Source: a virus (taxonomy: Duplodnaviria > Caudoviricetes). Taken from it: a stretch of 64,000 nt of DNA. Location of the stretch: positions 4,804 through 68,803 of IMG/VR virus record IMGVR_UViG_3300014204_000181; one strand, given 5' to 3'. This document shows, one piece after another, positions 1 through 64,000 of this stretch (its first letter is position 1; the number at the start of each line of letters is the position of its first letter). The notes beneath the pieces were generated by a model. The model saw only the letters and a program-made list of their open reading frames with translations. It did not search any database and was not told the DNA's origin. The translations under genes and the position numbers were made by a program.

Positions 1-2
1 AA

Positions 3-797
3 TACTTCTATGAATGCGGCTTTAAGTGGATGATGAAGCTGGATATGAAAGCCGAATTTGAACAGAAACTTGCATCCTGCATGTCTGTTATCCATAAAGA
101 CGACGTTCTGGACCTTCCCGAGCAGACCTGGAACATTCGTGACGTTGCCCTCTCTCCGGAAGAAATAAAAGTATATCGGGAAATGGCAAAGAAACTCGTT
201 GCCGAGCTTTCCGATAAATTTGTCACCGCTGCCAATGCCGCCGTAAAAATTGGCAAACTTCGACAAATCACGTCCGGCTTCATCATTGATGATAATGATA
301 CCGTCCACAATTTCGGGAAATCCAAGAACAACGAGCTGGCCGAGCTCCTGGAGGAAATCGGGAACCACCAGGTTATTATCTGGTGTCAGTTTCACGAAGA
401 GGGCCGGCAAATCAAAAAAATGTTGAAGGATAAGGCAGAGATTATCAACGGGACAATCCCACAGGCTGAACGGGAATCGTCCATAAGCAGGTTCAAGCAG
501 AAATCATTGCAATATCTCATTGCGCATCCGAAATCCATGGGCCATGGGCACACCCTGACAACCTGCAGTTATGCCATCTATTATTCCATGGATTATTCAT
601 ATGAATCCTGGAAACAGTCGGCAGACAGAATCCACAGATACGGGCAGAAAAACAGCTGCACGTATTACTCCCTGATAGCGCCAGGCACAATAGATCAGAT
701 CATCTACCGAGCTTTACAGACAAAGGGCGATGTTCAGAATGCTGTGCTTAATTACATAAAAAATTACAAGATGAAAGGAGCAGAGAACAATGAGTAA
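3..797 (+). CDS. SNF2/SF2 helicase, C-terminal part (5' end outside window)
   Basis: Frame is open from base 3 (YFYECGFKW precedes the track Met at 30). Helicase C-terminal motifs: HPKSMGHGHTLT, QSADRIHRYGQ. Confidence 0.9.
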   Translation, partial: YFYECGFKWMMKLDMKAEFEQKLASCMSVIHKDDVLDLPEQTWNIRDVALSPEEIKVYREMAKKLVAELSDKFVTAANAAVKIGKLRQITSGFIIDDNDTVHNFGKSKNNELAELLEEIGNHQVIIWCQFHEEGRQIKKMLKDKAEIINGTIPQAERESSISRFKQKSLQYLIAHPKSMGHGHTLTTCSYAIYYSMDYSYESWKQSADRIHRYGQKNSCTYYSLIAPGTIDQIIYRALQTKGDVQNAVLNYIKNYKMKGAENNE

Positions 798-1806
798 TCT
801 AGTGGTTCAAGAGGGAAAAGTGTTTGATGTTATCGGCGTCCAGGATCAGGTCATATCCAAACTGGCCAAGGAATACCTGCCGCTGAAAATCAAGGGGATT
901 GACGACAAGGCCGGTTACGAGAAGGTCCATGATGCCAGAATGAAGATCGTTTCCCTGCGCGTCAAGGTCACAAAGCACGGCAAGGAAATGAGGGAGGAAG
1001 CTGTTGCCTACTCGAAGGCCATCATTGCCGAAGAGAAACGGGTTATCTCGCTCATGGAACCTATTGAAAGCCATCTTCACCAGGAAGAGAAAGCCATTGA
1101 CGACGCCAAGGCAGAGATAAAGATGGCCAGGGCCCGCGCGGAGGAAGCACGCATCCAGAAACGGGTCGATTCCCTGTTTGAGCTGGGTATGAAATTCGAC
1201 GGTGTTAATTACGTTATCCTGGAGCTGGCCATCCCGCACAAATCCATGGCCACCTGGACCGACGACCAGTTTACCCTGGCCTACAATAAAGTTAAGGCTG
1301 CGGCGGAAGCCGAAAACAAGCGCCTGGCAGAAGTAGCAGAGGCCGAAAAGAAGGCCGCCACCGAACGCGAAGCCGCTGAAAAGGCCGAAAAGGAACGCCT
1401 GGCCAAAGTCAAGATCGAGCAGGAGAAGGAGGCCAAGCGCCTCGAAGCCGAAAGGCAGACCCTGGAAGACAGGCGTAAGGCAATCGAAAAGAAGGAAAAC
1501 GCCGCGGCCCTGGAGAAAGCCAAGGCAGAGGCCGCCAAGAAAGCCGCCGCGGAAACCAAGGCCCGCATGGAGCGGGAAGCGAAGGAGCAGAAGGAACGCG
1601 AGGAATGGGAAGCGAAGGAAAAGGCAGAGGCCGAACGCATCAAGGCAGAACAGGCGCCGGACAAGGAAAAGCTCATGGACATGGCAAATAAGATCGCAAG
1701 TATTACCCTGCCAAAGCTCAAAACCAAAAAATACCAGGCGATTCTTTCCACCGCTGTTTCGCAACTCAAGGAAACTGTTAATTTTATCCGAAAGGAGTCA
1801 AAGTAA
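790..1806 (+). CDS. Phage coiled-coil protein, E/K/A-rich
   Basis: 338 aa, AAGGAG RBS, overlaps the helicase stop, long E/K/A helical tract. Confidence 0.75.
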   Translation: MSNLVVQEGKVFDVIGVQDQVISKLAKEYLPLKIKGIDDKAGYEKVHDARMKIVSLRVKVTKHGKEMREEAVAYSKAIIAEEKRVISLMEPIESHLHQEEKAIDDAKAEIKMARARAEEARIQKRVDSLFELGMKFDGVNYVILELAIPHKSMATWTDDQFTLAYNKVKAAAEAENKRLAEVAEAEKKAATEREAAEKAEKERLAKVKIEQEKEAKRLEAERQTLEDRRKAIEKKENAAALEKAKAEAAKKAAAETKARMEREAKEQKEREEWEAKEKAEAERIKAEQAPDKEKLMDMANKIASITLPKLKTKKYQAILSTAVSQLKETVNFIRKESK

Positions 1807-2231
1807 TGGAAGTTATCGACTTCGGAATGCCCACACCGGACCTTGTTGAAAAGCTAAAGGAGCTCCGGAAATACAAGCTGGAAATCCAGAACATGGACGA
1901 AAAGTCCCAGTCCCTTAAAGAGAAGGTAGCCACCCTGGAAGCAGAAGTGGTTATCATGATGGACAATGCTGGCGTATCCAAGATGAAGGTCGACGGCTCC
2001 ACCATGTATCGGAAAACGGATAAATACGCGTCCATCCCGACAGATACCAGGGAAGCAGCCTTTGAATGGCTTAAACAGCATGACCTGGGGGCCCTGGTGA
2101 AGTCCCAGGTAAACAATCGGGACCTGATGGCGGCCCTCAAGGAAATTGATCCTGATGAACTTCCGGATCAGAGCGTTGAGCATCCCATTATCAAGATCAG
2201 CAAGGTGGAAAGAATCGGGCTCCGGAAATGA
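1806..2231 (+). CDS. Phage hypothetical protein (replication module)
   Basis: 141 aa, translationally coupled at both ends. Confidence 0.75.
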   Translation: MEVIDFGMPTPDLVEKLKELRKYKLEIQNMDEKSQSLKEKVATLEAEVVIMMDNAGVSKMKVDGSTMYRKTDKYASIPTDTREAAFEWLKQHDLGALVKSQVNNRDLMAALKEIDPDELPDQSVEHPIIKISKVERIGLRK

Positions 2232-2587
2232 CCATGCCAGAAGAATATATTGACGACATATTCAATCCGGTGTTCAAGGAAGTCAGCCGTAAGCTGAAAC
2301 ACCAATTCCGGAGGACGCCTGAAATTATCGAAACCGAACAGAAGATAGAGGAATTGCAGCAGAAAATATTACAGACAGAATTGTTTGAGGACCCTAATCC
2401 GGCGCTTATCGAAGAGTTTAAGGTGGTAACGCGCACCTGGGGGATTCTGGCAATAAAAAACGACATGGAAGGGGGTGAAAAGAAGGAAATCAAGGATAAA
2501 AAGACGCAATGCGCAGAGGAATTAGACTTTAATAACAAGGTGCAAAAACCCAAATCAAAACTGTTTTCACAGTTAAAGGAGCAATGA
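2228..2587 (+). CDS. Hypothetical protein
   Basis: 119 aa, ATGA overlap with the upstream gene, fills the operon gap. Confidence 0.6.
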   Translation: MTMPEEYIDDIFNPVFKEVSRKLKHQFRRTPEIIETEQKIEELQQKILQTELFEDPNPALIEEFKVVTRTWGILAIKNDMEGGEKKEIKDKKTQCAEELDFNNKVQKPKSKLFSQLKEQ

Positions 2588-2590
2588 ACT

Positions 2591-3310
2591 ATGCCACCCA
2601 AAAAACAAGAGCCAAGTAACGTAGCGACCAGAGAAGGGAATTTCAATATTGACACTATCAAACTGCCGGCAGACGTTTCAGCGTTGTTCGATCTTCGATC
2701 CAATATGGAGGGAATCGTTCCGCGTTTGCCCCAAATCGGCATCATCCACCAGGGCCAGCTGTTCAAAATGTCCGACGATACCAAGGTGGAGGGGTTTACA
2801 GGCATTATCCTGCAGAAGCAATTCTGTAATGCCTGGTGGGAAGACTCTTTTGATGAATCAGGCGGGGGAACGCCTCCGGATTGTTCATCGCTGGATTCCA
2901 TTACTCCCGATTTCAACTCTCCCATGGTCCAGGCTGAAAAGTGCAAGACGTGCGAGAAGAACAAATTCGGAACCGATGGCAGGGGGAAACTCTGCAAGAA
3001 TATGGTCAGGGTGCACATTATCCTGGACGGGCAGAACACGCCCAACAGACTCACCTTGCCGCCCAGTAATCTTCGTGAGCTCAACGATTACCTGGCGACA
3101 CTTACCCTGAAAATGGTTCCCTATCAGCTCGTTTACACAAAGTTTACCCTGGAGAAAGCCACCAATAAGGACGGGATCGAATATTCCAGGATCGTCTTTA
3201 CTCCGGTAGGGTCTATCAGCGATCCGGAGCTGGCAAACCTTGTCAAAACGATGCTCGTTCAGTGGATGCCGGCAATGACTGGCCAATCCTTCGGCAGCGA
3301 CGAAGCGTAA
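2591..3310 (+). CDS. Putative ssDNA-binding/annealing protein
   Basis: 239 aa with PDCSSLD, CKTCEKNKFG and GKLCKN motifs seen in phage replication-module proteins; acidic C-terminus; position between helicases. Function is inferred. Confidence 0.55.
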   Translation: MPPKKQEPSNVATREGNFNIDTIKLPADVSALFDLRSNMEGIVPRLPQIGIIHQGQLFKMSDDTKVEGFTGIILQKQFCNAWWEDSFDESGGGTPPDCSSLDSITPDFNSPMVQAEKCKTCEKNKFGTDGRGKLCKNMVRVHIILDGQNTPNRLTLPPSNLRELNDYLATLTLKMVPYQLVYTKFTLEKATNKDGIEYSRIVFTPVGSISDPELANLVKTMLVQWMPAMTGQSFGSDEA

Positions 3311-3330
3311 CAGTTTCGTATCGTTGAATG

Positions 3331-3358
3331 GTGGAGGGGTTAACGCCCCTCCACTTCT
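3331..3358 (+). terminator. GC-rich hairpin (terminator or attenuator)
   Basis: GTGGAGGGG-TTAACG-CCCCTCCAC (9-bp stem) followed by a short TTCT tail. Confidence 0.5.
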
Positions 3359-3369
3359 GGAGGTTACGG

Positions 3370-3409
3370 TCGACATTGAATGTCGAATATTCGACGTTGA
3401 ATGTCGAAT
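3370..3409. promoter_or_regulatory. Overlapping palindrome/direct-repeat array (operator-like)
   Basis: TTGAATGTCGAAT at 3376 and 3397; palindromes TCGACAT-TGA-ATGTCGA (3370-3386) and TCGAATATTCGA (3383-3394); directly upstream of the UvrD RBS. Confidence 0.4.
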
Positions 3410-3424
3410 CATTGTGAGGGAATC

Positions 3425-4945
3425 ATGCCGAAGGTATCCAAGATTATCGGGCCCCCTGGGTGCGGTAAGACCACTCAATTATTACAATATGTCGATGCAG
3501 CCGTGAAAAAGCACGGGTCGGATGCCGTTGGCGCCACTTCTTATACCAAGGCGTCGGTGGAAACTATTGTCAAGCGGGTCCAGGCGGCCGGATTCGCCGT
3601 GCCTACCAATGTCCGAACGCTACATTCCCACTGTTTCCGGTTACTGAGGCTCAAGGATGACCAGGTATGCGAGCCTGATAAAAAGCGTAATTTCAGGCTG
3701 TTCACTGAGGCCCATCCGGAATGGGAAATGGACAATCCCCTATCCACTGAGGATGATCGTTATTACAACAACCAGGGCGCTTCTCCCAACGCGGAAGTCT
3801 ATAACCGCATGCAAAATTACCGTCACATGTGCCTTCCCATAGATAAGTGGGACGACACGACGGTAAGCCTTTATAATGCCTGGATTCCCTTCCTCAAGGA
3901 AAACGATTTCTATGATTACTCCTTAATGCTCGAGGAATGCATTCACAGGGAGCTGGCGCCTTCTGATGTTGTTGTGCTCTTTGTGGATGAAGCCCAGGAC
4001 CTTACCTTACTTCAATACAAACTGGTTCAGATGTGGATGCGGGACATTGATTCCACTGTGTTTTTTGGTGATTCCTGCCAGTCCATATATCGCTGGGCGG
4101 GTGTCACGCCGGAAGTCTTCATGGATATCCAGCCGGTATGGAAAATCCTGGATCAGTCTTATCGCATTCCTCAAACCGTCCAGGAATACTCGATCAATAT
4201 TATTTCAGCGGTATTGCGGCGCGAGGATGCCCCTTACAAGCCGACGAGCATCAAGGGCAACGTCTATCACTGTTCCGAGCCGGATTTATCCCTGCCAGGC
4301 ACGCACATGCTCATTGCACGCACAAACCGCAATGTCGGCTACTGGGTACGCTATCTTATTGAAAACAACACAATATGGCATAATCCCCTGCGTCCCAAGG
4401 ACACGTTGTGGAACCCGACAGCGAGCAATGACTGGAAGGCCTACGGGATATTCAAGAAGTTACAAAAGCAGAAGATCAACGGGCTCGAGTTGCAGCACCT
4501 GGCGTCACAGATCACGGTACGCGATACGATGGAACGCGGCCTCAAGGCCAAGATTGCCCGCTGGAACGAGGATGAAACGACCCAGCTTTACTCATTCCTG
4601 GACCTGTTGCAGCTGGGATTCACGCCGGCATTCCTGGAGGGGAAGATACCGCCGAAATTATGGTTGAATAACAGCGCCCAGTATATTCAGAACATCGAAA
4701 ATCTTTACATTCCCACTGTTCCCAATGTTATCCTGGGTACCATCCATTCCGTTAAGGGTGGTGAAGCGGATCACGTATGGGTTGACAGCACCATATCGAA
4801 GTTTATGGCGAAGAATATCGACGCGGATTACAACATTCACGACGAGGAATGCCGGATAGCGTATGTAGCCGCAACCAGGGCCAGGCATACGCTGGGCATT
4901 CTGGACAGTCGCAATAAATACTATTCTAATCCTTTTCTATTTTAG
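3425..4945 (+). CDS. UvrD/Rep-family (SF1) helicase
   Basis: GPPGCGKTT Walker A, VDEAQD Walker B, GDSCQSIYRWAG, TIHSVKGGEAD, YVAATRA. Start taken as ATG 3425 after GAGGGA. Confidence 0.93.
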   Translation: MPKVSKIIGPPGCGKTTQLLQYVDAAVKKHGSDAVGATSYTKASVETIVKRVQAAGFAVPTNVRTLHSHCFRLLRLKDDQVCEPDKKRNFRLFTEAHPEWEMDNPLSTEDDRYYNNQGASPNAEVYNRMQNYRHMCLPIDKWDDTTVSLYNAWIPFLKENDFYDYSLMLEECIHRELAPSDVVVLFVDEAQDLTLLQYKLVQMWMRDIDSTVFFGDSCQSIYRWAGVTPEVFMDIQPVWKILDQSYRIPQTVQEYSINIISAVLRREDAPYKPTSIKGNVYHCSEPDLSLPGTHMLIARTNRNVGYWVRYLIENNTIWHNPLRPKDTLWNPTASNDWKAYGIFKKLQKQKINGLELQHLASQITVRDTMERGLKAKIARWNEDETTQLYSFLDLLQLGFTPAFLEGKIPPKLWLNNSAQYIQNIENLYIPTVPNVILGTIHSVKGGEADHVWVDSTISKFMAKNIDADYNIHDEECRIAYVAATRARHTLGILDSRNKYYSNPFLF

Positions 4946-4956
4946 TGGGGGGAATC

Positions 4957-5301
4957 ATGGGACCGGAATCAAAAATACAGCGGAAGATTATGGATTACCT
5001 CAAGACTTTGCGTCCTTACGGGTTTTTCTTTAAGGTGCCCCAGGGTAAGTTTGCCGCCCATGGTGTTTCGGATATCGTTGGCTGTTATCATGGCAAGTTT
5101 GTTTCTTTTGAGGTTAAGGACCCCAAGGCCGCGGGTGAAAAGCGGAACCCGACGCCGCTCCAGGAGTCTTTTATCCGGAGCATTACAGATGCGGAGGGGA
5201 ATGCCAGCTGTGCGCGTTCGCTCGAGGACGTCCAGGCGGTAATCCGTTCTATTGACCGGTTATTTTATGGTGACAGGCGTATCAGACGGGAAAAACCATG
5301 A
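4957..5301 (+). CDS. VRR-NUC domain nuclease
   Basis: ESKIQRKI...GVSDIVG...FEVK PD-(D/E)xK pattern, PTPLQ motif. Confidence 0.85.
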   Translation: MGPESKIQRKIMDYLKTLRPYGFFFKVPQGKFAAHGVSDIVGCYHGKFVSFEVKDPKAAGEKRNPTPLQESFIRSITDAEGNASCARSLEDVQAVIRSIDRLFYGDRRIRREKP

Positions 5302-6752
5302 CACTTCTTGAAGCTGCCCTGAAATACTGTGAGCTGGGAATGTCGGTTATTCCCATAAGTAACGATAAGAAGCCCTACATCAAGTGGAAGGCCTACCAGG
5401 CAAAGCGTCCGGAGCCCAAGGACATTCGATCCTGGTGGAAGAAGTGGCCGGAGGCCAAGGTCGGGATAGTGACGGGCAAGATATCGGGAATCGTATCCCT
5501 GGATTTCGACACGCCGGATGCCTTGAACGCTTATGAAGCGACTATCGACGACCTGTCCGGATGCCTTCGCTTCCAAACCGGCCGCGGTTACCAGTATATA
5601 TTCAAGTGGGAGTCCTACGGCGAGGGCAATAAGGCCGGAATCATGCCCAATGTGGATATCCGCGGTGACGGTGGTTACATCGTGGCGCCGCCGTCGATTC
5701 ACAGCAACGGGCGGGTGTATTCGTGGAATGGCAATATTAATCCCCTGGTGGACGGCCTGGACGAGTTGACGGATATGCCGCCCGATACCCTGTCTTTTTG
5801 CAAGGGTGCCCCAAAAACCCAGGATATTAAGGCTGAGGGGGATAAAAAGCCGCCAGCAGAGATAACGCCTATTACATTATCGTATGATGCGACGGGCAAG
5901 CCGGAGCTTTCCGGTCATCATATCAGGGTAAACCAGAGCATTATGGATGCCCTGTTGTGGGGAGCGAGCCAGGGCACGCGCAATGCCACCGGAGCCAAGA
6001 TCGTCGGGTGGCTGGTAGCCGATTATGCAAAGCAGGGCGCCAGCAAGGAGCAGATGCGCCAGCCGGTGATCGACGCCGCGCTGTCCTGGAATCAAAGGAA
6101 TCAGCCGCCTTTGCCCGACGCGGATATCCGGACAATTTGTAACAGTATCATCGAACGCCATGCCTTTGTGCCGCTGTCCAAGGCTATCGGCAGCGATATT
6201 TACATGATGGAGAAGGTCATACGCCGCGCCAGGCCGCCGATGTATATTATTTACGGGACGGGCGACAAGGTTATCAGCTGTTCCATGGAAGAGCTGGCAA
6301 GCCTGAACAAGTTTCGGATCAAGTATGCGGAAATGACGGACCTGGTAATACCGCCCATAAAAGCGGCTGACTGGTTCAAGTATATCCAGGAATGCCTCCA
6401 GGGTGCCATCCAGATTGTGGAAGAGATAGATCAGAGCCCGACGTTCGCAATCGGGATATGGGTTATGGAACGGGCCAGGATCAACGAAGGTAATAAAATG
6501 AAGCTGGCAACGGAAGCCGTTTTGCTTGACGGGGATATCCATATTACCATGACGGCACTGCATGGGTATATCAATGACCGGTTCATGAAAAACGCGACGG
6601 AATTTGATGCAAAAAGATGGCTGATGGCGTTAGGGTTTACATGGAACAAAAACTCAAGATTACGGTTAAATCCCGAAAAAAACAGCAAGATGGTGAGAAC
6701 CTGGAAAATCGCTTATTCTGCACTAGAAACAATACTTTATCCTGAAATCTAA
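5298..6752 (+). CDS. Bifunctional DNA primase/polymerase (Prim-Pol N-terminal domain plus PriCT-like region)
   Basis: KKPYIKWK, GIVTGKISGIVSLDFD, TGRGYQYIF, DIRGDGGYIVAPPSIH, GTRN, WNQRNQPPL. Confidence 0.9.
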   Translation: MTLLEAALKYCELGMSVIPISNDKKPYIKWKAYQAKRPEPKDIRSWWKKWPEAKVGIVTGKISGIVSLDFDTPDALNAYEATIDDLSGCLRFQTGRGYQYIFKWESYGEGNKAGIMPNVDIRGDGGYIVAPPSIHSNGRVYSWNGNINPLVDGLDELTDMPPDTLSFCKGAPKTQDIKAEGDKKPPAEITPITLSYDATGKPELSGHHIRVNQSIMDALLWGASQGTRNATGAKIVGWLVADYAKQGASKEQMRQPVIDAALSWNQRNQPPLPDADIRTICNSIIERHAFVPLSKAIGSDIYMMEKVIRRARPPMYIIYGTGDKVISCSMEELASLNKFRIKYAEMTDLVIPPIKAADWFKYIQECLQGAIQIVEEIDQSPTFAIGIWVMERARINEGNKMKLATEAVLLDGDIHITMTALHGYINDRFMKNATEFDAKRWLMALGFTWNKNSRLRLNPEKNSKMVRTWKIAYSALETILYPEI

Positions 6753-6787
6753 AAATCACGGTAGGCAAAAAACGTAATAATATCATG

Positions 6788-7126
6788 TGTGACACTAAAT
6801 TTGATTTTTGTGACACTAAAAGTTGAACGATTCCCATATGTTATAAATTGGTGTCACACAAGTGTCACACGTTATTCGTTAATTATATCATAAGGTTACA
6901 CGGCAAAATGCTGATGTGTGACAGTGTGACACCTAAAAAAAAATCGAAAAAAAAATTAGTGTCACAGTGTCACACCGAGGCCGGAAATCTCCTATATATA
7001 TAGGGAATTATTCAGAAAAAAGGGTGTGACACTTGACAGAGAATGTGTCACACGTATAAAAAATCGTTCATGATATTAATTATTTATAAGGATGGTTGTG
7101 TGACACTAAGGAAAATAGGTGTCACA
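6788..7126. repeat. Array of 11 TGTGACAC/GTGTCACA octamers in an AT-rich gap (putative replication origin)
   Basis: TGTGACAC at 6788, 6809, 6925, 7025, 7099; GTGTCACA at 6851, 6862, 6959, 6967, 7045, 7119; A-tracts; palindrome CCTATATATATAGG at 6991-7004. Confidence 0.8.
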
Positions 7127-7207
7127 CGAAAACTGCGGGTGCGCGCGAATCTTTTTTTAAAAATAACCCCCTATATATAAGGAAAATTGGAAATCAGCCT
7201 GGATTGA

Positions 7208-7249
7208 GAAAAAGAGAAAAAGGGGCCGGCCAGATAATCCTGGCCAGCC
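7208..7249 (-). terminator. Intrinsic terminator of the leftward early operon
   Basis: Minus strand reads GGCTGGCCAG-GATTAT-CTGGCCGGCC then CCTTTTTCTCTTTTT; 10 nt after the stop at 7259. Confidence 0.75.
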
Positions 7250-7258
7250 TGGTTTGAT

Positions 7259-7627
7259 TCAGGTGGTGCCTGGTTCATTATCGGCGGTGCCTAGTTTGTT
7301 ATCGCTCCCTGGGAGCTTCCGGCCCGCCCGCTTCAACTTCTTCATCCGGAGCCGGTAGGCCCGCTGTTTCCGGTTCCGTTCATCCAGCTTCTTACGGAGA
7401 TACAGCGCATCCAACTCCGCTTGCACTGCTTCCAATTCCTGGCGGGCCTTCTCACTGTCCCTGGAGAGCTGTTCATCCAGCTCCGTTTTCCATGTCCACT
7501 TCAACCCCAGGAGAATGTATTCATGGACCAATTCTCCCAGGGTGAGGCCGCCACGTGCGGCTTCCGTCCGTAGTTTGACAAAATGTGTTTCCTCCAGGTT
7601 AATCCATACGCATTTCTTTATTTTCAT
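7259..7627 (-). CDS. Putative ribbon-helix-helix DNA-binding protein with basic coiled-coil tail
   Basis: N-terminal VWINLEETHFVKLRTEAARGGLTLGELVHEYI resembles an RHH pattern; AAGG RBS. Confidence 0.55.
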   Translation of the reverse strand: MKIKKCVWINLEETHFVKLRTEAARGGLTLGELVHEYILLGLKWTWKTELDEQLSRDSEKARQELEAVQAELDALYLRKKLDERNRKQRAYRLRMKKLKRAGRKLPGSDNKLGTADNEPGTT

Positions 7628-7823
7628 GGGCCTTCCTTTCCGCGAGTTTCTTATCCATCTTCGTTTTCAGTTGCGGTATCGCGTCGCCTTTAATCCACAA
7701 CATCCGGTAATGGATTTTTAAGTATCGTTCGGCCGCGTCCTTTGTCATTGCTTCCCCCACTATCCGGTCAATCAATCCCGTTTTGCATCTGAATACACAA
7801 GGATAATACAATATGTCCTCCAT
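7599..7823 (-). CDS. Hypothetical protein
   Basis: ATG 7823 after AAAGGA; part of a tightly packed leftward cluster. Confidence 0.6.
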   Translation of the reverse strand: MEDILYYPCVFRCKTGLIDRIVGEAMTKDAAERYLKIHYRMLWIKGDAIPQLKTKMDKKLAERKAHENKEMRMD

Positions 7824-7874
7824 GATGGTTCCTTTCCGGAGCGGCAAGGATCGCCCCCCGCCGCCCCTGGTGGT

Positions 7875-8078
7875 TTAATCGGTATATTGGCTCATTACAA
7901 TATCCACGGCGTCAACATCCATGTAAAACTTAATCATTTTATCCGTGTCGTCCTGATCGCGTAAGCCGCCAAAAAAGCCAATTTCTTCGGCTGGAGTGAC
8001 GATTTCCACAGTGCCGTATTTTTTCATTAACTCGATTTCCGCATTATTTGCTGTGCCTACTATCCAGGCCATATTCAT
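7875..8078 (-). CDS. Hypothetical protein
   Basis: AAAGGAGG RBS; 67 aa. Confidence 0.7.
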   Translation of the reverse strand: MNMAWIVGTANNAEIELMKKYGTVEIVTPAEEIGFFGGLRDQDDTDKMIKFYMDVDAVDIVMSQYTD

Positions 8079-8143
8079 TTACCTCCTTTGATGATCCAGT
8101 AGAGAAGGAAAAAACTGATAGCAAAACAGGCGATTACTTCCAT
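8075..8143 (-). CDS. 22-aa hydrophobic micro-protein (MEVIACFAISFFLLYWIIKGGK)
   Basis: Below the track cutoff. ATG abuts the TAA of the upstream gene and the TGA overlaps the ATG of the next gene; GGAGG upstream. Confidence 0.55.
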   Translation of the reverse strand: MEVIACFAISFFLLYWIIKGGK

Positions 8144-8365
8144 TTATCTTTTCCTCCCTTCCACATGGATACAGATTTCGAAAAAGCGTTTAAGGGACCG
8201 GTAAAGCCCCAGTGGTGTTTTGTCGCCGTCGTCCGTTTCAAACCTGCCATTGGCTTTTACTTTCAGGCAGGGCTTTAGAATGCGATATAGGTCTAAGGTG
8301 TCGTTTATTTCTTGTTCCGTAGCGCCCCAACGTCGCATTTTATCGACGTCCAGTTCCGGTTTCAA
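8144..8365 (-). CDS. Hypothetical protein
   Basis: TTG start after AAGGAGGGG; 73 aa. Confidence 0.6.
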   Translation of the reverse strand: MKPELDVDKMRRWGATEQEINDTLDLYRILKPCLKVKANGRFETDDGDKTPLGLYRSLKRFFEICIHVEGRKR

Positions 8366-8367
8366 GG

Positions 8368-8595
8368 TTATCCCCTCCCTTCTGCCAGTTTTTTCCGCGA
8401 CGACGTTTGGCGGCCAATGGATGTTCCCTTTCTTTCGAATTTCAACAAAATTGCAGGTGCCTTTTTGCGGGCACGTTCGTCCAGCGCAGCATGACTGTGG
8501 CGAGGCACTTTATCAACATTGAGATGACCAAGTAGCCTATCGATTTTCTGAAGGGCATCATCAAGTTTCTTTTCAACCCGTTCAAGGTCTGTCAT
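8368..8595 (-). CDS. Hypothetical protein
   Basis: 75 aa, GGTGA RBS, contiguous with neighbours. Confidence 0.6.
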   Translation of the reverse strand: MTDLERVEKKLDDALQKIDRLLGHLNVDKVPRHSHAALDERARKKAPAILLKFERKGTSIGRQTSSRKKLAEGRG

Positions 8596-8603
8596 GACTT
8601 CAC

Positions 8604-8777
8604 CTATTCTTCCAGCATATGAACTAAATCGAATCCGATCTCGCCTGCCCTTTTATAGACTTCATTAAACTTGGACTCGTCTTTCATCCTGTGGGCAATG
8701 GCCATCTGCTGAATTAAGTTTGTCAGTGCATCTGCTTTCTCTAAAGCTGTTTTCGGATTTTCCATTTCAATGCTCAT
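8604..8777 (-). CDS. Hypothetical protein
   Basis: ATG 8777 after GAGGT. Confidence 0.6.
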   Translation of the reverse strand: MSIEMENPKTALEKADALTNLIQQMAIAHRMKDESKFNEVYKRAGEIGFDLVHMLEE

Positions 8778-8781
8778 TACC

Positions 8782-8997
8782 TCACCACAATCCACTAATT
8801 AGCGTGCCTATAAAACAACCGCCATTGCGACCTTTCTTTATCTGCCATCCGCATGAACATTTATCTATTGCGCTTCCGTTGCCCCCTCTTTCGCATTCCG
8901 AGCAATCAACAAATAACTTCCCTGATCTGTCGCGTTTACTATACTTCGCTTTCCCACCTGCTCTTTTCTTTTCATTCTCGATCACTTTCACCTCCAC
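8782..8997 (-). CDS. Small Cys-containing hypothetical protein
   Basis: CSEC...CSCG...C; exact start uncertain. Confidence 0.55.
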   Translation of the reverse strand: MEVKVIENEKKRAGGKAKYSKRDRSGKLFVDCSECERGGNGSAIDKCSCGWQIKKGRNGGCFIGTLISGLW

Positions 8998-9158
8998 TCA
9001 AATAATGGGCGGGAGTAAACCCTTCACCATAAGCGGAAACTCCCGCCCCCCTCTATTAATTATGGGGAGCATCGCCGGGGCACACCTCAATACTTCAATC
9101 CGTTTTCCTCCCGGCCCTGACGGACATTGGCATGGCCTATGCTTTATCCCCCTTGGCA

Positions 9159-9308
9159 TCATTCATGTCCCCTTAAAGCCATCAATCTTTTCTGCTCTTC
9201 TTCGGCTTCGGATTCCGCATCATTCGCGCACCAGAATAGGAAACCAACAGCAATAACGACTATAAAAATCACGATGGCGGCTATTGTAAATAATATGATT
9301 TTCAGCAT
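9159..9308 (-). CDS. 49-aa single-pass membrane protein
   Basis: MLKIILFTIAAIVIFIVVIAVGFLFWC then a charged tail; GGAG RBS; not in the track. Confidence 0.6.
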   Translation of the reverse strand: MLKIILFTIAAIVIFIVVIAVGFLFWCANDAESEAEEEQKRLMALRGHE

Positions 9309-9365
9309 TTCAGTAGCTCCATTAACGGGAACATGATGCTGCTCTCATCATGAATAGGTCTGCTT

Positions 9366-9569
9366 CTAAAAATTGAGCCCCAGAATGATCATTAATCTTT
9401 TCTGCAGATCCCTGATAATAAATGTTTGAATTCCAGGAATACAAAAGCCTATGATCTCTTCCGGCTTTCCCTCATTTGTGACAATCTTGAACACAATTCT
9501 TCCCACCAAGTGGCCATCGACTATTTCGTTTCCGCCATCATAGACATCGAGTACTTCGGTCATGATCAC
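9366..9569 (-). CDS. Hypothetical protein
   Basis: 67 aa in the leftward cluster. Confidence 0.55.
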   Translation of the reverse strand: MIMTEVLDVYDGGNEIVDGHLVGRIVFKIVTNEGKPEEIIGFCIPGIQTFIIRDLQKRLMIILGLNF

Positions 9570-9572
9570 TCT

Positions 9573-9686
9573 TTACTGACACAGGAGCTGCACCTTCATG
9601 GGAATAACCCAGTCTTCGACAAATACGAATACAGTGTGCCCTACTGCCGGAATCATCTGCTTTGCGGTGTGCTGTGCCATTGTCAT
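9573..9686 (-). CDS. 37-aa micro-ORF, first gene of the leftward early operon
   Basis: ATG 9686 after AAGGGAGG; stop lies 3 nt before the next gene. Confidence 0.5.
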   Translation of the reverse strand: MTMAQHTAKQMIPAVGHTVFVFVEDWVIPMKVQLLCQ

Positions 9687-9728
9687 ATCCTCCCTTGTTT
9701 CGTTGTTTTCTGCGCCGTTTTTGATTTA

Positions 9729-9758
9729 ACTATAGACATAAATTGTAACTAAATGCAA
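9729..9758 (-). promoter_or_regulatory. Sigma70-like promoter for leftward early genes
   Basis: TTGCAT-18 nt-TATAGT on the minus strand, about 40 nt upstream of the first ATG. Confidence 0.55.
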
Positions 9759-10632
9759 GTTTATTTACTCATGCTCGCAAAGCCGCGCCAGTCCTGTGAT
9801 TCCTGGCGTGAGTAAAGTTGATTTTTGCACGCCTGGGAATAAAGGCCCGCCAAAAATCCATTACCATTGATATCATTGTGCTTTTAGCGACGATTTTTGC
9901 TATTGACTCGGCTAATATAGGCCAGTTCTGCATTTCCCGATGCCGCGCTGTTCCAGTGCTGTCGGGCCTTAGCGGGCGACGGCAAGAAAGGCCATAAATA
10001 CCTCAATGATACTGCATGCCTATATGCAATCGTATATAAAATATATACAGTGGCCAGGGGGAGATAGGTGTGCGCGCAACCAGTGTGCGATTTCCGCACG
10101 CTTTCAAAAGGGCCATTTTCACCCATACGATCACAAAGGACCGTCGCAGATCGCTCGCTATACGCCAACGTCGCGCGCCGTTTTTCTGTCAGTGGGACAT
10201 AAATTTGCGTCGGGCATCATTTTACCCTGTTCATTGTGCCCCAGGACACTATGCTAATAACGTGCCATGCCTGTGCTCATGCGCTCCACCAGTGATTACG
10301 CATACATACACGCTTATGGTTTACAATAATGTATAACATAACCTTTCTTATACGACATTACAGGACATGCGCGCCAGGCGGTGGGACAGCTCACCCTATT
10401 TGATGCCACTGTTGCATGCACAACACACAGGCGCCGAGCCTGGTGTCCTTGTTCACGGACCGTCGCACATGGCCCCTGGCCAGGCAAAAAGAATGCTTCC
10501 CTGGAGGCCACCCCATGACCCGATGCACCGCACACGGGCGGCCTGGGTCCCATCTATCCCTCCCAGCTCTGCAACTCGCAAGTTTCAGAAAAACATTGCA
10601 AAATTTGTAACTTTTGTTTATGGGGTAGTAAA

Positions 10633-11328
10633 GTGAACCGAAAGGGGACCCTGGAGGAAGGGGGGTGGATGACCGCGATGGCGAAGGAGGGACGGAGAAC
10701 GAAAGACGCCGAAATTTCGGAAAATTTTAACACGAAAAAGCGCGGCGTGAAATTAACCGCGGCCGAAATTCGGAAGGCCAAGTTTGAGCAGCAGCGATTA
10801 TTGGCCGAGCAAAAAGCTCGAGAGCGCCAGGTGGATAAGTTGGAACGGGAACTGGCCAAGGTGAGGGGTCCCAGGAGCGAGGATGAAAGTGGAGAAGGAA
10901 AGGAGGTAGAGGAAGATGCGAAAGTAGACGTGAACGAGGAAGAGGCGGCGCGGAGTGCTTACCAGATGTTGGAGGATATGAGGTATGTTTACCGGAATGC
11001 TGGCGGGCGAGCGAAGTTGATGAAGTTGATGAAGGCTGATGACAAGCAGTTTGTGTTCATGGTTAAGGAGTTGATGAAGATAGAGGCGACGTTGTTGGCG
11101 ACGAAGATCAAGACGAAGGGTGAGGGGGGGAAGACGGACGGCGCGGTATTTGTGGTGTTGAAGGGGTTGAACGACGAGAAGGTGGATTCGTTGAAGATCA
11201 TAACCGTGGACGGTGAGAAGGTAAATGTGGGACAGATACGCGATGCGATGAACCCGCATTTTGTGCCGCAGGTGGAGGGCCCTAGTGAAGAGGAAAAGCA
11301 GGGATTGGAGGCGCCGAAAACATGGTAG
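10633..11328 (+). CDS. Putative terminase small subunit
   Basis: First gene of the rightward late block, upstream of TerL; basic N-terminus and helical body. Assignment is positional; start may be 10678. Confidence 0.45.
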   Translation: MNRKGTLEEGGWMTAMAKEGRRTKDAEISENFNTKKRGVKLTAAEIRKAKFEQQRLLAEQKARERQVDKLERELAKVRGPRSEDESGEGKEVEEDAKVDVNEEEAARSAYQMLEDMRYVYRNAGGRAKLMKLMKADDKQFVFMVKELMKIEATLLATKIKTKGEGGKTDGAVFVVLKGLNDEKVDSLKIITVDGEKVNVGQIRDAMNPHFVPQVEGPSEEEKQGLEAPKTW

Positions 11329-11585
11329 GTAAATTCAATAGTGACGAGATAATGAGGCTGGCGAACCAGCCAGGGCATCCCGAGAACAAGCGGGTGGATA
11401 TCACGGTGGAGAAGATCAGGTCTATCGGCTCCGGCAGGTTCAAGGTGAAGGTTGCGGAAACGAAGGAGCGGTTGATTGATATGAGAATTGACGGCCGCAA
11501 TTTTATTGTTACCCGCAGCCTGGGCAGGGGAAGATACGTAGTGAGGGAAAGGAGGGATAATGTCGCGCCCGATTTTAACGGCTAA
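11322..11585 (+). CDS. Hypothetical protein
   Basis: 87 aa, basic, overlaps both neighbours. Confidence 0.55.
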   Translation: MVGKFNSDEIMRLANQPGHPENKRVDITVEKIRSIGSGRFKVKVAETKERLIDMRIDGRNFIVTRSLGRGRYVVRERRDNVAPDFNG

Positions 11586-12234
11586 ATTCAGAGAAGCGGA
11601 GTTTCAGTTTCATGTAGGCCCGTCGACGGAGGCTATTGTCGCGGAAGTGTTCAGCGATAATTATACTATTTTCGAGAAGGAGCTGGAGTTTGAGCCTGGC
11701 GATATCATTGTCGACCTGGGCGCCAACGAGGGCATCTTTTCAATTCTCATGGGCAAATTATATCCGAAGGTGAAGGTGTGTGCTTATGAACCCGTTGTGC
11801 GCACGTATGAACAGTTGACAGATAATATTGCTTTGAATGAAGCGTTCAACGTCTTTCCCGTGAACAAGGGAGTTGACGGTGCCATCTGTAGTAAGGAGAT
11901 TGTTGTCAGCAGGGACCATTCCGGTGGTTCAACGAGTTGGTGCACGTTCAATCCCCAGGATCATGTCAAGGTGAACGCGGAAATGACGACGCTGGATGAA
12001 ATTATTCGGCAGGTAGGCAGGATCAAGCTGCTCAAGATTGACATTGAGGGTGCGGAATATGACGTCTTGTATAATTGTACGTTATTGGATAAAGTGGATA
12101 ATATCGTCGCGGAGTTTCATTCCAATGCGCGTTTGAGGGCGATATCTCCGCAGTACGATCCGCATGAGTTGGCAACGTGGCTGGGCGACAGGACGAACCT
12201 GGTGTATTACGACAGGTGCCCGATGTGCGAGTGA
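11560..12234 (+). CDS. FkbM-family SAM-dependent methyltransferase
   Basis: IVDLGANEGIFS, AYEP, LKIDIEGAEYDVL, EFH; AAGGAGG RBS. Confidence 0.92.
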   Translation: MSRPILTAKFREAEFQFHVGPSTEAIVAEVFSDNYTIFEKELEFEPGDIIVDLGANEGIFSILMGKLYPKVKVCAYEPVVRTYEQLTDNIALNEAFNVFPVNKGVDGAICSKEIVVSRDHSGGSTSWCTFNPQDHVKVNAEMTTLDEIIRQVGRIKLLKIDIEGAEYDVLYNCTLLDKVDNIVAEFHSNARLRAISPQYDPHELATWLGDRTNLVYYDRCPMCE

Positions 12235-12243
12235 GGGAAAACT

Positions 12244-13023
12244 ATGATAGACAGCAGGGATAACACGATCTGGCATTTGAAAAACGAGTGTAATCATGCC
12301 AAGAGGTATTTCAGGTTTCTGATGGAAAGTGTTGAGGAATATGGCAGGAGCCTTGCGGAACGGTTCCTGAAGGAATTTGGCGATAAGGATTACGACAAGG
12401 ATTACGTCAAACAATACATGATGCAAAAAAATGAGGGAGAAAAGACTATGGGAGTTTTTATAAAACCGACAGTGGGAAGAGTGGTGTTATTCATCAGCGA
12501 CATTCAGCAGCCGGCAAAAGTGTGCGCGGCAATGATTGTCAAGGTAATTTCCGACGAACGCGTAAATCTGGTGGTGTTTGATGAAATAGGCTGTCCGATT
12601 TCGGCGCAGAACGTGCCGCTGTTGCAAAAAAGCCGTGAGTATATAACAGGTCCCTACTGCCGCTGGATGGAATACCAGAAGGAACAGGCGGCGAAAGAGG
12701 AAGTTATGGCCGCGATGGATAAATTAAAAAAGCAGGGTTCCCCGTTGTTGTCTGCATCTTCGCGTCCCACTATGGATTTCGGTGATGCCTTGAGAAGACT
12801 GAAAATGGGTCACAAGGTTATCCGGAAAGGGTGGAACGGTAAAGGTATGTGGTTGAGTTTGCAGTGTCCCGATGAATGGAGCATGAACACCCTGCCGTAT
12901 ATTTATATTGAGTATCCCGCGGGCCATCCGTCATATCCCAACGGGAGCCGTGTCCCCTGGCTGGCGTCACAGACGGATATGTTGGGCGATGACTGGGTAA
13001 TTTTTGCGGAAGGGGGTGCTTAA
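12244..13023 (+). CDS. Multi-domain protein with C-terminal DUF2829/Tad2-like domain
   Basis: C-terminal MDFGDALRRLKMGHKVIRKGWNGKGMWL...PWLASQTDMLGDDW (from 12772); central KPTVGRVV...VNLVVF...WMEYQK domain; second RBS and ATG at 12448. Confidence 0.8.
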   Translation: MIDSRDNTIWHLKNECNHAKRYFRFLMESVEEYGRSLAERFLKEFGDKDYDKDYVKQYMMQKNEGEKTMGVFIKPTVGRVVLFISDIQQPAKVCAAMIVKVISDERVNLVVFDEIGCPISAQNVPLLQKSREYITGPYCRWMEYQKEQAAKEEVMAAMDKLKKQGSPLLSASSRPTMDFGDALRRLKMGHKVIRKGWNGKGMWLSLQCPDEWSMNTLPYIYIEYPAGHPSYPNGSRVPWLASQTDMLGDDWVIFAEGGA

Positions 13024-13385
13024 TGGGCAAGGAATCCGAAGAAGGAAACAGCAAGTACACGATGGTCTGTACCGGTGGCATGTTCCTCATGGGTGTCCTG
13101 GTAGGCGGCAACAAGTTGCTCAAGCCCCGCGTGTTTACGCTTCTGGAAGAAGAGGTTGATCCTGGCAAAAAAGAAAAAGGAACCAGGGTAAAATTACAGC
13201 CGCTTCCCTGTATCCCTCCGTTTGCGAACGTAAAACCGGACTTCACCTACCCCGTGCCTAACTGGGACAAGGAGTTGATTGCGCTGTACGAGCGGGTAAC
13301 GACAAGGAAGACGCCCGCGGATAAACCGGCCATACCCGTTGAACCGTCCCCCGTTCCTGGCGGTAAGGTCATAATGGAGCCGTAG
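13023..13385 (+). CDS. Hypothetical protein
   Basis: 120 aa, coupled to both neighbours. Confidence 0.7.
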   Translation: MGKESEEGNSKYTMVCTGGMFLMGVLVGGNKLLKPRVFTLLEEEVDPGKKEKGTRVKLQPLPCIPPFANVKPDFTYPVPNWDKELIALYERVTTRKTPADKPAIPVEPSPVPGGKVIMEP

Positions 13386-14819
13386 ATGGCAGATGAAAAT
13401 GCTTTCCAGGTACTGTACGACTATTCAGACGTCCCGACGCTGAAAAGTTTTACATTATCCAACAAACGCGTCCGGTGCGCCATGGGGCCGTTCGGCTCTG
13501 GTAAAAGCAGCGCCTGTGTAATGGATATCATACGGCGTGCTCATGAACAAGTACCAGGGCCGGACGGCATCCGGCGTACGCGCTGGGCGGTCGTGAGGAA
13601 CAGTTATGGCCAGCTTAAAGATACCACTATCAGGACCTTCCACGACTGGTTTCCTCCAAAACTATTTGGAGAATACCGCGTCACCGATCACATGTATATT
13701 ATCACCAAGTTTCCTGGCGTCCATACTGAAGTTTTATTCCGCGCATTGGATAGACCGGACCAGGTGTCAAATCTCTTATCTCTTGAAGTTACCGGTGCCT
13801 GGTTCAACGAAGTACGAGAAATCCCGCAAACGATCATAGAAGCCATGGACGCCCGCATTGGCCGGTACCCGTCGAAACGTGACGGGGGGCCCAGCTGGTA
13901 CGGGATGATTATGGATACCAACCCGCCCGACGAAGACAGTTATGTATATAACATGTTCGAACGGATCAGGCCCGAGGGCTGGCAGATATTCAAGCAGCCG
14001 TCCGGATTGAGTGCGCACGCCGAGAACACCCAGCATCTTCCCAAGAATTATTACGTGAACCTGGCCAAAGGCAAAGACGCCATGTACATTCGCGTTTACA
14101 TCCATGGCCAGTATGGATACATCATTACGGGAAAGCCCGTGTTCCGTACGTTTGTCGATAATGTCCATGTGGCGCCGCATGTGCTCGAGCCTGATAAATC
14201 GCTCGATGTTATCCTGGGATTCGATTTCGGTTTGCAGCCGGCATGCGCTATCGGCCAGCAGTCGCGCATGGGACAGTTGCGCATCATTGACGAGCTGGTG
14301 TCTGACGGCATGGGCCTCCGTCAATTTTTAGCCAACCAGCTGCTTCCCCTGCTCCGTACCCGTTACTTCGGTATGCGTGTCATGGGGTTTGGTGACCCGT
14401 CCGGAATTTCCCGCATGCCAACCGACGAGTCGACGTGCTTTGAAGTATTGCAGGAAAATGGATTACACAATGTTGTACCCGCGCCCACGAACGCCCTGGT
14501 CCCTCGTATCGGCGCCGTAGAAACCTACCTGGGTAAGATGGTAGCAGGGGAACCTGGTTTTCTTCTGTCGCCCAACTGTCGCTTTCTACGCAAGGCCATG
14601 AATGGCGGTTATCATTATGAACGTGACCGCAAATCCGTGAATAACGAATACAAGCCGGTGCCCGCTAAAAACTTCTCGTCGCACATTTCCGACGCTCTGC
14701 AGATGCTTTGCATGTACATGAGCGAAAAGGACATGAACGATAAGAAGTTTGCCGCGTTCGACGCACAAATGAGAAAGCTCAACGAGTACCGGCCGGCCAG
14801 TTATGAAGCTGGATACTAA
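13386..14819 (+). CDS. terL: Terminase large subunit
   Basis: MGPFGSGKSS Walker A, WFNEVRE Walker B, DTNPP, GFDFGLQPA nuclease motif, HISDALQ. Confidence 0.93.
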   Translation: MADENAFQVLYDYSDVPTLKSFTLSNKRVRCAMGPFGSGKSSACVMDIIRRAHEQVPGPDGIRRTRWAVVRNSYGQLKDTTIRTFHDWFPPKLFGEYRVTDHMYIITKFPGVHTEVLFRALDRPDQVSNLLSLEVTGAWFNEVREIPQTIIEAMDARIGRYPSKRDGGPSWYGMIMDTNPPDEDSYVYNMFERIRPEGWQIFKQPSGLSAHAENTQHLPKNYYVNLAKGKDAMYIRVYIHGQYGYIITGKPVFRTFVDNVHVAPHVLEPDKSLDVILGFDFGLQPACAIGQQSRMGQLRIIDELVSDGMGLRQFLANQLLPLLRTRYFGMRVMGFGDPSGISRMPTDESTCFEVLQENGLHNVVPAPTNALVPRIGAVETYLGKMVAGEPGFLLSPNCRFLRKAMNGGYHYERDRKSVNNEYKPVPAKNFSSHISDALQMLCMYMSEKDMNDKKFAAFDAQMRKLNEYRPASYEAGY

Positions 14820-14836
14820 CCCAGGAGGTTTGTGTC

Positions 14837-15004
14837 ATGCCAGAGCAGGAAATACCTGAACATATCAAGGTTTATATGGATTGCCTGGAGAAGATGACTG
14901 ACTGGATAGTAAATCGTGCCAAAACTGGTGATGTTGATATCTCACAGCTGGCCTATAAGTTTGCAGACAATTTAATAACGAGAGCGAAGAAAACCCTATC
15001 ATAA
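14837..15004 (+). CDS. 55-aa hypothetical protein
   Basis: AGGAGG RBS; fills the TerL-portal gap; not in the track. Confidence 0.6.
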   Translation: MPEQEIPEHIKVYMDCLEKMTDWIVNRAKTGDVDISQLAYKFADNLITRAKKTLS

Positions 15005-15029
15005 GGAATTAACTCAGGAGGAAAGCCCC

Positions 15030-17363
15030 ATGGACGCCATCGCAGAAGAAACCCAGGAGAAAAAACGAGATTCCGAAGTAATGAGGGCCTTCGGTGACCG
15101 CCTGTACAATCAATTTACCATTAACGAAGCATACCGGCGCCCCAAGGAACAGGAATGGCTAGAGTCGTTGCGCCAGTATAAAGGCTTGTACGATCCCGAC
15201 ACAAAGATCGACCCCAAAAATTCCAAGGTCTATCCCAAGATCACCCGATCCAAGGTAAACATTGTCCTGTCGCGTCTGCACGAAATGCTGTTTCCGGAGA
15301 ATGATAGAAATTTCGAAATAAAGACTACGCCGGAGCCTCGCATATCGCGCGACACGGTAATGGCAATCGCAAAATCCCTGGTGAAGCAGGATGAGAAATC
15401 CGGAACTCCCATTCTCCCGACAGCCGACGAGCTTCATCTGGCCATCAAGAAATTCTGTGATGCCACGTGCGAGAAGATGACTGACGTCATTGATGACCAG
15501 CTGATTGAAATGGACTATCCGGAAGAAACGAAGAAAGTCTTACGTTCCGGTTTGATGTACGGTACCGGCGTCCTCAAAGGGCCCATGATAGAAAAGCGTA
15601 CTAAACGCATATGGGAAGAGAAGACGCGCGGCGATTTTCAGGAAGCCGAGAAGTCGGAAGATGTGCCCTATTACGAATTTGTCCGGCTATGGGACTGGTA
15701 TCCTGATATGTCCGTAACCGAGATTAAGCAGATGGAAGGATCGTTCCAGCGGCACATCATGAACAAACACGATATACGCCAGCTTATTAAACGTGACGAT
15801 TTCTACGCTGATATTATCAAGGAATATCTCGAGGCGCACCCCAACGGTGATTATGTCCCGCGCAACTGGGAAGTGGACCTGCAGGTAATCGAAGTGGAAG
15901 CCGGCGCCGGTAAATCAAAAGTAACGTCTTCCCAGGGCTCCACCTGGACGGAAGATGCCAGCCGTTCGACGTACCGCAAAACCGGAAAGAAATACCAGGT
16001 CCTGGAGTATTGGGGATATATCGACGGCAATGACTTGAAAAATTGCGGTGTCGACGTCGAAGATGAAACCCTGGAGTATGGCGCCAATATCTGGATACTG
16101 GGCAAGCATATTATCAGTGCCAAGATATTCAAGGGCGCTGTGAACAAATACAAGGCATTCTTCTACGAAAAAGACGAAACATCCCTGTTCGGTGAGGGCC
16201 TTGCTCGCATCATGCGTCATTCGCAAATAGCGATTTCTGCCGGCGCCCGCATGGTCCTGGACAACGGTGCATGCGTTTCCGGCCCGCAGCTGGAAGTTAA
16301 CTGGTCACTGATGGCCCCCAATGCGGATATCTCGTCATTCTACCCCCGCAAGATATGGTATCGGGAGGGCCGCGGTGTCGAGGCCCAGTATCCGGCACTT
16401 CGCCCGCTTAACTTCGATTCCCATATTCCCGAGCTCTTATCCATCATCGACGCGTTCAAGCAATTCGGTGATGAAGAAACTACACTGCCTACCTGGATGA
16501 TCGGCCAAATGGTGAATAATGAAACCGCCCAGGCGACGTCCGGTAGAATGGCAACGATTACAATAAGTATCAAAGACGTTGTAAAAAATTTCGATACGTT
16601 CACTGAAAACGTCATTCAGGAGCTGTACGGCTGGAACATGGATTTCAACCCGCGTACGGACATTAAGGGTGATTATAACGTCAAGGCCCGCGGTGTGTCG
16701 TCCCTGGTTATGAAGGAAATCCGGATGCAAGCTCTTAATCAGTTTTCTACCACCCTGGCTCCTGAAGACTGGGTGTACCTGGACCGTCGTGACTTCCTCA
16801 AGGAACGCCTGAAAGCTCACGATATTAACATTCCGCTGAAGACAGAGGAAGAGGCCGACGAGGTACGCGTGAAACAGCAGAACTCGATTACTCAGCAGTT
16901 GATGCTTGAAATGACGAAGGCTGAAATTGCGTACAAGAAGGCCCAAACAATGGCCCAGCTGACCAAGGCGAAGGATCATAATGTCGAAGCGAACATCAAA
17001 GCCTCTACGCCGCCCGCGCCTGGCGAAGACGGACGTGTTGCCGACGCTGAATTGATGAAAAAACAGGCTGAAATCGACCAGATCAACGATAAATCACGCA
17101 TTGCCGCGGAGAAGCACCAGCTGGAAGCCGCTAAAATGGGTGAGGAAATGCAGGAAAAGAAGCTCCAGGGCCGCGTGAAGATGGCCCAGGAAGCCGCTAA
17201 CATGGAACATAAGCATGGAATTGAGGCGGCCGGCGCCGCTCATGCCATGAAACTGAAATCCGACGAGTCAAAACACGGCATGAAGGTAAAAGAGAAGGTT
17301 GCCACGATAAAAGCCAAGCAAAAACCGGCAAAACCGGCTGCAACACCAAAGAAAACACCATAA
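15030..17363 (+). CDS. Portal protein (podovirus-type, long coiled-coil C-terminus)
   Basis: 777 aa directly after TerL; EWLESLRQYKG, GTGVLKG, FGEGLARIMRHSQ, GDYNVKARG. Confidence 0.88.
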   Translation: MDAIAEETQEKKRDSEVMRAFGDRLYNQFTINEAYRRPKEQEWLESLRQYKGLYDPDTKIDPKNSKVYPKITRSKVNIVLSRLHEMLFPENDRNFEIKTTPEPRISRDTVMAIAKSLVKQDEKSGTPILPTADELHLAIKKFCDATCEKMTDVIDDQLIEMDYPEETKKVLRSGLMYGTGVLKGPMIEKRTKRIWEEKTRGDFQEAEKSEDVPYYEFVRLWDWYPDMSVTEIKQMEGSFQRHIMNKHDIRQLIKRDDFYADIIKEYLEAHPNGDYVPRNWEVDLQVIEVEAGAGKSKVTSSQGSTWTEDASRSTYRKTGKKYQVLEYWGYIDGNDLKNCGVDVEDETLEYGANIWILGKHIISAKIFKGAVNKYKAFFYEKDETSLFGEGLARIMRHSQIAISAGARMVLDNGACVSGPQLEVNWSLMAPNADISSFYPRKIWYREGRGVEAQYPALRPLNFDSHIPELLSIIDAFKQFGDEETTLPTWMIGQMVNNETAQATSGRMATITISIKDVVKNFDTFTENVIQELYGWNMDFNPRTDIKGDYNVKARGVSSLVMKEIRMQALNQFSTTLAPEDWVYLDRRDFLKERLKAHDINIPLKTEEEADEVRVKQQNSITQQLMLEMTKAEIAYKKAQTMAQLTKAKDHNVEANIKASTPPAPGEDGRVADAELMKKQAEIDQINDKSRIAAEKHQLEAAKMGEEMQEKKLQGRVKMAQEAANMEHKHGIEAAGAAHAMKLKSDESKHGMKVKEKVATIKAKQKPAKPAATPKKTP

Positions 17364-17375
17364 AAGGAGGGATTT

Positions 17376-17618
17376 ATGGAAAAAACCGTAGCTCCAGGAC
17401 GGCAAAATGCGGAAAAAGATGAAATTATCAACGAGCTGAACAGTGAACAGGGGCGCACCAGGGCGGTTACGCTCTTCGCGCGCCTTATGTTTCTCATGAT
17501 TGACGAAGCAAGGGTCCACAGTGACGAAATTCCCGCTGAACACCTGCAGTTTAACCAGGGGAAAATCGCCGCGTATAAACAGTTACTGGATTATTTAACC
17601 AAAAGGCTGCCAACATAA
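17376..17618 (+). CDS. Hypothetical head-module protein
   Basis: AAGGAGG RBS; ...QFNQGKIAAYKQLLD pattern typical of post-portal genes. Confidence 0.7.
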   Translation: MEKTVAPGRQNAEKDEIINELNSEQGRTRAVTLFARLMFLMIDEARVHSDEIPAEHLQFNQGKIAAYKQLLDYLTKRLPT

Positions 17619-17642
17619 AAATCTTGACAATATTGTAACTTT

Positions 17643-17795
17643 ATGATAGCCGATAAAAAACATGTAGTTATACAGGCAAGTTTTGGGGCCGCTTCTTCGG
17701 CTGGAACGGTGGTTCTACAACGCGATGAAGTGATACAGATGTTGAAAACCATGGAAGGCATGAAACGCAAGCTGCAGAATCTTTTAAAGACATAA
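17643..17795 (+). CDS. 50-aa possible ORF
   Basis: Open frame MIADKKHVV...LLKT; no clear RBS. Confidence 0.3.
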   Translation: MIADKKHVVIQASFGAASSAGTVVLQRDEVIQMLKTMEGMKRKLQNLLKT

Positions 17796-17886
17796 AGACT
17801 TAAGGCCCAGTCAGCACAAGGGAGAAAAGGTCAACTTTGGATAAAATCCATCGTTGGCCTTTTTTATTTTATGAAAGGAGAGAGGG

Positions 17887-18885
17887 ATGCCAGGCGAAAA
17901 TTCCGGTGATAGAGGGACATTGGAACAGAAGCAGGAAGAAGTCAGCCAAGACTTTGATGCTGTTTTTGACGAGGCAAGCGCCGCGGTGGATAGCGGCACA
18001 GCTGTAACAGATAAAATTGACGAGGATACCCCCGCCGCGGTTGTGGAGGATGGCGAGAAACCCAAGCCGGTAGAGCAGGAAGTAAAGCCCGCCGCTCCCC
18101 AGCCGCCAGCAGATGATGCGTCATTCGAGCATAAATATAAGACGCTGCAGGGCATACATAAGCATGACAGGGAAGTGTGGGAAGAGGAAAAAGGTACCTT
18201 ACTCACGCGCCTGGAAACACTGGAAAAGGCCCAGGTTGCACCGGCAAAAGGTGACACGGGCACTACGGAAGAGAAAAAGGCAGAGAGCGCCAGCGATCTT
18301 CTCCATGCTTTCATCGACAGCCTTACTGACGAGCAGAAGGCTCAGCTGAAAGAGTACGACGAAGAGTTTGACGTAATCTCCAAGATGGAAGGCTTAAAAC
18401 GCGAAGCCGCGTTTAAGCAGTTAAAGAAAGAGCTCGACGATTTCAAAAACGAGGTCAAGTCACAGTTACAACCTGCTACAGATTTTGTGGTAAAGGCCAA
18501 CGAAGAGAGGGAAACCGCCGATGAAGCCGCCCACTTCGACGCCATCAAGGAAGCGCATCCCGATTTTGAGAAATACAGGGATGACGGGTCCTTGACAAAG
18601 TGGATTGAATCCAAACCGGTATATATGCAGGGAGCCATCAAGAAAGTCTGCGAAGCCGGTACGTTCGAAGATGTCATCCAGGTCCTGGATGATTTTAAAC
18701 GCGACAACAACATCGTGACGGAGAAACAGGAAACCAACGTGGTCCATATCAGCAAGGAGAAGGAGGCCCGCAAACAGGCCATGACTTCCCCTGTGACCAG
18801 GCGCGGCAGCGTTAATGTCAATACCGCCGACGCCCAGGATTACGAATCTTCGTTCGATGAAGCAATTAACAAACAAGGAGGTTAA
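17887..18885 (+). CDS. Capsid scaffolding protein
   Basis: Acidic helical 332-aa ORF immediately before the MCP; YKTLQG, HPDF motifs. Confidence 0.78.
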   Translation: MPGENSGDRGTLEQKQEEVSQDFDAVFDEASAAVDSGTAVTDKIDEDTPAAVVEDGEKPKPVEQEVKPAAPQPPADDASFEHKYKTLQGIHKHDREVWEEEKGTLLTRLETLEKAQVAPAKGDTGTTEEKKAESASDLLHAFIDSLTDEQKAQLKEYDEEFDVISKMEGLKREAAFKQLKKELDDFKNEVKSQLQPATDFVVKANEERETADEAAHFDAIKEAHPDFEKYRDDGSLTKWIESKPVYMQGAIKKVCEAGTFEDVIQVLDDFKRDNNIVTEKQETNVVHISKEKEARKQAMTSPVTRRGSVNVNTADAQDYESSFDEAINKQGG

Positions 18886-18890
18886 TTCTC

Positions 18891-19880
18891 ATGGCCATGA
18901 CAACCTATGGTGATATATCACCCCGTACCGCGGCATATGTAGCAGTGGACTTGCTCAAGAGAGCAATGCCCTACCTTTGCCTTGAAAAATTCGGGCAGTC
19001 CAAATCGCTGCCTGGCAATAAAACCCAGTCAATGAAATTCAGGCGTTACAACTCCCTGGGCCTTCGCACTACGCCGTTGACAGAAGGTGTGACCCCGACC
19101 AGCGAGAAGATGACCGCAACCGATATCTCCGTGCAGCTGTATCAGTATGGTGGATTGGTGGAAATCACTGATATCATCCAGGATACGCACGAAGATGATG
19201 TTCTGAAGGAGGCCATTGCGGTATCCGGTGAACAGGCTGCGAAAACCGTCGAAACGCTTCGGTATAACGTCCTCAAGGCATGCACGAACGTCTTCTATGC
19301 CAATTCCGTTGCAGGAAGAACGTCCGTCGTTTCCGTCATCAGTCGTGCGGATCAGCGGAAGATTGTGCGCGCCCTTGAGCGCCAGGAAGCCCAGCATATT
19401 ACCAGTGTTGTGAAATCAACCCCGTCGTTCAATACGGAGTCGATCCTTCCGGCCTTTGTCGGCGTTACCCATGTCGATATGACAACCGACATTCGGTCCA
19501 TGCTGGGATTTACTTCCGTAGCAGATTACGGAAAGATAAGTGCCTGGGAAACCGAAATTGGAGCCTGTGAGGATGTACGTTATATCAAGTCAACCATCTT
19601 CTCGCCTTACGAGAACGGCGGTTCTGGTACCACTACCGGCAAGCTGACCAGCGATGGTTCCGGATGTGACGTTTACCCCGTCCTGTATTTCGGTAAGGAT
19701 GCATACGGCATCGTAGCCCTCAAGGGAAAATTCGCCATTACTCCCATTGTCATCAATCCGGTACCGTCGAAGTCTGACCCGCTGGGCCAGAGAGGTTCGG
19801 TGTCCTGGAAGACAATGCAGAACACCCTGATCCTCAACGATGCATGGATGGCTGTCTACGAGGCGGCCTGTACAGATTAA
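18891..19880 (+). CDS. Major capsid protein, N4-gp56 family
   Basis: TTYGDISPRTA, LEKFGQ, FRRY, GEQAAKTVE, KSDPLGQRGSVSWK, LNDAWM. Confidence 0.92.
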   Translation: MAMTTYGDISPRTAAYVAVDLLKRAMPYLCLEKFGQSKSLPGNKTQSMKFRRYNSLGLRTTPLTEGVTPTSEKMTATDISVQLYQYGGLVEITDIIQDTHEDDVLKEAIAVSGEQAAKTVETLRYNVLKACTNVFYANSVAGRTSVVSVISRADQRKIVRALERQEAQHITSVVKSTPSFNTESILPAFVGVTHVDMTTDIRSMLGFTSVADYGKISAWETEIGACEDVRYIKSTIFSPYENGGSGTTTGKLTSDGSGCDVYPVLYFGKDAYGIVALKGKFAITPIVINPVPSKSDPLGQRGSVSWKTMQNTLILNDAWMAVYEAACTD

Positions 19881-19998
19881 TGTTATCTAACGGGTAAAGT
19901 TGGCCCGAAAGTAACGCACGCGTATTGCCCATTCTGGCCGGTACGCCAGCAGACGCTACAAGTCCAGAACAACGCAACTTATTTAGGAGGAAATTATC

Positions 19999-20544
19999 AT
20001 GGCTTACAAGAAATTTGATGAAGCTACCAAAACGGTAGCGCAGTCGCCTCGCAAGGTAGGTGATGCCATTCCGGTTGAATCAGTCCGGAGGGCCATCCAG
20101 TCAATATCCAATAGAATCCTCGGTGGAACAGGCGGTACCGGTGCAACATCCGTTGTTTCCGCTTGCGGGACCGGTGCAACGGGAGGCCTCAAGTGGGGCA
20201 ATACCCTTCTGGCAGTCATCAACGGACGTTTCGGCACCCTGCTCTGTGCTGACAACCTCGAACTGCCCAAGGGCACCCAGTCCAAGAACACCTATGTAAA
20301 GTATCTCATTTCGGGTGGGTTCGGTACCGGTGGTACCGTTACTGCCGGCAACGAAGGCACTGGCTCAACAACGGCCCTGCTTCCGGATTGCCCTGATGGT
20401 CATGTGGCAGTGGGTTACATGGAGTACCAGGCGAATACCGGTTACGACTTTATCCGCACAAACCGCACTGTTACAGGCGGCGCCGCGGCTACTGCCGGAA
20501 CTGCGTCATTTGCCAATTTGATCCATATGCCCTACAGCGAATAA
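19999..20544 (+). CDS. Putative head decoration/virion protein, Gly-Thr-rich
   Basis: Follows the MCP; AGGAGG RBS; GGTGGTG, GTGGT and GTGSTT tracts. Confidence 0.65.
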   Translation: MAYKKFDEATKTVAQSPRKVGDAIPVESVRRAIQSISNRILGGTGGTGATSVVSACGTGATGGLKWGNTLLAVINGRFGTLLCADNLELPKGTQSKNTYVKYLISGGFGTGGTVTAGNEGTGSTTALLPDCPDGHVAVGYMEYQANTGYDFIRTNRTVTGGAAATAGTASFANLIHMPYSE

Positions 20545-20630
20545 CAATATATCCGTCGTCGTCCCCTTTAACCTGGCAGGGAGTCGTTTGTGGCTCCCTG
20601 CCCACAGCCTAAAATGAGGGAGAAAAAATC

Positions 20631-20984
20631 ATGGCGAAGAAAGATAAGGTACCTGAAACCCCGATGTTCGTCAGTGCACAGGGGCATATAAGGGACAGGA
20701 TCATCATTCATGAAAGCACGAAAATCCCGCGGGAAGGTATATTTCTTTCCCTGAACGGATTTGCGTTCCTTGCGAAAGCAGGGGTGGAGATTGATCTTCC
20801 GCGGCCGGTAAGGGAAATGTTGGATACCCGTATTGAAACTGAAACGTTTCAGGATGAAAACGGAGAAAGTCACGTACGGCACATTCCCCGAATTACCTAC
20901 ACCCTGGTAAAAGCCGGCGTTAATTTGCCGCCCCCGACAGATGACCAGGTGTCTGCAGAAGAAACAGCTGGCCAGGAAGGTTGA
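20631..20984 (+). CDS. Hypothetical virion-module protein
   Basis: 117 aa, GAGGGAG RBS. Confidence 0.7.
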   Translation: MAKKDKVPETPMFVSAQGHIRDRIIIHESTKIPREGIFLSLNGFAFLAKAGVEIDLPRPVREMLDTRIETETFQDENGESHVRHIPRITYTLVKAGVNLPPPTDDQVSAEETAGQEG

Positions 20985-21733
20985 CGCTTATGATCGGGCA
21001 AGAGCTGATTACGCACATGCGGGAAAGCATTCTTGATGATATCGTGCTGCCTTATTTGTGGTCCGATACAGAACTTTTACGCTTTCTCAATTATGCGGAG
21101 GTTCAGGCCTGTCGACGTGCGCACCTTCTCATAGATGGTTCCACGGGTAACGATAACGGTACCGCGGCCACTGCTTCCACTGCCGGCCAACGGCCGTTAT
21201 GCACCTTGACTGTCGTCGCTAACCAGGCGGCATATACCTTGAGTCGTTTGATCCTCCAGGTGAAAAGGTGCCAGTTGCAGTCGATGACGATTCCGCTTGT
21301 CGGGCCTGTCACGTATCCTGAACTGGATGATGTGGTGTCCGGATGGATGGGGACAGGTGGCTTAATCGGCACTGCCGGCTCCGGAGGTTCACCGACATAT
21401 TACCTCAATGAACCTGGGAATACCGTTACTTTTGTCCTGGCGCCGTCTGCCGGCGATATCGCTAACCTTGTCGTTTCAAGACTTCCCCTTTCTCAATTTA
21501 CTTTACAAACCTCGCCGGAGATTGATGATCGGTACCATGTGGACCTTTGTGATTGGGCGGCGCATCTTGCGTACAATAAGCCGGATTCGGACACGCTCAA
21601 TTTAAACTTATCAGCGTTTTACGAGAAAAAATTCACTGCCACGTTCGGGCCTCTTCCTGATGCATACAGCGAACGCATGAGAAAAACCATTGCCATGCAG
21701 GAACGGATGCGGCCTCGAACCTTTGGAGATTAA
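20981..21733 (+). CDS. Putative head-tail adaptor/connector protein
   Basis: PYLWSDTELLRFLNYAEVQACRR...PEIDDRYHVDLCDWAAHLAYNKPDSD pattern; start may be ATG 20990. Confidence 0.7.
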   Translation: MTLMIGQELITHMRESILDDIVLPYLWSDTELLRFLNYAEVQACRRAHLLIDGSTGNDNGTAATASTAGQRPLCTLTVVANQAAYTLSRLILQVKRCQLQSMTIPLVGPVTYPELDDVVSGWMGTGGLIGTAGSGGSPTYYLNEPGNTVTFVLAPSAGDIANLVVSRLPLSQFTLQTSPEIDDRYHVDLCDWAAHLAYNKPDSDTLNLNLSAFYEKKFTATFGPLPDAYSERMRKTIAMQERMRPRTFGD

Positions 21734-21760
21734 TAGACCCCAATTAAGGAGGGTAATACC

Positions 21761-21937
21761 ATGGCTATAAAACAGACAGTAGAACACGCCAGAGTACAGT
21801 ATGGAACGTCTAACCCCAACACCGCCATAATAAGGACGGGAAAGATCGGTGACCTTTACGTTAATACCGATTTGAAAACCCTTTACTTCGCTTTCGGCCT
21901 TTCCGGAACACAGTGGGGTACTGCCGGCACAGCGTAA
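21761..21937 (+). CDS. 58-aa virion-associated micro-protein ending in GTAGTA
   Basis: AAGGAGGG RBS; GDLYVNT motif as in tail-fibre repeats; not in the track. Confidence 0.65.
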   Translation: MAIKQTVEHARVQYGTSNPNTAIIRTGKIGDLYVNTDLKTLYFAFGLSGTQWGTAGTA

Positions 21938-21954
21938 TCAGGACGTAACGGAGT

Positions 21955-21978
21955 GGGGCCTTCGGGCCCCTTCCTTTC
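21955..21978 (+). terminator. Hairpin with cUUCGg tetraloop (terminator-like)
   Basis: GGGGCC-TTCG-GGCCCC then TTCCTTTC. Confidence 0.6.
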
Positions 21979-22002
21979 ACCTTCCATATTGAGGACAATG
22001 CT

Positions 22003-22389
22003 ATGGCTGAAATAACAACCATTTTCATGCTCAAGAATACGGCCGTAGGTACTGGTTCTGCTGGCGGCACCAACTCTTCCGATATTATAGACCTGCGCGA
22101 TATTAACAGGAAAAACAATTTCACCTTGTCTTATCGTGTCGGCGCGGCTGGTGCAGTATCAACGGCAGCTACGGTTAATTTCAAATATCTTCTTTCCTAT
22201 ACGAAAGACGGAACGTTTGCGGCTCCTATTACCGGTGACAAAGGGACTATTGGCACCGCTGGATCGGGCGCGGCAGGATCATGCGGATTAATCGGGTTTA
22301 CCCCTGTCATTGCTCCTTTCATGAAAATCCTGGCCATTGCCGGTACCAGCGGGACAGCGTTAGTGAGTACGGAGTTACATGTACAGTAA
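22003..22389 (+). CDS. Putative virion structural protein (Gly-Thr motifs)
   Basis: 128 aa; GTGSAGGT, GTIGTAGSG, AGTSGTA. Confidence 0.7.
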   Translation: MAEITTIFMLKNTAVGTGSAGGTNSSDIIDLRDINRKNNFTLSYRVGAAGAVSTAATVNFKYLLSYTKDGTFAAPITGDKGTIGTAGSGAAGSCGLIGFTPVIAPFMKILAIAGTSGTALVSTELHVQ

Positions 22390-22401
22390 AAGGAGCGGCA
22401 T

Positions 22402-22779
22402 ATGGTTATCAGACAACTTTCGATTACGAGAGGGGATTCACAGACCTATAATCTGACCTTCAAGAAGGCAGACGGCACCCCTTACTGTATAAAAAACTGG
22501 GTGTTATTCTTTACAGTTAAGTCTAATTATGCCTTTCCAGATTCCAGCGCACTTTTTCAAAAAATCATAACTACTTTTGACGATACTACTTCTGGTACGT
22601 CCGGCTCTGCAAATATCAACGTGCTTCCGGAGGATACTGTTAACGCGACTCCTGGTGTGTATGATTACGACATTGCTGTGCGCACGTCGGACAATAAGAC
22701 GCTTACTGTGATGAAGGGCAAGTTAACTATTGAATATGACGTTACCAATTCTCCAGGAACGGCAGGTACGGCACCATGA
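22402..22779 (+). CDS. BppU-like / Ig-like tail attachment domain protein
   Basis: ITRGDSQTYNLTF...GVYDYDI...TVMKGKLTI; ends GTAGTAP. Confidence 0.65.
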   Translation: MVIRQLSITRGDSQTYNLTFKKADGTPYCIKNWVLFFTVKSNYAFPDSSALFQKIITTFDDTTSGTSGSANINVLPEDTVNATPGVYDYDIAVRTSDNKTLTVMKGKLTIEYDVTNSPGTAGTAP

Positions 22780-23654
22780 CGACTGAAACTAAAATTGATG
22801 TTATTATTTCTGCTGAACGTGCCATTGAAGTTATTTTTACTCCTGGAAGTCCTGCCGGATCATCCGGAACAAGTGGAACGTCGGGCCTTGATGGAACGTT
22901 CTATGGTTCTTCGGGCACTTCCGGTACCTCTGGCCTTGGTTCATCCGGAACGTCTGGTACTTCAGCAACATCTGTTACTTCGGGCACTTCCGGTACGTCA
23001 GGCACGGATGGTTCACACGGGACAAGCGGTACGAGCAGCATTAGCACTTCCGGTACTTCGGGCACTTCGGGCATTGGATCGCACGGAACATCCGGTACGT
23101 CTGCAACAGGAGTAACTTCCGGTACCAGCGGCACATCATCTACGGGAACGGGAAGCAGTGGTTCGAGTGGGTCAAGTGGCTTACCTGGGTCGTCAGGTTC
23201 TTCAGGGACGGCAGGTACCTCTGGAACGTCCGGAAGCAGAGGAAGCGATGGAACATCCGGCACTTCCGGCACTTCCGGTACCTCTGGAACGTCGAATACT
23301 GCTTCAGGATCGTCAGGCACTTCTGGTACTTCGGGAACGTCCAGCTCTGCAGGATCGCACGGAACGTCCGGCACAAGTGGTTCACCAGGTAGTCATGGTA
23401 CCAGTGGGACCTCGGGAAGCAGGGGAAGTGATGGCACGTCGGGCACCAGTGGTTCAGCCGGTAGCCATGGGTCCAGCGGCACTTCCGGAGCTGGCTCTTC
23501 TGGAACATCTGGAACATCGCCTTTAGGTTTTACATCAGGAACATCAGGCACGAATGGAAGTCACGGCACTTCTGGTACGTCAGGGACTGGCGGTAGCTCC
23601 GGATCATCAGGAACGAGTGTTTTGGATTTTCTTGCAGTACAGATATTCTCATAG
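22776..23654 (+). CDS. (Gly-Thr-Ser)n low-complexity fibre-like protein
   Basis: 292 aa, about 258 aa of G/S/T repeats between a short N-terminal strand and C-terminal VLDFLAVQIFS. Confidence 0.85.
   Translation: MTTETKIDVIISAERAIEVIFTPGSPAGSSGTSGTSGLDGTFYGSSGTSGTSGLGSSGTSGTSATSVTSGTSGTSGTDGSHGTSGTSSISTSGTSGTSGIGSHGTSGTSATGVTSGTSGTSSTGTGSSGSSGSSGLPGSSGSSGTAGTSGTSGSRGSDGTSGTSGTSGTSGTSNTASGSSGTSGTSGTSSSAGSHGTSGTSGSPGSHGTSGTSGSRGSDGTSGTSGSAGSHGSSGTSGAGSSGTSGTSPLGFTSGTSGTNGSHGTSGTSGTGGSSGSSGTSVLDFLAVQIFS
22845..23618 (+). repeat. Protein-level GTS/SGT repeat with degenerate codons
   Basis: Repeated GTSGTSG and SHGTSG units encoded by varied codons, so not a simple DNA microsatellite. Confidence 0.9.
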
Positions 23655-23663
23655 GAGGATCAC

Positions 23664-24032
23664 ATGGCTATTGCATATAAGAGAAAACTTTCAGGAAGTA
23701 CCAGTGGTTCTCCCTTAAGAATGGTAGGGACCGCGGCAACGTCAGGGTCTAATGGTACCATTCATGCTGCCGTAGCTGGAGAAGTTGCTGGCACATTCGA
23801 TGAAATATGGATATGGGCGGCAAATCAGGGGACCTTGGGCACATGTAATCTTACCCTGCAGTTTGGTGGGACGGCGGCAGAATATTGCATAACGGCTCCC
23901 ATACCTGCGGGAGTCGGCCTTGTTCCTGTCATTCCAGGATTGATCTTGCAGAATAGTTTGCTTGTCAGAGGTTATGCTGCGACGTCGAATATGATAGGTG
24001 TTATTGGATACGTTAACACAATGACGGACTAA
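23664..24032 (+). CDS. Conserved phage tail-associated protein
   Basis: KLSGSTSG...DEIWIWAAN...LTLQFGG...PGLIL...GYVN; AGGAGG RBS. Confidence 0.7.
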   Translation: MAIAYKRKLSGSTSGSPLRMVGTAATSGSNGTIHAAVAGEVAGTFDEIWIWAANQGTLGTCNLTLQFGGTAAEYCITAPIPAGVGLVPVIPGLILQNSLLVRGYAATSNMIGVIGYVNTMTD

Positions 24033-24034
24033 AA

Positions 24035-24658
24035 ATGCTTTATACTTATTTAAAAGATTTAAGGAATAGAATAGCTCTTGAGCCGGTATCTAAAAAGGCT
24101 GTTGCTATGACGTCACATCTGCGTTCGAGAAAAAGAAGGAATCTTATTGATCGTGTTACGTTAGATTATAGAGGGCCGGTAATTCCGATAGGATCATCCA
24201 AATTCACGGCGGTCGATGGATTGTTTTTATATGGCGACATTACTCCAACAGCATCTTCTCTTGCTTCTAAACCTGAATTGATAAATGGATCATTTGCTAC
24301 CTGTACTGACTTTTTAGGATATTATGAAGCTATGGGCGCTGATCTTGGCAGTGCTCAAACGGTGAGTATAATCAAATTGTTCATGAACTCATATTTTGAT
24401 AATCCTACGAGTTGGTGGAGTGACGCTTTTGGATATATGGCTATATATTCGTCGAGTGATAATTCAAGTTGGACCTTGCGCCAGGAATATAATCCAGGAC
24501 CGTTTGCGGCTGATTCGGGAACGTTATTCCATACTACTCTTACGCTTAATACTCCAGTGTCAGCAAGATATTGGAAGGTTGTGGTTAGTTCTGCTGGCGT
24601 TGCTACTGCTCCCAATTATGACAATAGTTATGGTGCTGAAATTGAATTATATTCGTAA
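24035..24658 (+). CDS. Discoidin/F5-8-like carbohydrate-binding domain protein (putative receptor binding)
   Basis: SSDNSSWT...VSARYWKVVV...AEIELY beta-sandwich signature; visibly AT-richer than its neighbours. Confidence 0.6.
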   Translation: MLYTYLKDLRNRIALEPVSKKAVAMTSHLRSRKRRNLIDRVTLDYRGPVIPIGSSKFTAVDGLFLYGDITPTASSLASKPELINGSFATCTDFLGYYEAMGADLGSAQTVSIIKLFMNSYFDNPTSWWSDAFGYMAIYSSSDNSSWTLRQEYNPGPFAADSGTLFHTTLTLNTPVSARYWKVVVSSAGVATAPNYDNSYGAEIELYS

Positions 24659-24687
24659 CAAAAAAAATTACAGGGGGGGAATAAACA

Positions 24688-25068
24688 ATGGTACCTACAT
24701 CTGATCCGGAACACTTGATTCTCATTCAAATTATGGTTGCAGTCATTCTCGGTCTTGGCACTATCGGTGGAGTAGTTGCTGGCTTGCTGCTCAATTCTCT
24801 CTGGAAGAAGGTTGAAGAGCATGATGTAAAAATGGAACATCTGGACAAAAAAAAGGTCAATGAAGAATATTGTGTTACATATCACCGTGCCATGGAGGAT
24901 AAAATGAAGGATGGCGCCAAACAGTTTGACGACATTGATGCTTGTATGAAAAGTATAGAGAAGACACAAACGCGGTTATTGCGGCGCCAGGACAGGATGA
25001 CCGTTTGCCTGGGCCTGATCGCACAGAAGTATGGGGTGGTAATGCCAAAGGAAGAAATGGACGATTAA
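24688..25068 (+). CDS. Membrane-anchored lysis-cassette protein (holin/antiholin-like)
   Basis: One N-terminal TM segment plus a coiled-coil; directly upstream of the endolysin. Confidence 0.55.
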   Translation: MVPTSDPEHLILIQIMVAVILGLGTIGGVVAGLLLNSLWKKVEEHDVKMEHLDKKKVNEEYCVTYHRAMEDKMKDGAKQFDDIDACMKSIEKTQTRLLRRQDRMTVCLGLIAQKYGVVMPKEEMDD

Positions 25069-25077
25069 GGAGGGATT

Positions 25078-25602
25078 ATGTCAAGGGACTTAGCAAAAGC
25101 ATCTCCAGGTATCAGAACTGTTATACAGGAGGTACTACGCCGTGCACCAGAAGAATTTTGCAACGCTGACCTGGAGGAAGAGGTTCGTGTTACTTTTGTT
25201 GACAGGACGATGGCAGAACAGACAGCACTATATGCCCAGGGCAGAAAAACTTTGCAGGAAGTTAATACTCTTCGCAAGTATGCGGGTATGGGTCAAATTA
25301 GTAATAAAGAAAATGGACGAAAAGTTACATGGACGCTGGCTTCTCGACACATTGTTGATCTTCATGATGACGACCCTGTTAATGACTTATCTCGGGCTGT
25401 TGATCTCGGATTATTTTGGCATGGTAAATATGTTACAGGAGAAACAGCGACTGAAACAGCCCACTACCTACGTCTTAGACAGTGGGTTCTCGAAGTGGCT
25501 AAACAGCTCAAGGACGAGGGGAAAGTAATAGTAGCCATTGGCATCGTACCCAAAGACTTACCCCATTTCCAGGAAGAGCCGCCGTATTCGACAGAAAGGT
25601 AA
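25078..25602 (+). CDS. Endolysin, M15-family peptidase
   Basis: RTMAEQTALYAQGR...VTWT.ASRH...RAVD...DLPHFQ. Confidence 0.88.
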   Translation: MSRDLAKASPGIRTVIQEVLRRAPEEFCNADLEEEVRVTFVDRTMAEQTALYAQGRKTLQEVNTLRKYAGMGQISNKENGRKVTWTLASRHIVDLHDDDPVNDLSRAVDLGLFWHGKYVTGETATETAHYLRLRQWVLEVAKQLKDEGKVIVAIGIVPKDLPHFQEEPPYSTER

Positions 25603-25605
25603 TTT

Positions 25606-26013
25606 ATGGGAGCAATCAAAGTTATATACGACATGATACCGAAGTGGTTACTGTTGATTCTGTTAATTGGATTCATCGCATTGTCCGGATGGTATGGAGT
25701 AAAATGCCAGTACCTTCGCATTGACAACGCAAAGTTGGCCAATGACAATAAAATCCTTACCGACAATGCTGTGATTCTCAATTCAAAACTTAGTACATGC
25801 ACGAAGAGTCTTGCAGCGGAAGCGGAGAATGCTAAGAAAGCAGAAAAGATTAACGCCAAAATGAGGGATTACAAAGTTGAGATATCCAAAATATGCGTAA
25901 AGGAGCCTACCGATGAAAAGGAAAAATCCGGCATTAAAGACGCTATTGATATTAGTAACCGTCTTTCTGATGCTGTTAATAAGCTGCGCGCCGGCGAAGA
26001 TAATTCAGAATGA
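25606..26013 (+). CDS. Rz-like inner-membrane spanin
   Basis: N-terminal TM followed by a coiled-coil, after the endolysin. Confidence 0.7.
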   Translation: MGAIKVIYDMIPKWLLLILLIGFIALSGWYGVKCQYLRIDNAKLANDNKILTDNAVILNSKLSTCTKSLAAEAENAKKAEKINAKMRDYKVEISKICVKEPTDEKEKSGIKDAIDISNRLSDAVNKLRAGEDNSE

Positions 26014-26194
26014 TCTGGTGGTGAATTGTACCTGGCCGATGATTCCTAAATTGTCTGTTACTTCTGCAGATGCACCGGTATCCCAGGTAATTCAGGACCT
26101 GCTTAACGATAAGAATGAATTAGTCGGTTATCTGGAAAAGGTGCAGGGCACAAGAAGTTGTTATGATAAATCTTTAAAGGAGAATGGCAAATGA
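25913..26194 (+). CDS. Rz1-like outer-membrane lipoprotein spanin
   Basis: Overlaps the i-spanin 3' end in another frame; signal peptide with lipobox LISC. Confidence 0.7.
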   Translation: MKRKNPALKTLLILVTVFLMLLISCAPAKIIQNDLVVNCTWPMIPKLSVTSADAPVSQVIQDLLNDKNELVGYLEKVQGTRSCYDKSLKENGK

Positions 26195-26409
26195 ATTACG
26201 TGAAATCGGTATTTGCGGCCGGCACGAAGGACTCGCTTATGCGTTTCCTGTCTGCATTCATCGTTTTTGATGTAGTATTGTCATGGAACATTGCCTGTCT
26301 TTTCGAACGCAAATTTCTGGATATTCCTTACGGAGTAGGTGCCATTCTTACCGCTGCCATCCTGGGGAAAGCCGTCCAGAAGTTTGGCGAAAAAGGTGGA
26401 AAAGATTAG
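26191..26409 (+). CDS. Putative holin (two TM segments)
   Basis: 72 aa, two hydrophobic helices, basic C-terminus. Confidence 0.6.
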   Translation: MNYVKSVFAAGTKDSLMRFLSAFIVFDVVLSWNIACLFERKFLDIPYGVGAILTAAILGKAVQKFGEKGGKD

Positions 26410-26426
26410 GTAAATTTGTTACAAAA

Positions 26427-26496
26427 TTCCCAGGATAGGGTAGCACCCGAAAAGATGGCTCCCTCACCGTCCTGCCTGGGAATCCTAAAATGAGGG
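26427..26496 (+). ncRNA. Candidate three-stem structured RNA with pseudoknot/antisense loop
   Basis: TTCCCAGG/CCTGGGAA closing stem; GGGT-AGC-ACCC; GAAAAG linker; ATGG-CTCCCTCA-CCGT; the loop is complementary to TGAGGG at 26491. Confidence 0.4.
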
Positions 26497-26529
26497 TAAC
26501 AATCTTATGAGAGGGCATAAGGAGGCCAA

Positions 26530-29500
26530 ATGTTTAAAGAAATTAAAGTACACGCTACAGCAAACGAACGAACGGGTTATGGTATCCATGCGTCAAGGTT
26601 TTTCCCTGCGCTGGACAGGATCGCACAGTCACATCCGGATGATTCCGGAACGGTGCACATTACGTTACTGGATGTTGTCACGGCATCGAGGCATGATCTT
26701 AAGTTTCATCCGTCGCCGTCGATCCTCTTTAATGTATGGGAATCAACCGAATATCCGGCGCCATTCCTGAAAAATCTGGAGAATTATGACCAGTTATGGG
26801 TACCGTCAGAATGGCAGCGGGCATGCTCTATCGCCCAGGGGATACCGGAAGAGGTTGTCAAGGTGGTGCCGGAAGGTGTCGATCCGGATACGTATAAGCC
26901 TGGCGAGTGGATTGAAGGAACGTCGGGTACCTCTGGCGGTACGTTCGACTTTGTAACTGTTGGCCAGTGGCAACCTCGTAAATCCACTCAGGAGATATGT
27001 GAGGCCTTCATTAAGGCATTCCCGCTTAAGGAGTATCCCAACGTTCGATTGCACCTGTCTGTTGATACCCTGTTTCCTTCTGATGAATATAAATCCACAG
27101 AAGAGAGGTTAAAAGCATATGGCCTGGAAGACCCGAGATTCGTTGTTGTTCACTTTGAAGAGAGAGAAGAATACGTGCGGCGGCTACAGAAATCCCATTG
27201 TTTTGTGTCGTGTGCGCGTTCGGAAGGATGGGGACTCCCCATCATCGAAGCAATGGCGTGCGGAATACCTACCATCGTGGCTGATTGGTCGGGCTCTACT
27301 GAATACGCCCGCGCTGAACATGGTATTAAGGTACGCATCAAGGAACTGATAAAGCCCTTCGGTATCTATCAGAACTGGGATGTTCCTGGCAAATGGTGCC
27401 AGCCGGATTACGACCACCTGGTTGAAGTAATGCAGGACGTCTATAAGAATTTCTACAAGTATAAGGACCAGGCGCTTAAGACTTCCGAATACATCCGGAA
27501 AGAATTTTCCTGGGATGCTGCAGCGAGAAAAGCCCATGCAGTTTTAGAAGAACTGCATGCAAAATGGAAATCGCTGGAAAGTGTTGCATTAGTGCAACAT
27601 GAGGGAAAATCTTCTGAGGATGATATCCGTTCGTACGCTGCAAAGCATGGGTTTGAAATTACCAGTATGCGCCCGCGGTCTGCTATTTTTACAGTGAATT
27701 GCTGGCCGAGCTCCCAGGAGAAAATGGATACCTTGATGGAAACGATTAAGCAGATCAAGGGTCTGGGGTATCCCGTTCTCGTATCTTCTCACTATCCGTT
27801 ACCTCCGGTGGTGACAGAGCTTGTGGATTATTACCTTTTCGAGAAGCGCGACATAATGAGCGGCGACGATAAACCCGTGTATTGGAGGACCCGTGTTGAC
27901 GGTAGCCAGGAAACTAAACAGGCCAGCGTTGAATACCAGGGCGTTGCCGCCCTAAACTGTTTTCGTAACTCTATTGATTTTTGTCGCGGCCGTTATGATT
28001 GGATATACGACATGAGCTCTGACATGGAGGTAGACCTGGAGCACTGGTTGCGACTGGTAACGTCCTCCACTAAACCCATGGTGTGTATTCCCTATGAAGG
28101 AAACAAAGACGGGATTGGTGGTGGTCTGTGGGCCGGCCGTACCGAAGTGCTGGATAAGGTAATCCCGCGCCTCAATTCCTGGAAAGAGTACGCTGATAAA
28201 TTCCCCGACCTGCGCTTTGTTGCTGAAAAATGGATATACGCCCATGTGGTGTCGACGGGTTATGACGTTCAGAACGAACTCGAGTGGATCAGTATTGAAA
28301 CCGTTAACCGGTTTGATAACGTCGATAGGGAAATATGGGATGATGACGATTTTGTATGTCATTTCATTGAAGGCCCGTTTCTGCAAATCCAGGGTATTTC
28401 CAGAAGGATGTATGATGTATCCTTCATCGATAACGATAATAATGATTCCGTCCTTTACGGACTCAAGCAGCAAGTGGGCTCCTGGAGCCGTCCGAATGCC
28501 AAATACTTCAAAAACTGGACGGTACAGGCGCACCTGGATGGTATCGAAAAGTATTCCCATAAACTGGACCTCAAGGGCAAAAACGTGCTTATTTCCTTTG
28601 GTTCTAAAGCCCTGGGAGATACGATAGCCTGGATGCCCTATGTTGAGGAATTTCGAAAGAAGCACGGTTGTAATATCTATGCATCCGGCTGGTGGCAGGA
28701 AATTTTTGACTATCCGGAAATTACATATATAAAACCAGGAACGAAGATAGAGAATTGCTATGCTTCCTATGCGGTAGGCTGTTTCGATAATCAGCCGGAT
28801 ATGAACCCAAAAAACTGGAGGGAAGTACCATTACAGAAGGTTGCTGCGGATATCTTGGGTATTGAGTATGTACCTATTCGCGCCAACCTCAAAGTGAAGC
28901 CGCATAATAATAAGTATAAATATGTATGCTTCTCCGAGTTTTCTACCATGCGCGGCAAGATATGGAATCGTCCTGGTGCCTGGCAAAAGATTGTCGATTA
29001 CCTTAACGATCATGGATATGACTGTATTTCCATTGCGAACGAACGTTCTATTCTTGCCAATATCAAGCAGCATAGCGGCCAGCCGATTCAGAACACCATT
29101 GCTGACATTTCCGGCTGTTCTTTCTATATCGGCCTCAATCATGGCCCTGCATGGTTATCTCTGGCGCTGGACAAACCGACGATTATGATTACCGGTATGT
29201 CCGAACCCTGGAACGATTTCCCGAATCCGTACCGTTTATCCGTCGATATCTGCCGGCCAGGGTGCTTTAATGATCCGTCCTTACCTATTCAACGTGGCTG
29301 GGAATGGTGTCCGAGAAACAAGGATTATGCGTGTACCCGCGACGTTACGGAAGAAATGGTCATAAACGTAATAGATAAGTTGATAAAGGAGGACACATGC
29401 CAGTTGCCATCACGAAACGCAAAGGTGGTGGATATCAAGTCAGTACCCCCAACGGTGTCCACGCAAAAAACACAACCCTCGAAAAAGCAAAGGCGCAAGA

Positions 29501-29562
29501 AAGGCTCCTTAACGCCGTCGAGCATGGATGGAAGCCGACAGGCAAAAAAGGTTACGGGATAG
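26530..29562 (+). CDS. Multi-domain glycosyltransferase: GT4 + central domain + Aah/TibC-like protein O-(heptosyl)transferase
   Basis: GT4 motifs VGQWQPRKS and SEGWGLPIIEAMACG; from about 28351, SKALGDTIAWMPYVEEFRKKHGC, FYIGLNHGPAWL, CRPGCFND...WCP...YAC. Confidence 0.85.
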   Translation: MFKEIKVHATANERTGYGIHASRFFPALDRIAQSHPDDSGTVHITLLDVVTASRHDLKFHPSPSILFNVWESTEYPAPFLKNLENYDQLWVPSEWQRACSIAQGIPEEVVKVVPEGVDPDTYKPGEWIEGTSGTSGGTFDFVTVGQWQPRKSTQEICEAFIKAFPLKEYPNVRLHLSVDTLFPSDEYKSTEERLKAYGLEDPRFVVVHFEEREEYVRRLQKSHCFVSCARSEGWGLPIIEAMACGIPTIVADWSGSTEYARAEHGIKVRIKELIKPFGIYQNWDVPGKWCQPDYDHLVEVMQDVYKNFYKYKDQALKTSEYIRKEFSWDAAARKAHAVLEELHAKWKSLESVALVQHEGKSSEDDIRSYAAKHGFEITSMRPRSAIFTVNCWPSSQEKMDTLMETIKQIKGLGYPVLVSSHYPLPPVVTELVDYYLFEKRDIMSGDDKPVYWRTRVDGSQETKQASVEYQGVAALNCFRNSIDFCRGRYDWIYDMSSDMEVDLEHWLRLVTSSTKPMVCIPYEGNKDGIGGGLWAGRTEVLDKVIPRLNSWKEYADKFPDLRFVAEKWIYAHVVSTGYDVQNELEWISIETVNRFDNVDREIWDDDDFVCHFIEGPFLQIQGISRRMYDVSFIDNDNNDSVLYGLKQQVGSWSRPNAKYFKNWTVQAHLDGIEKYSHKLDLKGKNVLISFGSKALGDTIAWMPYVEEFRKKHGCNIYASGWWQEIFDYPEITYIKPGTKIENCYASYAVGCFDNQPDMNPKNWREVPLQKVAADILGIEYVPIRANLKVKPHNNKYKYVCFSEFSTMRGKIWNRPGAWQKIVDYLNDHGYDCISIANERSILANIKQHSGQPIQNTIADISGCSFYIGLNHGPAWLSLALDKPTIMITGMSEPWNDFPNPYRLSVDICRPGCFNDPSLPIQRGWEWCPRNKDYACTRDVTEEMVINVIDKLIKEDTCQLPSRNAKVVDIKSVPPTVSTQKTQPSKKQRRKKGSLTPSSMDGSRQAKKVTG

Positions 29563-29582
29563 GAGGGAGTAAGCATGGCTGA
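29397..29582 (+). CDS. Small basic phage protein overlapping the glycosyltransferase 3' end
   Basis: AAAGGAGG RBS before ATG 29397; HAKNTTLEKAKAQERLLNAVEHG. Confidence 0.65.
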   Translation: MPVAITKRKGGGYQVSTPNGVHAKNTTLEKAKAQERLLNAVEHGWKPTGKKGYGIGGSKHG

Positions 29583-29889
29583 TGATATAAATACCTTGCA
29601 ACAGCGACTGAATGATCCAAACAGTGTTCTTAATCAGATAAGTAAACCTGCGCCGCCGCCGCCTCCATCCACCATGGATAAACTCAAAACTGCCGTAGGT
29701 GGTGCCGTCGACGCGACGACAAATGCAGCAAGTGACTTCCTTGAGTGGGGGAAGGGGAAATTCGGCATAAAGCCCAAACCGGTAGACCCTCAGAATATGT
29801 TGCAGGGTTTTGGCATGGGCGAAGTTGGCGGGAAGAAACTTATAGATCGCAACGATCAGCGGATAAAACAGGCGGTTGGTGAGCAATGA
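29575..29889 (+). CDS. Hypothetical protein
   Basis: GGAGGGAG RBS; 104 aa. Confidence 0.65.
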   Translation: MADDINTLQQRLNDPNSVLNQISKPAPPPPPSTMDKLKTAVGGAVDATTNAASDFLEWGKGKFGIKPKPVDPQNMLQGFGMGEVGGKKLIDRNDQRIKQAVGEQ

Positions 29890-29924
29890 TAACGTTTCTG
29901 GTGTCCCATAGAAAAGGGTGACGT

Positions 29925-30860
29925 ATGACAGCAACATTGTATAAGTCCCTGGGTCTGTTCAGCGGTGTTAATAACGTTGATGATCCCGTAGAACTTTCCG
30001 GTGAACGCATCCTCACTTCCGAAGGTTACAAATTCATCTATCCGCTTCAAATAGCTGAAAACGTTTATATTGATAACGAATATGGATTGCATTCCCGTGC
30101 TGGCTATGCCCTTGCGCTCGCGGGAAAACCTCATAGCATGTGGAGCAATCTCGACAAGTCTATATGCCTGTTCGTTGAAGGCTCTTCACTGTTCCGGTTT
30201 AATGAGGACGAAAGCATTACCCAGCTCGTTGCTGGATTAACTTTCGGCCTTCCCATGTCTTATGCCGAGTTTAATGATCGCATTTACTTTTCCAATGATG
30301 TGAATATCGGGTACCTCAAGGAAAATGTCCCGTACCAGATCACGGTACCCACTGCCCAGTTTAAACTTCCGTTGCCTCCAGGTAAGTTTCTGGCCGTCTA
30401 TCGGGCCCGTTTGTACGTCGCAAAAGGACCGGTGCTTTATATTGGCGATGCCCTTTCTGACTGCTACGATGTTCGCGGGAAACTGGCCAGCTTCCGTAAT
30501 TTCAGCTCTGACATTACCATGGTCCAGCCGGTGGATAACGGCATTTATGTAAGCGACTCCGAGCAGGTATGGTTTCTCAAAGGCCTGGGTCCTGATGAAA
30601 TGACCAGGGAGGTTGCCAATTCCTCGCCGGCAATACCTTACACGAACCAGTTAATAGGTGGCCAGTATGTCGGGGATGGCGCTAAACACGAAGACTTTGC
30701 TCTCTGGACAGGAGCCAGCGGCATCTGTATGGGTGACAGTGGCGGCGCTGTGGGCAATGTTACCGTTTCCAAATTCGTCATGTCGAAACATAACCTGGGT
30801 GCTGCGGTGGTGAAAATAACAAATAACGAAGCCTATTACATCAATACATTGAGGAATTAA
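29925..30860 (+). CDS. Putative tail tubular/stabilisation protein
   Basis: 311 aa beta-rich ORF (FSGVNNVDDP...LQIAENVYID) in the tail block. Confidence 0.6.
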   Translation: MTATLYKSLGLFSGVNNVDDPVELSGERILTSEGYKFIYPLQIAENVYIDNEYGLHSRAGYALALAGKPHSMWSNLDKSICLFVEGSSLFRFNEDESITQLVAGLTFGLPMSYAEFNDRIYFSNDVNIGYLKENVPYQITVPTAQFKLPLPPGKFLAVYRARLYVAKGPVLYIGDALSDCYDVRGKLASFRNFSSDITMVQPVDNGIYVSDSEQVWFLKGLGPDEMTREVANSSPAIPYTNQLIGGQYVGDGAKHEDFALWTGASGICMGDSGGAVGNVTVSKFVMSKHNLGAAVVKITNNEAYYINTLRN

Positions 30861-30862
30861 TC

Positions 30863-31312
30863 ATGGCACTAAGAGTATCTACCGGATTTAGAAACGGGCT
30901 TTTAACCGGAAATAATTTCTATACCATGCTCAACCAGGGCATTGTGAGATTGTATTCCGGAACAATGGGCACCAATCCTGATACCGGCGTCGCGGCTACG
31001 GCCCTGGTGACATTCGAGCCATTATACTTTCAGACCGCCGCCACTGCAGGAACGATTTTCAATGGTACGAATGCGGTAAACGGTACCGGAGCGGTGGACG
31101 GTACGGCTGGATATTTCCGATTAAGCGAGTACGCCGACGATCCCACTGTGACGTCAACCACAGTCGCCCGTATAGACGGTGTGGTAAATACCAGCACGGG
31201 AGATATGATTATGGGTGACAATTTGATTTCCATTGGTCAGGTGTTGAGTTTGCAGATCGCCAGGTTTGGATTTCCGGTATTAGCAGGTACTTCCGGAACG
31301 TCAGGGACTTAA
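30863..31312 (+). CDS. Small virion protein, paralog 1 (ends GTSGTSGT)
   Basis: MALRVSTGFRN...LYSG...GTAGYFR...RIDG. Confidence 0.75.
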   Translation: MALRVSTGFRNGLLTGNNFYTMLNQGIVRLYSGTMGTNPDTGVAATALVTFEPLYFQTAATAGTIFNGTNAVNGTGAVDGTAGYFRLSEYADDPTVTSTTVARIDGVVNTSTGDMIMGDNLISIGQVLSLQIARFGFPVLAGTSGTSGT

Positions 31313-31335
31313 TATAAACAAAGGAGGATATTATC

Positions 31336-31782
31336 ATGGCTTTCAGAATTTCACAGGGATTGAGAAATAAGATGTTGGGTACTGGCGGCTTGAAGGAACT
31401 GCTTGATGGTGGTTGCATTCGCATCTTTTCCGGCGCCCAGCCTTTAACTCCGGAAACAGCAGAAGCGGGTGTGTTGATTTCCACCATTAAGACTTCTTCC
31501 GGAACCGGTGGCCTCATATGGGGTACGGCAGCGAGTGCGGCAATTTCGAAAAGTGCCGATCCGTGGTCTGGAACGTGCGGTACCGAAGGCATTGCTGGCT
31601 GGTTCAGGTATTATGACGTTGCTGACTTCTACGGAGCTGATGCGGCAGGTACCGCTGTAAGGTTTGACGGTGACGTGGGAGTAACCACTGGCGACCTCAA
31701 ATTAACCAGTACAACGGTTAAAGTAAGTGCTCCGGTGGTCATTGATACCTGCCAGTTTAGCATTGCGCAGAATCAGAGTTAA
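31336..31782 (+). CDS. Small virion protein, paralog 2
   Basis: MAFRISQGLRN...IFSG.QP...GIAGWFR...RFDG. Confidence 0.75.
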   Translation: MAFRISQGLRNKMLGTGGLKELLDGGCIRIFSGAQPLTPETAEAGVLISTIKTSSGTGGLIWGTAASAAISKSADPWSGTCGTEGIAGWFRYYDVADFYGADAAGTAVRFDGDVGVTTGDLKLTSTTVKVSAPVVIDTCQFSIAQNQS

Positions 31783-31793
31783 GGGAGGTAGCT

Positions 31794-32192
31794 ATGGCTA
31801 TCAAAGTAAGCGTACCTGCGTGTAATGCAATCGTTGAAGCGTTGACGACACAGTTTTGCACTGTCGATGCTTTCTGCCGCGTGTATGCAGGAACACAGCC
31901 TGGAACGGCTGGTGGTACTGTAGGTGATACCCTTATTACGGAAATTGCCGGAGTATCCTGGAACAGTGCTGTCGGTGGTACAACGAGTCTTGCTGGATCA
32001 AGTTGGGGCAGTGCGGCGACAGACGGGACTGCAGGATGGGCGCGAATATTGAACAGTACCGATGAAACTATGTGCATTGACGGAAATTGCGGTACTGCGG
32101 CCACCTGTGACTTCGTTATAGATAAGGAAGTCGTTACCGTTGGCGATGATATGTACCTCACGGCGGCAGATATAATCATGCCTGAAAGTTAA
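31794..32192 (+). CDS. Small virion protein, paralog 3
   Basis: MAIKVS...VYAGTQP...GTAGWAR...CIDG. Confidence 0.72.
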   Translation: MAIKVSVPACNAIVEALTTQFCTVDAFCRVYAGTQPGTAGGTVGDTLITEIAGVSWNSAVGGTTSLAGSSWGSAATDGTAGWARILNSTDETMCIDGNCGTAATCDFVIDKEVVTVGDDMYLTAADIIMPES

Positions 32193-32205
32193 AGGAGGCA
32201 CACAG

Positions 32206-33156
32206 ATGCCCGCAATACTTCCAGCCCTTCAATTTCACGGGGAACTTACTGACGCTACCGAAGCGCCTACATCCGTAATCATTATGGGTGTGCTTCCATC
32301 TATATTCATGGAGCTTGCCCAGGGAAGCGTTCTCGATGTTGAAATAAACAATTTCACTTTTTCTGCGACGGGTTATCTTGGCGTAAACGGCAGCATTCCG
32401 GACTTGAATATGTCCTTTGGGCTTACTATGTCCGGCTCCCAGGCGTTGTCTGGTACCCTGGAAGTTGCCGCCCTCAAGATGGCTTTTACCGGCACTGGCA
32501 ATGTCGGCCAGATAAGTACCTTCAACAAATCCATTGCGTTTGCTTTTACTGCTTCCGGCAATGTCGGCAATATCGGAACGATGGACTTGGTGTTCAATCA
32601 CGTCCGTTTGTCTTCGGCTTCCGCGTATATTTCGCCCATTGGCAATCTGCAGCTTACCCTGGGCCTTGAATTTTCAGCTACCGGCAGCAGCACGATATTC
32701 AAAAGCATGGTGCTCAATCTTAAGAATAATGCTCTTACCGAATATCTTTCTTACGTTTTTAACTCCATGTGTTCCTTCAATGGCAAACTGTACGGTGCGG
32801 CCAGTAATGGAATCTATGAGCTCACGGGCGAAGAAGATGCTGGAAGTGATATCCCCTGGCGTTTCCGTACCGGCAAGCTGGACCTTGAAACGGACAACGT
32901 TAAGAAATCCCTTCGATACGCCTGGCTGGGTTACAAGGCCTCTGGTGAGCTTACCCTGTCCGTATTCGACCAGGACGGCAACCAGTATGATTACATAGTA
33001 GAAAATATTCGTAATACGGATGGTGGCATACGCGTAAAGACTGGTAAGGGCATTCGGTCCCGTTACGTGGAGCTCCAGCTTGCCAACATAGACAATGAAA
33101 CGATTTCCCTTGATAAAATGAGGATTTTTACTGAACTTACAGGGAAGAAACGTTAA
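32206..33156 (+). CDS. Putative tail structural protein
   Basis: 316 aa; C-terminal YVFNSMCSFNGKLYGAASNGIYEL...GKGIRSRY domain. Confidence 0.65.
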   Translation: MPAILPALQFHGELTDATEAPTSVIIMGVLPSIFMELAQGSVLDVEINNFTFSATGYLGVNGSIPDLNMSFGLTMSGSQALSGTLEVAALKMAFTGTGNVGQISTFNKSIAFAFTASGNVGNIGTMDLVFNHVRLSSASAYISPIGNLQLTLGLEFSATGSSTIFKSMVLNLKNNALTEYLSYVFNSMCSFNGKLYGAASNGIYELTGEEDAGSDIPWRFRTGKLDLETDNVKKSLRYAWLGYKASGELTLSVFDQDGNQYDYIVENIRNTDGGIRVKTGKGIRSRYVELQLANIDNETISLDKMRIFTELTGKKR

Positions 33157-35027
33157 TGGCATATCGGCGCATACGAACGGGGAGTCTTGCTGATGCTAAT
33201 GCGGCGATTCAGTATCAGAAAGCAAAGCTGTTCCTTGACAAAACCGGACTCGTAAAGATGCGCTACCCGTTGCAGGGCGGTGGGAGTATAACGGTCCAGC
33301 GTTACGGGGAAATGGAAATAGTTGATATCGTCGGAGGATTTAAGGGTGTTGGTGATGGTTATATTGTCGGCCTGGTTGATGTGGGTACTTACGGTACTGA
33401 TGGAACGGGAGGGACGTACGGCACTGCATCCTGGAGCGTTTATTATCAGACGTTCACCAGGAACAAGGAATCGGCCCAGTGGGATTTTGTTTTCGGTGCA
33501 TTACAGACCCAGGCAGGAACGGACTTCTCGCTTGGCAGTGCTGCAGGATGGCAGTATAAAAACAATGCCCCCCTGCTTGGTTACAATACTTATAATGATT
33601 ACGGCACGGCTGTTTACCTCTACGGAACGTCGGGAGTGGGTTATAAATATGAAGCGGAAAAGTGGTGTGCTCATGGAGTTAACACTTATAATATAGGAAA
33701 TAAGATTTTCTTTAATGGTGTCGGACTTGCATATGCTACAGGGACTTTCCCATGGATAGCAGACGGGAATTATGACTATCGTGAGATTAATCCGGCAAAG
33801 TTTCTGTATAAGATAGTCGGAGTGGTTGGCCATCCAACGTGGGTTTATACTCTATGGCCATGGTGCAAATTATATGATCTTAATACGCTACAGGTACAGC
33901 TTTTATCATGGGGAACAACCGGCTATCCCAGCTCTGTTACTGCGTACGATGGAACAAATTCAACGATTGATGTGGGTTATTTCCAAACGGGTTTTGCTCA
34001 ATCGCATCATGACAGCCGCGGCAAGCCTTATTATGAGGATTCGTATTATTTTACAACCACAGGCTCTTCGGGGACGAGTGGAACAGGAGGCACAAGCAGT
34101 ACAAGCAGTACGGTCGGCACTAACTGGGCGCCTACCTGGACCTTTTCCGGCACGTCTTGGGATGGAGTGGGTACAATTCCCGCTGATCTTAACACGTACG
34201 CATATTGTGACAATGGGACTTATGGAACAACCGGAACGCAGTGCGTAGGTACGAATAGTTACGTTGTCGATGGAACAAACTGGAATTTTGAATGGACGTT
34301 CATACTACCGAAAAAGGTTATCATCCCCTTAGATTATAACTGGGACAGTTACCATGCGGGGGAGCTGAAGGGGTATCCACCTAATGCATCCATATCGTTT
34401 GATTGCGTGGACGTGTTTGATGAATTTGTAACTTTTCCGGAATTGCTCCAGATAATAACAAACTGGAATAATAGCTTAGAAGGGGTTATAGAATATGAAG
34501 CAGTAAAATGCACGGGTGTCGGTACGGTAACTGCGTTCACTTTCGATACTCCGATTGCGGCAGGAAACGAAGGCAGTTTTTGGGCCTTTGACAATTATCC
34601 TTACTTATCACGGAAACGGACGTGGATAGGAGGCGTACACGGAACGGCGGGCACGATAGGGATTGCGCTTCCGGAAATACCTGGCAAGTTTTTTCCGCGT
34701 TCTAAACTGCATATGTCCGTTCACATGCGATGGGCAGATGCAACGATAGAAGGATTAAAGGTTTGCAGAAGGTTTTATTATGGGTATGAGTTTAAATATG
34801 GAACGGATTATACTGCAGGAGCGTATGGCACTTACGGTACCCGTTTTATCAATTCGCAAGGCGTTGGTATCAGCGGAAATGATTCCATGGGGTGCGTGTA
34901 TGTCAAAACCAATTTCCACCCTATACAGCAGTTTGAATACATTGATCCGAATGGTGCGCTGTCAGCACTGGTATTTCAATCGTCTTTCGGCTCCAATAAC
35001 GTCATTGCGGTAGGCTCACTGGGATAA
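33156..35027 (+). CDS. Putative tail spike/fibre protein with many Gly-Thr motifs
   Basis: 623 aa; GTYGTDGTGGTYGT, SGTSGTGGT, GTYGTTGT, GAYGTYGT. Confidence 0.65.
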   Translation: MAYRRIRTGSLADANAAIQYQKAKLFLDKTGLVKMRYPLQGGGSITVQRYGEMEIVDIVGGFKGVGDGYIVGLVDVGTYGTDGTGGTYGTASWSVYYQTFTRNKESAQWDFVFGALQTQAGTDFSLGSAAGWQYKNNAPLLGYNTYNDYGTAVYLYGTSGVGYKYEAEKWCAHGVNTYNIGNKIFFNGVGLAYATGTFPWIADGNYDYREINPAKFLYKIVGVVGHPTWVYTLWPWCKLYDLNTLQVQLLSWGTTGYPSSVTAYDGTNSTIDVGYFQTGFAQSHHDSRGKPYYEDSYYFTTTGSSGTSGTGGTSSTSSTVGTNWAPTWTFSGTSWDGVGTIPADLNTYAYCDNGTYGTTGTQCVGTNSYVVDGTNWNFEWTFILPKKVIIPLDYNWDSYHAGELKGYPPNASISFDCVDVFDEFVTFPELLQIITNWNNSLEGVIEYEAVKCTGVGTVTAFTFDTPIAAGNEGSFWAFDNYPYLSRKRTWIGGVHGTAGTIGIALPEIPGKFFPRSKLHMSVHMRWADATIEGLKVCRRFYYGYEFKYGTDYTAGAYGTYGTRFINSQGVGISGNDSMGCVYVKTNFHPIQQFEYIDPNGALSALVFQSSFGSNNVIAVGSLG

Positions 35028-35037
35028 GGAGGAAGCT

Positions 35038-36513
35038 ATGAGTACAGAAGAAATTGTAACTGAACGTTTGGAAAATGCATGGGATTACGCTTCCAGAACA
35101 TTCGACAAGGCGTTAAGTCTTATCACAGCGATAGACCCTGCGCAATTCGTCAACCTGGGCGGCGTCCCTACGGACATAGACACCAGGGTGGACCTGTCGG
35201 AGCCCTTCTACACAATCCGCGACCTGGCGCCGGCGATGCCGTCCGGAATGGATGTTTACCCTTCCGCGCCTCCCGAATACGTTGACGACGGCTGGTCATT
35301 CCCTGCCATAGACCCGTTCCCTACCCTGGTCACGCCGACGATCCCGACGCTCAAGGATGTGATTATCCCTGATTTCGTGCCCACTGTCACCATCCATGAC
35401 TTTACCGGCGTTCTTGATGATGTGACAATTACGCCCCCTGCCGGAGTCGCCATTGATGCCCAGCAGGTAACTTACAGCTCCGCGCTCCTGGATGCACTGA
35501 AAGCGAAACTCTTAACCAACATTGTCGATGGCGGTACCGGCCTCAATGCTACCGTGGAAAATGATCTGTGGAACAGGGAAAACGAACGCGAAGCCCTGGC
35601 CCTCCAGGATGCTGTCGACAAGGTAACCGCTCAGTGGGCAAAGCTGGGATTCCCTCTTCCTGATGGCCTACTTTCCGCGGAAATCCTGGCGCTCAATACC
35701 GAATATGTCAACCACCGCCTGGATCGGGCCCGCGATATTACCATTGAAAATGCGAAGCTGGAACAGGCGAACATCAAGTATTCCCTGGAGTATGCGATCA
35801 CCATTGAGTCGAAATTCCTGGACCTTGCCGACAGGTATTGCGTCCGTGCACTGGAAGCGTCGAAGGCGACTCTCGAGCTGGCCATCCAGGTTTTCAAGAG
35901 TAACGTAGACCTTTACAATGTCAAGGCTTTAGCATATAAAACTAAAGCAGAGGTTTATGCTTCACAGCTCCAGGCCGCAAAGGTGGAAGTAGAAAAATAC
36001 TCCGCTCAGGTCCAGGCCGCGGGAATGGTAGCTACCGTCAATAAACTAAACGTTGAGCTTTACACGGCCCAGCTTGAAGCAAACAAAGTAAACGCCCAGG
36101 TATATAGTGAAAAGATAAGGGCGCTTGTGGCCGAAGTGGAAGCTCATAAAGCCTGGATTGAAAAGTACGTCATGCGCGTAAAGGCCTATGCGGATATGTG
36201 CAATGCAGTCAATTCCAAATATGCGACAAAGGCTGATATCTACCGCTCGAGGGTTACTGCCTGGGCCGCGAATGCCGAGGCTGATATAAAGAGCAGGGAT
36301 GTTTCCCTTCGTAGCACGCTGGCTTCAATGGAGCTGGCTGTTCGAGAATGGGAGGCGTCTGTCAAGTATGTGGAAAAGGATTTTGAGCTCAAATACCAGA
36401 AAGCAAAGGCGAAGGCCGAGATTGCTGCCGCCGTTGCCCAGGGTGCTCTTGCCGGCGCGTCTGCACAGGCCGGATTGAGCTACAGCGAAAGCGCCAATGT
36501 AACACCGGCATAA
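35038..36513 (+). CDS. Putative internal virion/ejection protein
   Basis: 491 aa, helical Ala-rich C-terminal half, precedes the giant protein. Confidence 0.6.
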   Translation: MSTEEIVTERLENAWDYASRTFDKALSLITAIDPAQFVNLGGVPTDIDTRVDLSEPFYTIRDLAPAMPSGMDVYPSAPPEYVDDGWSFPAIDPFPTLVTPTIPTLKDVIIPDFVPTVTIHDFTGVLDDVTITPPAGVAIDAQQVTYSSALLDALKAKLLTNIVDGGTGLNATVENDLWNRENEREALALQDAVDKVTAQWAKLGFPLPDGLLSAEILALNTEYVNHRLDRARDITIENAKLEQANIKYSLEYAITIESKFLDLADRYCVRALEASKATLELAIQVFKSNVDLYNVKALAYKTKAEVYASQLQAAKVEVEKYSAQVQAAGMVATVNKLNVELYTAQLEANKVNAQVYSEKIRALVAEVEAHKAWIEKYVMRVKAYADMCNAVNSKYATKADIYRSRVTAWAANAEADIKSRDVSLRSTLASMELAVREWEASVKYVEKDFELKYQKAKAKAEIAAAVAQGALAGASAQAGLSYSESANVTPA

Positions 36514-36524
36514 AGGAGGATACC

Positions 36525-37844
36525 ATGGCAGGGATAGGAATAAATGAGGAAGTACGGACGGATAGCATTGAACAAAAACCGACATTCCCACTTCATCCGT
36601 CAGTCATTAATGATGTCCTGACAGAGTTGGGTGGTGGCCCGCAAAAACAGGCGGCGAGTGCGGTAGCCGGAGCATTTGGAATGCGGCCCGTGGCAGAAAT
36701 AATGTCCCGTTCGCCGCTTGCCCAGGATGTTTCCGGATTTGCAGAGAAAGCCGGCCGCGGATTGAAAAAGATTGGCGCCGCCCTGGGCATGGGTGCCGCG
36801 CGCGGAGCTGATTACGTCCTGGGTACTAACCTTACGCCGAGAATGACGGAAATTGATAAGTCCGTTAATCCGGAAGCATACGCGCCCCAGGAAGTGAAAC
36901 AGGCTGGTGCTGTGGCTCCTACTCCTGCTGCAGCCGGAATAAAACCGGTTACCAGTCCTTTTACTCCCGCGACTCCTGCTCCGACAGGCGTTCCTGCAAG
37001 TGCGGCGAAATTAGCTCCTGGTGGCCAGCCGGCGCCGTCGTTCAAGATGACGGTACAAAATGCTCCTGGATCGGAAGAAGCCGAGTTAATGGGCCCGCAA
37101 AAGAAAACATACACGAACAGAGGATTTGGCATGCAGACCCGTGGCGGCGGCGGTGGAGCGTTTGGCAATCCCAACCTGTCCGAACAGGTATCCGACTTCA
37201 ATGCTGCAGGTAAGGGCGTCGCGGCACCGAAAACTTCCGGAGCTCCTGGTGAACCCAGCATAGCAAATCTGCAGAAAGACTTGACGAAGAAGAATCCTTA
37301 CATGGATGAAGCTGCGAACATGATCCGGCAGGGATATAACGAAACCCGTAACATGGCGCCGGCATACTCCCAGGGGACAGGACGCACATTTATTCCTGCG
37401 CACCGTAAAGCTCTCGAGAAGGAATACGCTGGAGAAATGGTCAAACTGGCCGGAGTTAAGGAAGCCAGGGACCAACTGGCTGAAACTCGTCGCGCGGAAC
37501 TGGACCTCAAGAAAACGATTGCGGAAGCGGCAATGGCAGACCGTCATGACAAGCTGGCAAACGATCATCGTGACAGGTTGCTCAAGAATTTTGCTGATTA
37601 TGATACGACTCCGGAAGGGCAGAAAGCGGCCAACTACCATAAGACGCTTTACAATATGTACCTTGCTGGCGTGACTGACAAGGAAATGCCTGGCGTCAAT
37701 GCTATTGGCCAGAAATGGCTGGCATGGAATGAACAGGTTATGCGTGACAATAAGATCAAGCAGCAGACTCCTGCACAGCTGAAGGAATCCCAGGCAAGGT
37801 TCAGGAAATCCCTGTCCCTGTATCCTGAAATGTCTGCAAAATAA
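36525..37844 (+). CDS. Putative internal virion/ejection protein
   Basis: 439 aa, A/G/P-rich; AAGGAGG RBS. Confidence 0.6.
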   Translation: MAGIGINEEVRTDSIEQKPTFPLHPSVINDVLTELGGGPQKQAASAVAGAFGMRPVAEIMSRSPLAQDVSGFAEKAGRGLKKIGAALGMGAARGADYVLGTNLTPRMTEIDKSVNPEAYAPQEVKQAGAVAPTPAAAGIKPVTSPFTPATPAPTGVPASAAKLAPGGQPAPSFKMTVQNAPGSEEAELMGPQKKTYTNRGFGMQTRGGGGGAFGNPNLSEQVSDFNAAGKGVAAPKTSGAPGEPSIANLQKDLTKKNPYMDEAANMIRQGYNETRNMAPAYSQGTGRTFIPAHRKALEKEYAGEMVKLAGVKEARDQLAETRRAELDLKKTIAEAAMADRHDKLANDHRDRLLKNFADYDTTPEGQKAANYHKTLYNMYLAGVTDKEMPGVNAIGQKWLAWNEQVMRDNKIKQQTPAQLKESQARFRKSLSLYPEMSAK

Positions 37845-37861
37845 TTCACGGAGATAGTGCC

Positions 37862-40800
37862 ATGGCTGATGATATTATTTATCCTGACGATCCCCCTAAG
37901 AGTAGCGGTTATTTTGGCATAGGCGGTGGCGAAACCAAACTTAAATATCCTGATGATGTACCCGAAGAATCCGGCACGTTGCGACGTGCTATCGTCGATC
38001 CTCTTATCGGATTGGTTGAAGGCACCGTTGTTGGAATACCGGAAGCCGCGGTTGGATTGGCTGACATTCCTACCATGGGGTATGCTGGTAAAGCTGTTGA
38101 TACCGCTGGCAAGGCGTTGGGCATTGGTGGCTTCAAGGATATTCATGAAAAGTTTGCCCAGCTGAAAACTCCCGAGTTTAGAGAAGCCCAGCAAAAGGTA
38201 TCAGAAGCGAAGGGATTTATTCCCACAGTTAAAACTGCACTGGAGAATCCTTCCGTTATTGCTGATATCGTAGCTCAGTCACTGCCTTCTGCTTACGGTG
38301 GCAGTCGCCTGGCCATGAAAGGCCTGGGATTAATCGGCAAGGGTGTTGAAGAAGGATTACCCGCCGCTACGAATCTCCGTCGTGCTGTTGTCGGTGGTGG
38401 CATTGGTGAAGGTTTGGTTACTGCCGGCCAGAATATAGAACAGGTTCGTCAGGAAACTCCAGATCAGCTCTTGACTCCTAAACAGGTAGGTATCAACGTT
38501 GCTTCCGGCGCCCTTACCGGCCTCATTGGTGTCATGGGTGGCAAACTCGCCCAGCGCCTGGGCATGGAAGATATCAATACCCTCTTCGCTGGAGGAAAAG
38601 CCGGCGTAGTTGGTGATAAGGAACTGGGAATATTCAAGAAGGTCCTTTATGGAGCCATCCAGGAAGGTGTTTTTGAAGAGCTTCCCCAGTCCATGCAGGA
38701 ACAGGCCGCTCAAAACCTTTCATTGGGTAAGCCGATTGATGAAAGCGTTGTGGAACAGGGCGCCCTGGGTATGCTTGCCGGATTTGCACAGTCTACCGGT
38801 GCCCAGGTAGGTGGGACGATCCTTGCTAAAATGCGGCAACAGGACCCGTTAAGTCAAGAAATAGATCGACAGATGAAGGAAGTTGATCCGGAAGGGACAA
38901 CAGAAGCTGTTCCTCCTGTCACGCCTCCTGTGACACCTGCCGCGACAGAACCTGTTATACCTGTAACGGAGCCGGAAACGCCGGAAGAACAAACAGTTAC
39001 GCCCGTTGAACCTGCCGCGCCTGTCACGGAACCGGTTACCCCCGTCACCCCCACTGTGACAGAACCGGTTACACCGGAAACGCCCCCTGGTGAAACACTT
39101 CCTCTTACAGAAGGTGAAGGTGGTGGTATTGTACCGCCGCCTGAAACTCCCCCGCCCGTTACACCGCCCGTTACACCGCCCGCGGTTGCCGCTCCCGAGG
39201 AAGAAACAACACCGCCGCCGCCCGTTACTCCGGAGCCGGAAAAAGCTGTTACACCAGGAGAAGTACCGCCCGAACCTCCGGCGTCCGTACCTGGATCACG
39301 CAACTGGCATACCATTAACGAGTTGTCCATGGCAGAGCTCACTGATACTGAAATGGAGCGCCTTGCTGACGGTACCGGCCCCACTGAACAGGAAACCACT
39401 GATTACAATAACTGGATGAAAGCACGCGAGGCTGCCGCTGGCCAGGCAAACGACGTAGAACAGTCGGGCCAGGTTAAGGCCCGTGATATAATGGAACGCG
39501 TGAAGCGCAAGTGGGCAGAGCAGAATCCGCATATATCCGTAGCCTCTGTTGCTGGTCATACTTCCGCTGTTGCCATGCAGCTCGATGGATTGGATCGCCC
39601 GTTGAAGGCGTCAGCTTTTATCAATGGCCTTTCTTCGCGGTTACGTGTCCCGAATAAATACGATTTCATTGGTAAACTGCTTGACCGAATAGGCGTTCCG
39701 GTAATCATTCAGGAAAAAGGGAATGCAGCATCTGGTGGCATAGTAACGGACGCCTGTTTTGCATATCCTCAAGATGGAAGCAACCCTGGCCGTATTGTTA
39801 TTGATACAAAAGCAATGGCAACAAGCATGGATTACGGGCCTGGGTATGGCGTCGCTCACATCAATGAAACATTTGTCCATGAAGGACTGCACGCCATAAT
39901 CCGTAATTCCCCCAACTGGCGAAACTCAGAAAAGAAGTTACGTGATTTCCTGGACAGCATCATCAAGCACCAGGCGACAGCTCCGGAAGAAATTAAAGCA
40001 TACATACAGCATATTGATAAATACCAGATTGACGAGCTTATTACCGAAGCCCTTTCCGATTCCAAATTTGCCCAGTGGTTGGACAGCATTCCTGCAGAGG
40101 GTGTGCGCAATCCTTCAAAAACCCTGTGGGGCAAACTGAAAGACATTATCTTTCGGACCCTGGAAACCTTTGGTCTGTCAAAGAGTAAACTTGACGAGCT
40201 CAACGAAATCCTTGATGACGTCCTAGGTGGTCATGTAGGGGCCGAATTACAGGGGACGACTCCAGAAGAGCCGGTTAAACCTCCTGCTCCCACATTGCCC
40301 GTACCTGAAGCCCCCCAAGGATGGCAAAGGCAGAACCTATCGGGAAAAGATATTTACGCCAGCAATGATATGAAACACGCCATTCTCGTTCGCCATGAAG
40401 AGGGGGTTTACGAGTTAAAGACCAGAGAAGCACAGGAATGGAAGACGGTTGGTAAATTCAAGACATTAGACGAGGCCATTGCTGCGACAACTCCGGCGCC
40501 GGCAGAGGGCGAAGGTGGTGGTGGCAATAAAGGTGTCCAGATACCCCAGCATGAAGCTATCGGGCCCTCGAACAAGATCAACGTCGTTCCGTTATCCAAA
40601 CAACTGTCAACACGAATGCTGGATTTCCAGCGGGCTAATCCGGAAGGGACCCTGGATAAGAACGCTATAAAAAGCTGGATGGCCGATATCTATAAGGTAA
40701 CGCCCGCGCAACTTACTGCGCTCGAGAAATCCGGTTATTACGATCATAAGGCTGTCGAGGAAGCGGTGGAAGGCGCCATCGTCCGGTACGGTTATGACAT

Positions 40801-43800
40801 GATGAACCTGTCCTTCTCCGATGCCGAGAAATACAAACGTATCATCAATATGTATAACTCCCAGCCGAACCTTGCTGCTCGCACGTCTGAATCCACCATC
40901 ATGCAGCAATACTCTACGCCGCTGCCTATTGCGTTCCTGATGAATCGTTATCTCAATCTTCGTGGCAGATACGGCCGCTTTTATGTATATGAGCCCACTG
41001 CCGGCAATGGCATGCTGTTAATAGGCGCAAATCCCACATCTACCCATGCAAATGAAATGGACAAGGGAAACCGTTCCGCTATTCTTCGAGGTCTGTTCCC
41101 TGGAATGAAAGTTACCAACGAAGACGCCCTTACCGATGCCGCCCGCCCTGGCCGTCAGCCGGATCGTGTGATTGCCAATCCTCCGTTTGGCAAGACGGCA
41201 GAACAGGTAATCGACGGCTACAAGATGACACAGAAAGCACATATCATTGTCGCCAGGGCCCTCAACTCCATGCTGGACAACGGTAAGGCCGCGTTCATCA
41301 TGGGTGGTGAAAACTTCGATAAGGGTGACAATCTCTCCCTGTCCATGACGGATAAGATATTCTACAACTGGCTATACAATAATTACAAAGTAACCAACAA
41401 CATAGACGTCAGCGGTGAGCTGTACGGGCGTCAGGGTACCAAGTATCCCGTGCGCCTTATTACGGTAGATGGACGCAAAGCGAAACCAGGTAAGGGCATT
41501 CCTGCCTATCTCAACTTTTTCAGAGCAGGTACCTTTGACACCTTAAAAGATATCCTTGAAGGGAGGGGTGACAATGCCAGAGTCGAAGCAAAAGGAGAAA
41601 TTGTCCCAGCAGAAGGAGAAAATGCAGCTGGCGAAGGAGGTAAAGGTGGTGAATCTAATATACAACCACCTGCTACCGTTAGCGGACAAGGACAGGTACA
41701 GGGAGCTGGAGAACTACCTACGGGACCAGGGGTGGAATTACAACCTGGTGAAACTGGACGTGGAGAAGGACCTGCCGGAGAAGGAGCCGGAAAGAACCTG
41801 GGCCCTGGTGTCGGAGTGGAGCGAGCTGGTGTTTCAGGCGGCAACCGCGGCGCAAGTGAAGGAGTGGTTACAACTGGTGAAGAGCAACCAGCCACTGGAG
41901 GAACTGCCGTAGATCAGGCTGTCAAGGAGTTTGGCGAGCTGTATATGCCTTACGAAGCGGCCGACGAAGAGAAATTCTACCAGGAGAAGGCGAAGCCTGG
42001 CCTCGAGAAGATTGCGCAATCCGTCGTTGATGAAGTGGGCCTGGACGCCACCAACCAGGACGTATTGACAAAGATAAAGTCGATCATAGGCGAGAAGTGG
42101 GAGAAGGCGAAACGCGACGTCATGCGCTGGCTGCGTGAAGAGTTTGAAGCCTTCAAGCAGATGATCCGCGATGCTACGATATTCCAGATTCCATATAAGG
42201 CCAAATCGAAGGGGCCCTACGGCAAGACGCTGGTACCGAAAAACCAGGCATATGCCATGGAACAGGCCCTGGATGACATAGAAAGGAAGCATGGCAACAT
42301 TGACGACTGGGTAATGAAAGAGCTCGCTTACCCCAACCGTGAAGCCCTGTATAAAGCCTTTGCCGCCGAGCAGATAGACGCCCTGGCGATGGCTATTGAG
42401 AATATTAACGATAAGGCCGGCATGATCCTGGGTGACCAGACAGGAGTTGGGAAGGGCCGCGTTGTTGCCGGCATGATCCGCTGGGCCAACCAGAAAGGCC
42501 TGGTGCCCATATTCGTTACAGAAAAGCCGAACCTGTTCAGCGATATGTACCGTGACCTTACGGCCATCGACCATAAGATAAAGCCGTTCATCATGAACAA
42601 CGATGTTAAGGCAAATATAGTTAATCAGGAAACGGGAGAAGTTTTAATAAGCCATGGAGCCGATGGCAAGGGGAAGCTGGTCTACAACGGCGGCAGGATC
42701 AACTGGGATCGCATAACGGAGAATCCGCAAGCCTACCTTGCCGAGAATAACATGAAGGCCATTTTCACTACTTATTCCCAGCATCAAAGTGGTGAGTTTA
42801 AGAACCAGGACAGTATCCTCAACAGGATGGCTCCGAACAATATTCTTGTCCTGGACGAGTCGCACAATGCGACAGGCGCCGCTGATGGAAGTGATTCCAA
42901 TACAAAGGTAAAGTTTCTCAGTTTCCTGCAGCATGCCGATGGTGTCCTGTACTCTTCGGCTACGTTTGCCAAGACGCCGCACAACATGGCGCTTTATTAC
43001 CGGACCGCCCTGGGTGATACCGGAATGCAATTCTTCGAGCTGGTGGATGCCATTGTCAGAGGCGGTAATCCCCTCCAGGAATATATTTCCGCGGCTCTTG
43101 CCAAGGGTGGCCAGTATCTTCGCCGCGAGTTGGATTTTAGTGGTATCAATTACTTCAAGACGCCTACGATGCAGAACACGGATAAAACCGACCCGAGTTA
43201 TCCGGAACTGGAAAAGGCGTTCGAACGCGACAAGTCCATTACCGACAAAAGTAATAACGTCGTTCGTCAGATCATGGCGTTCAGTAACGATTTTCGTGGT
43301 AGGGCAAATTCCAGCCGGCTGAATGCCCTGCTTGCTGTCCGTGGCTACATGATAGGCCAGGGAACAGGTCCCGCAAGATTATCGGCTACGGCCACCAATT
43401 TTGCCAGTGTCGTGCATAATTTCAACTCCCAGTTGCTTATGTCGACGAAGGTTGACCGTACCATTAATGAAACCGAAAAGGCGTTGAAAGAAGGAAAAAA
43501 GGTAGTCATCAACCTCATGAATACCATGGGCTCGTTCCTGGATGACATGGTAAGGCTGGGCATGGCCGAAGAGGGTAAGCCGATAGAGTTTACTTACAGA
43601 AGTGTCCTCGAGCGTGCCCTTCGCAACTCCCTCCGCGTCACGGTCAAGAACGGATTTGGAGATAAAACGAGGCTGATGATATCGCCCGATGAATTACGTC
43701 AATTCATGCCGGCAGTTTATAATGAATACGTGAAAGCCCTGAACATGATAAACACCTATGATGTAAAGGGTTTACACGCGTCCCCCATTGATTACATGTT

Positions 43801-46800
43801 GAGCGAGCTCGAGCGTATTTCAGGGAAACCCGTCACGGAGCTCACCAACCGTGACTACACGATCAACTATACCGATAAGGATGGAAAGCCGATTGATACG
43901 CCGATCCTGGGTAGAAGAGAAGCTCATACGCGCGACAGGCAGCGGGCAATCCGGTTATTCAATACGGGTAAGTCTGATGTAATCATCATCAATCGTGCCG
44001 GCTCCGTTGGCATTTCGTTACATGCATCTGAGGACTTCTCCGACCAGAAACCGCGTCGTATGCTGATCCTCCAGCCCAACCTGGACATTAATATTTACAT
44101 GCAAGCCCTGGGTCGTATCTTCCGAAAAGGCCAGGTGGTTAATCCGGATTACGTCTACGTGACTTCCGATTTACCGTCAGAGATACGCCCTGCCGTCATC
44201 CTAGAACGTAAAATGTCGTCCCTGAAAGCGAATACAACCGCCAAGCAGAAGGGTGCGGAGTCGCGCAAGGAAATCCCCGACATGATGAACAGATACGGGA
44301 ATGAAATAACCAGAGCATGGCTCAACCGAAACAAGCAGGTAGCCATCCAGCTGGGCATTATCCAGTCACAGAACCAGTCCATTCCCACTGATACCTCTAC
44401 CGATTATGCGGCTGTCGCCGGCAAGCTCACCGTGCTGCCCGTAGAGCTCCAGAAAGACTTCTACAATGAAGTAGAGAACGATTACGATTCCTATATTCAG
44501 GAGCTTACCGCCAAGGGGGAAAACGAGCTCATATCCAAGAATTACGATTACCAGGCAAAGATAATCGACAAGAGCCAGATTTACCAGGGCCTTGATCCGG
44601 AAAGTCCCTTTTCCGGAAACGTTTACCGTGAAGTCCTCCAGGTACGCCAGCTCAAGAAACCGTTCAACATGGTGAAGATTAAGGACCTCATTTCCAAGAT
44701 TATCGGTACCAAATCCGGTCAGGATTATTCAACCGAGTTGTTTGAGAAGGTGAAACAGTCCCGCACTGAATACTGGCAGAAGTGGGAAAGCAAACTGGCT
44801 GAAAAGTATGAAAACAACACGGAAAGAATGTCCAGGGCCCGCCAGGAAAGACAGGCATATTTGAACGCCGAACAGGAAACATACCGGTCATTGCTCAACT
44901 ATATGCATATCGGTGACTATTATGAAATCCCCCTGGGTGAAGGCAGCCAGGAGAATATTAGGGGTGTCCTTACTAATATCATCTGGTCACCGACGACGGA
45001 TAGTAACCCGATTCAGTTATCACGGTTGAAATTCGTCTTCTCCGTCCAGGACCCCGTGCAGACAGTAGTTTATAACGCCAGCCAGTCCTGGTTCCGCGAT
45101 GAAGCATACCGGCTCCAGAAGGGCATTCCCGTTAACTGGGATAGCACACTGCCTACCGATAGGACGGAAGAGAAAGTGGTGCTTACCGGTAACATGCTCC
45201 GCGCCTTCAACATAATGAGTCATTTGCCCGAGATTAAATTTGAAATGGTTAATTTCTCCAGGGAAAATGGCGTGAAGGAGTTTGGCCTGGTCATTGCTCG
45301 CAAGCATGAGGATATCATCCGGCAGTGGGACCCGCAGTCCCTGGGTAGAGAAGTTGCCTGGCAAGAGGCGCATGTTTATCTCACTGATAGAACTGTCGAC
45401 CTTGAGCGGATTGTTACATCCACCAACAACGAAATTACCATCCAGTCCGAGTTTACAACAAAGCGCGACAAGAAGGATGCCACCAGCAACAACGTGCTCG
45501 AGTATCGCGTCAGCGTGCCGGCGAGTACCCAGCTGGGCGCCAAATACTTCCAGGATGATGCATTGCGTTCGTTTGTCCGAAACAACAACTTCCGGAAAAT
45601 GGGCAATCGCATGATCGCTAACATGGATTTTGATAAGCTGGAAGGCTTCATGAAGGCGCTGCATGACAAATTCGGCATGAAGTTTACGCTTCCCCGTGAC
45701 ACGGCCCAGGTTACAGCGCCGATGCCTTCTTTCATTCCTACTAATCCCGATACCCAGGAAGAGGTATTGCGAGCTCCGTTTGTCGCATCCATTAAGGACT
45801 TCTCTGACAAATTCTTTGACAATCCGGCAGAGGCGGTACCGGACAAATTCATAAAAGAGGAAATACGGCCGTTCCTAAAGTCGCAGAATGATTTCAAGAA
45901 TGTCGACAAGTATGCAAGTCTTCCCTGGTGGAACGCCAAAAAGTATCCTGCCTGGCGCCGTGCTTTTGAAATCTTCGGCATTCAGCGGCCGGAACGTCGT
46001 GGCACCCTTACCCATGGATTTGCACAAATAGCCGAACCTTTCTTCCGGCTCGAGGAAGTGATGCGCAAGGCTGGCAAGACGAGCAAGGAGATTGCCGACG
46101 CCAAGGATCGGATCAACCGTGTCATTGTTACCGGTGATGCCCAGCTGGGCCCGTACCTGAAATCCCTGAAACGCCAGGTAAAAGGCATGGCAGAAGGCCC
46201 GTTGAAGGATCGGCTCCAGGCACGCATAGACCAACTCACCCGCGACAACCGGTACGCCGACGATCAGTTATTGAAGGGTATCAAGGATGACCGCGGAAAC
46301 ATGGTTAAGCTGTCCCAGGAAGAGATTACCGTCTACAAGTCCGTGCGCCAGGCCCTGGATAATATGTTCGATGCCTACGTGGACCATCTGCAGTCAATGG
46401 CATTCCGTACCTGGAGTAAGCAGAAATGGTATGCTGTGCTGCTCCAGGCTGCCGGCATGGATTTTAATAAGACGCAGACCGCTCAGATCGTCGGCGCTGG
46501 TTTGGATAAGGCCGCCCAGTTGCGGGCCCTCAAGATACAGCCGGATATCAAGCGCATATTTGAACGGGTGGAACAGCAGATTGAGAAGACTCCCGATGCC
46601 GACAAGATAGCTGCCGGCGAATGGTTTGGCAAGATATCCGATACCATGGTTGCCGAGATTGCGAGCTTACAGAAAGCCCTGTCTACCCTCACCGGTATTA
46701 CCGACCAGGCGAAACTTACCAGTATGTCCCGTCAAATCCTGGCCGCGTACATGATGACCAGGCCACAGCTCAAGAAGATCAAAACGCTTCGGAATCTTTA

Positions 46801-48919
46801 CAAAAAGCAGGTTGCCTTCTTCCCGCGCGTGCGCGAGCAGGGCGACTACAAGATGACCGTCAACGAAATAATCTATAACGAAGAGGGCCTACCCGTAAAG
46901 GAACGGAAACTCTTCATGGGTATGTTTGACAACGAGAAGGAAGCGGCCAAGATGTACGCCGATGCCCTGGCAAGGTACGGTAAAAACGGCGCCCTGCCCG
47001 AGAATATCCGGATCAACGTAGAAAAGGCCACCAAGACGCCGGAATTTGCGTTCCAGGGGGTCAACGACATTAACATGCAGAAGGTCCTGGACAACGCGAT
47101 TGAAAGCATGCACGTCAGGGAAACGTTTAAAAACGACAAAGGTGAAACGATCAACGTCCAGGATTACCTCCGCGAGCTGGGATACCAGGCAATCGCCAAG
47201 CAGTTTCAGTCCCGCGGCTTCGGGCGTCACATGACACACCGCCAGGCTGGAGCCATTAAAGGTTACAAGGAATCGGACCTCCAACGGGTCCTGTTCAATT
47301 ATATGACTGGTATGGCCGGCATAATGACCAAGCAGGAATCCGCGGCAGACTTCCTCGAGCATATGAAAGAAGTCAGCAAAGAGAATAACCCCAAGATGTT
47401 CGAGGCGTTATCCAAGTACGGCCGCGACCAGCTCCGCAATGAAACGTCAGCGGATAAATTCAGTAACAAGATACGGGCCTTCATGTTTACCTGGTACCTG
47501 GGCGGGCTCCTTCGGCCGGCATTGATCCAGTTAACGCAGAATTTCGTTACCGCCATTCCGGAATTTTCCAAGTATTTAAGGAAGATAAACAGGGGCGGTG
47601 CCGGCGTAGCTGAAAAAGCGTATTCCAAGGCCATGAAGGACGTCGCTTTCAGAAATTACACTGAAATAGAAAAGCGCATGCAGGATCAGCTGTTTACGGA
47701 AGGTGTTACCGTCGACCAGTATATCAGGGAAATCTACGGCGCCATAGGTACCCGTGCGGAACAACGGTTTGAAAAGGTGCTCCGGTGGATGGCGGTACCA
47801 TTCTCCAAGATGGAAATGTTCAACCGCCAGTCTGCAGCATTAACCATGTTCCGGCCGGTCTACGAGCTCGCGCTGAAAGAGGGATCAACGGAAGATGAAG
47901 CATACGAGAAGGCCTTTGAAGCAGCCAGGAATTTCGTTTACGACACCCATTATGCCATGGGCAAGGCCAACCTGCCGCAGATTGCCCAGGGTGAGGGTAT
48001 AGGTACCGCGGTAAAGACGCTTTATACCTTTAAGTCCTTTACCCATAATTACGTCCTCGAAATGCGTCACAACCTGTCAGAAGGTGACTTCAAGACGGTA
48101 ATGCACTCCCTGGCTTACATTGCCCTATTCGGTGGCTTAATGGGATTACCCTTTATAAAGGACCTCTTCGAGTTTGCGGAAAAGCATTTTGGCTGGAGCT
48201 TTACCAAGTCCGTCCGTCAATCCTTGCGCGGGATCGGCGGTAAGACGTTGGAGAATTTCGGCATGAACGGATTGCCGGCACTCTTCGGAGCCAACCTGTC
48301 CGGTTCCCTGGCAATAGGTGTCCCGTTCATGGGTGAAGACTCCCTGGCTACCCTGGGCGGCGTTTATGAGGGCCAGTTGAAGAAAATGGGCCAGGCGGTA
48401 GAGGCTGCCGGCAGGAAGGACTATTACCGTGTCGCTACCAACATGGCTCCGGAATTTCTCCGGAATCCCCTGGTTGCCGCAGAGGAATCGGAAATAGGCC
48501 GAAAAGCGTTCGGTACTCCTGGCGTTTCGTCCACTACCCGCGGCCGCATGATATACGATGAAAACGGGAAGCCCCTGTCAATGTCTGCAGGACAGGCCGC
48601 ACTGAAAACAGTCGGATTTACTCCCACAGAAATAGCCCGTCAGCGTGAAAAGGATCAGATAGTCCGGCGCCAGGAAACCTATATCCAGGAATTGAAGACG
48701 GATGCCGGCGAAAAGTACCGGATCGCACGGTTGAATGGTGAGCCGAAAGCCCTGTCGAATATGATGAAGGACGTAAAGGAAATCAATACGAAGATAAAGG
48801 ATCGCGGTCTGGATGGTTTGGTTCCTCGCGCTACGGTACAGAAGATCATCGCAGCGTCGAAGGAATCACAAACTAAAAAGCAGATAAAGGAAGCCAGATA
48901 TAAACGGACGGAGTTATAA
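37862..48919 (+). CDS. Giant DarB-like polyvalent virion protein (zincin HExxH, N6-adenine MTase, strawberry-notch-type SF2 helicase)
   Basis: 3685 aa; HEGLH (39878), YEPTAGNG (40988) and NPPF (41177), GDQTGVGKGR (42431), DESH (42854), QALGRIFRKGQ (about 44100). Confidence 0.88.
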   Translation: MADDIIYPDDPPKSSGYFGIGGGETKLKYPDDVPEESGTLRRAIVDPLIGLVEGTVVGIPEAAVGLADIPTMGYAGKAVDTAGKALGIGGFKDIHEKFAQLKTPEFREAQQKVSEAKGFIPTVKTALENPSVIADIVAQSLPSAYGGSRLAMKGLGLIGKGVEEGLPAATNLRRAVVGGGIGEGLVTAGQNIEQVRQETPDQLLTPKQVGINVASGALTGLIGVMGGKLAQRLGMEDINTLFAGGKAGVVGDKELGIFKKVLYGAIQEGVFEELPQSMQEQAAQNLSLGKPIDESVVEQGALGMLAGFAQSTGAQVGGTILAKMRQQDPLSQEIDRQMKEVDPEGTTEAVPPVTPPVTPAATEPVIPVTEPETPEEQTVTPVEPAAPVTEPVTPVTPTVTEPVTPETPPGETLPLTEGEGGGIVPPPETPPPVTPPVTPPAVAAPEEETTPPPPVTPEPEKAVTPGEVPPEPPASVPGSRNWHTINELSMAELTDTEMERLADGTGPTEQETTDYNNWMKAREAAAGQANDVEQSGQVKARDIMERVKRKWAEQNPHISVASVAGHTSAVAMQLDGLDRPLKASAFINGLSSRLRVPNKYDFIGKLLDRIGVPVIIQEKGNAASGGIVTDACFAYPQDGSNPGRIVIDTKAMATSMDYGPGYGVAHINETFVHEGLHAIIRNSPNWRNSEKKLRDFLDSIIKHQATAPEEIKAYIQHIDKYQIDELITEALSDSKFAQWLDSIPAEGVRNPSKTLWGKLKDIIFRTLETFGLSKSKLDELNEILDDVLGGHVGAELQGTTPEEPVKPPAPTLPVPEAPQGWQRQNLSGKDIYASNDMKHAILVRHEEGVYELKTREAQEWKTVGKFKTLDEAIAATTPAPAEGEGGGGNKGVQIPQHEAIGPSNKINVVPLSKQLSTRMLDFQRANPEGTLDKNAIKSWMADIYKVTPAQLTALEKSGYYDHKAVEEAVEGAIVRYGYDMMNLSFSDAEKYKRIINMYNSQPNLAARTSESTIMQQYSTPLPIAFLMNRYLNLRGRYGRFYVYEPTAGNGMLLIGANPTSTHANEMDKGNRSAILRGLFPGMKVTNEDALTDAARPGRQPDRVIANPPFGKTAEQVIDGYKMTQKAHIIVARALNSMLDNGKAAFIMGGENFDKGDNLSLSMTDKIFYNWLYNNYKVTNNIDVSGELYGRQGTKYPVRLITVDGRKAKPGKGIPAYLNFFRAGTFDTLKDILEGRGDNARVEAKGEIVPAEGENAAGEGGKGGESNIQPPATVSGQGQVQGAGELPTGPGVELQPGETGRGEGPAGEGAGKNLGPGVGVERAGVSGGNRGASEGVVTTGEEQPATGGTAVDQAVKEFGELYMPYEAADEEKFYQEKAKPGLEKIAQSVVDEVGLDATNQDVLTKIKSIIGEKWEKAKRDVMRWLREEFEAFKQMIRDATIFQIPYKAKSKGPYGKTLVPKNQAYAMEQALDDIERKHGNIDDWVMKELAYPNREALYKAFAAEQIDALAMAIENINDKAGMILGDQTGVGKGRVVAGMIRWANQKGLVPIFVTEKPNLFSDMYRDLTAIDHKIKPFIMNNDVKANIVNQETGEVLISHGADGKGKLVYNGGRINWDRITENPQAYLAENNMKAIFTTYSQHQSGEFKNQDSILNRMAPNNILVLDESHNATGAADGSDSNTKVKFLSFLQHADGVLYSSATFAKTPHNMALYYRTALGDTGMQFFELVDAIVRGGNPLQEYISAALAKGGQYLRRELDFSGINYFKTPTMQNTDKTDPSYPELEKAFERDKSITDKSNNVVRQIMAFSNDFRGRANSSRLNALLAVRGYMIGQGTGPARLSATATNFASVVHNFNSQLLMSTKVDRTINETEKALKEGKKVVINLMNTMGSFLDDMVRLGMAEEGKPIEFTYRSVLERALRNSLRVTVKNGFGDKTRLMISPDELRQFMPAVYNEYVKALNMINTYDVKGLHASPIDYMLSELERISGKPVTELTNRDYTINYTDKDGKPIDTPILGRREAHTRDRQRAIRLFNTGKSDVIIINRAGSVGISLHASEDFSDQKPRRMLILQPNLDINIYMQALGRIFRKGQVVNPDYVYVTSDLPSEIRPAVILERKMSSLKANTTAKQKGAESRKEIPDMMNRYGNEITRAWLNRNKQVAIQLGIIQSQNQSIPTDTSTDYAAVAGKLTVLPVELQKDFYNEVENDYDSYIQELTAKGENELISKNYDYQAKIIDKSQIYQGLDPESPFSGNVYREVLQVRQLKKPFNMVKIKDLISKIIGTKSGQDYSTELFEKVKQSRTEYWQKWESKLAEKYENNTERMSRARQERQAYLNAEQETYRSLLNYMHIGDYYEIPLGEGSQENIRGVLTNIIWSPTTDSNPIQLSRLKFVFSVQDPVQTVVYNASQSWFRDEAYRLQKGIPVNWDSTLPTDRTEEKVVLTGNMLRAFNIMSHLPEIKFEMVNFSRENGVKEFGLVIARKHEDIIRQWDPQSLGREVAWQEAHVYLTDRTVDLERIVTSTNNEITIQSEFTTKRDKKDATSNNVLEYRVSVPASTQLGAKYFQDDALRSFVRNNNFRKMGNRMIANMDFDKLEGFMKALHDKFGMKFTLPRDTAQVTAPMPSFIPTNPDTQEEVLRAPFVASIKDFSDKFFDNPAEAVPDKFIKEEIRPFLKSQNDFKNVDKYASLPWWNAKKYPAWRRAFEIFGIQRPERRGTLTHGFAQIAEPFFRLEEVMRKAGKTSKEIADAKDRINRVIVTGDAQLGPYLKSLKRQVKGMAEGPLKDRLQARIDQLTRDNRYADDQLLKGIKDDRGNMVKLSQEEITVYKSVRQALDNMFDAYVDHLQSMAFRTWSKQKWYAVLLQAAGMDFNKTQTAQIVGAGLDKAAQLRALKIQPDIKRIFERVEQQIEKTPDADKIAAGEWFGKISDTMVAEIASLQKALSTLTGITDQAKLTSMSRQILAAYMMTRPQLKKIKTLRNLYKKQVAFFPRVREQGDYKMTVNEIIYNEEGLPVKERKLFMGMFDNEKEAAKMYADALARYGKNGALPENIRINVEKATKTPEFAFQGVNDINMQKVLDNAIESMHVRETFKNDKGETINVQDYLRELGYQAIAKQFQSRGFGRHMTHRQAGAIKGYKESDLQRVLFNYMTGMAGIMTKQESAADFLEHMKEVSKENNPKMFEALSKYGRDQLRNETSADKFSNKIRAFMFTWYLGGLLRPALIQLTQNFVTAIPEFSKYLRKINRGGAGVAEKAYSKAMKDVAFRNYTEIEKRMQDQLFTEGVTVDQYIREIYGAIGTRAEQRFEKVLRWMAVPFSKMEMFNRQSAALTMFRPVYELALKEGSTEDEAYEKAFEAARNFVYDTHYAMGKANLPQIAQGEGIGTAVKTLYTFKSFTHNYVLEMRHNLSEGDFKTVMHSLAYIALFGGLMGLPFIKDLFEFAEKHFGWSFTKSVRQSLRGIGGKTLENFGMNGLPALFGANLSGSLAIGVPFMGEDSLATLGGVYEGQLKKMGQAVEAAGRKDYYRVATNMAPEFLRNPLVAAEESEIGRKAFGTPGVSSTTRGRMIYDENGKPLSMSAGQAALKTVGFTPTEIARQREKDQIVRRQETYIQELKTDAGEKYRIARLNGEPKALSNMMKDVKEINTKIKDRGLDGLVPRATVQKIIAASKESQTKKQIKEARYKRTEL

Positions 48920-50146
48920 TATATTGCCGTAAAGCCGGCAATCTCCCTGTTTCCTCATTACTTTATGTACCAATTTGGGAAGGTTTTTATGTGTTAATTC
49001 CTTGACGGATGGAAGGTACTGATTTTCTACACACAGAGCAAAAACCTTCTGTAAGCATTCCAGTTGTTCCCTGTATTGCCAGGTGATATCGAGATAACTG
49101 GTATCAAAGAAGTTGTCAGCCAGGTCAGAATAATCCCCAGGGTACCAGCCCTTCTTCTTGCACATATCGCCCAGCACGGTACCTGGATAGGGCATGAAGA
49201 TGCTTACCCAGGAGTAGGCCGGTTTGCAGCGAATATTAAACTCTAAAGTTTCTAAATCTTCTTCTATGGTGGCTGTCGGCATGCCGATGATGTTCTGCAC
49301 CATGAGTTTGATTCCCCAGCCCTTGAGTAACCGGACGGCGCGCAGAACGTCTTCATGCCGGACATTCTTTCTGTTCATCATGTGCCGCAGTCGTTCGCTG
49401 GCTGATTCCAGGGCTATCCGGACGCTCATGCAGCCACTTTCGGCCAGGAGCTCCACCCGCTCTTCGTCTACCTGGGTAGGACGTAAATGACAATGGTAGG
49501 GCACATTGATATCCTTTCGATATTGCACGCTGAATTCCCTTAACCACTTCATGGATAACCCAAAGCAGCTGTCCTGGAAATAGACAAACTCCGGATCGAC
49601 TTCATTTATTTCTCTAATGACGTTATCGACCTTCCTGGTCTGGACCCTGGGGGTCCCAGGGAACAATTCAGCCCACTTCTGGTTGTAGCAGTAAGAGCAG
49701 TTATACGGGCATCCCCTGGTAGTAATGAAGTCCCGTATCTTCATGCCAGGGAAATCAACCCTGTCCGGATACGGGTATGCGTTAATATCAGGGAATTTGA
49801 GGCCTGTTTGCATTAAATCCGCTATTACCTGTTCAGCCTCCCCCTGGATTACAACATTTGCCCAATCGCAATCTGACTTAAAGAAGGTCGGATGCGGGCC
49901 GCCCACGATGGATTGGCAGATTACCCGCCGCCTTATTCGGGCGTTTAAGGCTTCAAACTTCCCCTGGTCGCCGGTCATGATACTATATCCGATAATGTCC
50001 GGCTTCCATTTCAGAGCTATTTCTTCGGCATGCTCGATATCGACTATCTTGCATGCTCCCCCAGCTTGTTTTACCACTGCCGACAGGTACATTACTCCCA
50101 GGTTTTCCATGACTTTTGATTTGCAGACGAGAAGGACACGTTTCAT
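48914..50146 (-). CDS. B12-binding radical SAM protein
   Basis: PDIIGYS...VGGPHPT cobalamin-binding domain; TTRGCPYNCSYC; GGAGG RBS before ATG 50146. Confidence 0.88.
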   Translation of the reverse strand: MKRVLLVCKSKVMENLGVMYLSAVVKQAGGACKIVDIEHAEEIALKWKPDIIGYSIMTGDQGKFEALNARIRRRVICQSIVGGPHPTFFKSDCDWANVVIQGEAEQVIADLMQTGLKFPDINAYPYPDRVDFPGMKIRDFITTRGCPYNCSYCYNQKWAELFPGTPRVQTRKVDNVIREINEVDPEFVYFQDSCFGLSMKWLREFSVQYRKDINVPYHCHLRPTQVDEERVELLAESGCMSVRIALESASERLRHMMNRKNVRHEDVLRAVRLLKGWGIKLMVQNIIGMPTATIEEDLETLEFNIRCKPAYSWVSIFMPYPGTVLGDMCKKKGWYPGDYSDLADNFFDTSYLDITWQYREQLECLQKVFALCVENQYLPSVKELTHKNLPKLVHKVMRKQGDCRLYGNIL

Positions 50147-50172
50147 ATTAACCTCCAAAAGTTACAATTTTA

Positions 50173-50201
50173 TTGACTTCGGTATGCTTAACTGGTAAAG
50201 T
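50173..50201 (+). promoter_or_regulatory. Sigma70-like promoter for the HTH gene
   Basis: TTGACT-17 nt-TAAAGT, 33 nt upstream of ATG 50235. Confidence 0.6.
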
Positions 50202-50234
50202 GTTTCTCCACTTTTGAGGGAGAACCTATAGTAA

Positions 50235-50537
50235 ATGAGAACCAATGGGACCAGCCTTACACTGGAAGAGCGCCAGGATATGATGGAGAAGATACTGGCG
50301 GTGGCCCAGGACAGGCTGTTGCAGCACAAACTTCGCGGCGTCAAATTCAAGCAGATTGCTACCGCTACAGGTTTGCCCAAAACCAGGGTGTCTGAAATAT
50401 TCAAACGGGTTTACATCAGCAAGAAGGCGCTTTCGCTTCTCATTGAGCATCAGTATCTTGATTTCACTGATATCGAGGCTGCCGGTCTGACGGATGCCCA
50501 GCTCGTGGCAGTGCGAGCATTTACTGGACAAGTTTAA
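50235..50537 (+). CDS. Helix-turn-helix transcriptional regulator
   Basis: FKQIATATGLPKTRVSEIFKR HTH pattern; only + strand gene in the right arm; has its own promoter. Confidence 0.65.
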   Translation: MRTNGTSLTLEERQDMMEKILAVAQDRLLQHKLRGVKFKQIATATGLPKTRVSEIFKRVYISKKALSLLIEHQYLDFTDIEAAGLTDAQLVAVRAFTGQV

Positions 50538-50946
50538 AGCCCCCCTTTGTTTCCAGCTTTTCCGTCATAAAATACTGAATGTCACAGAAACATTTTCCTT
50601 CGTGATTCAGTTTGGCGCCGCCTACCCAGGCATAAGGGGTAAAGTCGCCGTAATCAACATGAATGAAAAAGCCGTTGATCTGTGGGCTCCGTTCGTCCGT
50701 GTGCTCCCATATGGTAATACCCAGGTCGTCCTGCTGTTTTGAGATATCTTCCTTGTCTTTTGTGCAGTCGACACCCAGGCCGGAAAGCACCTGTGTCAAG
50801 GCTTCCTCGAGTAATGCGACAGCCCGCTGAATTGGTTCCACATGTAACTTCTGCTGTTGATCCATCCTGGCCAAAAGCTCGTCTTCGGAAATCTCATAAC
50901 GGGATGTCTTGACGTGTTTCATATCTAAGGGATTGGGCTTGCTCAT
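50521..50946 (-). CDS. Hypothetical protein
   Basis: 141 aa, GGAGG RBS. Confidence 0.7.
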   Translation of the reverse strand: MSKPNPLDMKHVKTSRYEISEDELLARMDQQQKLHVEPIQRAVALLEEALTQVLSGLGVDCTKDKEDISKQQDDLGITIWEHTDERSPQINGFFIHVDYGDFTPYAWVGGAKLNHEGKCFCDIQYFMTEKLETKGGFKLVQ

Positions 50947-50969
50947 GTTACTTTACCTCCGATGATTTC

Positions 50970-51065
50970 TTAATGATTAGGCATTATACTTGTTCCTATT
51001 GCGATCCCGATACACAGCCACATCCACCAGGGACCAACGAACGCTTGAGCAATAAATGCTTCCAT
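50970..51065 (-). CDS. 31-aa hydrophobic micro-protein
   Basis: MEAFIAQAFVGPWWMWLCIGIAIGTSIMPNH; GGAGG RBS; TAATG overlap with the methyltransferase stop. Confidence 0.5.
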   Translation of the reverse strand: MEAFIAQAFVGPWWMWLCIGIAIGTSIMPNH

Positions 51066-52273
51066 TATATTACCTCCAATTCCGGCATGGGAATAATAAA
51101 CTTCCCCTTCCATTTCTTGATGTAGCTTAACTGTTTGGTAATTTCCCGCCGCAGGTTCCAGGGCAGTATCAAAACGTAATCCGGCGCAATCTGGCATAAT
51201 TCATCTTCTGTAGTAATCCGGATATGGCTACCAGGTAAATACTTGCCCTGCTTCTGTGGTGAGATATCCACGACAAACGGAATCGTATCAGACTTGATTC
51301 CGCAGTAATTAAGTAAGGTATTCCCTTTGGCCGCGGCTCCGTAAGCAACCACTACCTTATCGCAAGGTATGTCATAAAGACGCTGCATCAGTCTTCTCCG
51401 GATACCTTCAACCTTGTTCTGCATACCTTCGTAGTATTCAATAAAGTCCATGCCCAGGGTTTTTTCTTTCTGCAAAACCTCTTCCACGTACTTTGTAACT
51501 TTTCGTTTCCCACCTTCATGCTGTGCATATATCCGTAACGATCCACCATGGGTAAACAACTCGTCGACGTCAAACACCTGCATACCGTGAAACTCGAACA
51601 TGTTCATTACAACGCCCAGTGAATAATAAAAGTAATGCTCATGGTAAATGGTATCAAACAGGCAGTCTTCCATCAAGCGCAACAAGTGCGGAAACTCCAT
51701 CGTAATAATTCCGGACGGCTTAAGGCATATCCGCATGCCCTTGATGAAGTCGTTGATATTAGGCACGTGAGCGAAAACATTGATCCCCAGGACAAGATCG
51801 AAGAACGGCAGCGTCTTAGCCAGTTTGGATGTAAAGAATTTCGGGATAGCGAATATCCCCTTCTTGTTTGCTTCGGCTACTGCCTGGGCCGCTGGATCAA
51901 TGCCAATACAGGGTATCCGTCGTTCAACAAAGTGCTGCAGGAGATACCCGTCGTTGGACCCTATCTCGAGCACGTTACTTTCAATATTCAGCCCGTACTT
52001 ATGGATCATCAGCTGAACGTATTTCTTCGCATGCTCTACCCATGACGATGAATGCGAAGAATGATAAGCATAATTATTGACGAAGATTTCCGCGGCCGGT
52101 TTGTATTCCGGCACCTGGACAAGCATGCATTTAGTGCATACGAATACTTTCAGCGGGTAGTATATTTCCGCATCTTCCAACTGCTCTCGAGTAAGCAGTG
52201 AATTGGATGGCGGCTGGTGCCCCAGGTCAAGCATTTCAAAGGTTAACTCTGCTCCGCAAAATTTACAATTCAC
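51065..52273 (-). CDS. NDP-hexose C-methyltransferase (Zn-binding + SAM + C-terminal domains)
   Basis: CKFC...LDLGHQPPSN...CTKCMLVQ, EIGSNDG, IYHEHY, YGAAAKGNTLLNYCG. Confidence 0.9.
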   Translation of the reverse strand: MNCKFCGAELTFEMLDLGHQPPSNSLLTREQLEDAEIYYPLKVFVCTKCMLVQVPEYKPAAEIFVNNYAYHSSHSSSWVEHAKKYVQLMIHKYGLNIESNVLEIGSNDGYLLQHFVERRIPCIGIDPAAQAVAEANKKGIFAIPKFFTSKLAKTLPFFDLVLGINVFAHVPNINDFIKGMRICLKPSGIITMEFPHLLRLMEDCLFDTIYHEHYFYYSLGVVMNMFEFHGMQVFDVDELFTHGGSLRIYAQHEGGKRKVTKYVEEVLQKEKTLGMDFIEYYEGMQNKVEGIRRRLMQRLYDIPCDKVVVAYGAAAKGNTLLNYCGIKSDTIPFVVDISPQKQGKYLPGSHIRITTEDELCQIAPDYVLILPWNLRREITKQLSYIKKWKGKFIIPMPELEVI

Positions 52274-52282
52274 GCTTCCCTC

Positions 52283-53308
52283 CTAACCCTGATTACAGTA
52301 ACTGTTTATCTGCTCGTTCGTCAACACCATGCCGTCATAGAAGTGCTTATACCAGTACATTGCTGTCCGGACGGCCGTTCTCATGGTCCATTGCGGCGTC
52401 CATCCCAGCTTCTTTCTGGCTTCCGTACTGTCGATCTTAAGTAGCTGCACCATACTCGGGTGCGTTTCCTGTTCTTTGACGATAAACTTGACTTCCGGCC
52501 ATACCTGCTGGGCTTCCTTGAGCACATCCAGGACGGTCATTTCACCAACGGGCCCGAAATTCCAATTCCTGGCAATCTCCTGCTCTCCGTTCATTAATCT
52601 GGCTCCCAGCATCAGGTATCCGCACAGGGGTTCAAGCACATGCTGCCAGGGACGGGTAGCGTTCGGCGTATGGATTTCCACTTCCTGGCCGGCAATCGTC
52701 GCCCGCACAATATCCGGAATCAGGCGTGCATACGCCCAGTCACCGCCGCCGATAACATTACCCGCTCGAGCGGTAGCAATCATGGGAAGAAACTGTGAGC
52801 GATAGCATTCGATAACATGCTCAACGCATACCTTTGATGCCGAATACGGGTCCAGGCCGCCCAGCTCGTCGTTTTCCCTGTAGCCCCAGCCCCATTCCTT
52901 GTTGGCATATACCTTGTCCGTCGTAATCATAACAATCACGGGCGGCTTTTCGACGTTCCGGCATGCCTCGAGCAGATGAACGGCGCCCATAACATTGCTT
53001 TCGAATGTTTCCAGGGGTTCATGGAACGTTCGTGCTACAATGGCGTTTGCCGCAAGGTGAAAGACGATATCCGGCTTCCAGTGCTCGATCATGTTATAAT
53101 TCTCCTGGATATTGCCGTGCTTTTCAGTCACCCTGCTACACAGGCCCAGGATATCGTAATGGTTCGGCTCCGTGTGCGGTTTCCTGGACAGGCCATAGAC
53201 GTCGGCGCCCAGGTTGACTAACCACTGGCATAGCCAGCTCCCCTTGAATCCCGTGTGTCCTGTTACCAATACCTTCTTGTCCTTGTACGCGTTTACCAGA
53301 TTTTCCAT
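52283..53308 (-). CDS. rfbG: CDP-glucose 4,6-dehydratase
   Basis: VLVTGHTGFKGSWL, ITTDKVY, DPYSASK, RAGNVIGGGDW, RPWQHVLEPL. Confidence 0.95.
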   Translation of the reverse strand: MENLVNAYKDKKVLVTGHTGFKGSWLCQWLVNLGADVYGLSRKPHTEPNHYDILGLCSRVTEKHGNIQENYNMIEHWKPDIVFHLAANAIVARTFHEPLETFESNVMGAVHLLEACRNVEKPPVIVMITTDKVYANKEWGWGYRENDELGGLDPYSASKVCVEHVIECYRSQFLPMIATARAGNVIGGGDWAYARLIPDIVRATIAGQEVEIHTPNATRPWQHVLEPLCGYLMLGARLMNGEQEIARNWNFGPVGEMTVLDVLKEAQQVWPEVKFIVKEQETHPSMVQLLKIDSTEARKKLGWTPQWTMRTAVRTAMYWYKHFYDGMVLTNEQINSYCNQG

Positions 53309-54075
53309 TCAGCTCTCCCTTCTCTCCATAGTTTGTTAAGCTCATGCATTTCGGGTAATGTGTCCATGCATCCCCAGTAACCGGCATGCGGGTGTACCAT
53401 CAACTGCCCGTCAGCGGCCAGCTTGTCCAGCACGCCGATTTCCAGGTCACAATCGTCGCCATTGTGCAGATAATCGAATATCTTCTGATTGAATACGAAG
53501 AAGCCCCCGTTAACCATCTGCTGGTTGTTCTCTGGCTTTTCGGAAAACGAAGTCACCATCCAGCTGTCATGTTTGATTTCACCAAATCGCGGCTTCGGGT
53601 GAATGCCGGTAACTGTAGCAATCTTACCATGATGTAAGTGAAAGTCCAGTAATCGCTGCATATTGACGTTACCAACACCGTCGCCATATGTGACAAAGAA
53701 GTTTTCCGCGCATGATACATACTTCCTGATCCTGTTCAACCTGGCGCCCTTTAACGTCTTCTCGCCGGTATCGGACAGAGTTACTTTCCATTCCGGATTG
53801 TCTTCCTTCCACCAGTGCTCGTAAAACTGGCCCTTCTCTACGGTAATATCATTGTTGATTACCGCGTAGTGAGCGAAGTAATTCTTGAATACCTCCTGCT
53901 TGTAGCCCAATGCCAGGACAAAATCACGTACACCGTAATGGTAATACAGCCGCATAATGTGCCATACCATGGGCTTGCCGCCAATCGGGATCATGGGTTT
54001 GGGAACAAACTCCGTCGCTTCCTGGAGCCTGGTACCGGTACCGCCGCATAGGATAACTGCCGGAATGTCTTTCAC
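53293..54075 (-). CDS. rfbF: Glucose-1-phosphate cytidylyltransferase
   Basis: VILCGGTGTRL, PKPMIPIGG, TYGDGV, VNGGFFVF, GYWGCMDT; adjacent to rfbG. Confidence 0.95.
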   Translation of the reverse strand: MKDIPAVILCGGTGTRLQEATEFVPKPMIPIGGKPMVWHIMRLYYHYGVRDFVLALGYKQEVFKNYFAHYAVINNDITVEKGQFYEHWWKEDNPEWKVTLSDTGEKTLKGARLNRIRKYVSCAENFFVTYGDGVGNVNMQRLLDFHLHHGKIATVTGIHPKPRFGEIKHDSWMVTSFSEKPENNQQMVNGGFFVFNQKIFDYLHNGDDCDLEIGVLDKLAADGQLMVHPHAGYWGCMDTLPEMHELNKLWREGRAEWKIW

Positions 54076-54083
54076 TGGTCCTC

Positions 54084-54500
54084 CTATTTAGATTTGATCT
54101 TCTCAAGGGCTTGCTTGAGATATTCAGAAATATTATTATGATGTGCGTATGATTCAGCCATCCGTTGCGCCTTTTCCAACGCCTCCCGCGCCGTGGTGAG
54201 GTGGGCTTCATATTTCTGCTTGCAAGTCATACAGGCATCGGTGGCATATTCTTGCGTTGCTTCCAGTTCCGCAACCCTCGCCTCGGCTTTATCTGCCCTC
54301 GCAATCAACTTCTTATACATCGTATATTTCATGGGATTACTTGGACTAAGGATGATGTTTAGTTCCTCTATTTTCCCCTCCCGCTCTTCAAGGGCGGTCA
54401 GGAGGTATAGATAATCACCCAGTTCCATGTGGAATGTGGCGTCTGATGTTTCTTGCTCTGATGGTTCATACTTCTTTTTTATCTCTTCAATCCTGTTCAC
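54084..54500 (-). CDS. Mosaic small protein (VNRIEE family, copy A)
   Basis: GTG start in the AAGGAGGCCACGGTGAA cassette; LLTALEEREGKIE. Confidence 0.65.
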   Translation of the reverse strand: MNRIEEIKKKYEPSEQETSDATFHMELGDYLYLLTALEEREGKIEELNIILSPSNPMKYTMYKKLIARADKAEARVAELEATQEYATDACMTCKQKYEAHLTTAREALEKAQRMAESYAHHNNISEYLKQALEKIKSK

Positions 54501-54616
54501 CGTGGCCTCCTTTCAATATTTAAAATAGAAGTAGATAAGAGTAACGATAACCAAGCCAATAGTTACACCATGGATTACCTGTACGATATTTGGGCCTATG
54601 TCTATAATCATCCCTT
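54484..54616. repeat. 133-bp direct repeat, copy 1 (copy 2 at 55396-55528)
   Basis: Near-identical segments 912 bp apart, each with a micro-ORF, RBS and next-gene start. Confidence 0.9.
54513..54611 (-). CDS. 32-aa membrane micro-protein (MIIDIGPNIVQVIHGVTIGLVIVTLIYFYFKY)
   Basis: GGAGG RBS; duplicated at 55425-55523. Confidence 0.6.
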   Translation of the reverse strand: MIIDIGPNIVQVIHGVTIGLVIVTLIYFYFKY

Positions 54617-54830
54617 ACCTCCTTGCAAATTTCTCCCTTTTTCTTAATCTGTCCGTTTCTGTTATATCGCGCCACGCTCTAAAGATAATTTTTCTGCCCC
54701 TACCCCATTTGATATGCTTAAACTCCATTAAGTGAACAAGGCCACAGTCACAACAGGCAAAACGATAGTTCTTTTTAGTCGGCCTTTGCCACTCGCCTGC
54801 TTTAGTGGTCAAGTAACTTCGTTCCTTCAC
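54615..54830 (-). CDS. Small protein with CCDCGLVH motif
   Basis: GTG start in the shared 17-bp cassette; putative metal-binding motif. Confidence 0.65.
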   Translation of the reverse strand: MKERSYLTTKAGEWQRPTKKNYRFACCDCGLVHLMEFKHIKWGRGRKIIFRAWRDITETDRLRKREKFARR

Positions 54831-55018
54831 CGTGGCCTCCTTTTCCTGTGCGGCTTCTTTAAACATTTATCGCATATATTTTCTTCTCCACAACACTTTT
54901 GGCATTCATCTCTGTCTGTACAAAAATCCTTGCCACATACCGTACATTTTCTGTTTGGTGTAGATATTCCGCTTCCCATTTCTGATCTATCGTATGTTAT
55001 GCATCTAGCTGGTCTCAT
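54827..55018 (-). CDS. Cys-rich putative zinc-finger micro-protein
   Basis: CTVC, CQKCC, CDKC; the stop overlaps the next GTG. Confidence 0.55.
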   Translation of the reverse strand: MRPARCITYDRSEMGSGISTPNRKCTVCGKDFCTDRDECQKCCGEENICDKCLKKPHRKRRPR

Positions 55019-55412
55019 CTTTTCTCTCCTTCATCTGCATCGCATGAATGTAGCACTTCAATGCTCTAACTATGTATTCGTCTGCATCCTCAACAGGTGG
55101 ACACTCAGCGGGACAAGCAAGGATTGTGTGTATGGTGAGTAACTCGTCATGACAGGCTTTGTCCCTCACCTCGGCTTGCCCTGCCCGTTCTACAATAGGG
55201 CAAAATGGACACTTGCAGTCTTTCTCCATACCTCTTATTCGCTCTATCTCCCCTTCCCGCTCTTCAATGGCGGTGAGGAGGTCTGCATTTGCTTTCTTTT
55301 CCTGTTGCCATAGATCGTACCATCCATTCTTGGCGGCTGTTTCTACCTTGATACAATCTCCCACCTCGTTATAATAATATATTGCCCCTTCCTTTTCTTC
55401 AATCCTGTTCAC
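55005..55412 (-). CDS. Mosaic small protein (VNRIEE family, copy B)
   Basis: LLTAIEEREGEIE; CKCPFC insert. Confidence 0.65.
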   Translation of the reverse strand: MNRIEEKEGAIYYYNEVGDCIKVETAAKNGWYDLWQQEKKANADLLTAIEEREGEIERIRGMEKDCKCPFCPIVERAGQAEVRDKACHDELLTIHTILACPAECPPVEDADEYIVRALKCYIHAMQMKERKDETS

Positions 55413-55528
55413 CGTGGCCTCCTTTTAATATTTACACCAGAAGTAGATAAGAGTAACTATAACCAAACCAATAGTTACACCATTGATTACCTGTACGATA
55501 TTTGGGCCTATGTCTATAATCATCCCTT
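55396..55528. repeat. 133-bp direct repeat, copy 2
   Basis: Matches 54484-54616 with a few substitutions. Confidence 0.9.
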
Positions 55529-55691
55529 CCCCCCTTTCAGCCAAATTAGCAACTCGGCGGCGTCTGCGATATTTTCCGTACTCGCTATAAACATTAACCA
55601 ATCTTTTAATTCTGTGTTGTAGTAGCCAACCCTGCCACCAACTTTTGGTGAGCAACTTCCTTTCCTGTTCAGTTTTTCTTTCATGTTTCAT
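55425..55691 (-). CDS. Small protein fused in frame to the second copy of the MIIDIG membrane peptide
   Basis: Start at ATG 55691 overlaps the end of the upstream gene; internal ATG at 55523. Confidence 0.5.
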   Translation of the reverse strand: MKHERKTEQERKLLTKSWWQGWLLQHRIKRLVNVYSEYGKYRRRRRVANLAERGEGMIIDIGPNIVQVINGVTIGLVIVTLIYFWCKY

Positions 55692-55980
55692 CTCCGTTAA
55701 ACCCTTCGGGGAATATTTTGTAATCAATAGGGTGTTTTCTCAATCCCTCGTTAATTCTACGCTCTAGTTCCCTTCCCTGTTCAATACACAAATCAGACCA
55801 TCCAAGTCTTAATTTTGTCCAATTACCTGTTTTCCCTTCTTTTAGAAACTCTGCAAAGTTCCCAAATGTTTCCTCGAACTCCGGCAAGGAAATAAAATGA
55901 ACAACATCAAGATCGCGTGGGAGCTTCTTTGTCAATGTGCTTCCTACGATAACTATTTTTCCTGATGTAAATTTAATCAT
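55681..55980 (-). CDS. Hypothetical protein (possible minimal nucleotidyltransferase-like fold)
   Basis: IVGSTLTKKLPRDLDVV resembles a GS...DxD motif; GGAGG-type RBS. Confidence 0.5.
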   Translation of the reverse strand: MIKFTSGKIVIVGSTLTKKLPRDLDVVHFISLPEFEETFGNFAEFLKEGKTGNWTKLRLGWSDLCIEQGRELERRINEGLRKHPIDYKIFPEGFNGDET

Positions 55981-56030
55981 CCCTTCCTCCCTTCAGCCAC
56001 CCTGCTGCCAATTTTGCGAAGCGGGTGGGG

Positions 56031-56183
56031 TTATTTCTTTTTAAATACTTCCTCTAATGCCTTGATTCCGTTCTTGCCTAACACGAAGCCGCTGACGGGT
56101 TCCTTGCGAGTCCACATATCCTTTATGAGTTTATCGTAAGATTCCCTTGTCAACTTCCTCTCCTGTTCGGTCAGGTCGTTCAT
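56031..56183 (-). CDS. Hypothetical protein
   Basis: ATG 56183 after GGAGG; begins MNDLTEQERKL. Confidence 0.55.
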   Translation of the reverse strand: MNDLTEQERKLTRESYDKLIKDMWTRKEPVSGFVLGKNGIKALEEVFKKK

Positions 56184-56377
56184 AGCTTGCCTCCTAATCC
56201 GCAGTAACCCCTGCCGTTGGGATAGCCCTCTTTTATTACCCACCGCCACATCATACACTCAGAGGCGAGGCAGTTCGATTTATAGTCGGAATAATCAATG
56301 GTATTTCTGTTCATGCCCATCACTTGAATATTGCGTGTCATTGGACACCATTTCTTTTTGGCTTCATCTTCTGTCAT
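56180..56377 (-). CDS. Small Cys-motif phage protein
   Basis: MTEDEAKKKWCP...CLASECMMWRW...GYCGLGG. Confidence 0.65.
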   Translation of the reverse strand: MTEDEAKKKWCPMTRNIQVMGMNRNTIDYSDYKSNCLASECMMWRWVIKEGYPNGRGYCGLGGKL

Positions 56378-56526
56378 AGTTTCCCCTCCTTGCCGCATTC
56401 TCCTTCTGTCGTTCTTTCTTTATTGGCATAGGCAATTGCATCATGGTGCGTACACCAACTGAAATAAACTCCCTTTCTTTCCCACTTACAATCCTCGCAC
56501 TTCCTCTCCGGTTTGGTCAGGTTCAT
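56374..56526 (-). CDS. 50-aa Cys-motif protein
   Basis: MNLTKPERKCEDC...WC...ECGKEGKL; ATGA overlaps at both ends; not in the track. Confidence 0.55.
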   Translation of the reverse strand: MNLTKPERKCEDCKWERKGVYFSWCTHHDAIAYANKERTTEGECGKEGKL

Positions 56527-57200
56527 GGTTTCAGCCTCTTTAAATTATGTTTTTCCCTTAACTCAATTCCGTATTCCTGGAGCTTGTCAACCAGGGCATG
56601 AATCTTTGATACTGTCGGCTCCGGCAATCCATGCCCTTTGCTGTCGGCACCCAGGTTGAGAAATTCCGGCCTGATCCTGTCGATCCATGCCGCAAGTATA
56701 TCCACATCAAAATCAAGGACAGGTTCAATGGTAACGAATTTGCGGCCGCTCACTTTTGTCATGGCTCGCATACGGGCCGATGGCGCAGGTGCTTTGCTGA
56801 TAGTCGGATTGTCCCTGTTGGTTTCAATGGTGCAACCCAGGATGTAATTTTTAGGGACCGCCGCATAATCAAGGTACCTGTCAGGGTTTTTGGTCTGGAA
56901 GACATAGGTGTTATGCGGGTACTGATCGCAATGTGAAATTATCCGCTGAATAAAGAGCTGTGGCACATCTTCCGCGAAAAGATCATTGCAATTTTCTATG
57001 AAGATTGTTTTCCCTGATCCGTAATCAACCCGAAATTCCTTCTCTATCAGGCGTAACGGCCCCTGATATCTTGCAGGTCTTCCCCACTTTGGATTTTCCA
57101 CATAACAGTAAACGCACTTGTGTGGGCATTCACCGCCCAGGTGGGTATGGGTATGAGTAACCCAGGGATACATATTACCGACACTTTCTTTCAATGGCAT
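56523..57200 (-). CDS. DUF5131 (Gp37/Gp68-like) radical SAM-fold protein
   Basis: GECPHKCVYCY, IFIENCNDLF, FQTKNP, FVTIEPVL. Confidence 0.85.
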   Translation of the reverse strand: MPLKESVGNMYPWVTHTHTHLGGECPHKCVYCYVENPKWGRPARYQGPLRLIEKEFRVDYGSGKTIFIENCNDLFAEDVPQLFIQRIISHCDQYPHNTYVFQTKNPDRYLDYAAVPKNYILGCTIETNRDNPTISKAPAPSARMRAMTKVSGRKFVTIEPVLDFDVDILAAWIDRIRPEFLNLGADSKGHGLPEPTVSKIHALVDKLQEYGIELREKHNLKRLKP

Positions 57201-57219
57201 GGTGTACCGTCCTTTCAGA

Positions 57220-57432
57220 TTATGATAATGGTCCTTCTTTCATGATGTACCTTATGCTGTGCGGAAGAATAAAGAAACGGGCGTCACTCTTTTTGGTAAA
57301 GACAAGATCATCATTTACCCAAAATCCGTTTATGAAATCAAGGATACTTTCGCCCCAGGCATGACGGTGCTTTTCTTCAAAAACATACTCGCACCGGTAC
57401 CTCAACTTCTTCATGCTAACCTCCGTAGCCAC
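57220..57432 (-). CDS. Hypothetical protein
   Basis: 70 aa, overlaps the end of the CmcI-like gene. Confidence 0.5.
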   Translation of the reverse strand: MATEVSMKKLRYRCEYVFEEKHRHAWGESILDFINGFWVNDDLVFTKKSDARFFILPHSIRYIMKEGPLS

Positions 57433-58172
57433 CCGCCTGGCGCCGCGGTAATCATTGCCCGTTGTTCAATTTCCCTGTCGACAACAAACCTCTTATCGCG
57501 TGACATAAACTCCTGGACCGCCGTATAGGGATTATCCCCAGGGCCCCAGGGCCTATCTGCCGGCTTCTCTTTCATCATCAGCTCAATAGCGGTATCGAAG
57601 ACGATCATGTAACTGCCAGGAGAAACAAAACACGAATACAGGGCCAGCTCCTGCATGACGTGACTGTGGGTATGGTTGGAGTCCAGGCACACCATTACCG
57701 TCTGCAGGATATTCTTTCCAATAACTGTCCCTATTAAATCTATGACGGTGGTTGCTATACTATCGCCGGTAACGGGCGTGATCCGGCCTGACAGTGGATG
57801 CCGCTCCAGGGCCCTCCGGTTATGGTAACGCAAATCATTGTCAACAGTGATTACGCGCCCCTTCCCCATAGCTTCCAGGATCGACGCATAAAATACCGCC
57901 GTGCCGCCGAATGCCGTACCCGTTTCAATAATCAGGTCCGGCTCCAACTTCCATATAAGCTCCTGGAGCACCATCAAGTCTGTGGGATACTGGATGATCG
58001 GCCGGCCCATCCAGGTATAGCGCTTGGTGAAATCAATCTCCACCAGGTATTCCGTGAAGGTACGGATTATCCCCCGATCTGCCCATGCTTGGTTAATCGA
58101 CGTTTTCTGTTCGCTTTCCTTTATGTATTTTTCTACATATTCGCATTTCTTCCAGTCCGGTACCTTTATCAT
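57411..58172 (-). CDS. CmcI-family (cephalosporin hydroxylase-like / sugar O-methyltransferase) protein
   Basis: YTWMGRPIIQYPTD, EPDLIIETGTAFGG, CLDSNHTHSHVMQEL, GDNPYTAV. Confidence 0.9.
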   Translation of the reverse strand: MIKVPDWKKCEYVEKYIKESEQKTSINQAWADRGIIRTFTEYLVEIDFTKRYTWMGRPIIQYPTDLMVLQELIWKLEPDLIIETGTAFGGTAVFYASILEAMGKGRVITVDNDLRYHNRRALERHPLSGRITPVTGDSIATTVIDLIGTVIGKNILQTVMVCLDSNHTHSHVMQELALYSCFVSPGSYMIVFDTAIELMMKEKPADRPWGPGDNPYTAVQEFMSRDKRFVVDREIEQRAMITAAPGGWLRRLA

Positions 58173-59740
58173 ATCCTCACCCCCAGTATATCCGCTCGTT
58201 TTCTCCAGAGCTCACTCTTCCCCAGGATGCTCAAGAATCGCCCATACTCGTAATTCCCCGTCCGGTACAGTTTCTTTTTGCACAGGGACATACAGTAATA
58301 AGCGAAGGCGTGATCCTTGTACCGCTGCAGCACGTCCTCGAAACACTTGAGCGCCGTCGTATAATCCCCCATGGCCATGCGTTGATTATGCAGGAAATTT
58401 ACATCCAGGTTCATCAAATAAACTTCCTCTTCCAACTCTGCAGGATCAACCCCAGGGACATTGATAATATACTTCTTGTCCACAATGTCCTCGATCCGCT
58501 GTTTCTTGATCCATCCGTTGGCCAGGCACCGGTCATACAGCGCACTGCCTCTTACCGGTGTCGCCATGTTGAGCCCTGCCCAGTCCAGTTTTATCTCGCG
58601 CAGGAAGTCCAGGGTTTCTTCCCGATGTTCGGGCGTTTCTCCAGGCATGCCCATGACGAAGAATCCATGGATAAAGAAGTTGTATTGCCGGAGCATATCC
58701 ACCACCGGCTTTACCTGCTCGAGCTTGAGCGGTTTCCGGATCAATTCCTTGAGCACGTACGGACTACCGTTTTCAATGGCCAGGTAGATTGTATCCATGC
58801 CGGCTTCCTGCATGAGAAAGCATAGCTCTTCGTCCATGTAGGCAACAGACACGCCGTTAGGCAACTCCACCCTGATATGAAACTTCGCCAGCTCGCGGAA
58901 GAGGTCCTTTGCCCTGTCAGTGTCCAGCAATATTTGGTCGTCGTAGATCGTGAGCACTTCCATTCCGTAATGATGAACCAGGTAACCAACATGATCCATT
59001 ATGTTATATATACTGGCCTGTCTTACCTGCTTCCCGTGTATCATCGAATTGCTGCAGAAGGTGCACTGAAACGGGCAGCCCCTACTGGTCATAAGGAAAA
59101 ATTGCCGCTTGTTCTGGTTGTCGATGAATGGTGAAAAGGCCTGTTTCATCTTGTACGCATCAACGTCGACGTAGCCATAAGCAAGATCAATCACGTCATT
59201 GAGATTATAGACAAAGGATGGCTTAACGGGCCGCCTGTTTCCCAGTGATTCTCGAGTTACCCAGGAGTAATGATGATCCAACGTGTATTGCCATTCCGAC
59301 GAATACTTTATCAAATCCTGTATGGGTAATTCACCTTCACCAAAACAAACCGCATCCAGCTCCGGCTGATCCTTAAGGATTTCCTCGTATGAATAAGACG
59401 CGGCGGCGCCCCCCAGGAGCGTGACTGCTTTGCAATTCATATCCTTGACAAGCCCCAGTAGCCGGCGCAGGTGCTTATATGAATTGTCGAACATCATGGA
59501 AAACCCGACGATATCCGGCTGATAGGTTTTCATTAATTCCTTTATCGTCATTCCATAAGACGCCGGATCGGGATAGTTGTTCAGATCAACCACCAGAAAA
59601 TTAGCGTTGGCATCGTTATAGCTGACAAGGGACAGGACGCCATACGGGAAGGCGTGATAACTCCGAATCTTCGCGCCGGTACTGTCCGTTTCCACCATGT
59701 ACGGCAATACAACCATGAGAATTGTCGGGTTATCCCGCAT
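58169..59740 (-). CDS. B12-binding radical SAM protein
   Basis: PYGVLSL, PDIVGFS, GEGE, TSRGCPFQCTFC, FFVMGMPGET. Confidence 0.9.
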   Translation of the reverse strand: MRDNPTILMVVLPYMVETDSTGAKIRSYHAFPYGVLSLVSYNDANANFLVVDLNNYPDPASYGMTIKELMKTYQPDIVGFSMMFDNSYKHLRRLLGLVKDMNCKAVTLLGGAAASYSYEEILKDQPELDAVCFGEGELPIQDLIKYSSEWQYTLDHHYSWVTRESLGNRRPVKPSFVYNLNDVIDLAYGYVDVDAYKMKQAFSPFIDNQNKRQFFLMTSRGCPFQCTFCSNSMIHGKQVRQASIYNIMDHVGYLVHHYGMEVLTIYDDQILLDTDRAKDLFRELAKFHIRVELPNGVSVAYMDEELCFLMQEAGMDTIYLAIENGSPYVLKELIRKPLKLEQVKPVVDMLRQYNFFIHGFFVMGMPGETPEHREETLDFLREIKLDWAGLNMATPVRGSALYDRCLANGWIKKQRIEDIVDKKYIINVPGVDPAELEEEVYLMNLDVNFLHNQRMAMGDYTTALKCFEDVLQRYKDHAFAYYCMSLCKKKLYRTGNYEYGRFLSILGKSELWRKRADILGVRI

Positions 59741-60779
59741 AGAACATTACCTCCTTGAATATCTTGTGCCAGTGTTCGATCATTATGTTCATATCGTACA
59801 AGGAATTGGCGTGCATCCTGGCGCGATAGGAATGATCCATCCTTTTGTCAGGCATTCTGTGAAGCATATTGACATAATGTTGCATTTCCTCAATATTCTT
59901 ACACAGGAATCCTGTTCCTTGAGATATGATTAACTGTTCAGCACCATTGTCAAACGCAACCGGAACAACACCCGCGGCCATCGCTTCCCCCAGGACTTGT
60001 TCACATGTACCATAATGATCGGAACGCAGGGGATACAGGAAAACATCCAGGCTGGCCATGAAGCCAGGAACATCGTCAATATGTCCCAGGAAATCAATGT
60101 ACGGATATTCCGTTTTTGAGGGGATAAATGCCGGCTCACCACCGACGTAGAAATTCGCTTCCGGTATAACGTCATGAATGCAAGCACAAATTTTCAGGAA
60201 ATCGCCGCTCATTTTTTTATAGTCAACCGTTCCGAGATACCCGATATTAAATCCCATGGTACTGTCGCGTTTAATATTAATGAAATCCTCGATACCACCA
60301 GTAGACCAGACATTATCCAGGTGCACATGCCGTTTGTTAATAATATCCGCGACAACTATCGGATAATTATACTGTTCTATCCCTCTATCCTTGAAAATGA
60401 TCGGTGACGTGGCAACGAAGTAATCCGGCCGGAAAAAATCATCAACGGGAATCTGGAAATTCTTATGGCACCAGTAAATCAGGTTCTTTTTAGTATGCCG
60501 GTAATTCTCCATGAAATTAACCAGCATGCGGTGGTCCCAATAATGGACAAGCACGATATCATATGCGTGAATGATTTTGTAGAAGTCGTCCAGCAGGTGA
60601 TCTTTCATAACGTTCTCGAATGCTGGAATACCGTTTTTCCAAATAATCTCTTTTGCCCAGTCATTGATATAATCCAGTACCGCGATAACGTGATGACATT
60701 CCTGGTCACGTTTAACCCAGTTAAGTAACACCCTGCCGACGCCGCCGCCCAGGTGTGGTGTAATGTGTAATATTTTCAT
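59730..60779 (-). CDS. Glycosyltransferase family 4
   Basis: MKILHITPHLGGG, FLGHIDDVPGFMASLDVF, GEAMAAGVVPV. Confidence 0.88.
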   Translation of the reverse strand: MKILHITPHLGGGVGRVLLNWVKRDQECHHVIAVLDYINDWAKEIIWKNGIPAFENVMKDHLLDDFYKIIHAYDIVLVHYWDHRMLVNFMENYRHTKKNLIYWCHKNFQIPVDDFFRPDYFVATSPIIFKDRGIEQYNYPIVVADIINKRHVHLDNVWSTGGIEDFINIKRDSTMGFNIGYLGTVDYKKMSGDFLKICACIHDVIPEANFYVGGEPAFIPSKTEYPYIDFLGHIDDVPGFMASLDVFLYPLRSDHYGTCEQVLGEAMAAGVVPVAFDNGAEQLIISQGTGFLCKNIEEMQHYVNMLHRMPDKRMDHSYRARMHANSLYDMNIMIEHWHKIFKEVMFYAG

Positions 60780-63271
60780 CCGTCCTCCTTCGTTATGTTG
60801 ATTTCTCCTAAATATTTTGCCTCTTTCCCATAGACCTTAATGGCCCCTTCCCCTCGTGTGATTACCACTCCCAGCTTTCCCAGCTCGAACGCTGGATGAT
60901 TGTAGTCAAGCTGATACTTTTCCCTGATAAGATAGCATAAATAAATATGCAGTTGATTTCTGATCTGGTTCCAGTGTTCGCCCCAGCCGATACCTTCTAT
61001 CTCTTTCCATTCCTTGTTGTAGTCTTTACAGTTAAGTATTTCCTCTTCGCGTTCTGTAGAAATAAGTTTAGCTATATTTACCCATATGTCTATCCACACA
61101 AGCTCCCAGGTCTGCACGCCCATCTGTGCACCTATCCGAGCTCCTATATGGCTCCCGATTTTTCTGTCGATTGTTTTTTCTACTTCACATAATATTAAAA
61201 ACAATTTCCATGGATCGGGCATTTCTGTAGCCGTCAGCAATCCCTCGTCCTTCCATAATGGCCGCGCTTCTTTGATCTGGATTGCCGGCTGAATGTTTTT
61301 CCCCAGTATTCGGCTATCACAGTAATCACAGGCGTTCATGCTCTTTTTCGAATGAATATATTCCCTGATCGTTCCACCTGGGACGGTTACAATATCTAAT
61401 CCCGCTTCTTCGAGCCCCAGTCGATAGGCACTGGCTGCAAAAGGACACCGGAACAACTTCCCGTCTGTCATGGTAACCAGGTTCGTGGCGACACAGTTTT
61501 TAAACAGCTTGTTATTTTCTTCCGCAGAACGATTATTCTTACGAATATTCGCACAGTCGATCCAGGTATCAACATTGACAACCTTGTGCCATATTTTACG
61601 ATACTTGAAGTTATAAATAAGCTGTTCAATCTTCTTTGACAATGGCCCATAATTGGAAATCACAACAACAACTTTTCGGTGAATTAGGGCATCAATGTTC
61701 TTCGGCATAATCGTTCCGTTCGTGTAAACGACTACCCGCTTGATCTTAGCCTGGCTTGTCGCATATTGCACGATCTTCTCCCATTCCGGATGCATGAATG
61801 CGTCACCGCCGAGTATTCTGGCTTCCATTATTTCATCCACATTCAAAAGCAGGGAATGCAGGTCGCTTATTACTTCAAAAATGTTGATATCCCGAGGCTG
61901 TTGGAAATATTGCATGAGGTTAGAACAGTCCCGACACTTAAGCGAACACCGTTCAGTTATCATTATGTCCAGGCTACGAAGGAAGGTATAATCCTTCTTC
62001 ATGAATGCCTGGTGAGCGATTATGCATGATTCCGTCTGATAAAATTCCTCATTAATAATAAAGTCCGTATTGAATTGGCGTGTCTGCACTCCTTCAAGGA
62101 TAAGGCCCCCAGGTATCCAGTTATCGACATTTTGTTCATCCAGGGTTTCTACTACATCCTTTATTGAAAGCACAGAAATGATAAAGGTGCCAGGTAACCA
62201 CTGAACAGGGATTGCGGAAGATTCATAGACTGGCCGATCACAGCACAATTTCCCTTCTGCTTTATTTTTATCGTAATCTATAAATCCGATAATCTCTATT
62301 CCATGGAGCTTACAAACCTCAAAAATCCGTTGGCCAACAACGTCCGTACCGCATATAATTATCGGATAGTCACTTCTATTCAACATGTCTATTATAACAT
62401 CTTTCCTGCTGTGCATCCGGTAACTGTACACATTATCCATCTGGACCCCTTTTTCAGCAAACTCCTTTACCGTACGACTCAGGTTATCAATGAAGCGATC
62501 AACTGTCCGAAGAAAGCCGGTAGCTATGTTGTCATTATTGAAAAAATAGACATTCAACGCGTTTCGCAAGGGCTCAAGGCTGTGTGAATTATTATTAATC
62601 GCCGTAATACTGGAAGACTTATTATGCATCTGAAAACAGTATATCGGCTCGTCAATCACAGAAACACCGCTGGCAATAGTTAAGCACCCGATATTGAACA
62701 CGCCATCTTCTCCTACCTTTGTATTAATAAAAAAAAGGTGGTTATCATCGAGAAACTTTTTCTCGTACAGTCTTCCCCAGCAATGAGATACAAGATAGCA
62801 GTCATTGGTTAGCATATATTGCCGTACGCACAGAGAAATGCCTCCTTTATCCAGGAGCAGGCTTTTGATGTTGCCCATTCTGCAAGGTGGCGTATTTTTT
62901 ATAATGTATCCGGACGGTGATTGCCTGAATGCACTACCAACGACTATCGGAGCCCTGGACACTTCATAATCATCACGTAATGTCTGCAGTGCATGAGGCA
63001 GGATGTAATCATCAGCATCCAGAAAGAATATCAAGGACCCGCGGGCCTTCGCCATTCCGAAATTACGCGCTGCACCGACACCCATATTCGATTGCGTGAG
63101 AATCGTATAGTTTCGTTTCTTTGCCTTGCTTATTTCGGCAATACTGTTGTCCGTCGATCCATCGTCGACAATAATCAGCTCGAAATTAGCATATGTCTGT
63201 GCCATCACGCTCTGGATAGCGCGGCCGATAAACTTCTCCGCATTATATACCGGAATAATTACACTTATCAT
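60776..63271 (-). CDS. GT2 glycosyltransferase - Rossmann-like - radical SAM fusion protein
   Basis: MISVIIPVYN, VDDGSTD, FLDADD; IIICGTDVVG; ITERCSLKCRDC, GGDAFMHP. True start taken as ATG 63271 (ATGA overlap with the SemiSWEET stop). Confidence 0.82.
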   Translation of the reverse strand: MISVIIPVYNAEKFIGRAIQSVMAQTYANFELIIVDDGSTDNSIAEISKAKKRNYTILTQSNMGVGAARNFGMAKARGSLIFFLDADDYILPHALQTLRDDYEVSRAPIVVGSAFRQSPSGYIIKNTPPCRMGNIKSLLLDKGGISLCVRQYMLTNDCYLVSHCWGRLYEKKFLDDNHLFFINTKVGEDGVFNIGCLTIASGVSVIDEPIYCFQMHNKSSSITAINNNSHSLEPLRNALNVYFFNNDNIATGFLRTVDRFIDNLSRTVKEFAEKGVQMDNVYSYRMHSRKDVIIDMLNRSDYPIIICGTDVVGQRIFEVCKLHGIEIIGFIDYDKNKAEGKLCCDRPVYESSAIPVQWLPGTFIISVLSIKDVVETLDEQNVDNWIPGGLILEGVQTRQFNTDFIINEEFYQTESCIIAHQAFMKKDYTFLRSLDIMITERCSLKCRDCSNLMQYFQQPRDINIFEVISDLHSLLLNVDEIMEARILGGDAFMHPEWEKIVQYATSQAKIKRVVVYTNGTIMPKNIDALIHRKVVVVISNYGPLSKKIEQLIYNFKYRKIWHKVVNVDTWIDCANIRKNNRSAEENNKLFKNCVATNLVTMTDGKLFRCPFAASAYRLGLEEAGLDIVTVPGGTIREYIHSKKSMNACDYCDSRILGKNIQPAIQIKEARPLWKDEGLLTATEMPDPWKLFLILCEVEKTIDRKIGSHIGARIGAQMGVQTWELVWIDIWVNIAKLISTEREEEILNCKDYNKEWKEIEGIGWGEHWNQIRNQLHIYLCYLIREKYQLDYNHPAFELGKLGVVITRGEGAIKVYGKEAKYLGEINITKEDG

Positions 63272-63528
63272 TTCATCCCCCATTTCACCTTGACGTAGAC
63301 CATCCCCGCTCCCAACACCAGTGCTATGCTGTTCCAGATAATTACTGCCATCAATCCGTACATGATTCCATATACCAGCCAGAAGCCGATACCTACAGTA
63401 AAAAGCACACTGAACGTCAAGCTCATGTCCCGTGCACTTTTTGATTTGAAGGATTTCCATACTTGAGGGATCATGCTGACTGTCGTCAATAATCCACCGA
63501 TGAACCCAATGACTTCCTTGATATCCAT
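63268..63528 (-). CDS. SemiSWEET (PQ-loop) sugar transporter
   Basis: 86 aa, three TM helices, TTVSMIPQVWKSFKSKSARDMS, WLVYG, WNSI. Confidence 0.9.
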   Translation of the reverse strand: MDIKEVIGFIGGLLTTVSMIPQVWKSFKSKSARDMSLTFSVLFTVGIGFWLVYGIMYGLMAVIIWNSIALVLGAGMVYVKVKWGMK

Positions 63529-63531
63529 GCG

Positions 63532-63999
63532 TTATTCCCCTATTGAATAGTAAACGTTTTCATTCCAGTCCGGACACCTTAACTTACTTTTGTTGATACA
63601 TGCCGGAACGGGAAAGTTTAGAAACGGGAAGAGATTAAATAATCCTGCCGGACACATATGATCCTCTTTATTGAATGTCGGGAAAAAGATGATTTCACCA
63701 GGTTCGTATTTATATTCACACGGACCATTGACAGTGATAACTTCCGCATGGATAACGTCACGCCAGGGCGTGGGTACCACTGGGCCAAATCTTTTTTCAT
63801 AGGGCCGCTTCTTTACCATGAAGTCCACACCCTTTTCCGCGGGACAGCATACCTGGCAATCGCCTTGTACATTCTTACCATAATTGGCGCCGAAAACAAA
63901 CCCCAGGAAATAGGGATACAGGGAATGAAACGCAAAAGGACATTGATTTAGAAGAGTAAGATACTCCCTTCCTTCTTTGGGGTCGTCCTTGTGCCATGG
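63532..63999 (-). CDS. Cys-motif protein with two TIGR04076-like units (5' end outside window)
   Basis: Frame open to the window edge: CPFAFHSLYPY...CCP then C...MCPAGLFNLFPF...CPD. Confidence 0.6.
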   Translation of the reverse strand, partial: PWHKDDPKEGREYLTLLNQCPFAFHSLYPYFLGFVFGANYGKNVQGDCQVCCPAEKGVDFMVKKRPYEKRFGPVVPTPWRDVIHAEVITVNGPCEYKYEPGEIIFFPTFNKEDHMCPAGLFNLFPFLNFPVPACINKSKLRCPDWNENVYYSIGE

Positions 64000-64000
64000 A

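Follow-up and report, generated by a model that had tools for sequence, protein, structure and literature searches.

A TibC-related three-domain glycosyltransferase and its candidate acceptors among the late genes of an uncultured podovirus

Introduction

Does a phage that carries, amid its late genes, a 1010-aa protein made of glycosyltransferase domains use it to glycosylate its own particle and, if so, on which proteins and with which sugars? The question is raised by a 64-kb stretch of DNA (64,000 nucleotides, hereafter the window) belonging to the 68.8-kb genome, with terminal repeats, of an uncultured podovirus whose host is presumably Gram-negative, judging from the spanin pair in the phage genome. 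To our knowledge, the only phages whose particles have been demonstrated by experiment to be glycosylated are some mycobacteriophages, in which the modification changes immune recognition, and the BAHT (bacterial autotransporter heptosyltransferase) family of protein O-glycosyltransferases, represented by TibC and Aah, had been described from E. coli-type adhesin systems alone.

The initial annotation of the window attributed to it the writer, the acceptors and the sugar supply of a virion O-glycosylation system. The first two elements are supported here by homology, fold, catalytic residues and co-occurrence, whereas a sugar supply by the separate gene island credited with it was not established. 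The reading that we favour, with a probability of roughly 0.6, is that a three-domain enzyme glycosylates the phage's own fibre and a set of tagged late-block proteins; glycan transfer, the residues modified, the identity of the sugar and the function of the coat are the parts of this proposal that we infer.

The fusion enzyme

The enzyme is encoded by a single open reading frame (26530-29562, + strand) flanked by the lysis cassette (24688-26194) and by virion genes (29925 onward) having PHROG matches to "head closure Hc3" and "virion structural protein". Its homologues number more than 364, many of them on 65-76 kb contigs, so that it can be considered a core gene of the clade, and the synteny around it is kept among relatives. 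The two domains recognized initially, a GT4 and an Aah/TibC-like one, are both present, the former matching the Pfam GT4 family and the latter PDB 4RAP, but a third, GT-A-fold domain lying between them had been missed.

The GT4 (GT-B) domain (26530-27561) is matched by PF00534 (Glycos_transf_1; 2.9e-15, aa 138-263) and, in an alignment of 52 homologues, displays an EX7E-type motif with R230, E232 and G233 invariant and E240 nearly so; its Foldseek matches are GlgM, PBCV B736L, SenB and PimB'. The middle domain (27562-28419, aa 345-630), on which Pfam is silent, emerges from an AF2 model (pLDDT 79) for which Foldseek finds 391 PDB matches at E<=0.001, with GT-A glycosyltransferases such as blood-group GTA/GTB, glycogenin, the GT domain of LH3 and SpsA dominating the top ranks; its D-x-E-x-D motif is invariant in the homologue alignment.

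The third domain (28417-29394) matches 4RAP by sequence over aa 630-955 (E 4.4e-37) and has a profile match with E 7.7e-54, whereas its TIGR04414 score, 194.3 and 197.2 bits in two runs, falls just below the 200-bit equivalog cutoff; by sequence it is thus a clear homologue of TibC, though not an equivalog under the NCBI rule. The structural comparison suggested by the initial annotation bore out the resemblance, Foldseek ranking 4RAP (TibC) first against the AF2 model (E 4.5e-31, target TM 0.84, rmsd 2.3 Å) in an alignment covering ~375 of 381-390 residues. The fold shared with TibC/Aah (TIGR04414; PDB 4RAP, 4RB4) is that of the TibC protomer, consisting of an N-terminal beta-barrel and an atypical GT-B catalytic domain.

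In TibC, D110 is the catalytic base, T226 and K230 contact the phosphate, W305 the sugar and R286 the adenine N1 of the donor, four Cys form a 1Fe-0S iron finger and a beta-hairpin thumb is needed for dodecamer formation (PMC4358343). The alignment equates D697, T806, K810 and W875 of the phage protein with D110, T226, K230 and W305, and C908, C912, C927 and C935 with the iron finger; all of these residues are invariant among the 52 homologues. On the other hand, unlike TibC/Aah, the phage domain is fused behind the GT4 and GT-A domains, its first Cys pair is C-x3-C instead of C-x2-C, the place of R286 is taken by Thr856 (almost invariant within the clade; three other phage homologues have Ile, Arg or Leu) and the thumb region is shortened by two deletions (~9 residues in total, the Phe265 position included). 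Because of the loss of the adenine-contacting Arg and of the shorter thumb, donor and oligomeric state may differ from those of TibC.

The fibre protein and the Gly-Thr tags

The main candidate acceptor is the (Gly-Thr-Ser)n protein noticed at the outset, a collagen-like fibre protein (22776-23654, + strand) of 292 aa containing 27% Gly, 31% Ser and 20% Thr. It matches Pfam Collagen (PF01391) with 67 bits against a gathering score of 27.2, has PHROG matches to collagen-like tail and tail-fibre families and contains uninterrupted Gly-X-Y runs of 15, 16 and 9 triplets. With Pro at only 5 of its 292 positions it is atypical among collagen-like proteins and, since no long tandem repeat was found in the DNA of its gene, the repeat is maintained at the peptide level. 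Relatives carry repeat proteins at the syntenic position, from which the present protein differs in having no globular C-terminal domain.

The motif GT(A/S/Y)GT had also been ascribed to about ten virion proteins; this number is reached with the looser pattern GT.GT (10 proteins), the strict GT[ASY]GT occurring in 6. When the fibre protein is excluded, the late block contains 22 GT.GT copies in nine proteins, namely eight virion-block proteins and the fusion enzyme itself, where composition-preserving shuffles predict 0.44; the remaining genome contains 1 (0.19 expected), and three relatives (G001, G002 and G003) contain 13, 23 and 15, respectively, compared with 0.5-1.0 expected.

The tagged proteins, all encoded on the + strand, include a 181-aa Gly/Thr-rich protein directly past the major capsid gene (19999-20544) and a 128-aa virion-block protein (22003-22389), with two tags each, and a 623-aa virion-block protein (33156-35027) with ten tags (0.11 expected). 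A 125-aa virion-block protein (22402-22779, phrog_1084) has an internal TTSGTSG and a C-terminal PGTAGTA tag, both kept across 6 aligned homologues of 53-62% identity, and its gene is translationally coupled to that of the fibre through an ATGA overlap retained in relatives. Finally, three paralogous virion structural proteins of ~148 aa (30863-32192) were recognized by alignment and by PHROG 3758 ("virion structural protein"); tags occupy variable loops of the first two, which also end in a GTSGTSGT tail, while the third is tagless.

Co-occurrence in other phages

TibC-like domains are present on more than 564 viral contigs, and their association with Ser/Thr/Gly-repeat proteins, predicted by the initial annotation, could be analysed in 64 distant loci, which are the best 64 of the more than 564 and not a random sample, and whose co-occurrences are not fully independent by lineage. 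A Gly-Ser/Thr repeat ORF lies within 10 kb of the TibC-like gene at 39 of these 64 loci, with a median gap of 1.3 kb and 12 cases within 200 bp, and the association is seen in 8 of the 10 clusters obtained at 50% identity. The corresponding figures are 0/95 for random viral loci (p 2e-20) and 1/77 for loci around sugar C-methyltransferases (p 1e-16). The test is therefore strongly positive: TibC-like genes are specifically associated with Gly-Ser/Thr repeat proteins in unrelated phages, the cultured Microcystis phage Mel-JY01 among them, and with controls near zero the predicted writer and acceptor roles are well supported. We found no paper describing this pairing of a phage TibC-like gene with a repeat fibre.

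The short tags behave otherwise, no enrichment of GT.GT being found around TibC-like genes in other phages, where it occurs 6.5 times per 100k aa (controls, 2.6-4.7); dispersed tags are specific to this clade, and the idea that they act as sequons is thus confined to it.

A further component, missed by the initial annotation, is an FkbM-family methyltransferase (11560-12234, + strand; PF05050, 5.7e-13) conserved in G001-G003. Of the same best 64 TibC loci, 12 have a homologue of it within 10 kb, as against none of the 95 random loci, and in Mel-JY01 an FkbM methyltransferase is fused to the TibC-like domain. This protein belongs with the candidate glycosylation system.

The sugar island

All the functions initially assigned to a separate island are encoded there, on the minus strand. 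RfbF, a glucose-1-phosphate cytidylyltransferase (53293-54075; TIGR02623, 289.3 bits, marginally below the cutoff of 300), and RfbG, a CDP-glucose 4,6-dehydratase (52283-53308; TIGR02622, 418.6 bits, cutoff 278), have adjacent, overlapping genes, RfbG being found in all four other near-complete genomes of the clade. As in known CDP-6-deoxyhexose pathways, they are predicted to yield CDP-4-keto-6-deoxyglucose. An NDP-hexose C-methyltransferase (51065-52273; PF08484, 1.5e-55; PF08421, 1.6e-20) has the zinc-binding, SAM and C-terminal domains of the TylC3-type enzymes that C-methylate 4-keto sugars.

Unlike the usual pathways of this type, that of the island, set in a lytic-type phage genome, comprises also two B12-binding radical SAM enzymes (PF04055 and PF02310 in both), one 60% identical in G001 and G002 (48914-50158) and the other (58169-59740) having class-B methyltransferases as best NCBIfam matches, all sub-cutoff; a CmcI or rhamnosyl O-methyltransferase-like protein (57411-58172; PF04989, 4.5e-75); a GT2-radical SAM fusion (60776-63271; PF00535, 8e-32; PF04055, 1.9e-6, slightly sub-cutoff) with no TM segment, whose start is probably at 63271; and a SemiSWEET-type small membrane protein (63268-63528; PQ-loop, 1.4e-9; MtN3_slv, 2.6e-5) with hydrophobic segments. 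A stand-alone GT4 glycosyltransferase (59730-60779; PF13692, 1.2e-13) completes the set and, past the genome end, the island takes in a radical SAM/SPASM gene that lies beyond the window. No 4-ketoreductase or epimerase was recognized. The product of the island would be a CDP-activated, C- and O-methylated 6-deoxyhexose.

Discussion

The 1010-aa product would be a soluble enzyme operating in the cytoplasm of the infected cell on the phage's own structural proteins. Its TibC-like domain would most likely add the first sugar to Ser/Thr hydroxyls of Gly-(Thr/Ser)-X triplets, the acceptors being the (GTS)n fibre and, in about nine further products of the late block, the GT(A/S/Y/G)GT tags found on loops and C-termini. 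Elongation of the glycan would then fall to the GT-A and GT4 domains, and the FkbM-type methyltransferase may methylate the chain. The fibre and the particle surface would thereby become glycosylated, with a coat that may serve shielding, stability or adsorption.

The weakest step is the delivery of the island sugar to the virion, which we consider doubtful. Indeed, it is quite possible, at somewhat less than even odds, that two unrelated systems coexist, the fusion enzyme using host nucleotide sugars (e.g., ADP-heptose) on virion proteins and the island supplying another acceptor, for instance a small molecule or an intermediate of a host envelope glycan. The island is on the strand opposite to the structural genes and owns a GT4 and a GT2 enzyme, for which the nearest NCBIfam models act on lipid-linked glycans. 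Contrary to the sugar-supply role proposed initially, no island-gene homologue lies within 10 kb of the 64 distant TibC loci (best 64 of more than 564), yet FkbM, GT4 and GT-A partners recur there, although such 10-kb flanks are blind to genes located elsewhere in large phage genomes. Conversely, modules of C-methyltransferase, RfbF, RfbG and CmcI with 38-45% identity stand on two other viral contigs (L214 and L215) with neither a TibC-like gene nor a repeat ORF nearby, and around the 77 C-methyltransferase loci there are no TibC hits and a single repeat ORF. Against a separation of the two systems it can be said that the island is conserved beside the same genes in 5/5 near-complete genomes of the clade, that a three-domain enzyme requires donors for three transfers, that the phage proteins scanned include no initiating phosphoglycosyl transferase, flippase, polymerase or ligase, and that TM segments are missing from the glycosyltransferases and island enzymes. 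The most inclusive scheme seems to us rather unlikely; it is a sequon-directed general O-glycosylation in which the one three-domain enzyme would recognize a minimal GT-x-GT tag, placed by evolution in loops and C-termini of about ten virion proteins, and would furnish these proteins and the collagen-like fibre with a glycan that contains a bespoke, multiply methylated 6-deoxyhexose from the phage's own B12 radical SAM-dependent pathway.

That repeats and tags are purely structural, the fibre forming a collagen-like triple helix that perhaps zips onto the tags while the enzyme has another target, is improbable. The Pfam Collagen match, the in-phase Gly-X-Y runs, the missing globular C-terminal domain and the fact that the tags themselves are two or three Gly-X-Y triplets are all compatible with it, but a stable triple helix needs more than two or three triplets, as is textbook knowledge for collagen peptides, stable collagens seldom have only Ser/Thr at the X and Y positions, an arrangement that maximizes hydroxyl acceptors, and the strong, specific association of TibC-like genes with repeats across unrelated phages would be left unexplained. 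Still less credible, and indeed highly improbable, is a transfer of the sugars to bases of the phage DNA as a defence against host restriction. Radical SAM enzymes are present in some DNA hypermodification clusters. Phage glycosyltransferases often modify DNA (review PMC12619734); nevertheless, none of the proteins scanned was a thymidylate-synthase-like hydroxymethylase or another base-modifying enzyme, enzymes of the TibC type O-glycosylate proteins, and the association is with repeat proteins rather than with replication genes. The combination of a TibC-related three-part enzyme, a Gly-Thr-Ser fibre and Gly-Thr tags thus indicates that the particle is most likely sugar-coated by the phage.

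Among known systems, TibC/Aah is cytoplasmic and hyper-O-glycosylates Ser/Thr of a Gly-rich repeat protein encoded nearby, as is predicted for the phage enzyme. BAHT acceptors are, however, beta-helical repeats in the passenger domain of an adjacent autotransporter, with ADP-heptose as the donor, whereas the candidates here are virion proteins and a fibre of collagen-like Gly-Thr-Ser triplets; no autotransporter gene is present in the phage genome, the neighbours of the TibC-like gene being virion genes and the collagen-like repeat protein. O-glycosylated collagen-like surface filaments with Gly-X-Thr repeats and unusual methylated deoxy sugars are those of Bacillus anthracis BclA (GPT repeats) and of giant-virus fibrils, but their glycosyltransferases are unrelated to the phage enzyme, their repeats contain proline and they are found on spores or eukaryotic viruses, not on tailed phages. 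According to a review's account of Freeman et al. 2023 (PMC12619734), mycobacteriophages encode glycosyltransferases that modify structural proteins of the same phage, with glycans at the C-termini of capsid and tail-tube subunits, a location that parallels the C-terminal GT tags predicted here as acceptors. As presented there, that case is experimental, unlike the present, predicted one, involves another enzyme family and actinobacterial instead of presumably Gram-negative hosts, and comes with no described collagen-like repeat acceptor.

If the favoured reading is correct, a second, unrelated enzyme family would glycosylate particles in more than 564 viral contigs ranging from 40-kb podoviruses to 500-kb phages, and the preferred substrate of BAHT-type phage enzymes would be a new acceptor class, the proline-free collagen-like Gly-Ser/Thr fibres. 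Such fibres would be glycoprotein brushes and not bare collagen, with a bearing on adsorption, particle stability and antigenicity. Furthermore, should the sequon reading be true, this clade would offer a portable tag-and-writer pair for protein glycosylation in the cytoplasm, in which the short GT-x-GT tag could serve glyco-engineering as a minimal acceptor.

A three-domain glycosyltransferase of the TibC superfamily

The ORF at 26530-29562 encodes an enzyme of 1010 aa consisting of three glycosyltransferase domains, namely GT4, GT-A and TibC-like. The initial annotation had recognized the first and the last of these, and both assignments were borne out: residues ~1-344 are GT4 by Pfam, residues 630-955 match TibC (PDB 4RAP, E 4.4e-37; E 7.7e-54 with a 52-sequence profile), and TIGR04414, the model of the bacterial protein O-heptosyltransferases (BAHT) TibC and Aah that act on autotransporters, scores 194-197 bits, below its cutoff of 200. 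Foldseek comparison of an AlphaFold model built from the 52-sequence alignment (mean pLDDT 86) ranks TibC first (E 4.5e-31, target TM 0.84, rmsd 2.3 Å), with a superposition that spans nearly the whole TibC chain, followed by GT4 enzymes. What had been missed is the middle domain (aa 345-630), which is blank in Pfam, folds with pLDDT 79 and yields 391 Foldseek matches at E<=0.001, the best being mostly GT-A glycosyltransferases (e.g. blood-group GTA/GTB, glycogenin, SpsA and the LH3 domain that glycosylates collagen); a D-x-E-x-D motif is invariant in this domain.

The residues reported as essential in the TibC structure paper (PMC4358343) were compared, role by role, with the family alignment of 52 homologues. 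The catalytic base Asp110 corresponds to D697, the phosphate contacts Thr226 and Lys230 to T806 and K810, the sugar contact Trp305 to W875 and the iron-finger residues Cys339, 342, 358 and 370 to C908, C912, C927 and C935, all of them invariant. The TibC match and the conservation of these residues thus indicate that the enzyme is a genuine, and probably active, member of the TibC superfamily. On the other hand, Arg286, which reads adenine N1 in TibC, is replaced by a nearly invariant Thr856, and the β-hairpin thumb that builds the TibC dodecamer is ~9 residues shorter, so that the nucleotide-sugar donor and the quaternary structure of the phage enzyme may differ from those of TibC.

More than 364 homologues of the fusion were found, many on contigs of 65-76 kb, and the position of the gene between the lysis and the tail/virion genes is kept in nine IMG/VR loci and in three longer relatives (G001, G002 and G003). 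One homologue of 1375 aa, located on a 72,922-bp IMG/VR contig (L010:1187-5314), contains a ~365-aa insertion matching Pfam Intein_splicing (PF14890) and identified thereby as an intein within a phage glycosyltransferase. A variable linker within the GT4 domain of the enzyme itself contains the sequence GTSGTSGG (26914-26937, aa 129-136); this stretch, missing in the homologues, may be a self-modification site or may be incidental. Promoter and terminator scans meant to time the enzyme and the sugar genes gave counts no higher than those of shuffled sequences.

The repeat fibre and the dispersed GT.GT motifs

The existence of a (Gly-Thr-Ser)n protein and of virion proteins bearing similar motifs, both put forward as candidate acceptors in the initial annotation, was confirmed. 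The ORF at 22776-23654 encodes a protein of 292 aa, in which Gly accounts for 27%, Ser for 31% and Thr for 20% of the residues and which matches Pfam Collagen at 67 bits as well as collagen-like tail-fibre families of PHROG; it is built of Gly-X-Y runs, the longest of 16 triplets, and has only five prolines. The only DNA tandem repeats of the gene are 9-nt units in 2-3 copies, and slippage as the source of the GTS repeat was therefore rejected, the absence of long DNA repeats pointing instead to maintenance of the repeat at the level of the peptide. The start codon overlaps the stop of the gene at 22402 (ATGA), an arrangement kept in the relatives, whose syntenic fibres share the short N-terminal strand, vary widely in the length of a GSSGTSG-type stalk and usually possess a C-terminal domain, which is absent from the 22776 protein.

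Outside this protein, 22 GT.GT motifs are found in nine late-block proteins (eight of the virion block and the enzyme) against 0.44 expected from composition-preserving shuffles, while the remaining 15,841 residues of the genome contain one (0.19 expected). The corresponding numbers in G001, G002 and G003 are 13, 23 and 15 (0.5-1.0 expected), and all fall in homologous late-block (virion) proteins. Two stretches are conserved in the 22402 family at an overall identity of 53-62%, TTSGTSG inside the protein and PGTAGTA as its C-terminal tail. In a paralogue family of ~148 aa the GT.GT motifs occupy variable loops and one C-terminus.

TibC-like genes and repeat ORFs in other viruses

A pattern scan with the TibC-domain alignment gave more than 564 confirmed viral contigs among the matches listed, of which the best 80 were examined. 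An ORF with six or more G[TS][STAG]G[TS] motifs lies within 10 kb of 39 of the 64 distant TibC-like loci among these (35-46% identity, contigs of 5-548 kb), compared with 0/95 random viral loci (arbitrary 14-mer sampling, 784 kb; Fisher p 2e-20) and 1/77 viral loci with a sugar C-methyltransferase homologue (1.25 Mb, same flank size; p 1e-16), a comparison in which the 64 loci are best matches rather than a random sample, the lineages are partly non-independent and the random loci are on average shorter. The co-occurrence proposed in the initial annotation persists after clustering of the enzyme domains (27/38 clusters at 70% and 8/10 at 50% identity), and none of the 77 C-methyltransferase loci has a TibC-like domain. 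Many of the repeat ORFs are giant, reaching 3086 aa and 531 motifs, and they lie close to the TibC-like gene, the median gap being 1.3 kb with twelve within 200 bp.

The pairing extends to a cultured virus, Microcystis phage Mel-JY01, in which a TibC-like domain ends a 1226-aa “FkbM” protein and GTS/GSS collagen-like open frames are found 1.7 kb upstream (805 aa) and just downstream of the gene; a similar pair occurs in a 735-kb uncultured phage in GenBank. In place of the 805-aa plus-strand frame of Mel-JY01, which has a C-terminal domain (PP395634.1; L025:635-3052), the record gives two coding sequences, one on the minus strand (739-2298) and a short one on the plus strand (2519-3052); the wrong strand may have been chosen for the deposited annotation.

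The 10-kb flanks of the 64 distant loci also contain homologues of the FkbM methyltransferase of the present phage (12/64), of its GT4 domain (11/64) and of its GT-A domain (10/64), none being present in the 95 random loci, which points to a recurrent module made of TibC-like, GT4, GT-A and FkbM functions; the FkbM gene in question lies at 11560-12234 and is also kept in the relatives. The short GT.GT motifs, on the contrary, are not a general trait of TibC-bearing phages, since the ordinary ORFs neighbouring the TibC-like genes contain 6.5 per 100,000 residues, compared with 2.6-4.7 in controls and ~376 in the late block described here; the dispersed motifs are a special feature of this clade.

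Genome organization and host

The source record in IMG/VR is 68,803 bp long with direct terminal repeats, the window covering its bases 4804-68803. The genes point rightward between approximately genome position 4011 and window position 48919 and, starting from the right end, leftward. By its gene content (terminase at 13386, portal at 15030, major capsid at 18891, SU10-type adaptor at 20981, PHROG families “head closure Hc3” and “virion structural protein”) this is a short-tailed phage; among the proteins scanned neither a sheath gene nor a tape-measure gene recognized by PHROG or Pfam was found. Just before the terminase, a 259-aa protein (12244-13023, plus strand) has an uncharacterized N-terminal domain followed by a C-terminus matching Pfam Tad2-like (Thoeris anti-defence 2, 8.6e-22). 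The 3685-aa ORF at 37862-48919 (plus strand), 47% identical to its G001 counterpart, was considered as an N4-like virion RNA polymerase, a reading rejected because Pfam shows AAA_34 and Helicase_C_4 (Strawberry-notch-type helicase); the product is probably a polyvalent ejected anti-restriction protein.

The lysis region (24688-26194) comprises a holin-like protein, an unassigned 174-aa ORF in the endolysin position and two overlapping plus-strand ORFs (25606-26194), the first with an N-terminal transmembrane segment and the second with a LISC lipobox, that look like an i-spanin/o-spanin pair and hence suggest a Gram-negative host. The closest cultured phage, Pseudomonas phage Rollin, is distant (35% portal identity), and a search of species-representative genomes gave 13 loci, mostly on MAG contigs resembling mis-binned phage, such as one of 68 kb in a Nitrosotalea MAG, none providing a host call. 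Contigs of the clade were binned in archaeal and bacterial MAGs labelled Nitrosotalea and Dehalococcoidia (L200, L201) and Methanoregula (P0033), one of these contigs being of 68,332 bp; this placement looks like mis-binning rather than a host signal.

The sugar island and the nature of the acceptor

The annotations of the minus-strand sugar island near the right end of the window hold: it encodes RfbF, RfbG (at 418 bits) and an NDP-hexose C-methyltransferase of three domains, accompanied by a CmcI-like protein, two B12 radical SAM enzymes, a GT4, a GT2-radical SAM fusion, a SemiSWEET and a DUF5131 protein. The SemiSWEET (PQ-loop, 86 aa, 63268-63528, minus strand), directly upstream of the GT2-radical SAM fusion, is the sole membrane protein of the island; the DUF5131 protein (phage Gp37/Gp68-type, 56523-57200, minus strand) weakly matches “radical SAM mobile pair protein A” and has no homologue in G001 or G002. 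The module continues past the end of the genome with a radical SAM/SPASM gene outside the window (323 aa; genome 1608-2579, minus strand; locus L002), and a conserved, uncharacterized 263-aa protein belongs to the same leftward module; in G001 both are contiguous with the island. The island core is 46-60% identical in G001 and G002, and RfbG is present in 4/4 other near-complete genomes of the clade.

As to the destination of the sugars, the proteins scanned include neither a hydroxymethylase nor another DNA base-modifying enzyme, an argument against glycosylation of the phage DNA. The island enzymes are all free of transmembrane segments, and a flippase, a polymerase and an initiating transferase are likewise missing among the proteins scanned, as would fit a soluble cytoplasmic acceptor, although an action of the island on host lipid-linked intermediates is possible. 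Two observations count against a link between island and virion: the 10-kb flanks of the 64 distant TibC loci contain no island homologue, so that island genes are unsupported as general TibC neighbours, and other viral contigs carry related C-methyltransferase/RfbF/RfbG/CmcI modules with neither a TibC-like gene nor a repeat protein nearby. Of the glycan coat envisaged in the initial annotation, the writer and the acceptors find good support, drawn entirely by inference from comparative genomics, whereas the island as source of the coat sugar is possible.

Full-text literature searches found no paper tying TibC/BAHT enzymes to phage particles or collagen-like repeats. Virion glycosylation is known from mycobacteriophages, the modified C-termini being those of the capsid and tail-tube subunits (cited in PMC12619734); compared with known phage virion glycosylation, the system proposed here would employ an enzyme of the BAHT family and a new class of acceptors.

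Follow-up and report, generated by a model that had tools for sequence, protein, structure and literature searches.

A period-3 Gly-Thr-x motif in podophage virion proteins as a candidate acceptor for a phage-encoded Aah/TibC-type glycosyltransferase

Described systems and the phage enzyme

Aah/TibC enzymes (bacterial autotransporter heptosyltransferases, BAHT; TIGR04414; structures 4RAP and 4RB4), whose donor is ADP-heptose and whose acceptor is an autotransporter beta-helix encoded beside the enzyme, are protein O-glycosyltransferases with a GT-B catalytic domain, TibC-type members being characterised by a dodecameric ring and a thumb. Those known recognise a strand-loop-strand acceptor, follow no linear consensus and chiefly modify Ser (PMC3835316). 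In TibC, Asp110 serves as catalytic base while Thr226, Lys230, Arg286 and Trp305 bind the sugar (PMC4358343). A second related system is found in mycobacteriophages, where phage-encoded transferases decorate virion subunits and, as Freeman et al. (2023) are cited in PMC12619734, capsid and tail-tube subunits bear glycans on their C-terminal tails. Furthermore, collagen triple helices poor in Pro are stabilised by Thr glycosylation, BclA being one such glycosylated protein; in the GPT repeats of Bacillus anthracis BclA, in Riftia cuticle collagen and in Gly-Pro-Thr(Gal) peptides, glycosylated Thr replaces hydroxyproline in this stabilisation (PMC11923368).

The phage considered here is uncultured and known from metagenomic sequence alone. 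The DNA analysed, referred to as the window, comprises 64,000 nucleotides of an IMG/VR record of the Caudoviricetes (IMGVR_UViG_3300014204_000181, positions 4,804 to 68,803). It encodes a three-part enzyme of 1010 amino acids (26530..29562, plus strand), composed of a GT4 domain (residues ca. 66–342), a middle region and an Aah/TibC-type protein O-glycosyltransferase domain (626–950). The gene is on the structural strand, flanked by the lysis cassette and the tail genes, and belongs to the late structural operon; mycobacteriophage-type systems likewise have a phage-encoded glycosyltransferase in or beside the structural genes. Residues 138–263 match PF00534 with 56.6 bits (gathering cut-off 26.4; E = 2.9e-15). 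TIGR04414 is matched over model positions 27–373 of 374 (E = 2.9e-57), the whole protein scoring 194.3 bits and its C-terminal part 195.6, which narrowly misses the curated equivalog cut-off of 200 bits while indicating a clear homologue, and the TibC structure 4rap is matched with E = 2e-37. On these alignments the C-terminal domain is a homologue of the Aah/TibC enzymes, and orthologues occur in all five large relatives (45–61% identity).

In the alignment to 4rap_A, where residue correspondence was counted by hand, Asp110, Thr226, Lys230 and Trp305 are identical, while Arg286 is replaced by Thr and Pro300 by Asn. Position 300 is the stereoselectivity position of TibC. The four-Cys iron finger (Cys339, 342, 358 and 370) is kept as C-x3-C ... 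WCP ... C with the first Cys shifted by one residue, whereas the beta-hairpin thumb (TibC 260–274) is shortened by two deletions of 5 and 4 residues. By analogy with Aah/TibC, the phage enzyme would act in the cytoplasm, hyper-modifying a repetitive Gly/Ser/Thr-rich structural protein. It differs in being phage-encoded, fused behind a GT4 domain and a middle region, and in having virion proteins rather than an autotransporter substrate as neighbours. A search of the phage genome for ADP-heptose genes yielded no GmhA or RfaE domain.

A CDP-6-deoxyhexose pathway is present in the phage genome. The sugar-supply cassette (48914..54075, minus strand; Pfam) encodes a B12-radical SAM enzyme, an NDP-hexose C-methyltransferase, a CDP-glucose 4,6-dehydratase (TIGR02622, 419 bits, above cut-off) and a glucose-1-phosphate cytidylyltransferase (TIGR02623, 289 bits), and is mostly conserved in four of the five relatives (G001–G004). 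Tailoring and extension genes follow at 57411..63460 (minus strand; Pfam, NCBIfam): a CmcI/rhamnosyl-type O-methyltransferase found in the same four relatives, a second B12-radical SAM enzyme with clear orthologues in G001 and G003 only, a stand-alone second GT4 (59730-60779, minus strand; Pfam), likewise confined to G001 and G003 among the five, and a GT2-radical SAM fusion present in none of them.

The Gly-Thr-x motif and its carriers

An earlier note on this DNA had proposed that Gly-Thr runs, some of them C-terminal tags, are spread across unrelated virion proteins as a short convergent sequon. The runs it quoted are all present, both at the C-termini (GTAGTA at 21761-21937, GTAGTAP at 22402-22779 and GTSGTSGT at 30863-31312, each before the stop) and internally (in the proteins starting at 19999, 20981, 22003, 23664, 31794 and 33156). 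Counted against composition-keeping shuffles, ten virion proteins, the collagen-like ORF being left out, hold 21 GTxGT pentapeptides where 0.5 are expected, and the remaining 52 window proteins (17,423 amino acids) hold one. In these ten proteins, pooled, pairs of GT occur 21 times at gap 1 (0.5 expected) and 10 times at gap 4 (0.4 expected), a spacing of period 3 that defines the unit as (Gly-Thr-x)n. The roughly 40-fold enrichment is strictly periodic and Thr-specific, with TG, GS, GA, ST and TS giving no comparable pattern; x is in most cases a small residue, and the GTxGT segments are located in loops or disordered tails. (Gly-Thr-x)n is a real motif, far above chance.

In comparisons with 1000 shuffled versions of every protein, GT dipeptides exceed expectation (z 2.8–9.7) in the products of the genes starting at 19999, 21761, 22003, 22402, 22776, 23664, 30863, 31336, 31794 and 33156. 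The major capsid protein, the portal, the terminase and a 3685-aa protein are not enriched, nor are any sugar-pathway or replication proteins, the latter as the earlier note had judged by eye. Between carrier families hhalign gives probabilities of at most 15%, i.e. they are unrelated; the exception is a trio of paralogues at 30863, 31336 and 31794 (25–29% identity), and therefore not every carrier is unrelated to the others, as had been supposed. Of the proposed convergent sequon, a clade-specific, protein-level motif in several unrelated virion families is supported, its role in glycosylation being a matter of interpretation taken up below.

All carriers are encoded on the plus strand. Directly after the major capsid gene, a 181-aa protein (19999..20544) with a predicted beta-sandwich contains GGTGGTG, CGTGATGG, FGTGGT and a C-proximal TAGTA run (GT 9 versus 3.5 expected; two GTxGT). 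Its 53 distinct homologues have a median of 9 GT and 2 GTxGT in conserved columns, and in its AF2 model (pLDDT 77.5), for which a fold search gave no match, the motifs fall mainly in loops. The SU10-type head-to-tail adaptor (20981..21733; PF24175, E = 2.8e-19) bears two GT-containing loops, NGTAATASTAG and GTGGLIGTAGSGG. Enrichment is weak in the window phage (3 versus 1.7) and clear in relatives (5–14 GT), the loops being GT-bearing in six of six clade genomes while outgroup adaptors have no GT motif there. A 58-aa protein (21761..21937) ends in WGTAGTA (tag at 21917-21934), and all ten homologues from related contigs end in WGT[AC]GT[AG] followed by 0–2 residues. It is followed by a 128-aa protein (22003..22389) with internal GTIGTAGSG and C-proximal AGTSGTA (GT 7 versus 2.2; two GTxGT), in which the GTSGT near the C-terminus is conserved in a subset of 30 distinct homologues from 33 contigs. 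Beyond the fibre gene lies a 122-aa protein (23664..24032; phrog_30535) with GTLGT (GT 6 versus 1.8, z 3.5) and a single homologue in related contigs.

In the tail region, the first of the three paralogues, of 149 amino acids (30863..31312; GT 9 versus 3.3; three GTxGT), carries the C-terminal extension GTSGTSGT (31286-31309), which is lineage-specific, missing from both paralogues and from the orthologues in G001–G004. An origin of this extension as a DNA copy of the fibre gene was ruled out, the longest shared word being 12 nt. The other two paralogues (31336-31782 and 31794-32192) have internal GT runs including GTQPGTAGGT, with GT 6 versus 2.3 and 6 versus 2.1, respectively, and 2–4 GTxGT in their orthologues. 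A 623-aa tail-fibre-like protein (33156..35027) contains runs of (GTx)3-5, namely GTYGTDGTGGTYGT, GTSGTGGT, GTYGTTGT and GTYGT (GT 28 versus 8.4, z 7.9; GTxGT 10 versus 0.1); it has no Pfam match and no homologue among the five large relatives.

The collar-type protein and the collagen-like fibre

The most strongly conserved tag belongs to a 125-aa Ig-like protein of collar or fibre-anchor type (22402..22779; phrog_1084), which ends in GTAGTAP (22756-22776) and also has an invariant internal SGTSG loop. GT.G[TS] lies within four residues of the C-terminus in 119 of 120 cluster representatives of its homologues, although synonymous codons vary freely and all four Gly and all four Thr codons are used; the motif is, as such variation among homologues indicates, under selection as protein and not as DNA. 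The tags at 21761 and 22402 are old, near-invariant family features, and the earlier suggestion that terminal tags had been added to mark subunits holds for the 30863 extension only.

The AF2 model of the 22402 protein is a beta-sandwich (pLDDT 78) whose tail (residues 117–125) falls below 50, and the tags are predicted to be disordered and accessible. Its best Foldseek matches are Bas63 connector chains (9MT4 G/H), the T5 tail-tip complex (7QG9 chains L/J) and the DT57C (8HQZ) and TP901-1 (4V96) baseplates, at E of about 1e-5 and TM 0.63–0.67. The 7QG9 chains we take to be collar p132 and the 4V96 chain BppU. Likeness to these proteins consists in the predicted Ig-like fold and in the position of the 22402 gene directly upstream of a fibre gene, while sequence similarity is absent, and none of the four is known to have a conserved C-terminal GTAGT tail.

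The start of the fibre gene overlaps the 22402 stop (ATGA). It encodes a 292-aa collagen-like (Gly-Thr-Ser)n protein (22776..23654) assigned to tail-fibre PHROGs and to PF01391 (67 bits, gathering cut-off 27.2; E = 1.2e-18), with 45 GT and 24 GTxGT. This strongest carrier lies inside the interval covered by the earlier note and is absent from its list. The Gly-X-Y runs are repeatedly interrupted, and the repeat has little Pro and hardly any charge (G 27%, S 31%, T 20%). In most related contigs extending past the 22402 homologue, the next gene encodes a (GTx)n fibre of 288–1428 amino acids with a variable C-terminus, the two genes usually overlapping by 4 nt. As a Pro-poor, Thr-rich Gly-X-Y protein the fibre resembles the BclA-type collagens (PMC11923368). 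However, Thr occupies position Y in the latter (G-P-T) and position X in the window phage (G-T-S/A/G), where globular proteins also contain the unit, as single motifs of two triplets.

Phage distribution and the case for glycosylation

The motif is specific to a podophage clade; outgroups with capsid proteins 41–64% identical show no GTxGT and no enrichment even in generic G/T-rich fibres, and none of the cultured outgroups encodes a homologue of the 1010-aa enzyme. No tag-bearing relative lacking the transferase was found, and neither of the two outcomes that the earlier note had named as refuting was observed. Independently of the clade, an association of the domain with (GTx)n across other phage lineages is new here. 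In IMG/VR, a TibC-like domain occurs in 14 of 108 contigs with (GTx)4 runs and in 1 of 103 control contigs with other collagen-like repeats (Fisher P = 7e-4, for contigs that are phylogenetically independent to no known degree); the single control match itself has 83 (GTx)3 runs and, once set aside, leaves 0 of 102. The transferase gene lies 0.3–4.5 kb from giant (GTx)n ORFs in Mel-JY01 and in all six IMG/VR contigs picked for runs near such a gene. Only 4 of 50,697 cultured or deposited phage records contain the domain, three of which (two genomes, Mel-JY01 and LR756501/LR756503) have large (GTx)n genes, while LR756504 has only two (GTx)3 runs. Most (GTx)4-bearing contigs, including several near-complete genomes, lack the TibC-like domain, and in the other lineages the motif occurs in giant fibre proteins only, with no spread to further proteins.

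We infer from these data that (GTx)n is an acceptor motif for phage-encoded Thr O-glycosylation, a reading to which we assign a probability of roughly 0.55. The motif is probably a sugar-attachment site because it is conserved as protein and linked, across many phages, to a gene resembling bacterial adhesin-glycosylating enzymes. Opposed to this are the structural, mainly Ser-directed acceptor recognition of the known Aah/TibC enzymes, the TIGR04414 score under its cut-off, the exchange of Arg286 for Thr, the short thumb, the many domain-less (GTx)4 contigs, the few runs in LR756504 and the restriction of the motif to giant fibres in other lineages. In addition, the GT enrichment of the scaffold-like protein (5 versus 1.0 in the window; five GTxGT in G005) does not fit a purely surface-coat logic.

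(Gly-Thr-x)n is equally a Gly-X-Y triplet unit, and sequence alone does not separate a structural from a sequon role. It is conceivable, if unlikely, that the motif is purely structural, forming polyproline-II, collagen-like or polyglycine-II-type segments for rigidity or flexibility in fibres, loops and tails while the transferase acts on another substrate. Glycine at each third position in strict period 3, the mostly small x, the Pfam collagen match of the fibre and the many (GTx)n genomes without a TibC-like domain agree with this. Two triplets at a C-terminus predicted to be disordered, however, cannot make a triple helix, and the invariance of both Thr in 119 of 120 clusters is hard to obtain from backbone geometry alone. 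Furthermore, the composition of the fibre, Pro-poor and uncharged, is one with which model peptides fold only once their Thr is glycosylated (PMC11923368), and the association with one transferase family is left unexplained.

It is rather improbable that GTxGT is a docking motif for a common virion partner, for instance clipping the collagen-like fibre or another subunit to the collar, neck or tail during assembly. The predicted fold of the 22402 protein is that of fibre-anchoring collar proteins, in most relatives its translation is coupled to that of the fibre and the tag sits at the junction of the two genes, but the carriers range over head-proximal, neck and tail positions, making one shared partner unlikely. 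A search for a fused anchor-fibre form, weak evidence in itself, found none, and docking does not explain the transferase link in lineages without small tagged proteins.

Phage transferases in tail-fibre regions have been assigned to O-antigen or DNA modification (PMC7029224, PMC10202952), and the sugar cassette is encoded away from the structural genes, on the other arm and strand. Gene linkage could reflect shared residence in such regions; that the glycosylation genes serve the host surface or DNA, their nearness to (GTx)n fibres being an accident of hypervariable tail-fibre loci, has nevertheless little likelihood, as the domain family is known only as protein O-glycosyltransferases (PMC4358343) and controls with other collagen-like repeats, equally typical of tail fibres, gave just the single match described above. 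Finally, the view that composition, DNA repeats or chance produced the pattern, suggested by the G- and T-rich carriers, is refuted by the shuffles with TG not enriched, by equally G/T-rich outgroup fibres without the motif and by diverse codons in tags that have no more than 12 nt in common with the fibre gene.

For Thr O-glycosylation, the proposed acceptors are the (GTS)n repeat of the fibre and the shorter (GTx)2-5 stretches that about ten virion proteins carry in their loops and tails. The 1010-aa enzyme would be made from the structural operon late in infection, and its Aah/TibC-type domain would place the first sugar, in the cytoplasm, on hydroxyl groups of Thr (or Ser) in GTxGT segments that are exposed and extended. 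The N-terminal GT4 domain, other phage transferases and methyltransferases may then extend or decorate the glycan with a phage-made CDP-6-deoxy, C- and O-methylated hexose. In the finished particle, glycans would coat the proteins of fibre, collar, neck and tail. Glycosylation itself, the Thr of GTxGT as site, the order of domains, the sugar used and the function of the coat are all inferred. Such a system would differ from that of mycobacteriophages in host group and phage type, in a major capsid protein without the motif, the carriers being small head-proximal, collar, adaptor, fibre and tail proteins, and in a defined period-3 motif common to all carriers.

As the known Aah/TibC enzymes have no linear consensus and modify mainly Ser within strand-loop-strand acceptors, the candidate linear, Thr-based sequon GTxGT would be new for the family. 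A broader proposal, which we hold tentatively and at somewhat less than even odds, is that GTxGT is a true linear sequon of an unrecognised, widespread class of phage Aah/TibC-type enzymes. Giant (GTx)n fibres would be their primary substrates, and in this clade the sequon would have been convergently seeded in tails and loops of at least seven unrelated virion families, giving the whole particle a coat of methylated 6-deoxy sugar made by the phage.

Gly-Thr motifs in the window and its relatives

The Gly-Thr motifs and C-termini quoted in the earlier note are all found in the sequence. Compared with 1000 shuffles per protein in which composition was kept, GT dipeptides are enriched (z 2.8–9.7) in ten ORFs, named here by their start in the window: 19999, 21761, 22003, 22402, 22776, 23664, 30863, 31336, 31794 and 33156. 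The replication, packaging, capsid, portal, giant and sugar-pathway proteins of the window showed no GTxGT enrichment in the shuffle test. The 52 window proteins outside the carrier set (17,423 residues) contain one GTxGT. Spacing was analysed in ten non-collagen carriers, namely the enriched ORFs minus the fibre 22776, plus the adaptor 20981. Here GT pairs one residue apart number 21 against 0.5 expected and pairs four residues apart 10 against 0.4, with nothing comparable for TG, GS, GA, ST or TS dipeptides. The excess at these two gaps defines the unit as (Gly-Thr-x)n, with a period of three. Across six clade genomes ca. 100 GTxGT-type motifs occur in 43 proteins, with x mostly Ser, Ala or Gly, and with Gly and Thr repeating three residues outward on either side.

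The orthologues encoded by five larger related genomes are enriched as well. Seven outgroup loci (Pseudomonas phage Rollin, Pseudoalteromonas phage vB_Pun_Y3 and five IMG/VR contigs; capsids 41–64% identical) contain no GTxGT, even in fibres with 10–15% Gly and Thr, so the pattern is not general to tail proteins, and enrichment beyond such proteins, as the earlier note expected, is borne out. Chance or composition is ruled out by these outgroups together with the excess of close pairs over shuffles. The scaffold-like protein (17887–18885, plus strand), encoded upstream of the capsid gene, is GT-enriched too (5 against 1.0 expected in the window), and its orthologue in the relative G005 (G005:C1:39047–40069) has five GTxGT; this was unexpected, since it is not thought to remain in the mature particle.

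The source IMG/VR record is 68.8 kb long with direct terminal repeats, of which the window covers 64 kb. The plus-strand structural gene order begins with the large terminase (13386), followed by a portal-sized ORF (15030; no family match, assigned by position and synteny), the scaffold-like gene, an N4-gp56-type major capsid protein (18891), an SU10-type adaptor (20981) with a run of small proteins after it, and a collagen-like fibre gene (22776). A putative lysis cassette of holin-like, endolysin-like and spanin-like ORFs (24688–26409, plus strand), recognised by eye from position and sequence and without family match, sits amid the structural genes, having head and collar proteins on one side and the 1010-residue glycosyltransferase (26530, plus strand) and downstream tail genes (29925–37844, plus strand) on the other; in the outgroup vB_Pun_Y3 the tail genes come straight after the adaptor. 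After the tail genes lies a 3685-residue protein (37862–48919, plus strand) without GT enrichment (16 against 18.6 expected). Its orthologues in relatives have ca. 1800–3600 residues, some being from partial contigs, and the comparable outgroup gene encodes ca. 3400 in vB_Pun_Y3 and 2184 in Rollin. A sugar cassette (48914–54075 and 57411–60779) occupies the right arm of the window on the minus strand.

The closest cultured phages reach a capsid identity of only 34–41%, and at least 79 related IMG/VR contigs exist, mostly at 62–88% with three at 46%. Terminase orthologues in two relatives (G001:C1:11493 and G003:C1:54712) have 758 and 817 residues against 477 in the window; with identities of 77–79%, the extra length points to an insertion in the relatives, such as an intein. 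A 259-residue protein (12244–13023) carries a C-terminal Tad2-like (Thoeris anti-defence 2) domain (PF11195, E 9e-22), its N-terminal part being without assignment. Three clade proteins (P0097, P0147 and P0209) occur in public MAG bins labelled Candidatus Wunengus, Methanoregula and Dehalococcoidia; as these labels disagree with one another, the phage contigs were probably mis-binned, and the source labels point to no single host or habitat.

Carrier proteins and the age of their tags

Comparison by hhalign between the 19999, 21761, 22003, 22402, 23664 and tail-paralogue families gave probabilities of at most 15%, and the short stretches aligned between carrier families are mostly centred on the GT motifs themselves. 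The description of the carriers as unrelated virion proteins is therefore largely right, failing only for the tail proteins 30863, 31336 and 31794, which are paralogues; these three excepted, a common origin of the carrier families is rejected on this comparison.

An AlphaFold2 model of the 125-residue protein 22402 (30-sequence alignment, pLDDT 78) is an Ig-like beta-sandwich, in which the last nine residues, tag included, fall below pLDDT 50 and a loop holds an invariant SGTSG segment. The best structural matches of the model are Bas63 connector chains, chains L and J of the T5 tail-tip complex 7qg9, the DT57C baseplate and the TP901-1 baseplate 4v96. We take 7qg9 chains L and J to be the collar protein p132 and the 4v96 chain to be BppU; if these names hold, the matches would be fibre-anchoring collar proteins. 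Gene position fits with this: in most related contigs the 22402 homologue immediately precedes the collagen-like fibre gene, usually with an ATGA overlap. No fused anchor-plus-fibre ancestor was found in a search for longer homologues, which is weak evidence. In the adaptor 20981, both GT segments are in loops where outgroup adaptors have no GT motif. The orthologue in the relative G004 (G004:C1:15052–16170) has 372 residues against ca. 250, with a ca. 120-residue insertion at the second GT loop which is itself GT-rich (14 GT). The GT motifs of the 19999 model are mostly in loops, and a Foldseek search with this model gave no match.

Selection acts on the tag peptide. Among 120 listed 90%-identity clusters of 22402 homologues (55–78% identical to the query, its own cluster excepted), 119 have GT.G[TS] within four residues of the C-terminus, and the five tag codons in 28 distinct related contigs use all four Gly, all four Thr and all four Ala codons. 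For the 58-residue protein 21761, each of ten homologues ends in WGT[AC]GT[AG] plus 0–2 residues, and the 19999 family (53 distinct sequences, 35–59% identical) has a median of 9 GT and 2 GTxGT in conserved columns. Tag codons vary freely, words shared with the fibre gene reach 12 nt at most, and no slippery sequence occurs where 22402 meets the fibre gene; an origin at the DNA level, be it by copying from the fibre gene or by slippage, is rejected. The earlier note supposed that the terminal tags had been added; those of 22402 (GTAGTAP) and 21761 (GTAGTA) are instead old and near-invariant in their families, and of the three only that of 30863 (GTSGTSGT) is a recent lineage-specific extension. 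No match came from scanning IMG/VR with the single 30863 sequence or from a tblastn search of cultured phages with the 22402 protein.

The 1010-residue glycosyltransferase and its counterparts

The 1010-residue protein (26530–29562, plus strand) consists of an N-terminal GT4 domain, a middle region without assignment and a C-terminal domain (626–950). The last is matched at E 3e-57 by TIGR04414, the model of the Aah/TibC “autotransporter strand-loop-strand O-heptosyltransferase” family, its score of 194 bits being below the cut-off of 200. This domain aligns to the TibC crystal structure with E 2e-37. Comparison with the key residues of TibC (PMC4358343) in this alignment indicates that the catalytic Asp110, Thr226, Lys230, Trp305 and the four iron-finger Cys residues are retained, the first Cys being displaced by one residue, while Arg286 is Thr, Pro300 is Asn and the beta-hairpin thumb is shorter. 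Each of the five larger relatives has an orthologue with 45–61% identity, so tags without a transferase, a case which the earlier note had raised, were not found among them.

Among the sugar genes of the phage are those for a CDP-glucose 4,6-dehydratase, a glucose-1-phosphate cytidylyltransferase, two B12-radical SAM enzymes and three methyltransferases (an NDP-hexose C-methyltransferase, a CmcI-type O-methyltransferase and an FkbM enzyme). GmhA and RfaE were not found in the phage genome, so the donor may be a sugar other than heptose. An 894-residue protein (60776–63460, minus strand), in which a GT2 glycosyltransferase is joined to a radical SAM/SPASM-like domain, is absent from all five larger relatives.

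A TibC-like domain occurs in only 4 of 50,697 phage records. Microcystis phage Mel-JY01 (PP395634.1) has a GT4–TibC-like fusion at 4750–8430 and seemed a counter-example, as its annotated proteins are without GTxGT; this was overturned by a DNA pattern scan, in which 39 of 40 GTxGTxGT matches lie in a plus-strand (GTx)n gene at 68–2163 and one, on the same strand, at 9368. GenBank has two minus-strand hypothetical CDS in 1–2298 (1–651 and 739–2298); given the 39 plus-strand runs of a collagen-like gene, these seem to have been called on the wrong strand of a repeat. The 735-kb LR756501 (duplicate LR756503) has ORFs of 2816 and 2372 residues with 433 and 60 GTxGT, and a 695-residue ORF with 6 GTxGT adjoins its TibC-like genes. 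LR756504 has the domain and only two (GTx)3 matches.

In IMG/VR, 120 loci with a (GTx)4 run were sampled by DNA pattern and compared with 117 loci carrying the pattern reversed, mostly other period-9, collagen-like repeats. The TibC-like domain (E ≤ 1e-5) is present in 14/108 records of the former and 1/103 of the latter (Fisher P = 7e-4, or 1.3e-3 minus the window’s clade, each record being counted as independent), and the lone control record itself has 83 (GTx)3 runs. Contig sizes are similar (medians 29 and 24 kb, respectively, first 90–91 records of each). The transferase gene lies 0.3–4.5 kb from the runs in all six fetched contigs (G011, G052, G067, G069, G070 and G087), which were picked for this closeness; in five the runs are inside called ORFs of 532–3679 residues with 11–261 GTxGT, and in G069 the crude ORF caller put the repeat region in the wrong frame. 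Over 13 genomes, proximity has a combined P of 4e-4 in a crude uniform-placement test. The linkage might nevertheless arise from common residence in fibre regions, and many (GTx)n phages are without the domain. GTxGT is absent from the neighbouring proteins in the other lineages, so only in the window’s clade have short motifs spread over many virion proteins.

Gly-Thr-x triplets as candidate acceptors

The most economical reading of these sequence patterns is that (Gly-Thr-x)n is the putative target of phage TibC-like enzymes, that fibres would be their chief substrate, and that, in the window’s clade, many virion proteins would have acquired versions of two to five triplets in loops and tails that are accessible. 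We give a probability of about 0.55 to (GTx)n being an acceptor for Thr O-glycosylation. This reading has two precedents. Mycobacteriophage capsid and tail-tube subunits have glycans at their C-termini, as cited in PMC12619734, and a Gly-Pro-Thr peptide passes from random coil to triple helix on Thr glycosylation, which has been invoked for Thr-rich collagen-like proteins of bacteria and viruses (PMC11923368). Known Aah/TibC enzymes mostly modify Ser without a consensus sequence (PMC3835316), whereas the proposed phage acceptor is linear and Thr-bearing. A full-text literature search found no paper in which an Aah/TibC-like enzyme of a phage is connected with capsid, fibre or collagen-like proteins, and aquatic-phage papers credit fibre-region transferases with O-antigen or DNA modification.

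A purely structural role for the triplets is less probable but a serious rival. So is a docking role for the tags, with a lower probability still.

To our knowledge, glycosylation of phage-particle proteins has been demonstrated to date in mycobacteriophages alone, and the transferases of other phages are routinely ascribed to DNA or O-antigen modification. If true, glycosylation at (Gly-Thr-x)n would show what is done by the many viral-metagenome proteins annotated as “autotransporter O-heptosyltransferase”. The motif would be the first linear acceptor known for the Aah/TibC family, and enzyme and tag together could be used as a portable tagging system. Such glycosylation would also account for the unusual (Gly-Thr-Ser)n fibres, free of Pro, that many aquatic and giant phages have, and offer a simple sequence rule to predict sugar-coated virion proteins, with a bearing on phage stability, adhesion and immune recognition.

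What the first reader, a model, noticed from the sequence alone, without database searches (positions are those of the whole stretch)
28351..29390. Aah/TibC-type protein heptosyltransferase domain fused to a GT4 domain
Seen: an N-terminal beta-rich lid (FIEGPFLQIQG...YFKNWTV), SKALGDTIAWMPYVEEFRKKHGC, IGLNHGPAWL, and a four-Cys cluster C-x3-C...WCP...C at 29251-29334. Established: TibC/Aah are Fe-binding, four-Cys, GT-B protein O-heptosyltransferases that use ADP-heptose. Inference: the C-terminal domain primes Ser/Thr and the GT4 domain elongates, giving a one-polypeptide glycan assembly line. No ADP-heptose synthesis genes are in the window, so the donor is host-derived or a different nucleotide sugar.
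Basis: partly seen in the sequence, partly recalled or inferred. Interest (0 to 1): 0.85.

Follow-up and report, generated by a model that had tools for sequence, protein, structure and literature searches.

The report
Phage three-module enzyme with TibC-like domain
A 69-kb phage encodes one 1010-residue protein that joins three sugar-transferring modules, the last a clear but altered relative of the bacterial TibC/Aah enzymes that attach heptose to proteins; it most likely sugar-coats the phage's own particle proteins, something shown so far only for mycobacteriophages.

Summary
Window 28351-29390 is the C-terminal module (residues 608-954) of one ORF, 26530-29562 (+), 1010 aa. It matches TibC by sequence (E 4e-37) and by fold (TM 0.88, rmsd 2.3 A). 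LPS heptosyltransferases score far lower.

Kept from TibC: the beta-barrel lid, the catalytic Asp, the Thr/Lys/Trp donor contacts and all four finger Cys. Not kept: the adenine-reading Arg-286 is Thr, the sugar-selectivity residue is Asn, and the beta-hairpin thumb that builds the TibC dodecamer is cut short. The NCBIfam score is 194-197 bits against a cut-off of 200.

The protein is therefore GT4 + GT-A-like + TibC-like.

The gene sits in the late structural operon. The same fusion recurs in hundreds of 65-75-kb phage contigs, and at least 592 IMG/VR contigs encode relatives.

Likely acceptors are Gly-Thr-Ser/Ala stretches in virion proteins. These motifs are absent from three capsid-related phages that lack the enzyme, and a (GTS)n fibre gene lies near the enzyme gene in 38 of 80 loci, including cultured Microcystis phage Mel-JY01.

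The sugar donor is unresolved. No ADP-heptose genes are present; a CDP-deoxyhexose island is.

This is a new variant of a known kind. Earlier notes of this scan concern this same window only.

The parts
26530..29562 (+). Whole gene: 1010-aa three-module glycosyltransferase (P0001)
   Evidence: Single open frame. 624 full-length relatives, mostly on contigs of 65-75 kb.
26530..27564 (+). Module 1: GT4 (GT-B) glycosyltransferase, residues about 1-345
   Evidence: Pfam PF00534 at 56.6 bits, PF13692, PF20706; phrog_2170 E 3e-32 over residues 66-342. The E232...E240 pair (EX7E) is invariant or nearly invariant in 36 homologues.
27607..28350 (+). Module 2: GT-A-fold domain with no Pfam family, residues 360-607. 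Conserved D498-x-E500-x-D502 follows a beta strand.
   Evidence: AF2 pLDDT 95.3. Foldseek gives GT-A enzymes at E about 2e-5. VIA-align gives Z 12.5-14.3 over about 165 residues to GT2/GT78/GT-A enzymes and to sugar nucleotidyltransferases. Conserved columns. No Pfam hit at E<=1.
28351..29391 (+). Module 3: TibC/Aah-like (BAHT-like) domain, residues 608-954.
28351..28599 (+). Beta-barrel 'lid' of module 3 (about residues 608-690; seven strands in the model)
   Evidence: Model secondary structure. Equivalent to TibC residues 1-97. The TibC alignment starts at TibC residue 43.
28618..28620 (+). Asp697, equivalent of the TibC catalytic base Asp-110
   Evidence: Alignment to 4rap, and to 4rb4 (the D110A mutant). 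Role of Asp-110 from PMC4358343. Asp in 332 of 332 domains.
28945..28959 (+). Thr806 and Lys810, equivalents of TibC Thr-226 and Lys-230 (beta-phosphate contacts)
29095..29097 (+). Thr856, at the position of TibC Arg-286 (adenine N1 contact): not conserved
   Evidence: This position is Thr in 216 and Arg in only 34 of 332 domains. Nearly invariant Thr in the close family.
29137..29154 (+). Asn870 (position of TibC Pro-300 / Aah Ser-294, the heptose C6 stereoselectivity residue) and Trp875 (equivalent of Trp-305, heptose O4 contact)
29035..29085 (+). Shortened segment in place of the TibC beta-hairpin thumb (17 residues against 27 in a classical BAHT; Phe-265/Val-266 missing)
   Evidence: Gaps in the alignment. 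Segment lengths. Role of the thumb in the dodecamer.
29251..29334 (+). Four-Cys finger: C908, C912, C927, C935, equivalent to TibC Cys-339/342/358/370
   Evidence: Cys in 331-332 of 332 domains. Spacing is CX3C here and CX2C in TibC.
29392..29559 (+). Basic, probably disordered C-terminal tail (residues 955-1010), variable among homologues
   Evidence: Sequence. Non-conserved consensus. pLDDT falls at the end of the model.
22776..23654 (+). Candidate acceptor: 292-aa (Gly-Thr/Ser-Ser)n collagen-like fibre protein (P0122)
   Evidence: Translation. PHROG collagen-like minor tail / tail fibre. 24 GT[ASGY]GT motifs against 0.5 in shuffles.
22402..22779 (+). Candidate acceptor: 125-aa virion protein ending in ...PGTAGTAP. 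The tag is kept in the orthologues of G001 and G003.
30863..31312 (+). Candidate acceptor: phrog_3758 virion protein ending in ...AGTSGTSGT
33156..35027 (+). Candidate acceptor: 623-aa structural protein with 8 GT[ASGY]GT motifs
51065..54075 (-). Possible donor supply: glucose-1-P cytidylyltransferase (53293-54075), CDP-glucose 4,6-dehydratase (52283-53308), sugar C-methyltransferase (51065-52273)
   Evidence: NCBIfam TIGR02623 at 289 bits (cut-off 300) and TIGR02622 at 418.6 bits (cut-off 278). Pfam Methyltransf_14/13.
57411..63460 (-). Further glycan-tailoring genes: CmcI-type O-methyltransferase, B12 radical SAM enzyme, a second GT4, and a GT2 + radical SAM fusion

Best explanation
P0001 is a late-expressed, cytoplasmic, three-module glycosyltransferase: GT4, then a GT-A-like domain, then a TibC-like domain. 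It belongs to a phage with an N4-gp56-type capsid that infects a host with an outer membrane.

**What is shown**
- The C-terminal module is a true homologue of the bacterial autotransporter heptosyltransferases (BAHTs, TibC/Aah).
- It has the same beta-barrel lid, GT-B core and four-Cys finger.
- The catalytic base (Asp697) and the phosphate and sugar contacts (Thr806, Lys810, Trp875) are intact.

**What is inferred**
- This module transfers a sugar to Ser/Thr hydroxyls in Gly-flanked stretches of the phage's own virion proteins before or during assembly. Those stretches are the (GTS)n collagen-like fibre and the short GT(A/S)GT tags.
- The GT-A-like and GT4 modules add further sugars.
- The separate methyltransferase and radical-SAM genes tailor the glycan.
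- The result would be a glycan coat on fibre, head and tail proteins.

**Oligomer.** The thumb that assembles TibC into a dodecamer is truncated and the module is tied to two others. It therefore probably does not work as a TibC-like ring.

**Donor.** The donor of the TibC-like module is open. I put about 60% on a sugar other than ADP-heptose, because the adenine-reading Arg and the C6-side-chain-reading residue are both replaced in this whole clade. I put about 40% on host ADP-heptose.
For: **Homology and fold:**

**Catalytic and donor residues.** Mapped from the TibC alignment onto the roles given in PMC4358343. Asp, Lys, Trp and the four Cys are kept in essentially all of 332 related domains.

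**Other modules.** GT4 motif E232...E240. GT-A fold of the middle domain.

**Genomic position.**
- Same strand and block as portal, capsid, adaptor, fibre, lysis cassette and head-closure genes.
- An overlapping i-spanin/o-spanin pair with a lipobox (LLISC) lies just upstream, which points to a host with an outer membrane (sequence, my reading).

**Conservation.**
- 624 full-length fused relatives, typically on 65-75-kb contigs.
- At least 592 IMG/VR contigs encode relatives.
- Among 39 other multidomain relatives, partner domains are GT4 in 30, FkbM methyltransferase in 13, other methyltransferases and GT2. This fits glycan assembly.

**Acceptor evidence.**
- GT[ASGY]GT occurs in 7 proteins of this phage, 6 of G001 and 9 of G003. 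All are in the structural block, and shuffled expectation is about 0.01 per protein.
- The C-terminal GTAGT tag is kept in orthologues.
- There are 0 motifs in the structural modules of three capsid-related isolates without the enzyme, 108 kb in all.
- 55 of 80 enzyme-bearing loci have at least one motif protein.
- 38 of 80 have a (G-T/S-x)n ORF in the flank held, nearly always on the same strand.
- In G015 and in the cultured phage Mel-JY01 the fibre gene lies directly beside, or one gene from, the enzyme gene.
- 6 of 120 loci picked only for a GTS-coding pattern carry a TibC-like domain in a stretch of about 9.5 kb. In cultured phage records the domain is found in only 4 of 50,697.

**Precedent.** Mycobacteriophages glycosylate the C-termini of capsid and tail-tube proteins (Freeman 2023, as cited in PMC12619734 and PMC12363180).

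**Donor.**
- No GmhA or HldE in the genome.
- The position of Arg-286 is Thr and that of Pro-300 is Asn.
Against: - No glycan, glycoprotein or enzyme activity has been observed. Everything about the acceptor is by association.
- Two close relatives with the same enzyme (G001, and G003 with terminal repeats) have no (GTS)n ORF at all. The fibre therefore cannot be the obligatory substrate.
- 114 of 120 GTS-pattern loci show no TibC-like gene in the stretch held.
- There are only three enzyme-free control phages, and they are distant (capsid 34-41% identical).
- TibC modifies Ser and not Thr, yet GTAGTA tags offer only Thr.
- The donor contacts Thr, Lys and Trp are kept. The lost Arg-adenine bond is described as weak, so ADP-heptose from a Gram-negative host is not excluded.
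- Thr at position 286 also occurs in complete phage genomes without the CDP-sugar genes (G010, G012). That substitution therefore does not point specifically to a CDP-sugar.
- Which module primes is unknown.
Confidence: 0.55

Rival explanations
1. It is a true heptosyltransferase. The TibC-like module uses the host's ADP-heptose pool, as Aah and TibC do, and puts heptose on Ser of phage (or other) proteins. The replaced Arg and Pro/Ser positions are only neutral drift. This rival concerns the donor only and is compatible with virion proteins being the target.
For: The closest solved structure and the closest curated family are both ADP-heptose enzymes. Thr-226, Lys-230, Trp-305 and Asp-110 are all kept. 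The Arg-286 contact is called weak by the authors. The spanin pair indicates a host with an outer membrane that may make ADP-heptose. The phage carries no ADP-heptose genes, so it would have to rely on the host. Thr-type enzymes occur in phages without any CDP-sugar genes.
Against: R286A abolished or strongly reduced TibC activity, and this clade has Thr there almost without exception. The residue that reads heptose C6/O6-O7 is Asn, not Pro or Ser. All Arg-type domains, including the classical one, fall in a separate clade from the query. A relative is carried by a Microcystis phage. From my own knowledge, not tested here, cyanobacterial LPS generally lacks heptose. The score is below the equivalog cut-off.
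Confidence: 0.35
2. The enzyme acts on the host rather than on the virion. It would glycosylate host surface proteins (adhesins, autotransporters, pili, S-layer) or envelope glycans, to mask receptors and block superinfection or to remodel the cell late in infection.
For: Classical BAHTs modify bacterial surface adhesins. Phage glycosyltransferases that alter host serotype are well known (review cited in PMC12619734). The GT4 domain matches Pfam 'GT4 in conflict systems' (PF20706, 40.9 bits).
Against: The gene lies inside the late structural operon, not in an early or lysogeny module. No integrase was seen among the ORFs scanned. Receptor masking is of little use to a lytic phage at the stage of assembly. 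The Gly-Thr motifs are concentrated in the phage's own structural proteins and co-vary with the enzyme. The enzyme has no signal peptide or membrane segment in its sequence (by eye).
Confidence: 0.1
3. The modules, together with the sugar island, decorate phage DNA (glycan hypermodification of bases) rather than protein.
For: Phage GT-A and GT-B enzymes that build glycans, including heptose, on 5-hydroxymethylcytosine are documented (bioRxiv 10.1101/2023.12.21.572611). The genome has many sugar-tailoring genes.
Against: No thymidylate-synthase-type hydroxymethylase, no C5 cytosine methyltransferase and no Tet/JBP match in the whole genome (the Tet/JBP control rang nowhere, so that one test is weak). 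The TibC fold with lid and Cys finger is known only with protein acceptors. The gene is in the structural block, not the replication block.
Confidence: 0.04
4. The TibC-like module is a non-catalytic substrate-binding or scaffolding domain that presents acceptors to the other two modules.
For: The iron finger and barrel of TibC take part in substrate recognition. The thumb and one donor contact are lost.
Against: The catalytic Asp and the Lys, Thr and Trp donor contacts are kept in 318-332 of 332 domains. That is not expected of a dead domain.
Confidence: 0.03

Closest known systems
TibC / Aah bacterial autotransporter heptosyltransferases (BAHT family; NCBIfam TIGR04414; PDB 4RAP, 4RB4)
   Same: Same domain plan: N-terminal flattened beta-barrel, a GT-B core whose N-lobe is atypical, and an inserted four-Cys finger. 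The catalytic Asp-110, Thr-226, Lys-230 and Trp-305 are all kept. About 28-35% identity, TM 0.88. The acceptor is presumably protein Ser/Thr.
   Different: - It is the last third of a 1010-aa three-module protein, not a 406-aa stand-alone enzyme.
- It is phage-encoded with no autotransporter gene beside it. Compare pVir68, where the enzyme gene abuts its autotransporter gene.
- Arg-286 is Thr and Pro-300/Ser-294 is Asn.
- The thumb hairpin (Phe-265/Val-266) is deleted, so a dodecamer ring is unlikely.
- The first Cys pair is spaced CX3C, not CX2C.
- The score is just below the family cut-off.
- It sits in a separate clade from the Arg-type enzymes.
LPS inner-core heptosyltransferases WaaC/WaaF (GT9, Pfam PF01075)
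   Same: Distantly related GT-B fold. Next-best structural matches at E 3e-9 to 6e-8.
   Different: TM is only about 0.5. These enzymes have no beta-barrel lid and no Cys finger. PF01075 gives no hit on P0001 at E<=1. Their acceptor is a lipid-linked sugar, not a protein.
Mycobacteriophage virion glycosylation (Che8, Corndog, Myrna; Freeman et al. 2023, cited in PMC12619734 and PMC12363180)
   Same: Phage-encoded glycosyltransferases that are proposed here, and shown there, to O-glycosylate the phage's own capsid and tail proteins, including at C-terminal tags.
   Different: The hosts are actinobacteria. Those systems use separate single-domain glycosyltransferases. No TibC-like module has been reported there. 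Only weak GT4-level similarity (22-26%) to actinophage glycosyltransferases was seen here. Not compared further.
Serine-rich-repeat and collagen-like glycoprotein systems of Gram-positive bacteria (GtfA/B, SdgA/B; BclA of Bacillus). From my own knowledge, apart from a weak SdgA hit.
   Same: Long Ser/Thr-rich repeat or Gly-X-Thr collagen-like fibres are densely O-glycosylated in the cytoplasm by GT4-type primers and then extended, in BclA with methylated deoxysugars.
   Different: No homology beyond the GT4 fold (SdgA model E 0.028). Those systems have no TibC-like module and are not viral.

Membership tests
BAHT (TibC/Aah), NCBIfam TIGR04414 equivalog | HMM score at or above the curated cut-off (200 bits) | tested here: not met
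   194.3 bits on the protein and 197.2 bits in the six-frame search. A narrow miss; E is 3e-57 to 7e-60.
BAHT (TibC/Aah) | TibC protomer fold: N-terminal beta-barrel plus GT-B catalytic domain | tested here: met
   AF2 pLDDT 94.4. Foldseek to 4rap: TM 0.88, rmsd 2.3 A over 372 columns.
BAHT (TibC/Aah) | Catalytic base Asp-110 | tested here: met
   Asp697 aligns with Asp-110. Asp in 332 of 332 related domains.
BAHT (TibC/Aah) | ADP-heptose contacts Thr-226, Lys-230, Trp-305 | tested here: met
   Thr806, Lys810 and Trp875.
BAHT (TibC/Aah) | Arg-286 reading adenine N1 (specificity for an ADP-activated donor) | tested here: not met
   Thr856. This position is Thr in 216 and Arg in 34 of 332 domains.
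BAHT (TibC/Aah) | Four-Cys finger (Cys-339/342/358/370) binding iron | tested here: inconclusive
   All four Cys are present and universally conserved, but the first pair is CX3C. The bound metal cannot be tested with these tools.
BAHT (TibC/Aah) | Beta-hairpin thumb with two hydrophobic tip residues, giving a dodecamer | tested here: not met
   The segment is 17 residues against 27 in a classical BAHT, and Phe-265/Val-266 fall in an alignment gap. The model shows only a two-residue bridge there. Oligomeric state itself is not testable.
BAHT (TibC/Aah) | Gene paired with an autotransporter adhesin substrate | tested here: not met
   Neighbours are phage lysis and structural genes. Compare pVir68, where the enzyme gene abuts an autotransporter gene.
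BAHT (TibC/Aah) | Transfers heptose from ADP-heptose to protein Ser | not testable with these tools
   Needs an enzyme assay or glycoproteomics.
GT4 (Pfam Glycos_transf_1) | Pfam score over the gathering cut-off, and the E-x7-E motif | tested here: met
   PF00534 at 56.6 bits against 26.4. E232 is invariant and E240 at least 90% conserved.
GT-A fold glycosyltransferases | Nucleotide-diphospho-sugar transferase fold with an acidic DxD-type motif after a core strand | tested here: inconclusive
   The fold is matched at Z 12.5-14.3, but sugar nucleotidyltransferases match equally well. Conserved D498-x-E500-x-D502 follows strand 132-137 of the model. No Pfam family matches.
GT9 LPS heptosyltransferases (PF01075) | Pfam PF01075 match | tested here: not met
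   No PF01075 hit on P0001 at E<=1. The family does hit 21 of 39 more distant relatives.

The most novel reading that the evidence does not exclude
The thumb-less, Arg-less TibC-like modules define a widespread, phage-specific system of virion O-glycosylation directed by a short sequon. In this reading, Gly-Thr-(Ala/Ser)-Gly-Thr tags and (GTS)n collagen-like fibres are the acceptors. One multi-module enzyme builds a methylated deoxysugar-containing glycan from non-heptose donors. Such glycan coats are common on environmental phages of Gram-negative bacteria and cyanobacteria.
Probability: 0.35. Interest if true: 0.85.

Novelty: new variant of a known kind. Interest (0 to 1): 0.68.

Why it matters
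**What is known.** Protein O-heptosyltransferases of the TibC/Aah type are known only as partners of virulence autotransporters in proteobacteria. Glycosylation of phage particles has been shown experimentally only for mycobacteriophages.

**What this adds.** The same catalytic scaffold turns up in hundreds of phage contigs. It lacks its oligomerisation thumb and its adenine-reading residue. It is fused to other sugar- and methyl-transferases. It lies next to genes for Ser/Thr-rich fibres.

**If the proposed function holds:**
- It gives a candidate acceptor motif and a cultured test system (Microcystis phage Mel-JY01).
- It gives a family of compact, possibly monomeric protein O-glycosyltransferases with altered donor specificity.
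- This bears on phage-host recognition, on immune recognition of therapeutic phages, and on glyco-engineering.

**Practical point.** Automatic pipelines already label these genes 'autotransporter strand-loop-strand O-heptosyltransferase'. For phages that label is probably misleading.

Tried and rejected
1. **Is the (GTS)n fibre the obligatory substrate?** Rejected. The close relatives G001 and G003 carry the enzyme but have no GST-rich ORF anywhere in their contigs.

2. **Does Thr at the Arg-286 position signal use of the phage's CDP-sugar?** Rejected. The complete genomes G010 and G012 have Thr there but no CDP-glucose 4,6-dehydratase. The dehydratase is found only in the three closest relatives.

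3. **Do most (GTS)n genes in viral contigs sit beside a TibC-like gene?** No. Only 6 of 120 do within the stretch held. This looks like enrichment, but no background rate could be measured, so there is no tight linkage.

4. **DNA hypermodification.** No ThyS-type, C5-MT or Tet/JBP genes were found. The Tet/JBP search had no positive control.

5. **Literature.** No paper on phage-encoded TibC-like enzymes or on Mel-JY01 was found in the library. Freeman 2023 is not held and is cited second-hand.

6. **Nucleotide-level search.** Megablast of 22 kb of the window against cultured phages found no match.

7. **Protein Atlas search with the middle domain.** It gave only unnamed viral clusters, with weak leads to GT2 and WavE.

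8. **Not done.**
   - The host was not identified.
Full report
**1. What is at the coordinates**

The flagged stretch (28351-29390) is the last third of one open reading frame, 26530-29562 on the + strand. It encodes 1010 aa, kept as P0001. FVCHFIEG begins at residue 608 (nt 28351). ALGDT begins at 694 and LNHGPAW at 869. The four cysteines are C908, C912, C927 and C935, at nt 29251-29334.

The window is bases 4804-68803 of a 68,803-bp IMG/VR phage contig with 123-bp direct terminal repeats.

**2. Identity of the C-terminal module**

- NCBIfam TIGR04414 (hepto_Aah_TibC) matches residues 626-950 over profile positions 27-373 of 374. E is 2.9e-57 and the score 194.3 bits; the six-frame search gave 197.2 bits. 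Both fall just under the 200-bit equivalog cut-off.
- phmmer against PDB sequences finds TibC (4rap, 4rb4) at E 4e-37.
- An AlphaFold model of residues 600-965, built on 54 sequences, has pLDDT 94.4.
- Foldseek on that model puts TibC first: E 3.5e-34, TM 0.88, rmsd 2.3 A over about 372 columns. The LPS heptosyltransferases WaaF and WaaC follow at E 3e-9 and worse, with TM about 0.5.

The homology claim stands.

**3. Residue-level comparison with TibC**

I mapped the alignment onto the roles described by Yao et al. 2014 (PMC4358343).

| TibC residue | Role in TibC | This protein |
|---|---|---|
| Asp-110 | catalytic base | Asp697 |
| Thr-226, Lys-230 | beta-phosphate contacts | Thr806, Lys810 |
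| Trp-305 | heptose O4 contact | Trp875 |
| Cys-339/342/358/370 | iron finger | C908/C912/C927/C935 (first pair CX3C, not CX2C) |
| Arg-286 | contacts adenine N1; R286A abolishes or strongly reduces activity | Thr856 |
| Pro-300 (Ser-294 in Aah) | selects the heptose C6 stereoisomer | Asn870 |
| Phe-265/Val-266 | tip of the beta-hairpin thumb; mutation breaks the dodecamer | fall in an alignment gap |

The thumb segment is 17 residues here and 27 in a classical E. coli plasmid BAHT (L003:4881-6098).

I aligned 332 related domains in a script.
- Asp, Lys, Trp and the four Cys are kept in 329-332 of them, and Thr-226 in 318.
- The Arg-286 position is Thr in 216 and Arg in only 34.
- The Arg-type domains have the longer thumb segment (median 24 residues against 17).

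A FastTree tree (midpoint-rooted, sampling biased towards the query) puts all 34 Arg-type domains, including the classical one, in one clade with support 0.95. The query lies in the other clade.

**4. The rest of the protein**

- Residues about 1-345 are a GT4 glycosyltransferase. Pfam PF00534 scores 56.6 bits and phrog_2170 gives E 3e-32. The E232...E240 motif is conserved.
- Residues 360-607 have no Pfam match, but the model is confident (pLDDT 95.3).
- That model has the GT-A / nucleotide-diphospho-sugar transferase fold. Foldseek gives E about 2e-5. VIA-align gives Z 12.5-14.3 over about 165 residues.
- Glycosyltransferases and sugar nucleotidyltransferases score alike in that comparison.
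- A conserved D498-x-E500-x-D502 lies just after a core strand, and there is no G-x-G-x-R loop. Both favour a glycosyltransferase. This is my inference.

The protein is thus a three-module enzyme.

**5. Genomic setting**

The gene lies in the + strand late block, in this order (the major capsid protein is named N4-gp56 family by JGI):

| Window position | Gene |
|---|---|
| 13386 | terminase |
| 15030 | portal |
| 18891 | N4-gp56-type major capsid protein |
| 20981 | adaptor |
| 22776 | collagen-like fibre |
| 25078 | endolysin |
| 26530 | P0001 |
| 29925 | head-closure protein |
| 30863-32192 | three phrog_3758 virion proteins |
| 37862-48919 | 3685-aa internal protein |

Just upstream of P0001 are an N-terminally anchored coiled-coil protein (25606-26013) and an overlapping small lipoprotein with the lipobox LLISC (25913-26194). 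I read this as a spanin pair, which indicates a host with an outer membrane.

The - strand block 48914-63460 encodes:
- a glucose-1-P cytidylyltransferase (289 bits, cut-off 300);
- a CDP-glucose 4,6-dehydratase (418.6 bits, cut-off 278);
- a sugar C-methyltransferase;
- a CmcI-type O-methyltransferase;
- two B12 radical SAM enzymes;
- a second GT4;
- a GT2 + radical SAM fusion.

No GmhA or HldE (ADP-heptose synthesis) is present in the whole genome.

**6. Distribution**

- The full three-module fusion has 624 relatives in the metagenome protein collection. The best 120 are 49-87% identical, and many lie on contigs of 65-75 kb.
- A search of 1.8 billion cluster representatives finds 1275 proteins with the TibC-like domain at E<=0.001. 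Most of the top 150 are multidomain proteins of 500-2000 aa.
- Among 39 of these with other architectures, partner domains are GT4 in 30, FkbM methyltransferase in 13, other methyltransferases, GT2 in 4 and TylF in 1.
- Among 50,697 cultured or deposited phage records, only Microcystis phage Mel-JY01 and three huge-phage records have the domain.
- Classical BAHTs on enterobacterial and Burkholderia plasmids are about 30% identical.

JGI's pipeline already names many of the phage proteins 'autotransporter strand-loop-strand O-heptosyltransferase'. I found no paper that discusses phage-encoded enzymes of this type.

**7. What it probably acts on**

The fibre protein P0122 (22776-23654) is 292 aa of almost pure (Gly-Thr/Ser-Ser)n.

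*The short motif GT[ASGY]GT*
- It occurs in 7 proteins of this phage, 6 of relative G001 and 9 of relative G003.
- All of these are in the structural block. Shuffled expectation is about 0.01 per protein.
- The C-terminal ...GTAGT.. tag of the 125-aa protein is kept in all three phages.
- The structural modules of three isolates related by capsid protein (34-41% identity) but lacking the enzyme contain none in 108 kb. These are Xanthomonas phage DES1, Stenotrophomonas phage StenR_269 and Pseudoalteromonas phage vB_Pun_Y3.
- Of 80 enzyme-bearing viral loci, 55 have at least one motif protein.

*The long (G-T/S-x)n fibre*
- 38 of the 80 loci have such an ORF in the flank held, nearly always on the same strand as the enzyme gene.
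- In the complete genomes G010, G012 and G015 the fibre genes lie within 3 kb of the enzyme gene or directly beside it.
- In Mel-JY01 the + strand ORF 2-3052 of the record is a (GTS)n protein of at least 1016 aa, one gene upstream of the enzyme gene. GenBank annotates the opposite-strand reading instead.

*Limits*
- G001 and G003 have the enzyme but no long GTS ORF.
- Only 6 of 120 loci chosen by a GTS-coding DNA pattern hold the domain in the stretch held.
- TibC modifies Ser and not Thr.
- The controls are few and distant.

The association is therefore suggestive, not proof.

**8. Mechanism proposed**

*Shown:* an intact TibC-type catalytic module, joined to two further transferase modules, encoded among late genes, and conserved across a large phage clade.

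*Inferred:*
- The module O-glycosylates Gly-flanked Ser/Thr in virion proteins in the cytoplasm.
- The other modules extend the glycan.
- Methylation and deoxysugar supply come from the separate island.
- Loss of the thumb, together with the fusion, implies a non-dodecameric enzyme.

*Donor:* open. Retained phosphate and sugar contacts, and a host with an outer membrane, allow host ADP-heptose. Loss of Arg-286 and replacement of the C6-reading residue across the clade, and relatives in a cyanophage, favour another nucleotide sugar. The Thr substitution does not track the CDP-sugar island. Asn at the Pro-300 position is seen in the three island-bearing genomes and not in the three complete genomes without the island, which is too few to count.

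**9. Rivals**

- *A true ADP-heptose enzyme* (a rival on the donor question only): about 0.35.
- *Action on host surface proteins or glycans:* about 0.1. The late structural position and the phage-borne motifs argue against it.
- *DNA glycan hypermodification:* about 0.04. No hydroxymethylase, C5-MT or Tet/JBP gene was found, and the fold is known only with protein acceptors.
- *A dead scaffold domain:* about 0.03. The catalytic residues are conserved.

**10. Verdict**

The domain works like, and descends from, the TibC/Aah family. It fails four membership features:
- the curated score cut-off;
- Arg-286;
- the thumb (and with it the dodecamer);
- an autotransporter partner.

I class it as a new variant of a known kind, and interest is fairly high. 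It points to a widespread, untested system of phage virion O-glycosylation, with a candidate acceptor motif and a cultured model phage.

Noticed in passing
L001:2-3052 (+) = PP395634.1 bases 2-3052, Microcystis phage Mel-JY01: One + strand frame, open from the start of the record, encodes a (Gly-Thr/Ser-Ser)n collagen-like protein of at least 1016 aa with a globular C-terminal domain. GenBank instead annotates two - strand 'hypothetical proteins' (1-651, 739-2298; PVPE-type repeats) plus a short + CDS (2519-3052). The + strand reading looks like the real gene. It lies one gene upstream of the GT4-FkbM-TibC-like enzyme gene (4750-8430).
   Followed up: partly
window 24688-26409: A lysis cassette lies directly upstream of the enzyme gene. 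It has a holin-like membrane protein (24688-25068), an endolysin (25078-25602), an N-terminally anchored coiled-coil protein (25606-26013) overlapped by a small lipoprotein with the lipobox LLISC (25913-26194), and another small membrane protein (26191-26409). The overlapping pair looks like i- and o-spanins, which implies a host with an outer membrane.
   Followed up: partly
window 26917-26943 (P0001 residues 130-138): The enzyme itself carries a GTSGTSGGT stretch between the lobes of its GT4 domain. This stretch is variable in homologues (consensus 'x'). It could be a flexible linker or a self-glycosylation site.
   Followed up: no
L204:1611-2579 (-) = genome bases 1611-2579, outside the window: A radical SAM/SPASM protein (323 aa) lies on the - strand at the start of the contig. 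Because the contig has terminal repeats, the - strand sugar and radical-SAM island of the window (48914-64000) continues across the contig ends into this region.
   Followed up: partly
window 12244-13023: A 259-aa protein with a C-terminal Tad2-like (Thoeris anti-defence 2) domain (Pfam PF11195, E 8.6e-22). Next to it is an FkbM-type methyltransferase (11560-12234).
   Followed up: no
P0051 (1375 aa) and two members of alignment A4: Some homologues of the three-module enzyme carry an intein splicing domain (PF14890), so the gene is a target of mobile inteins in some phages.
   Followed up: no
P0010, P0274, P0310 (48 listings): NCBI records name close homologues as MAG proteins of Methanoregula, Dehalococcoidia or Moranbacteria. 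Their contigs are phage-like, some of 60 kb and more, so these are probably phage contigs binned with cellular genomes.
   Followed up: no
window 18891-19880 and 37862-48919: The capsid protein is of the N4-gp56 family. Its closest cultured relatives are Pseudoalteromonas phage vB_Pun_Y3 (41%), Xanthomonas phage DES1 (36%) and Stenotrophomonas phage StenR_269 (34%). The last of these carries a 'putative virion-associated RNA polymerase' in the position where this phage has its 3685-aa protein (PHROG hits: unknown function, DarB-like).
   Followed up: partly
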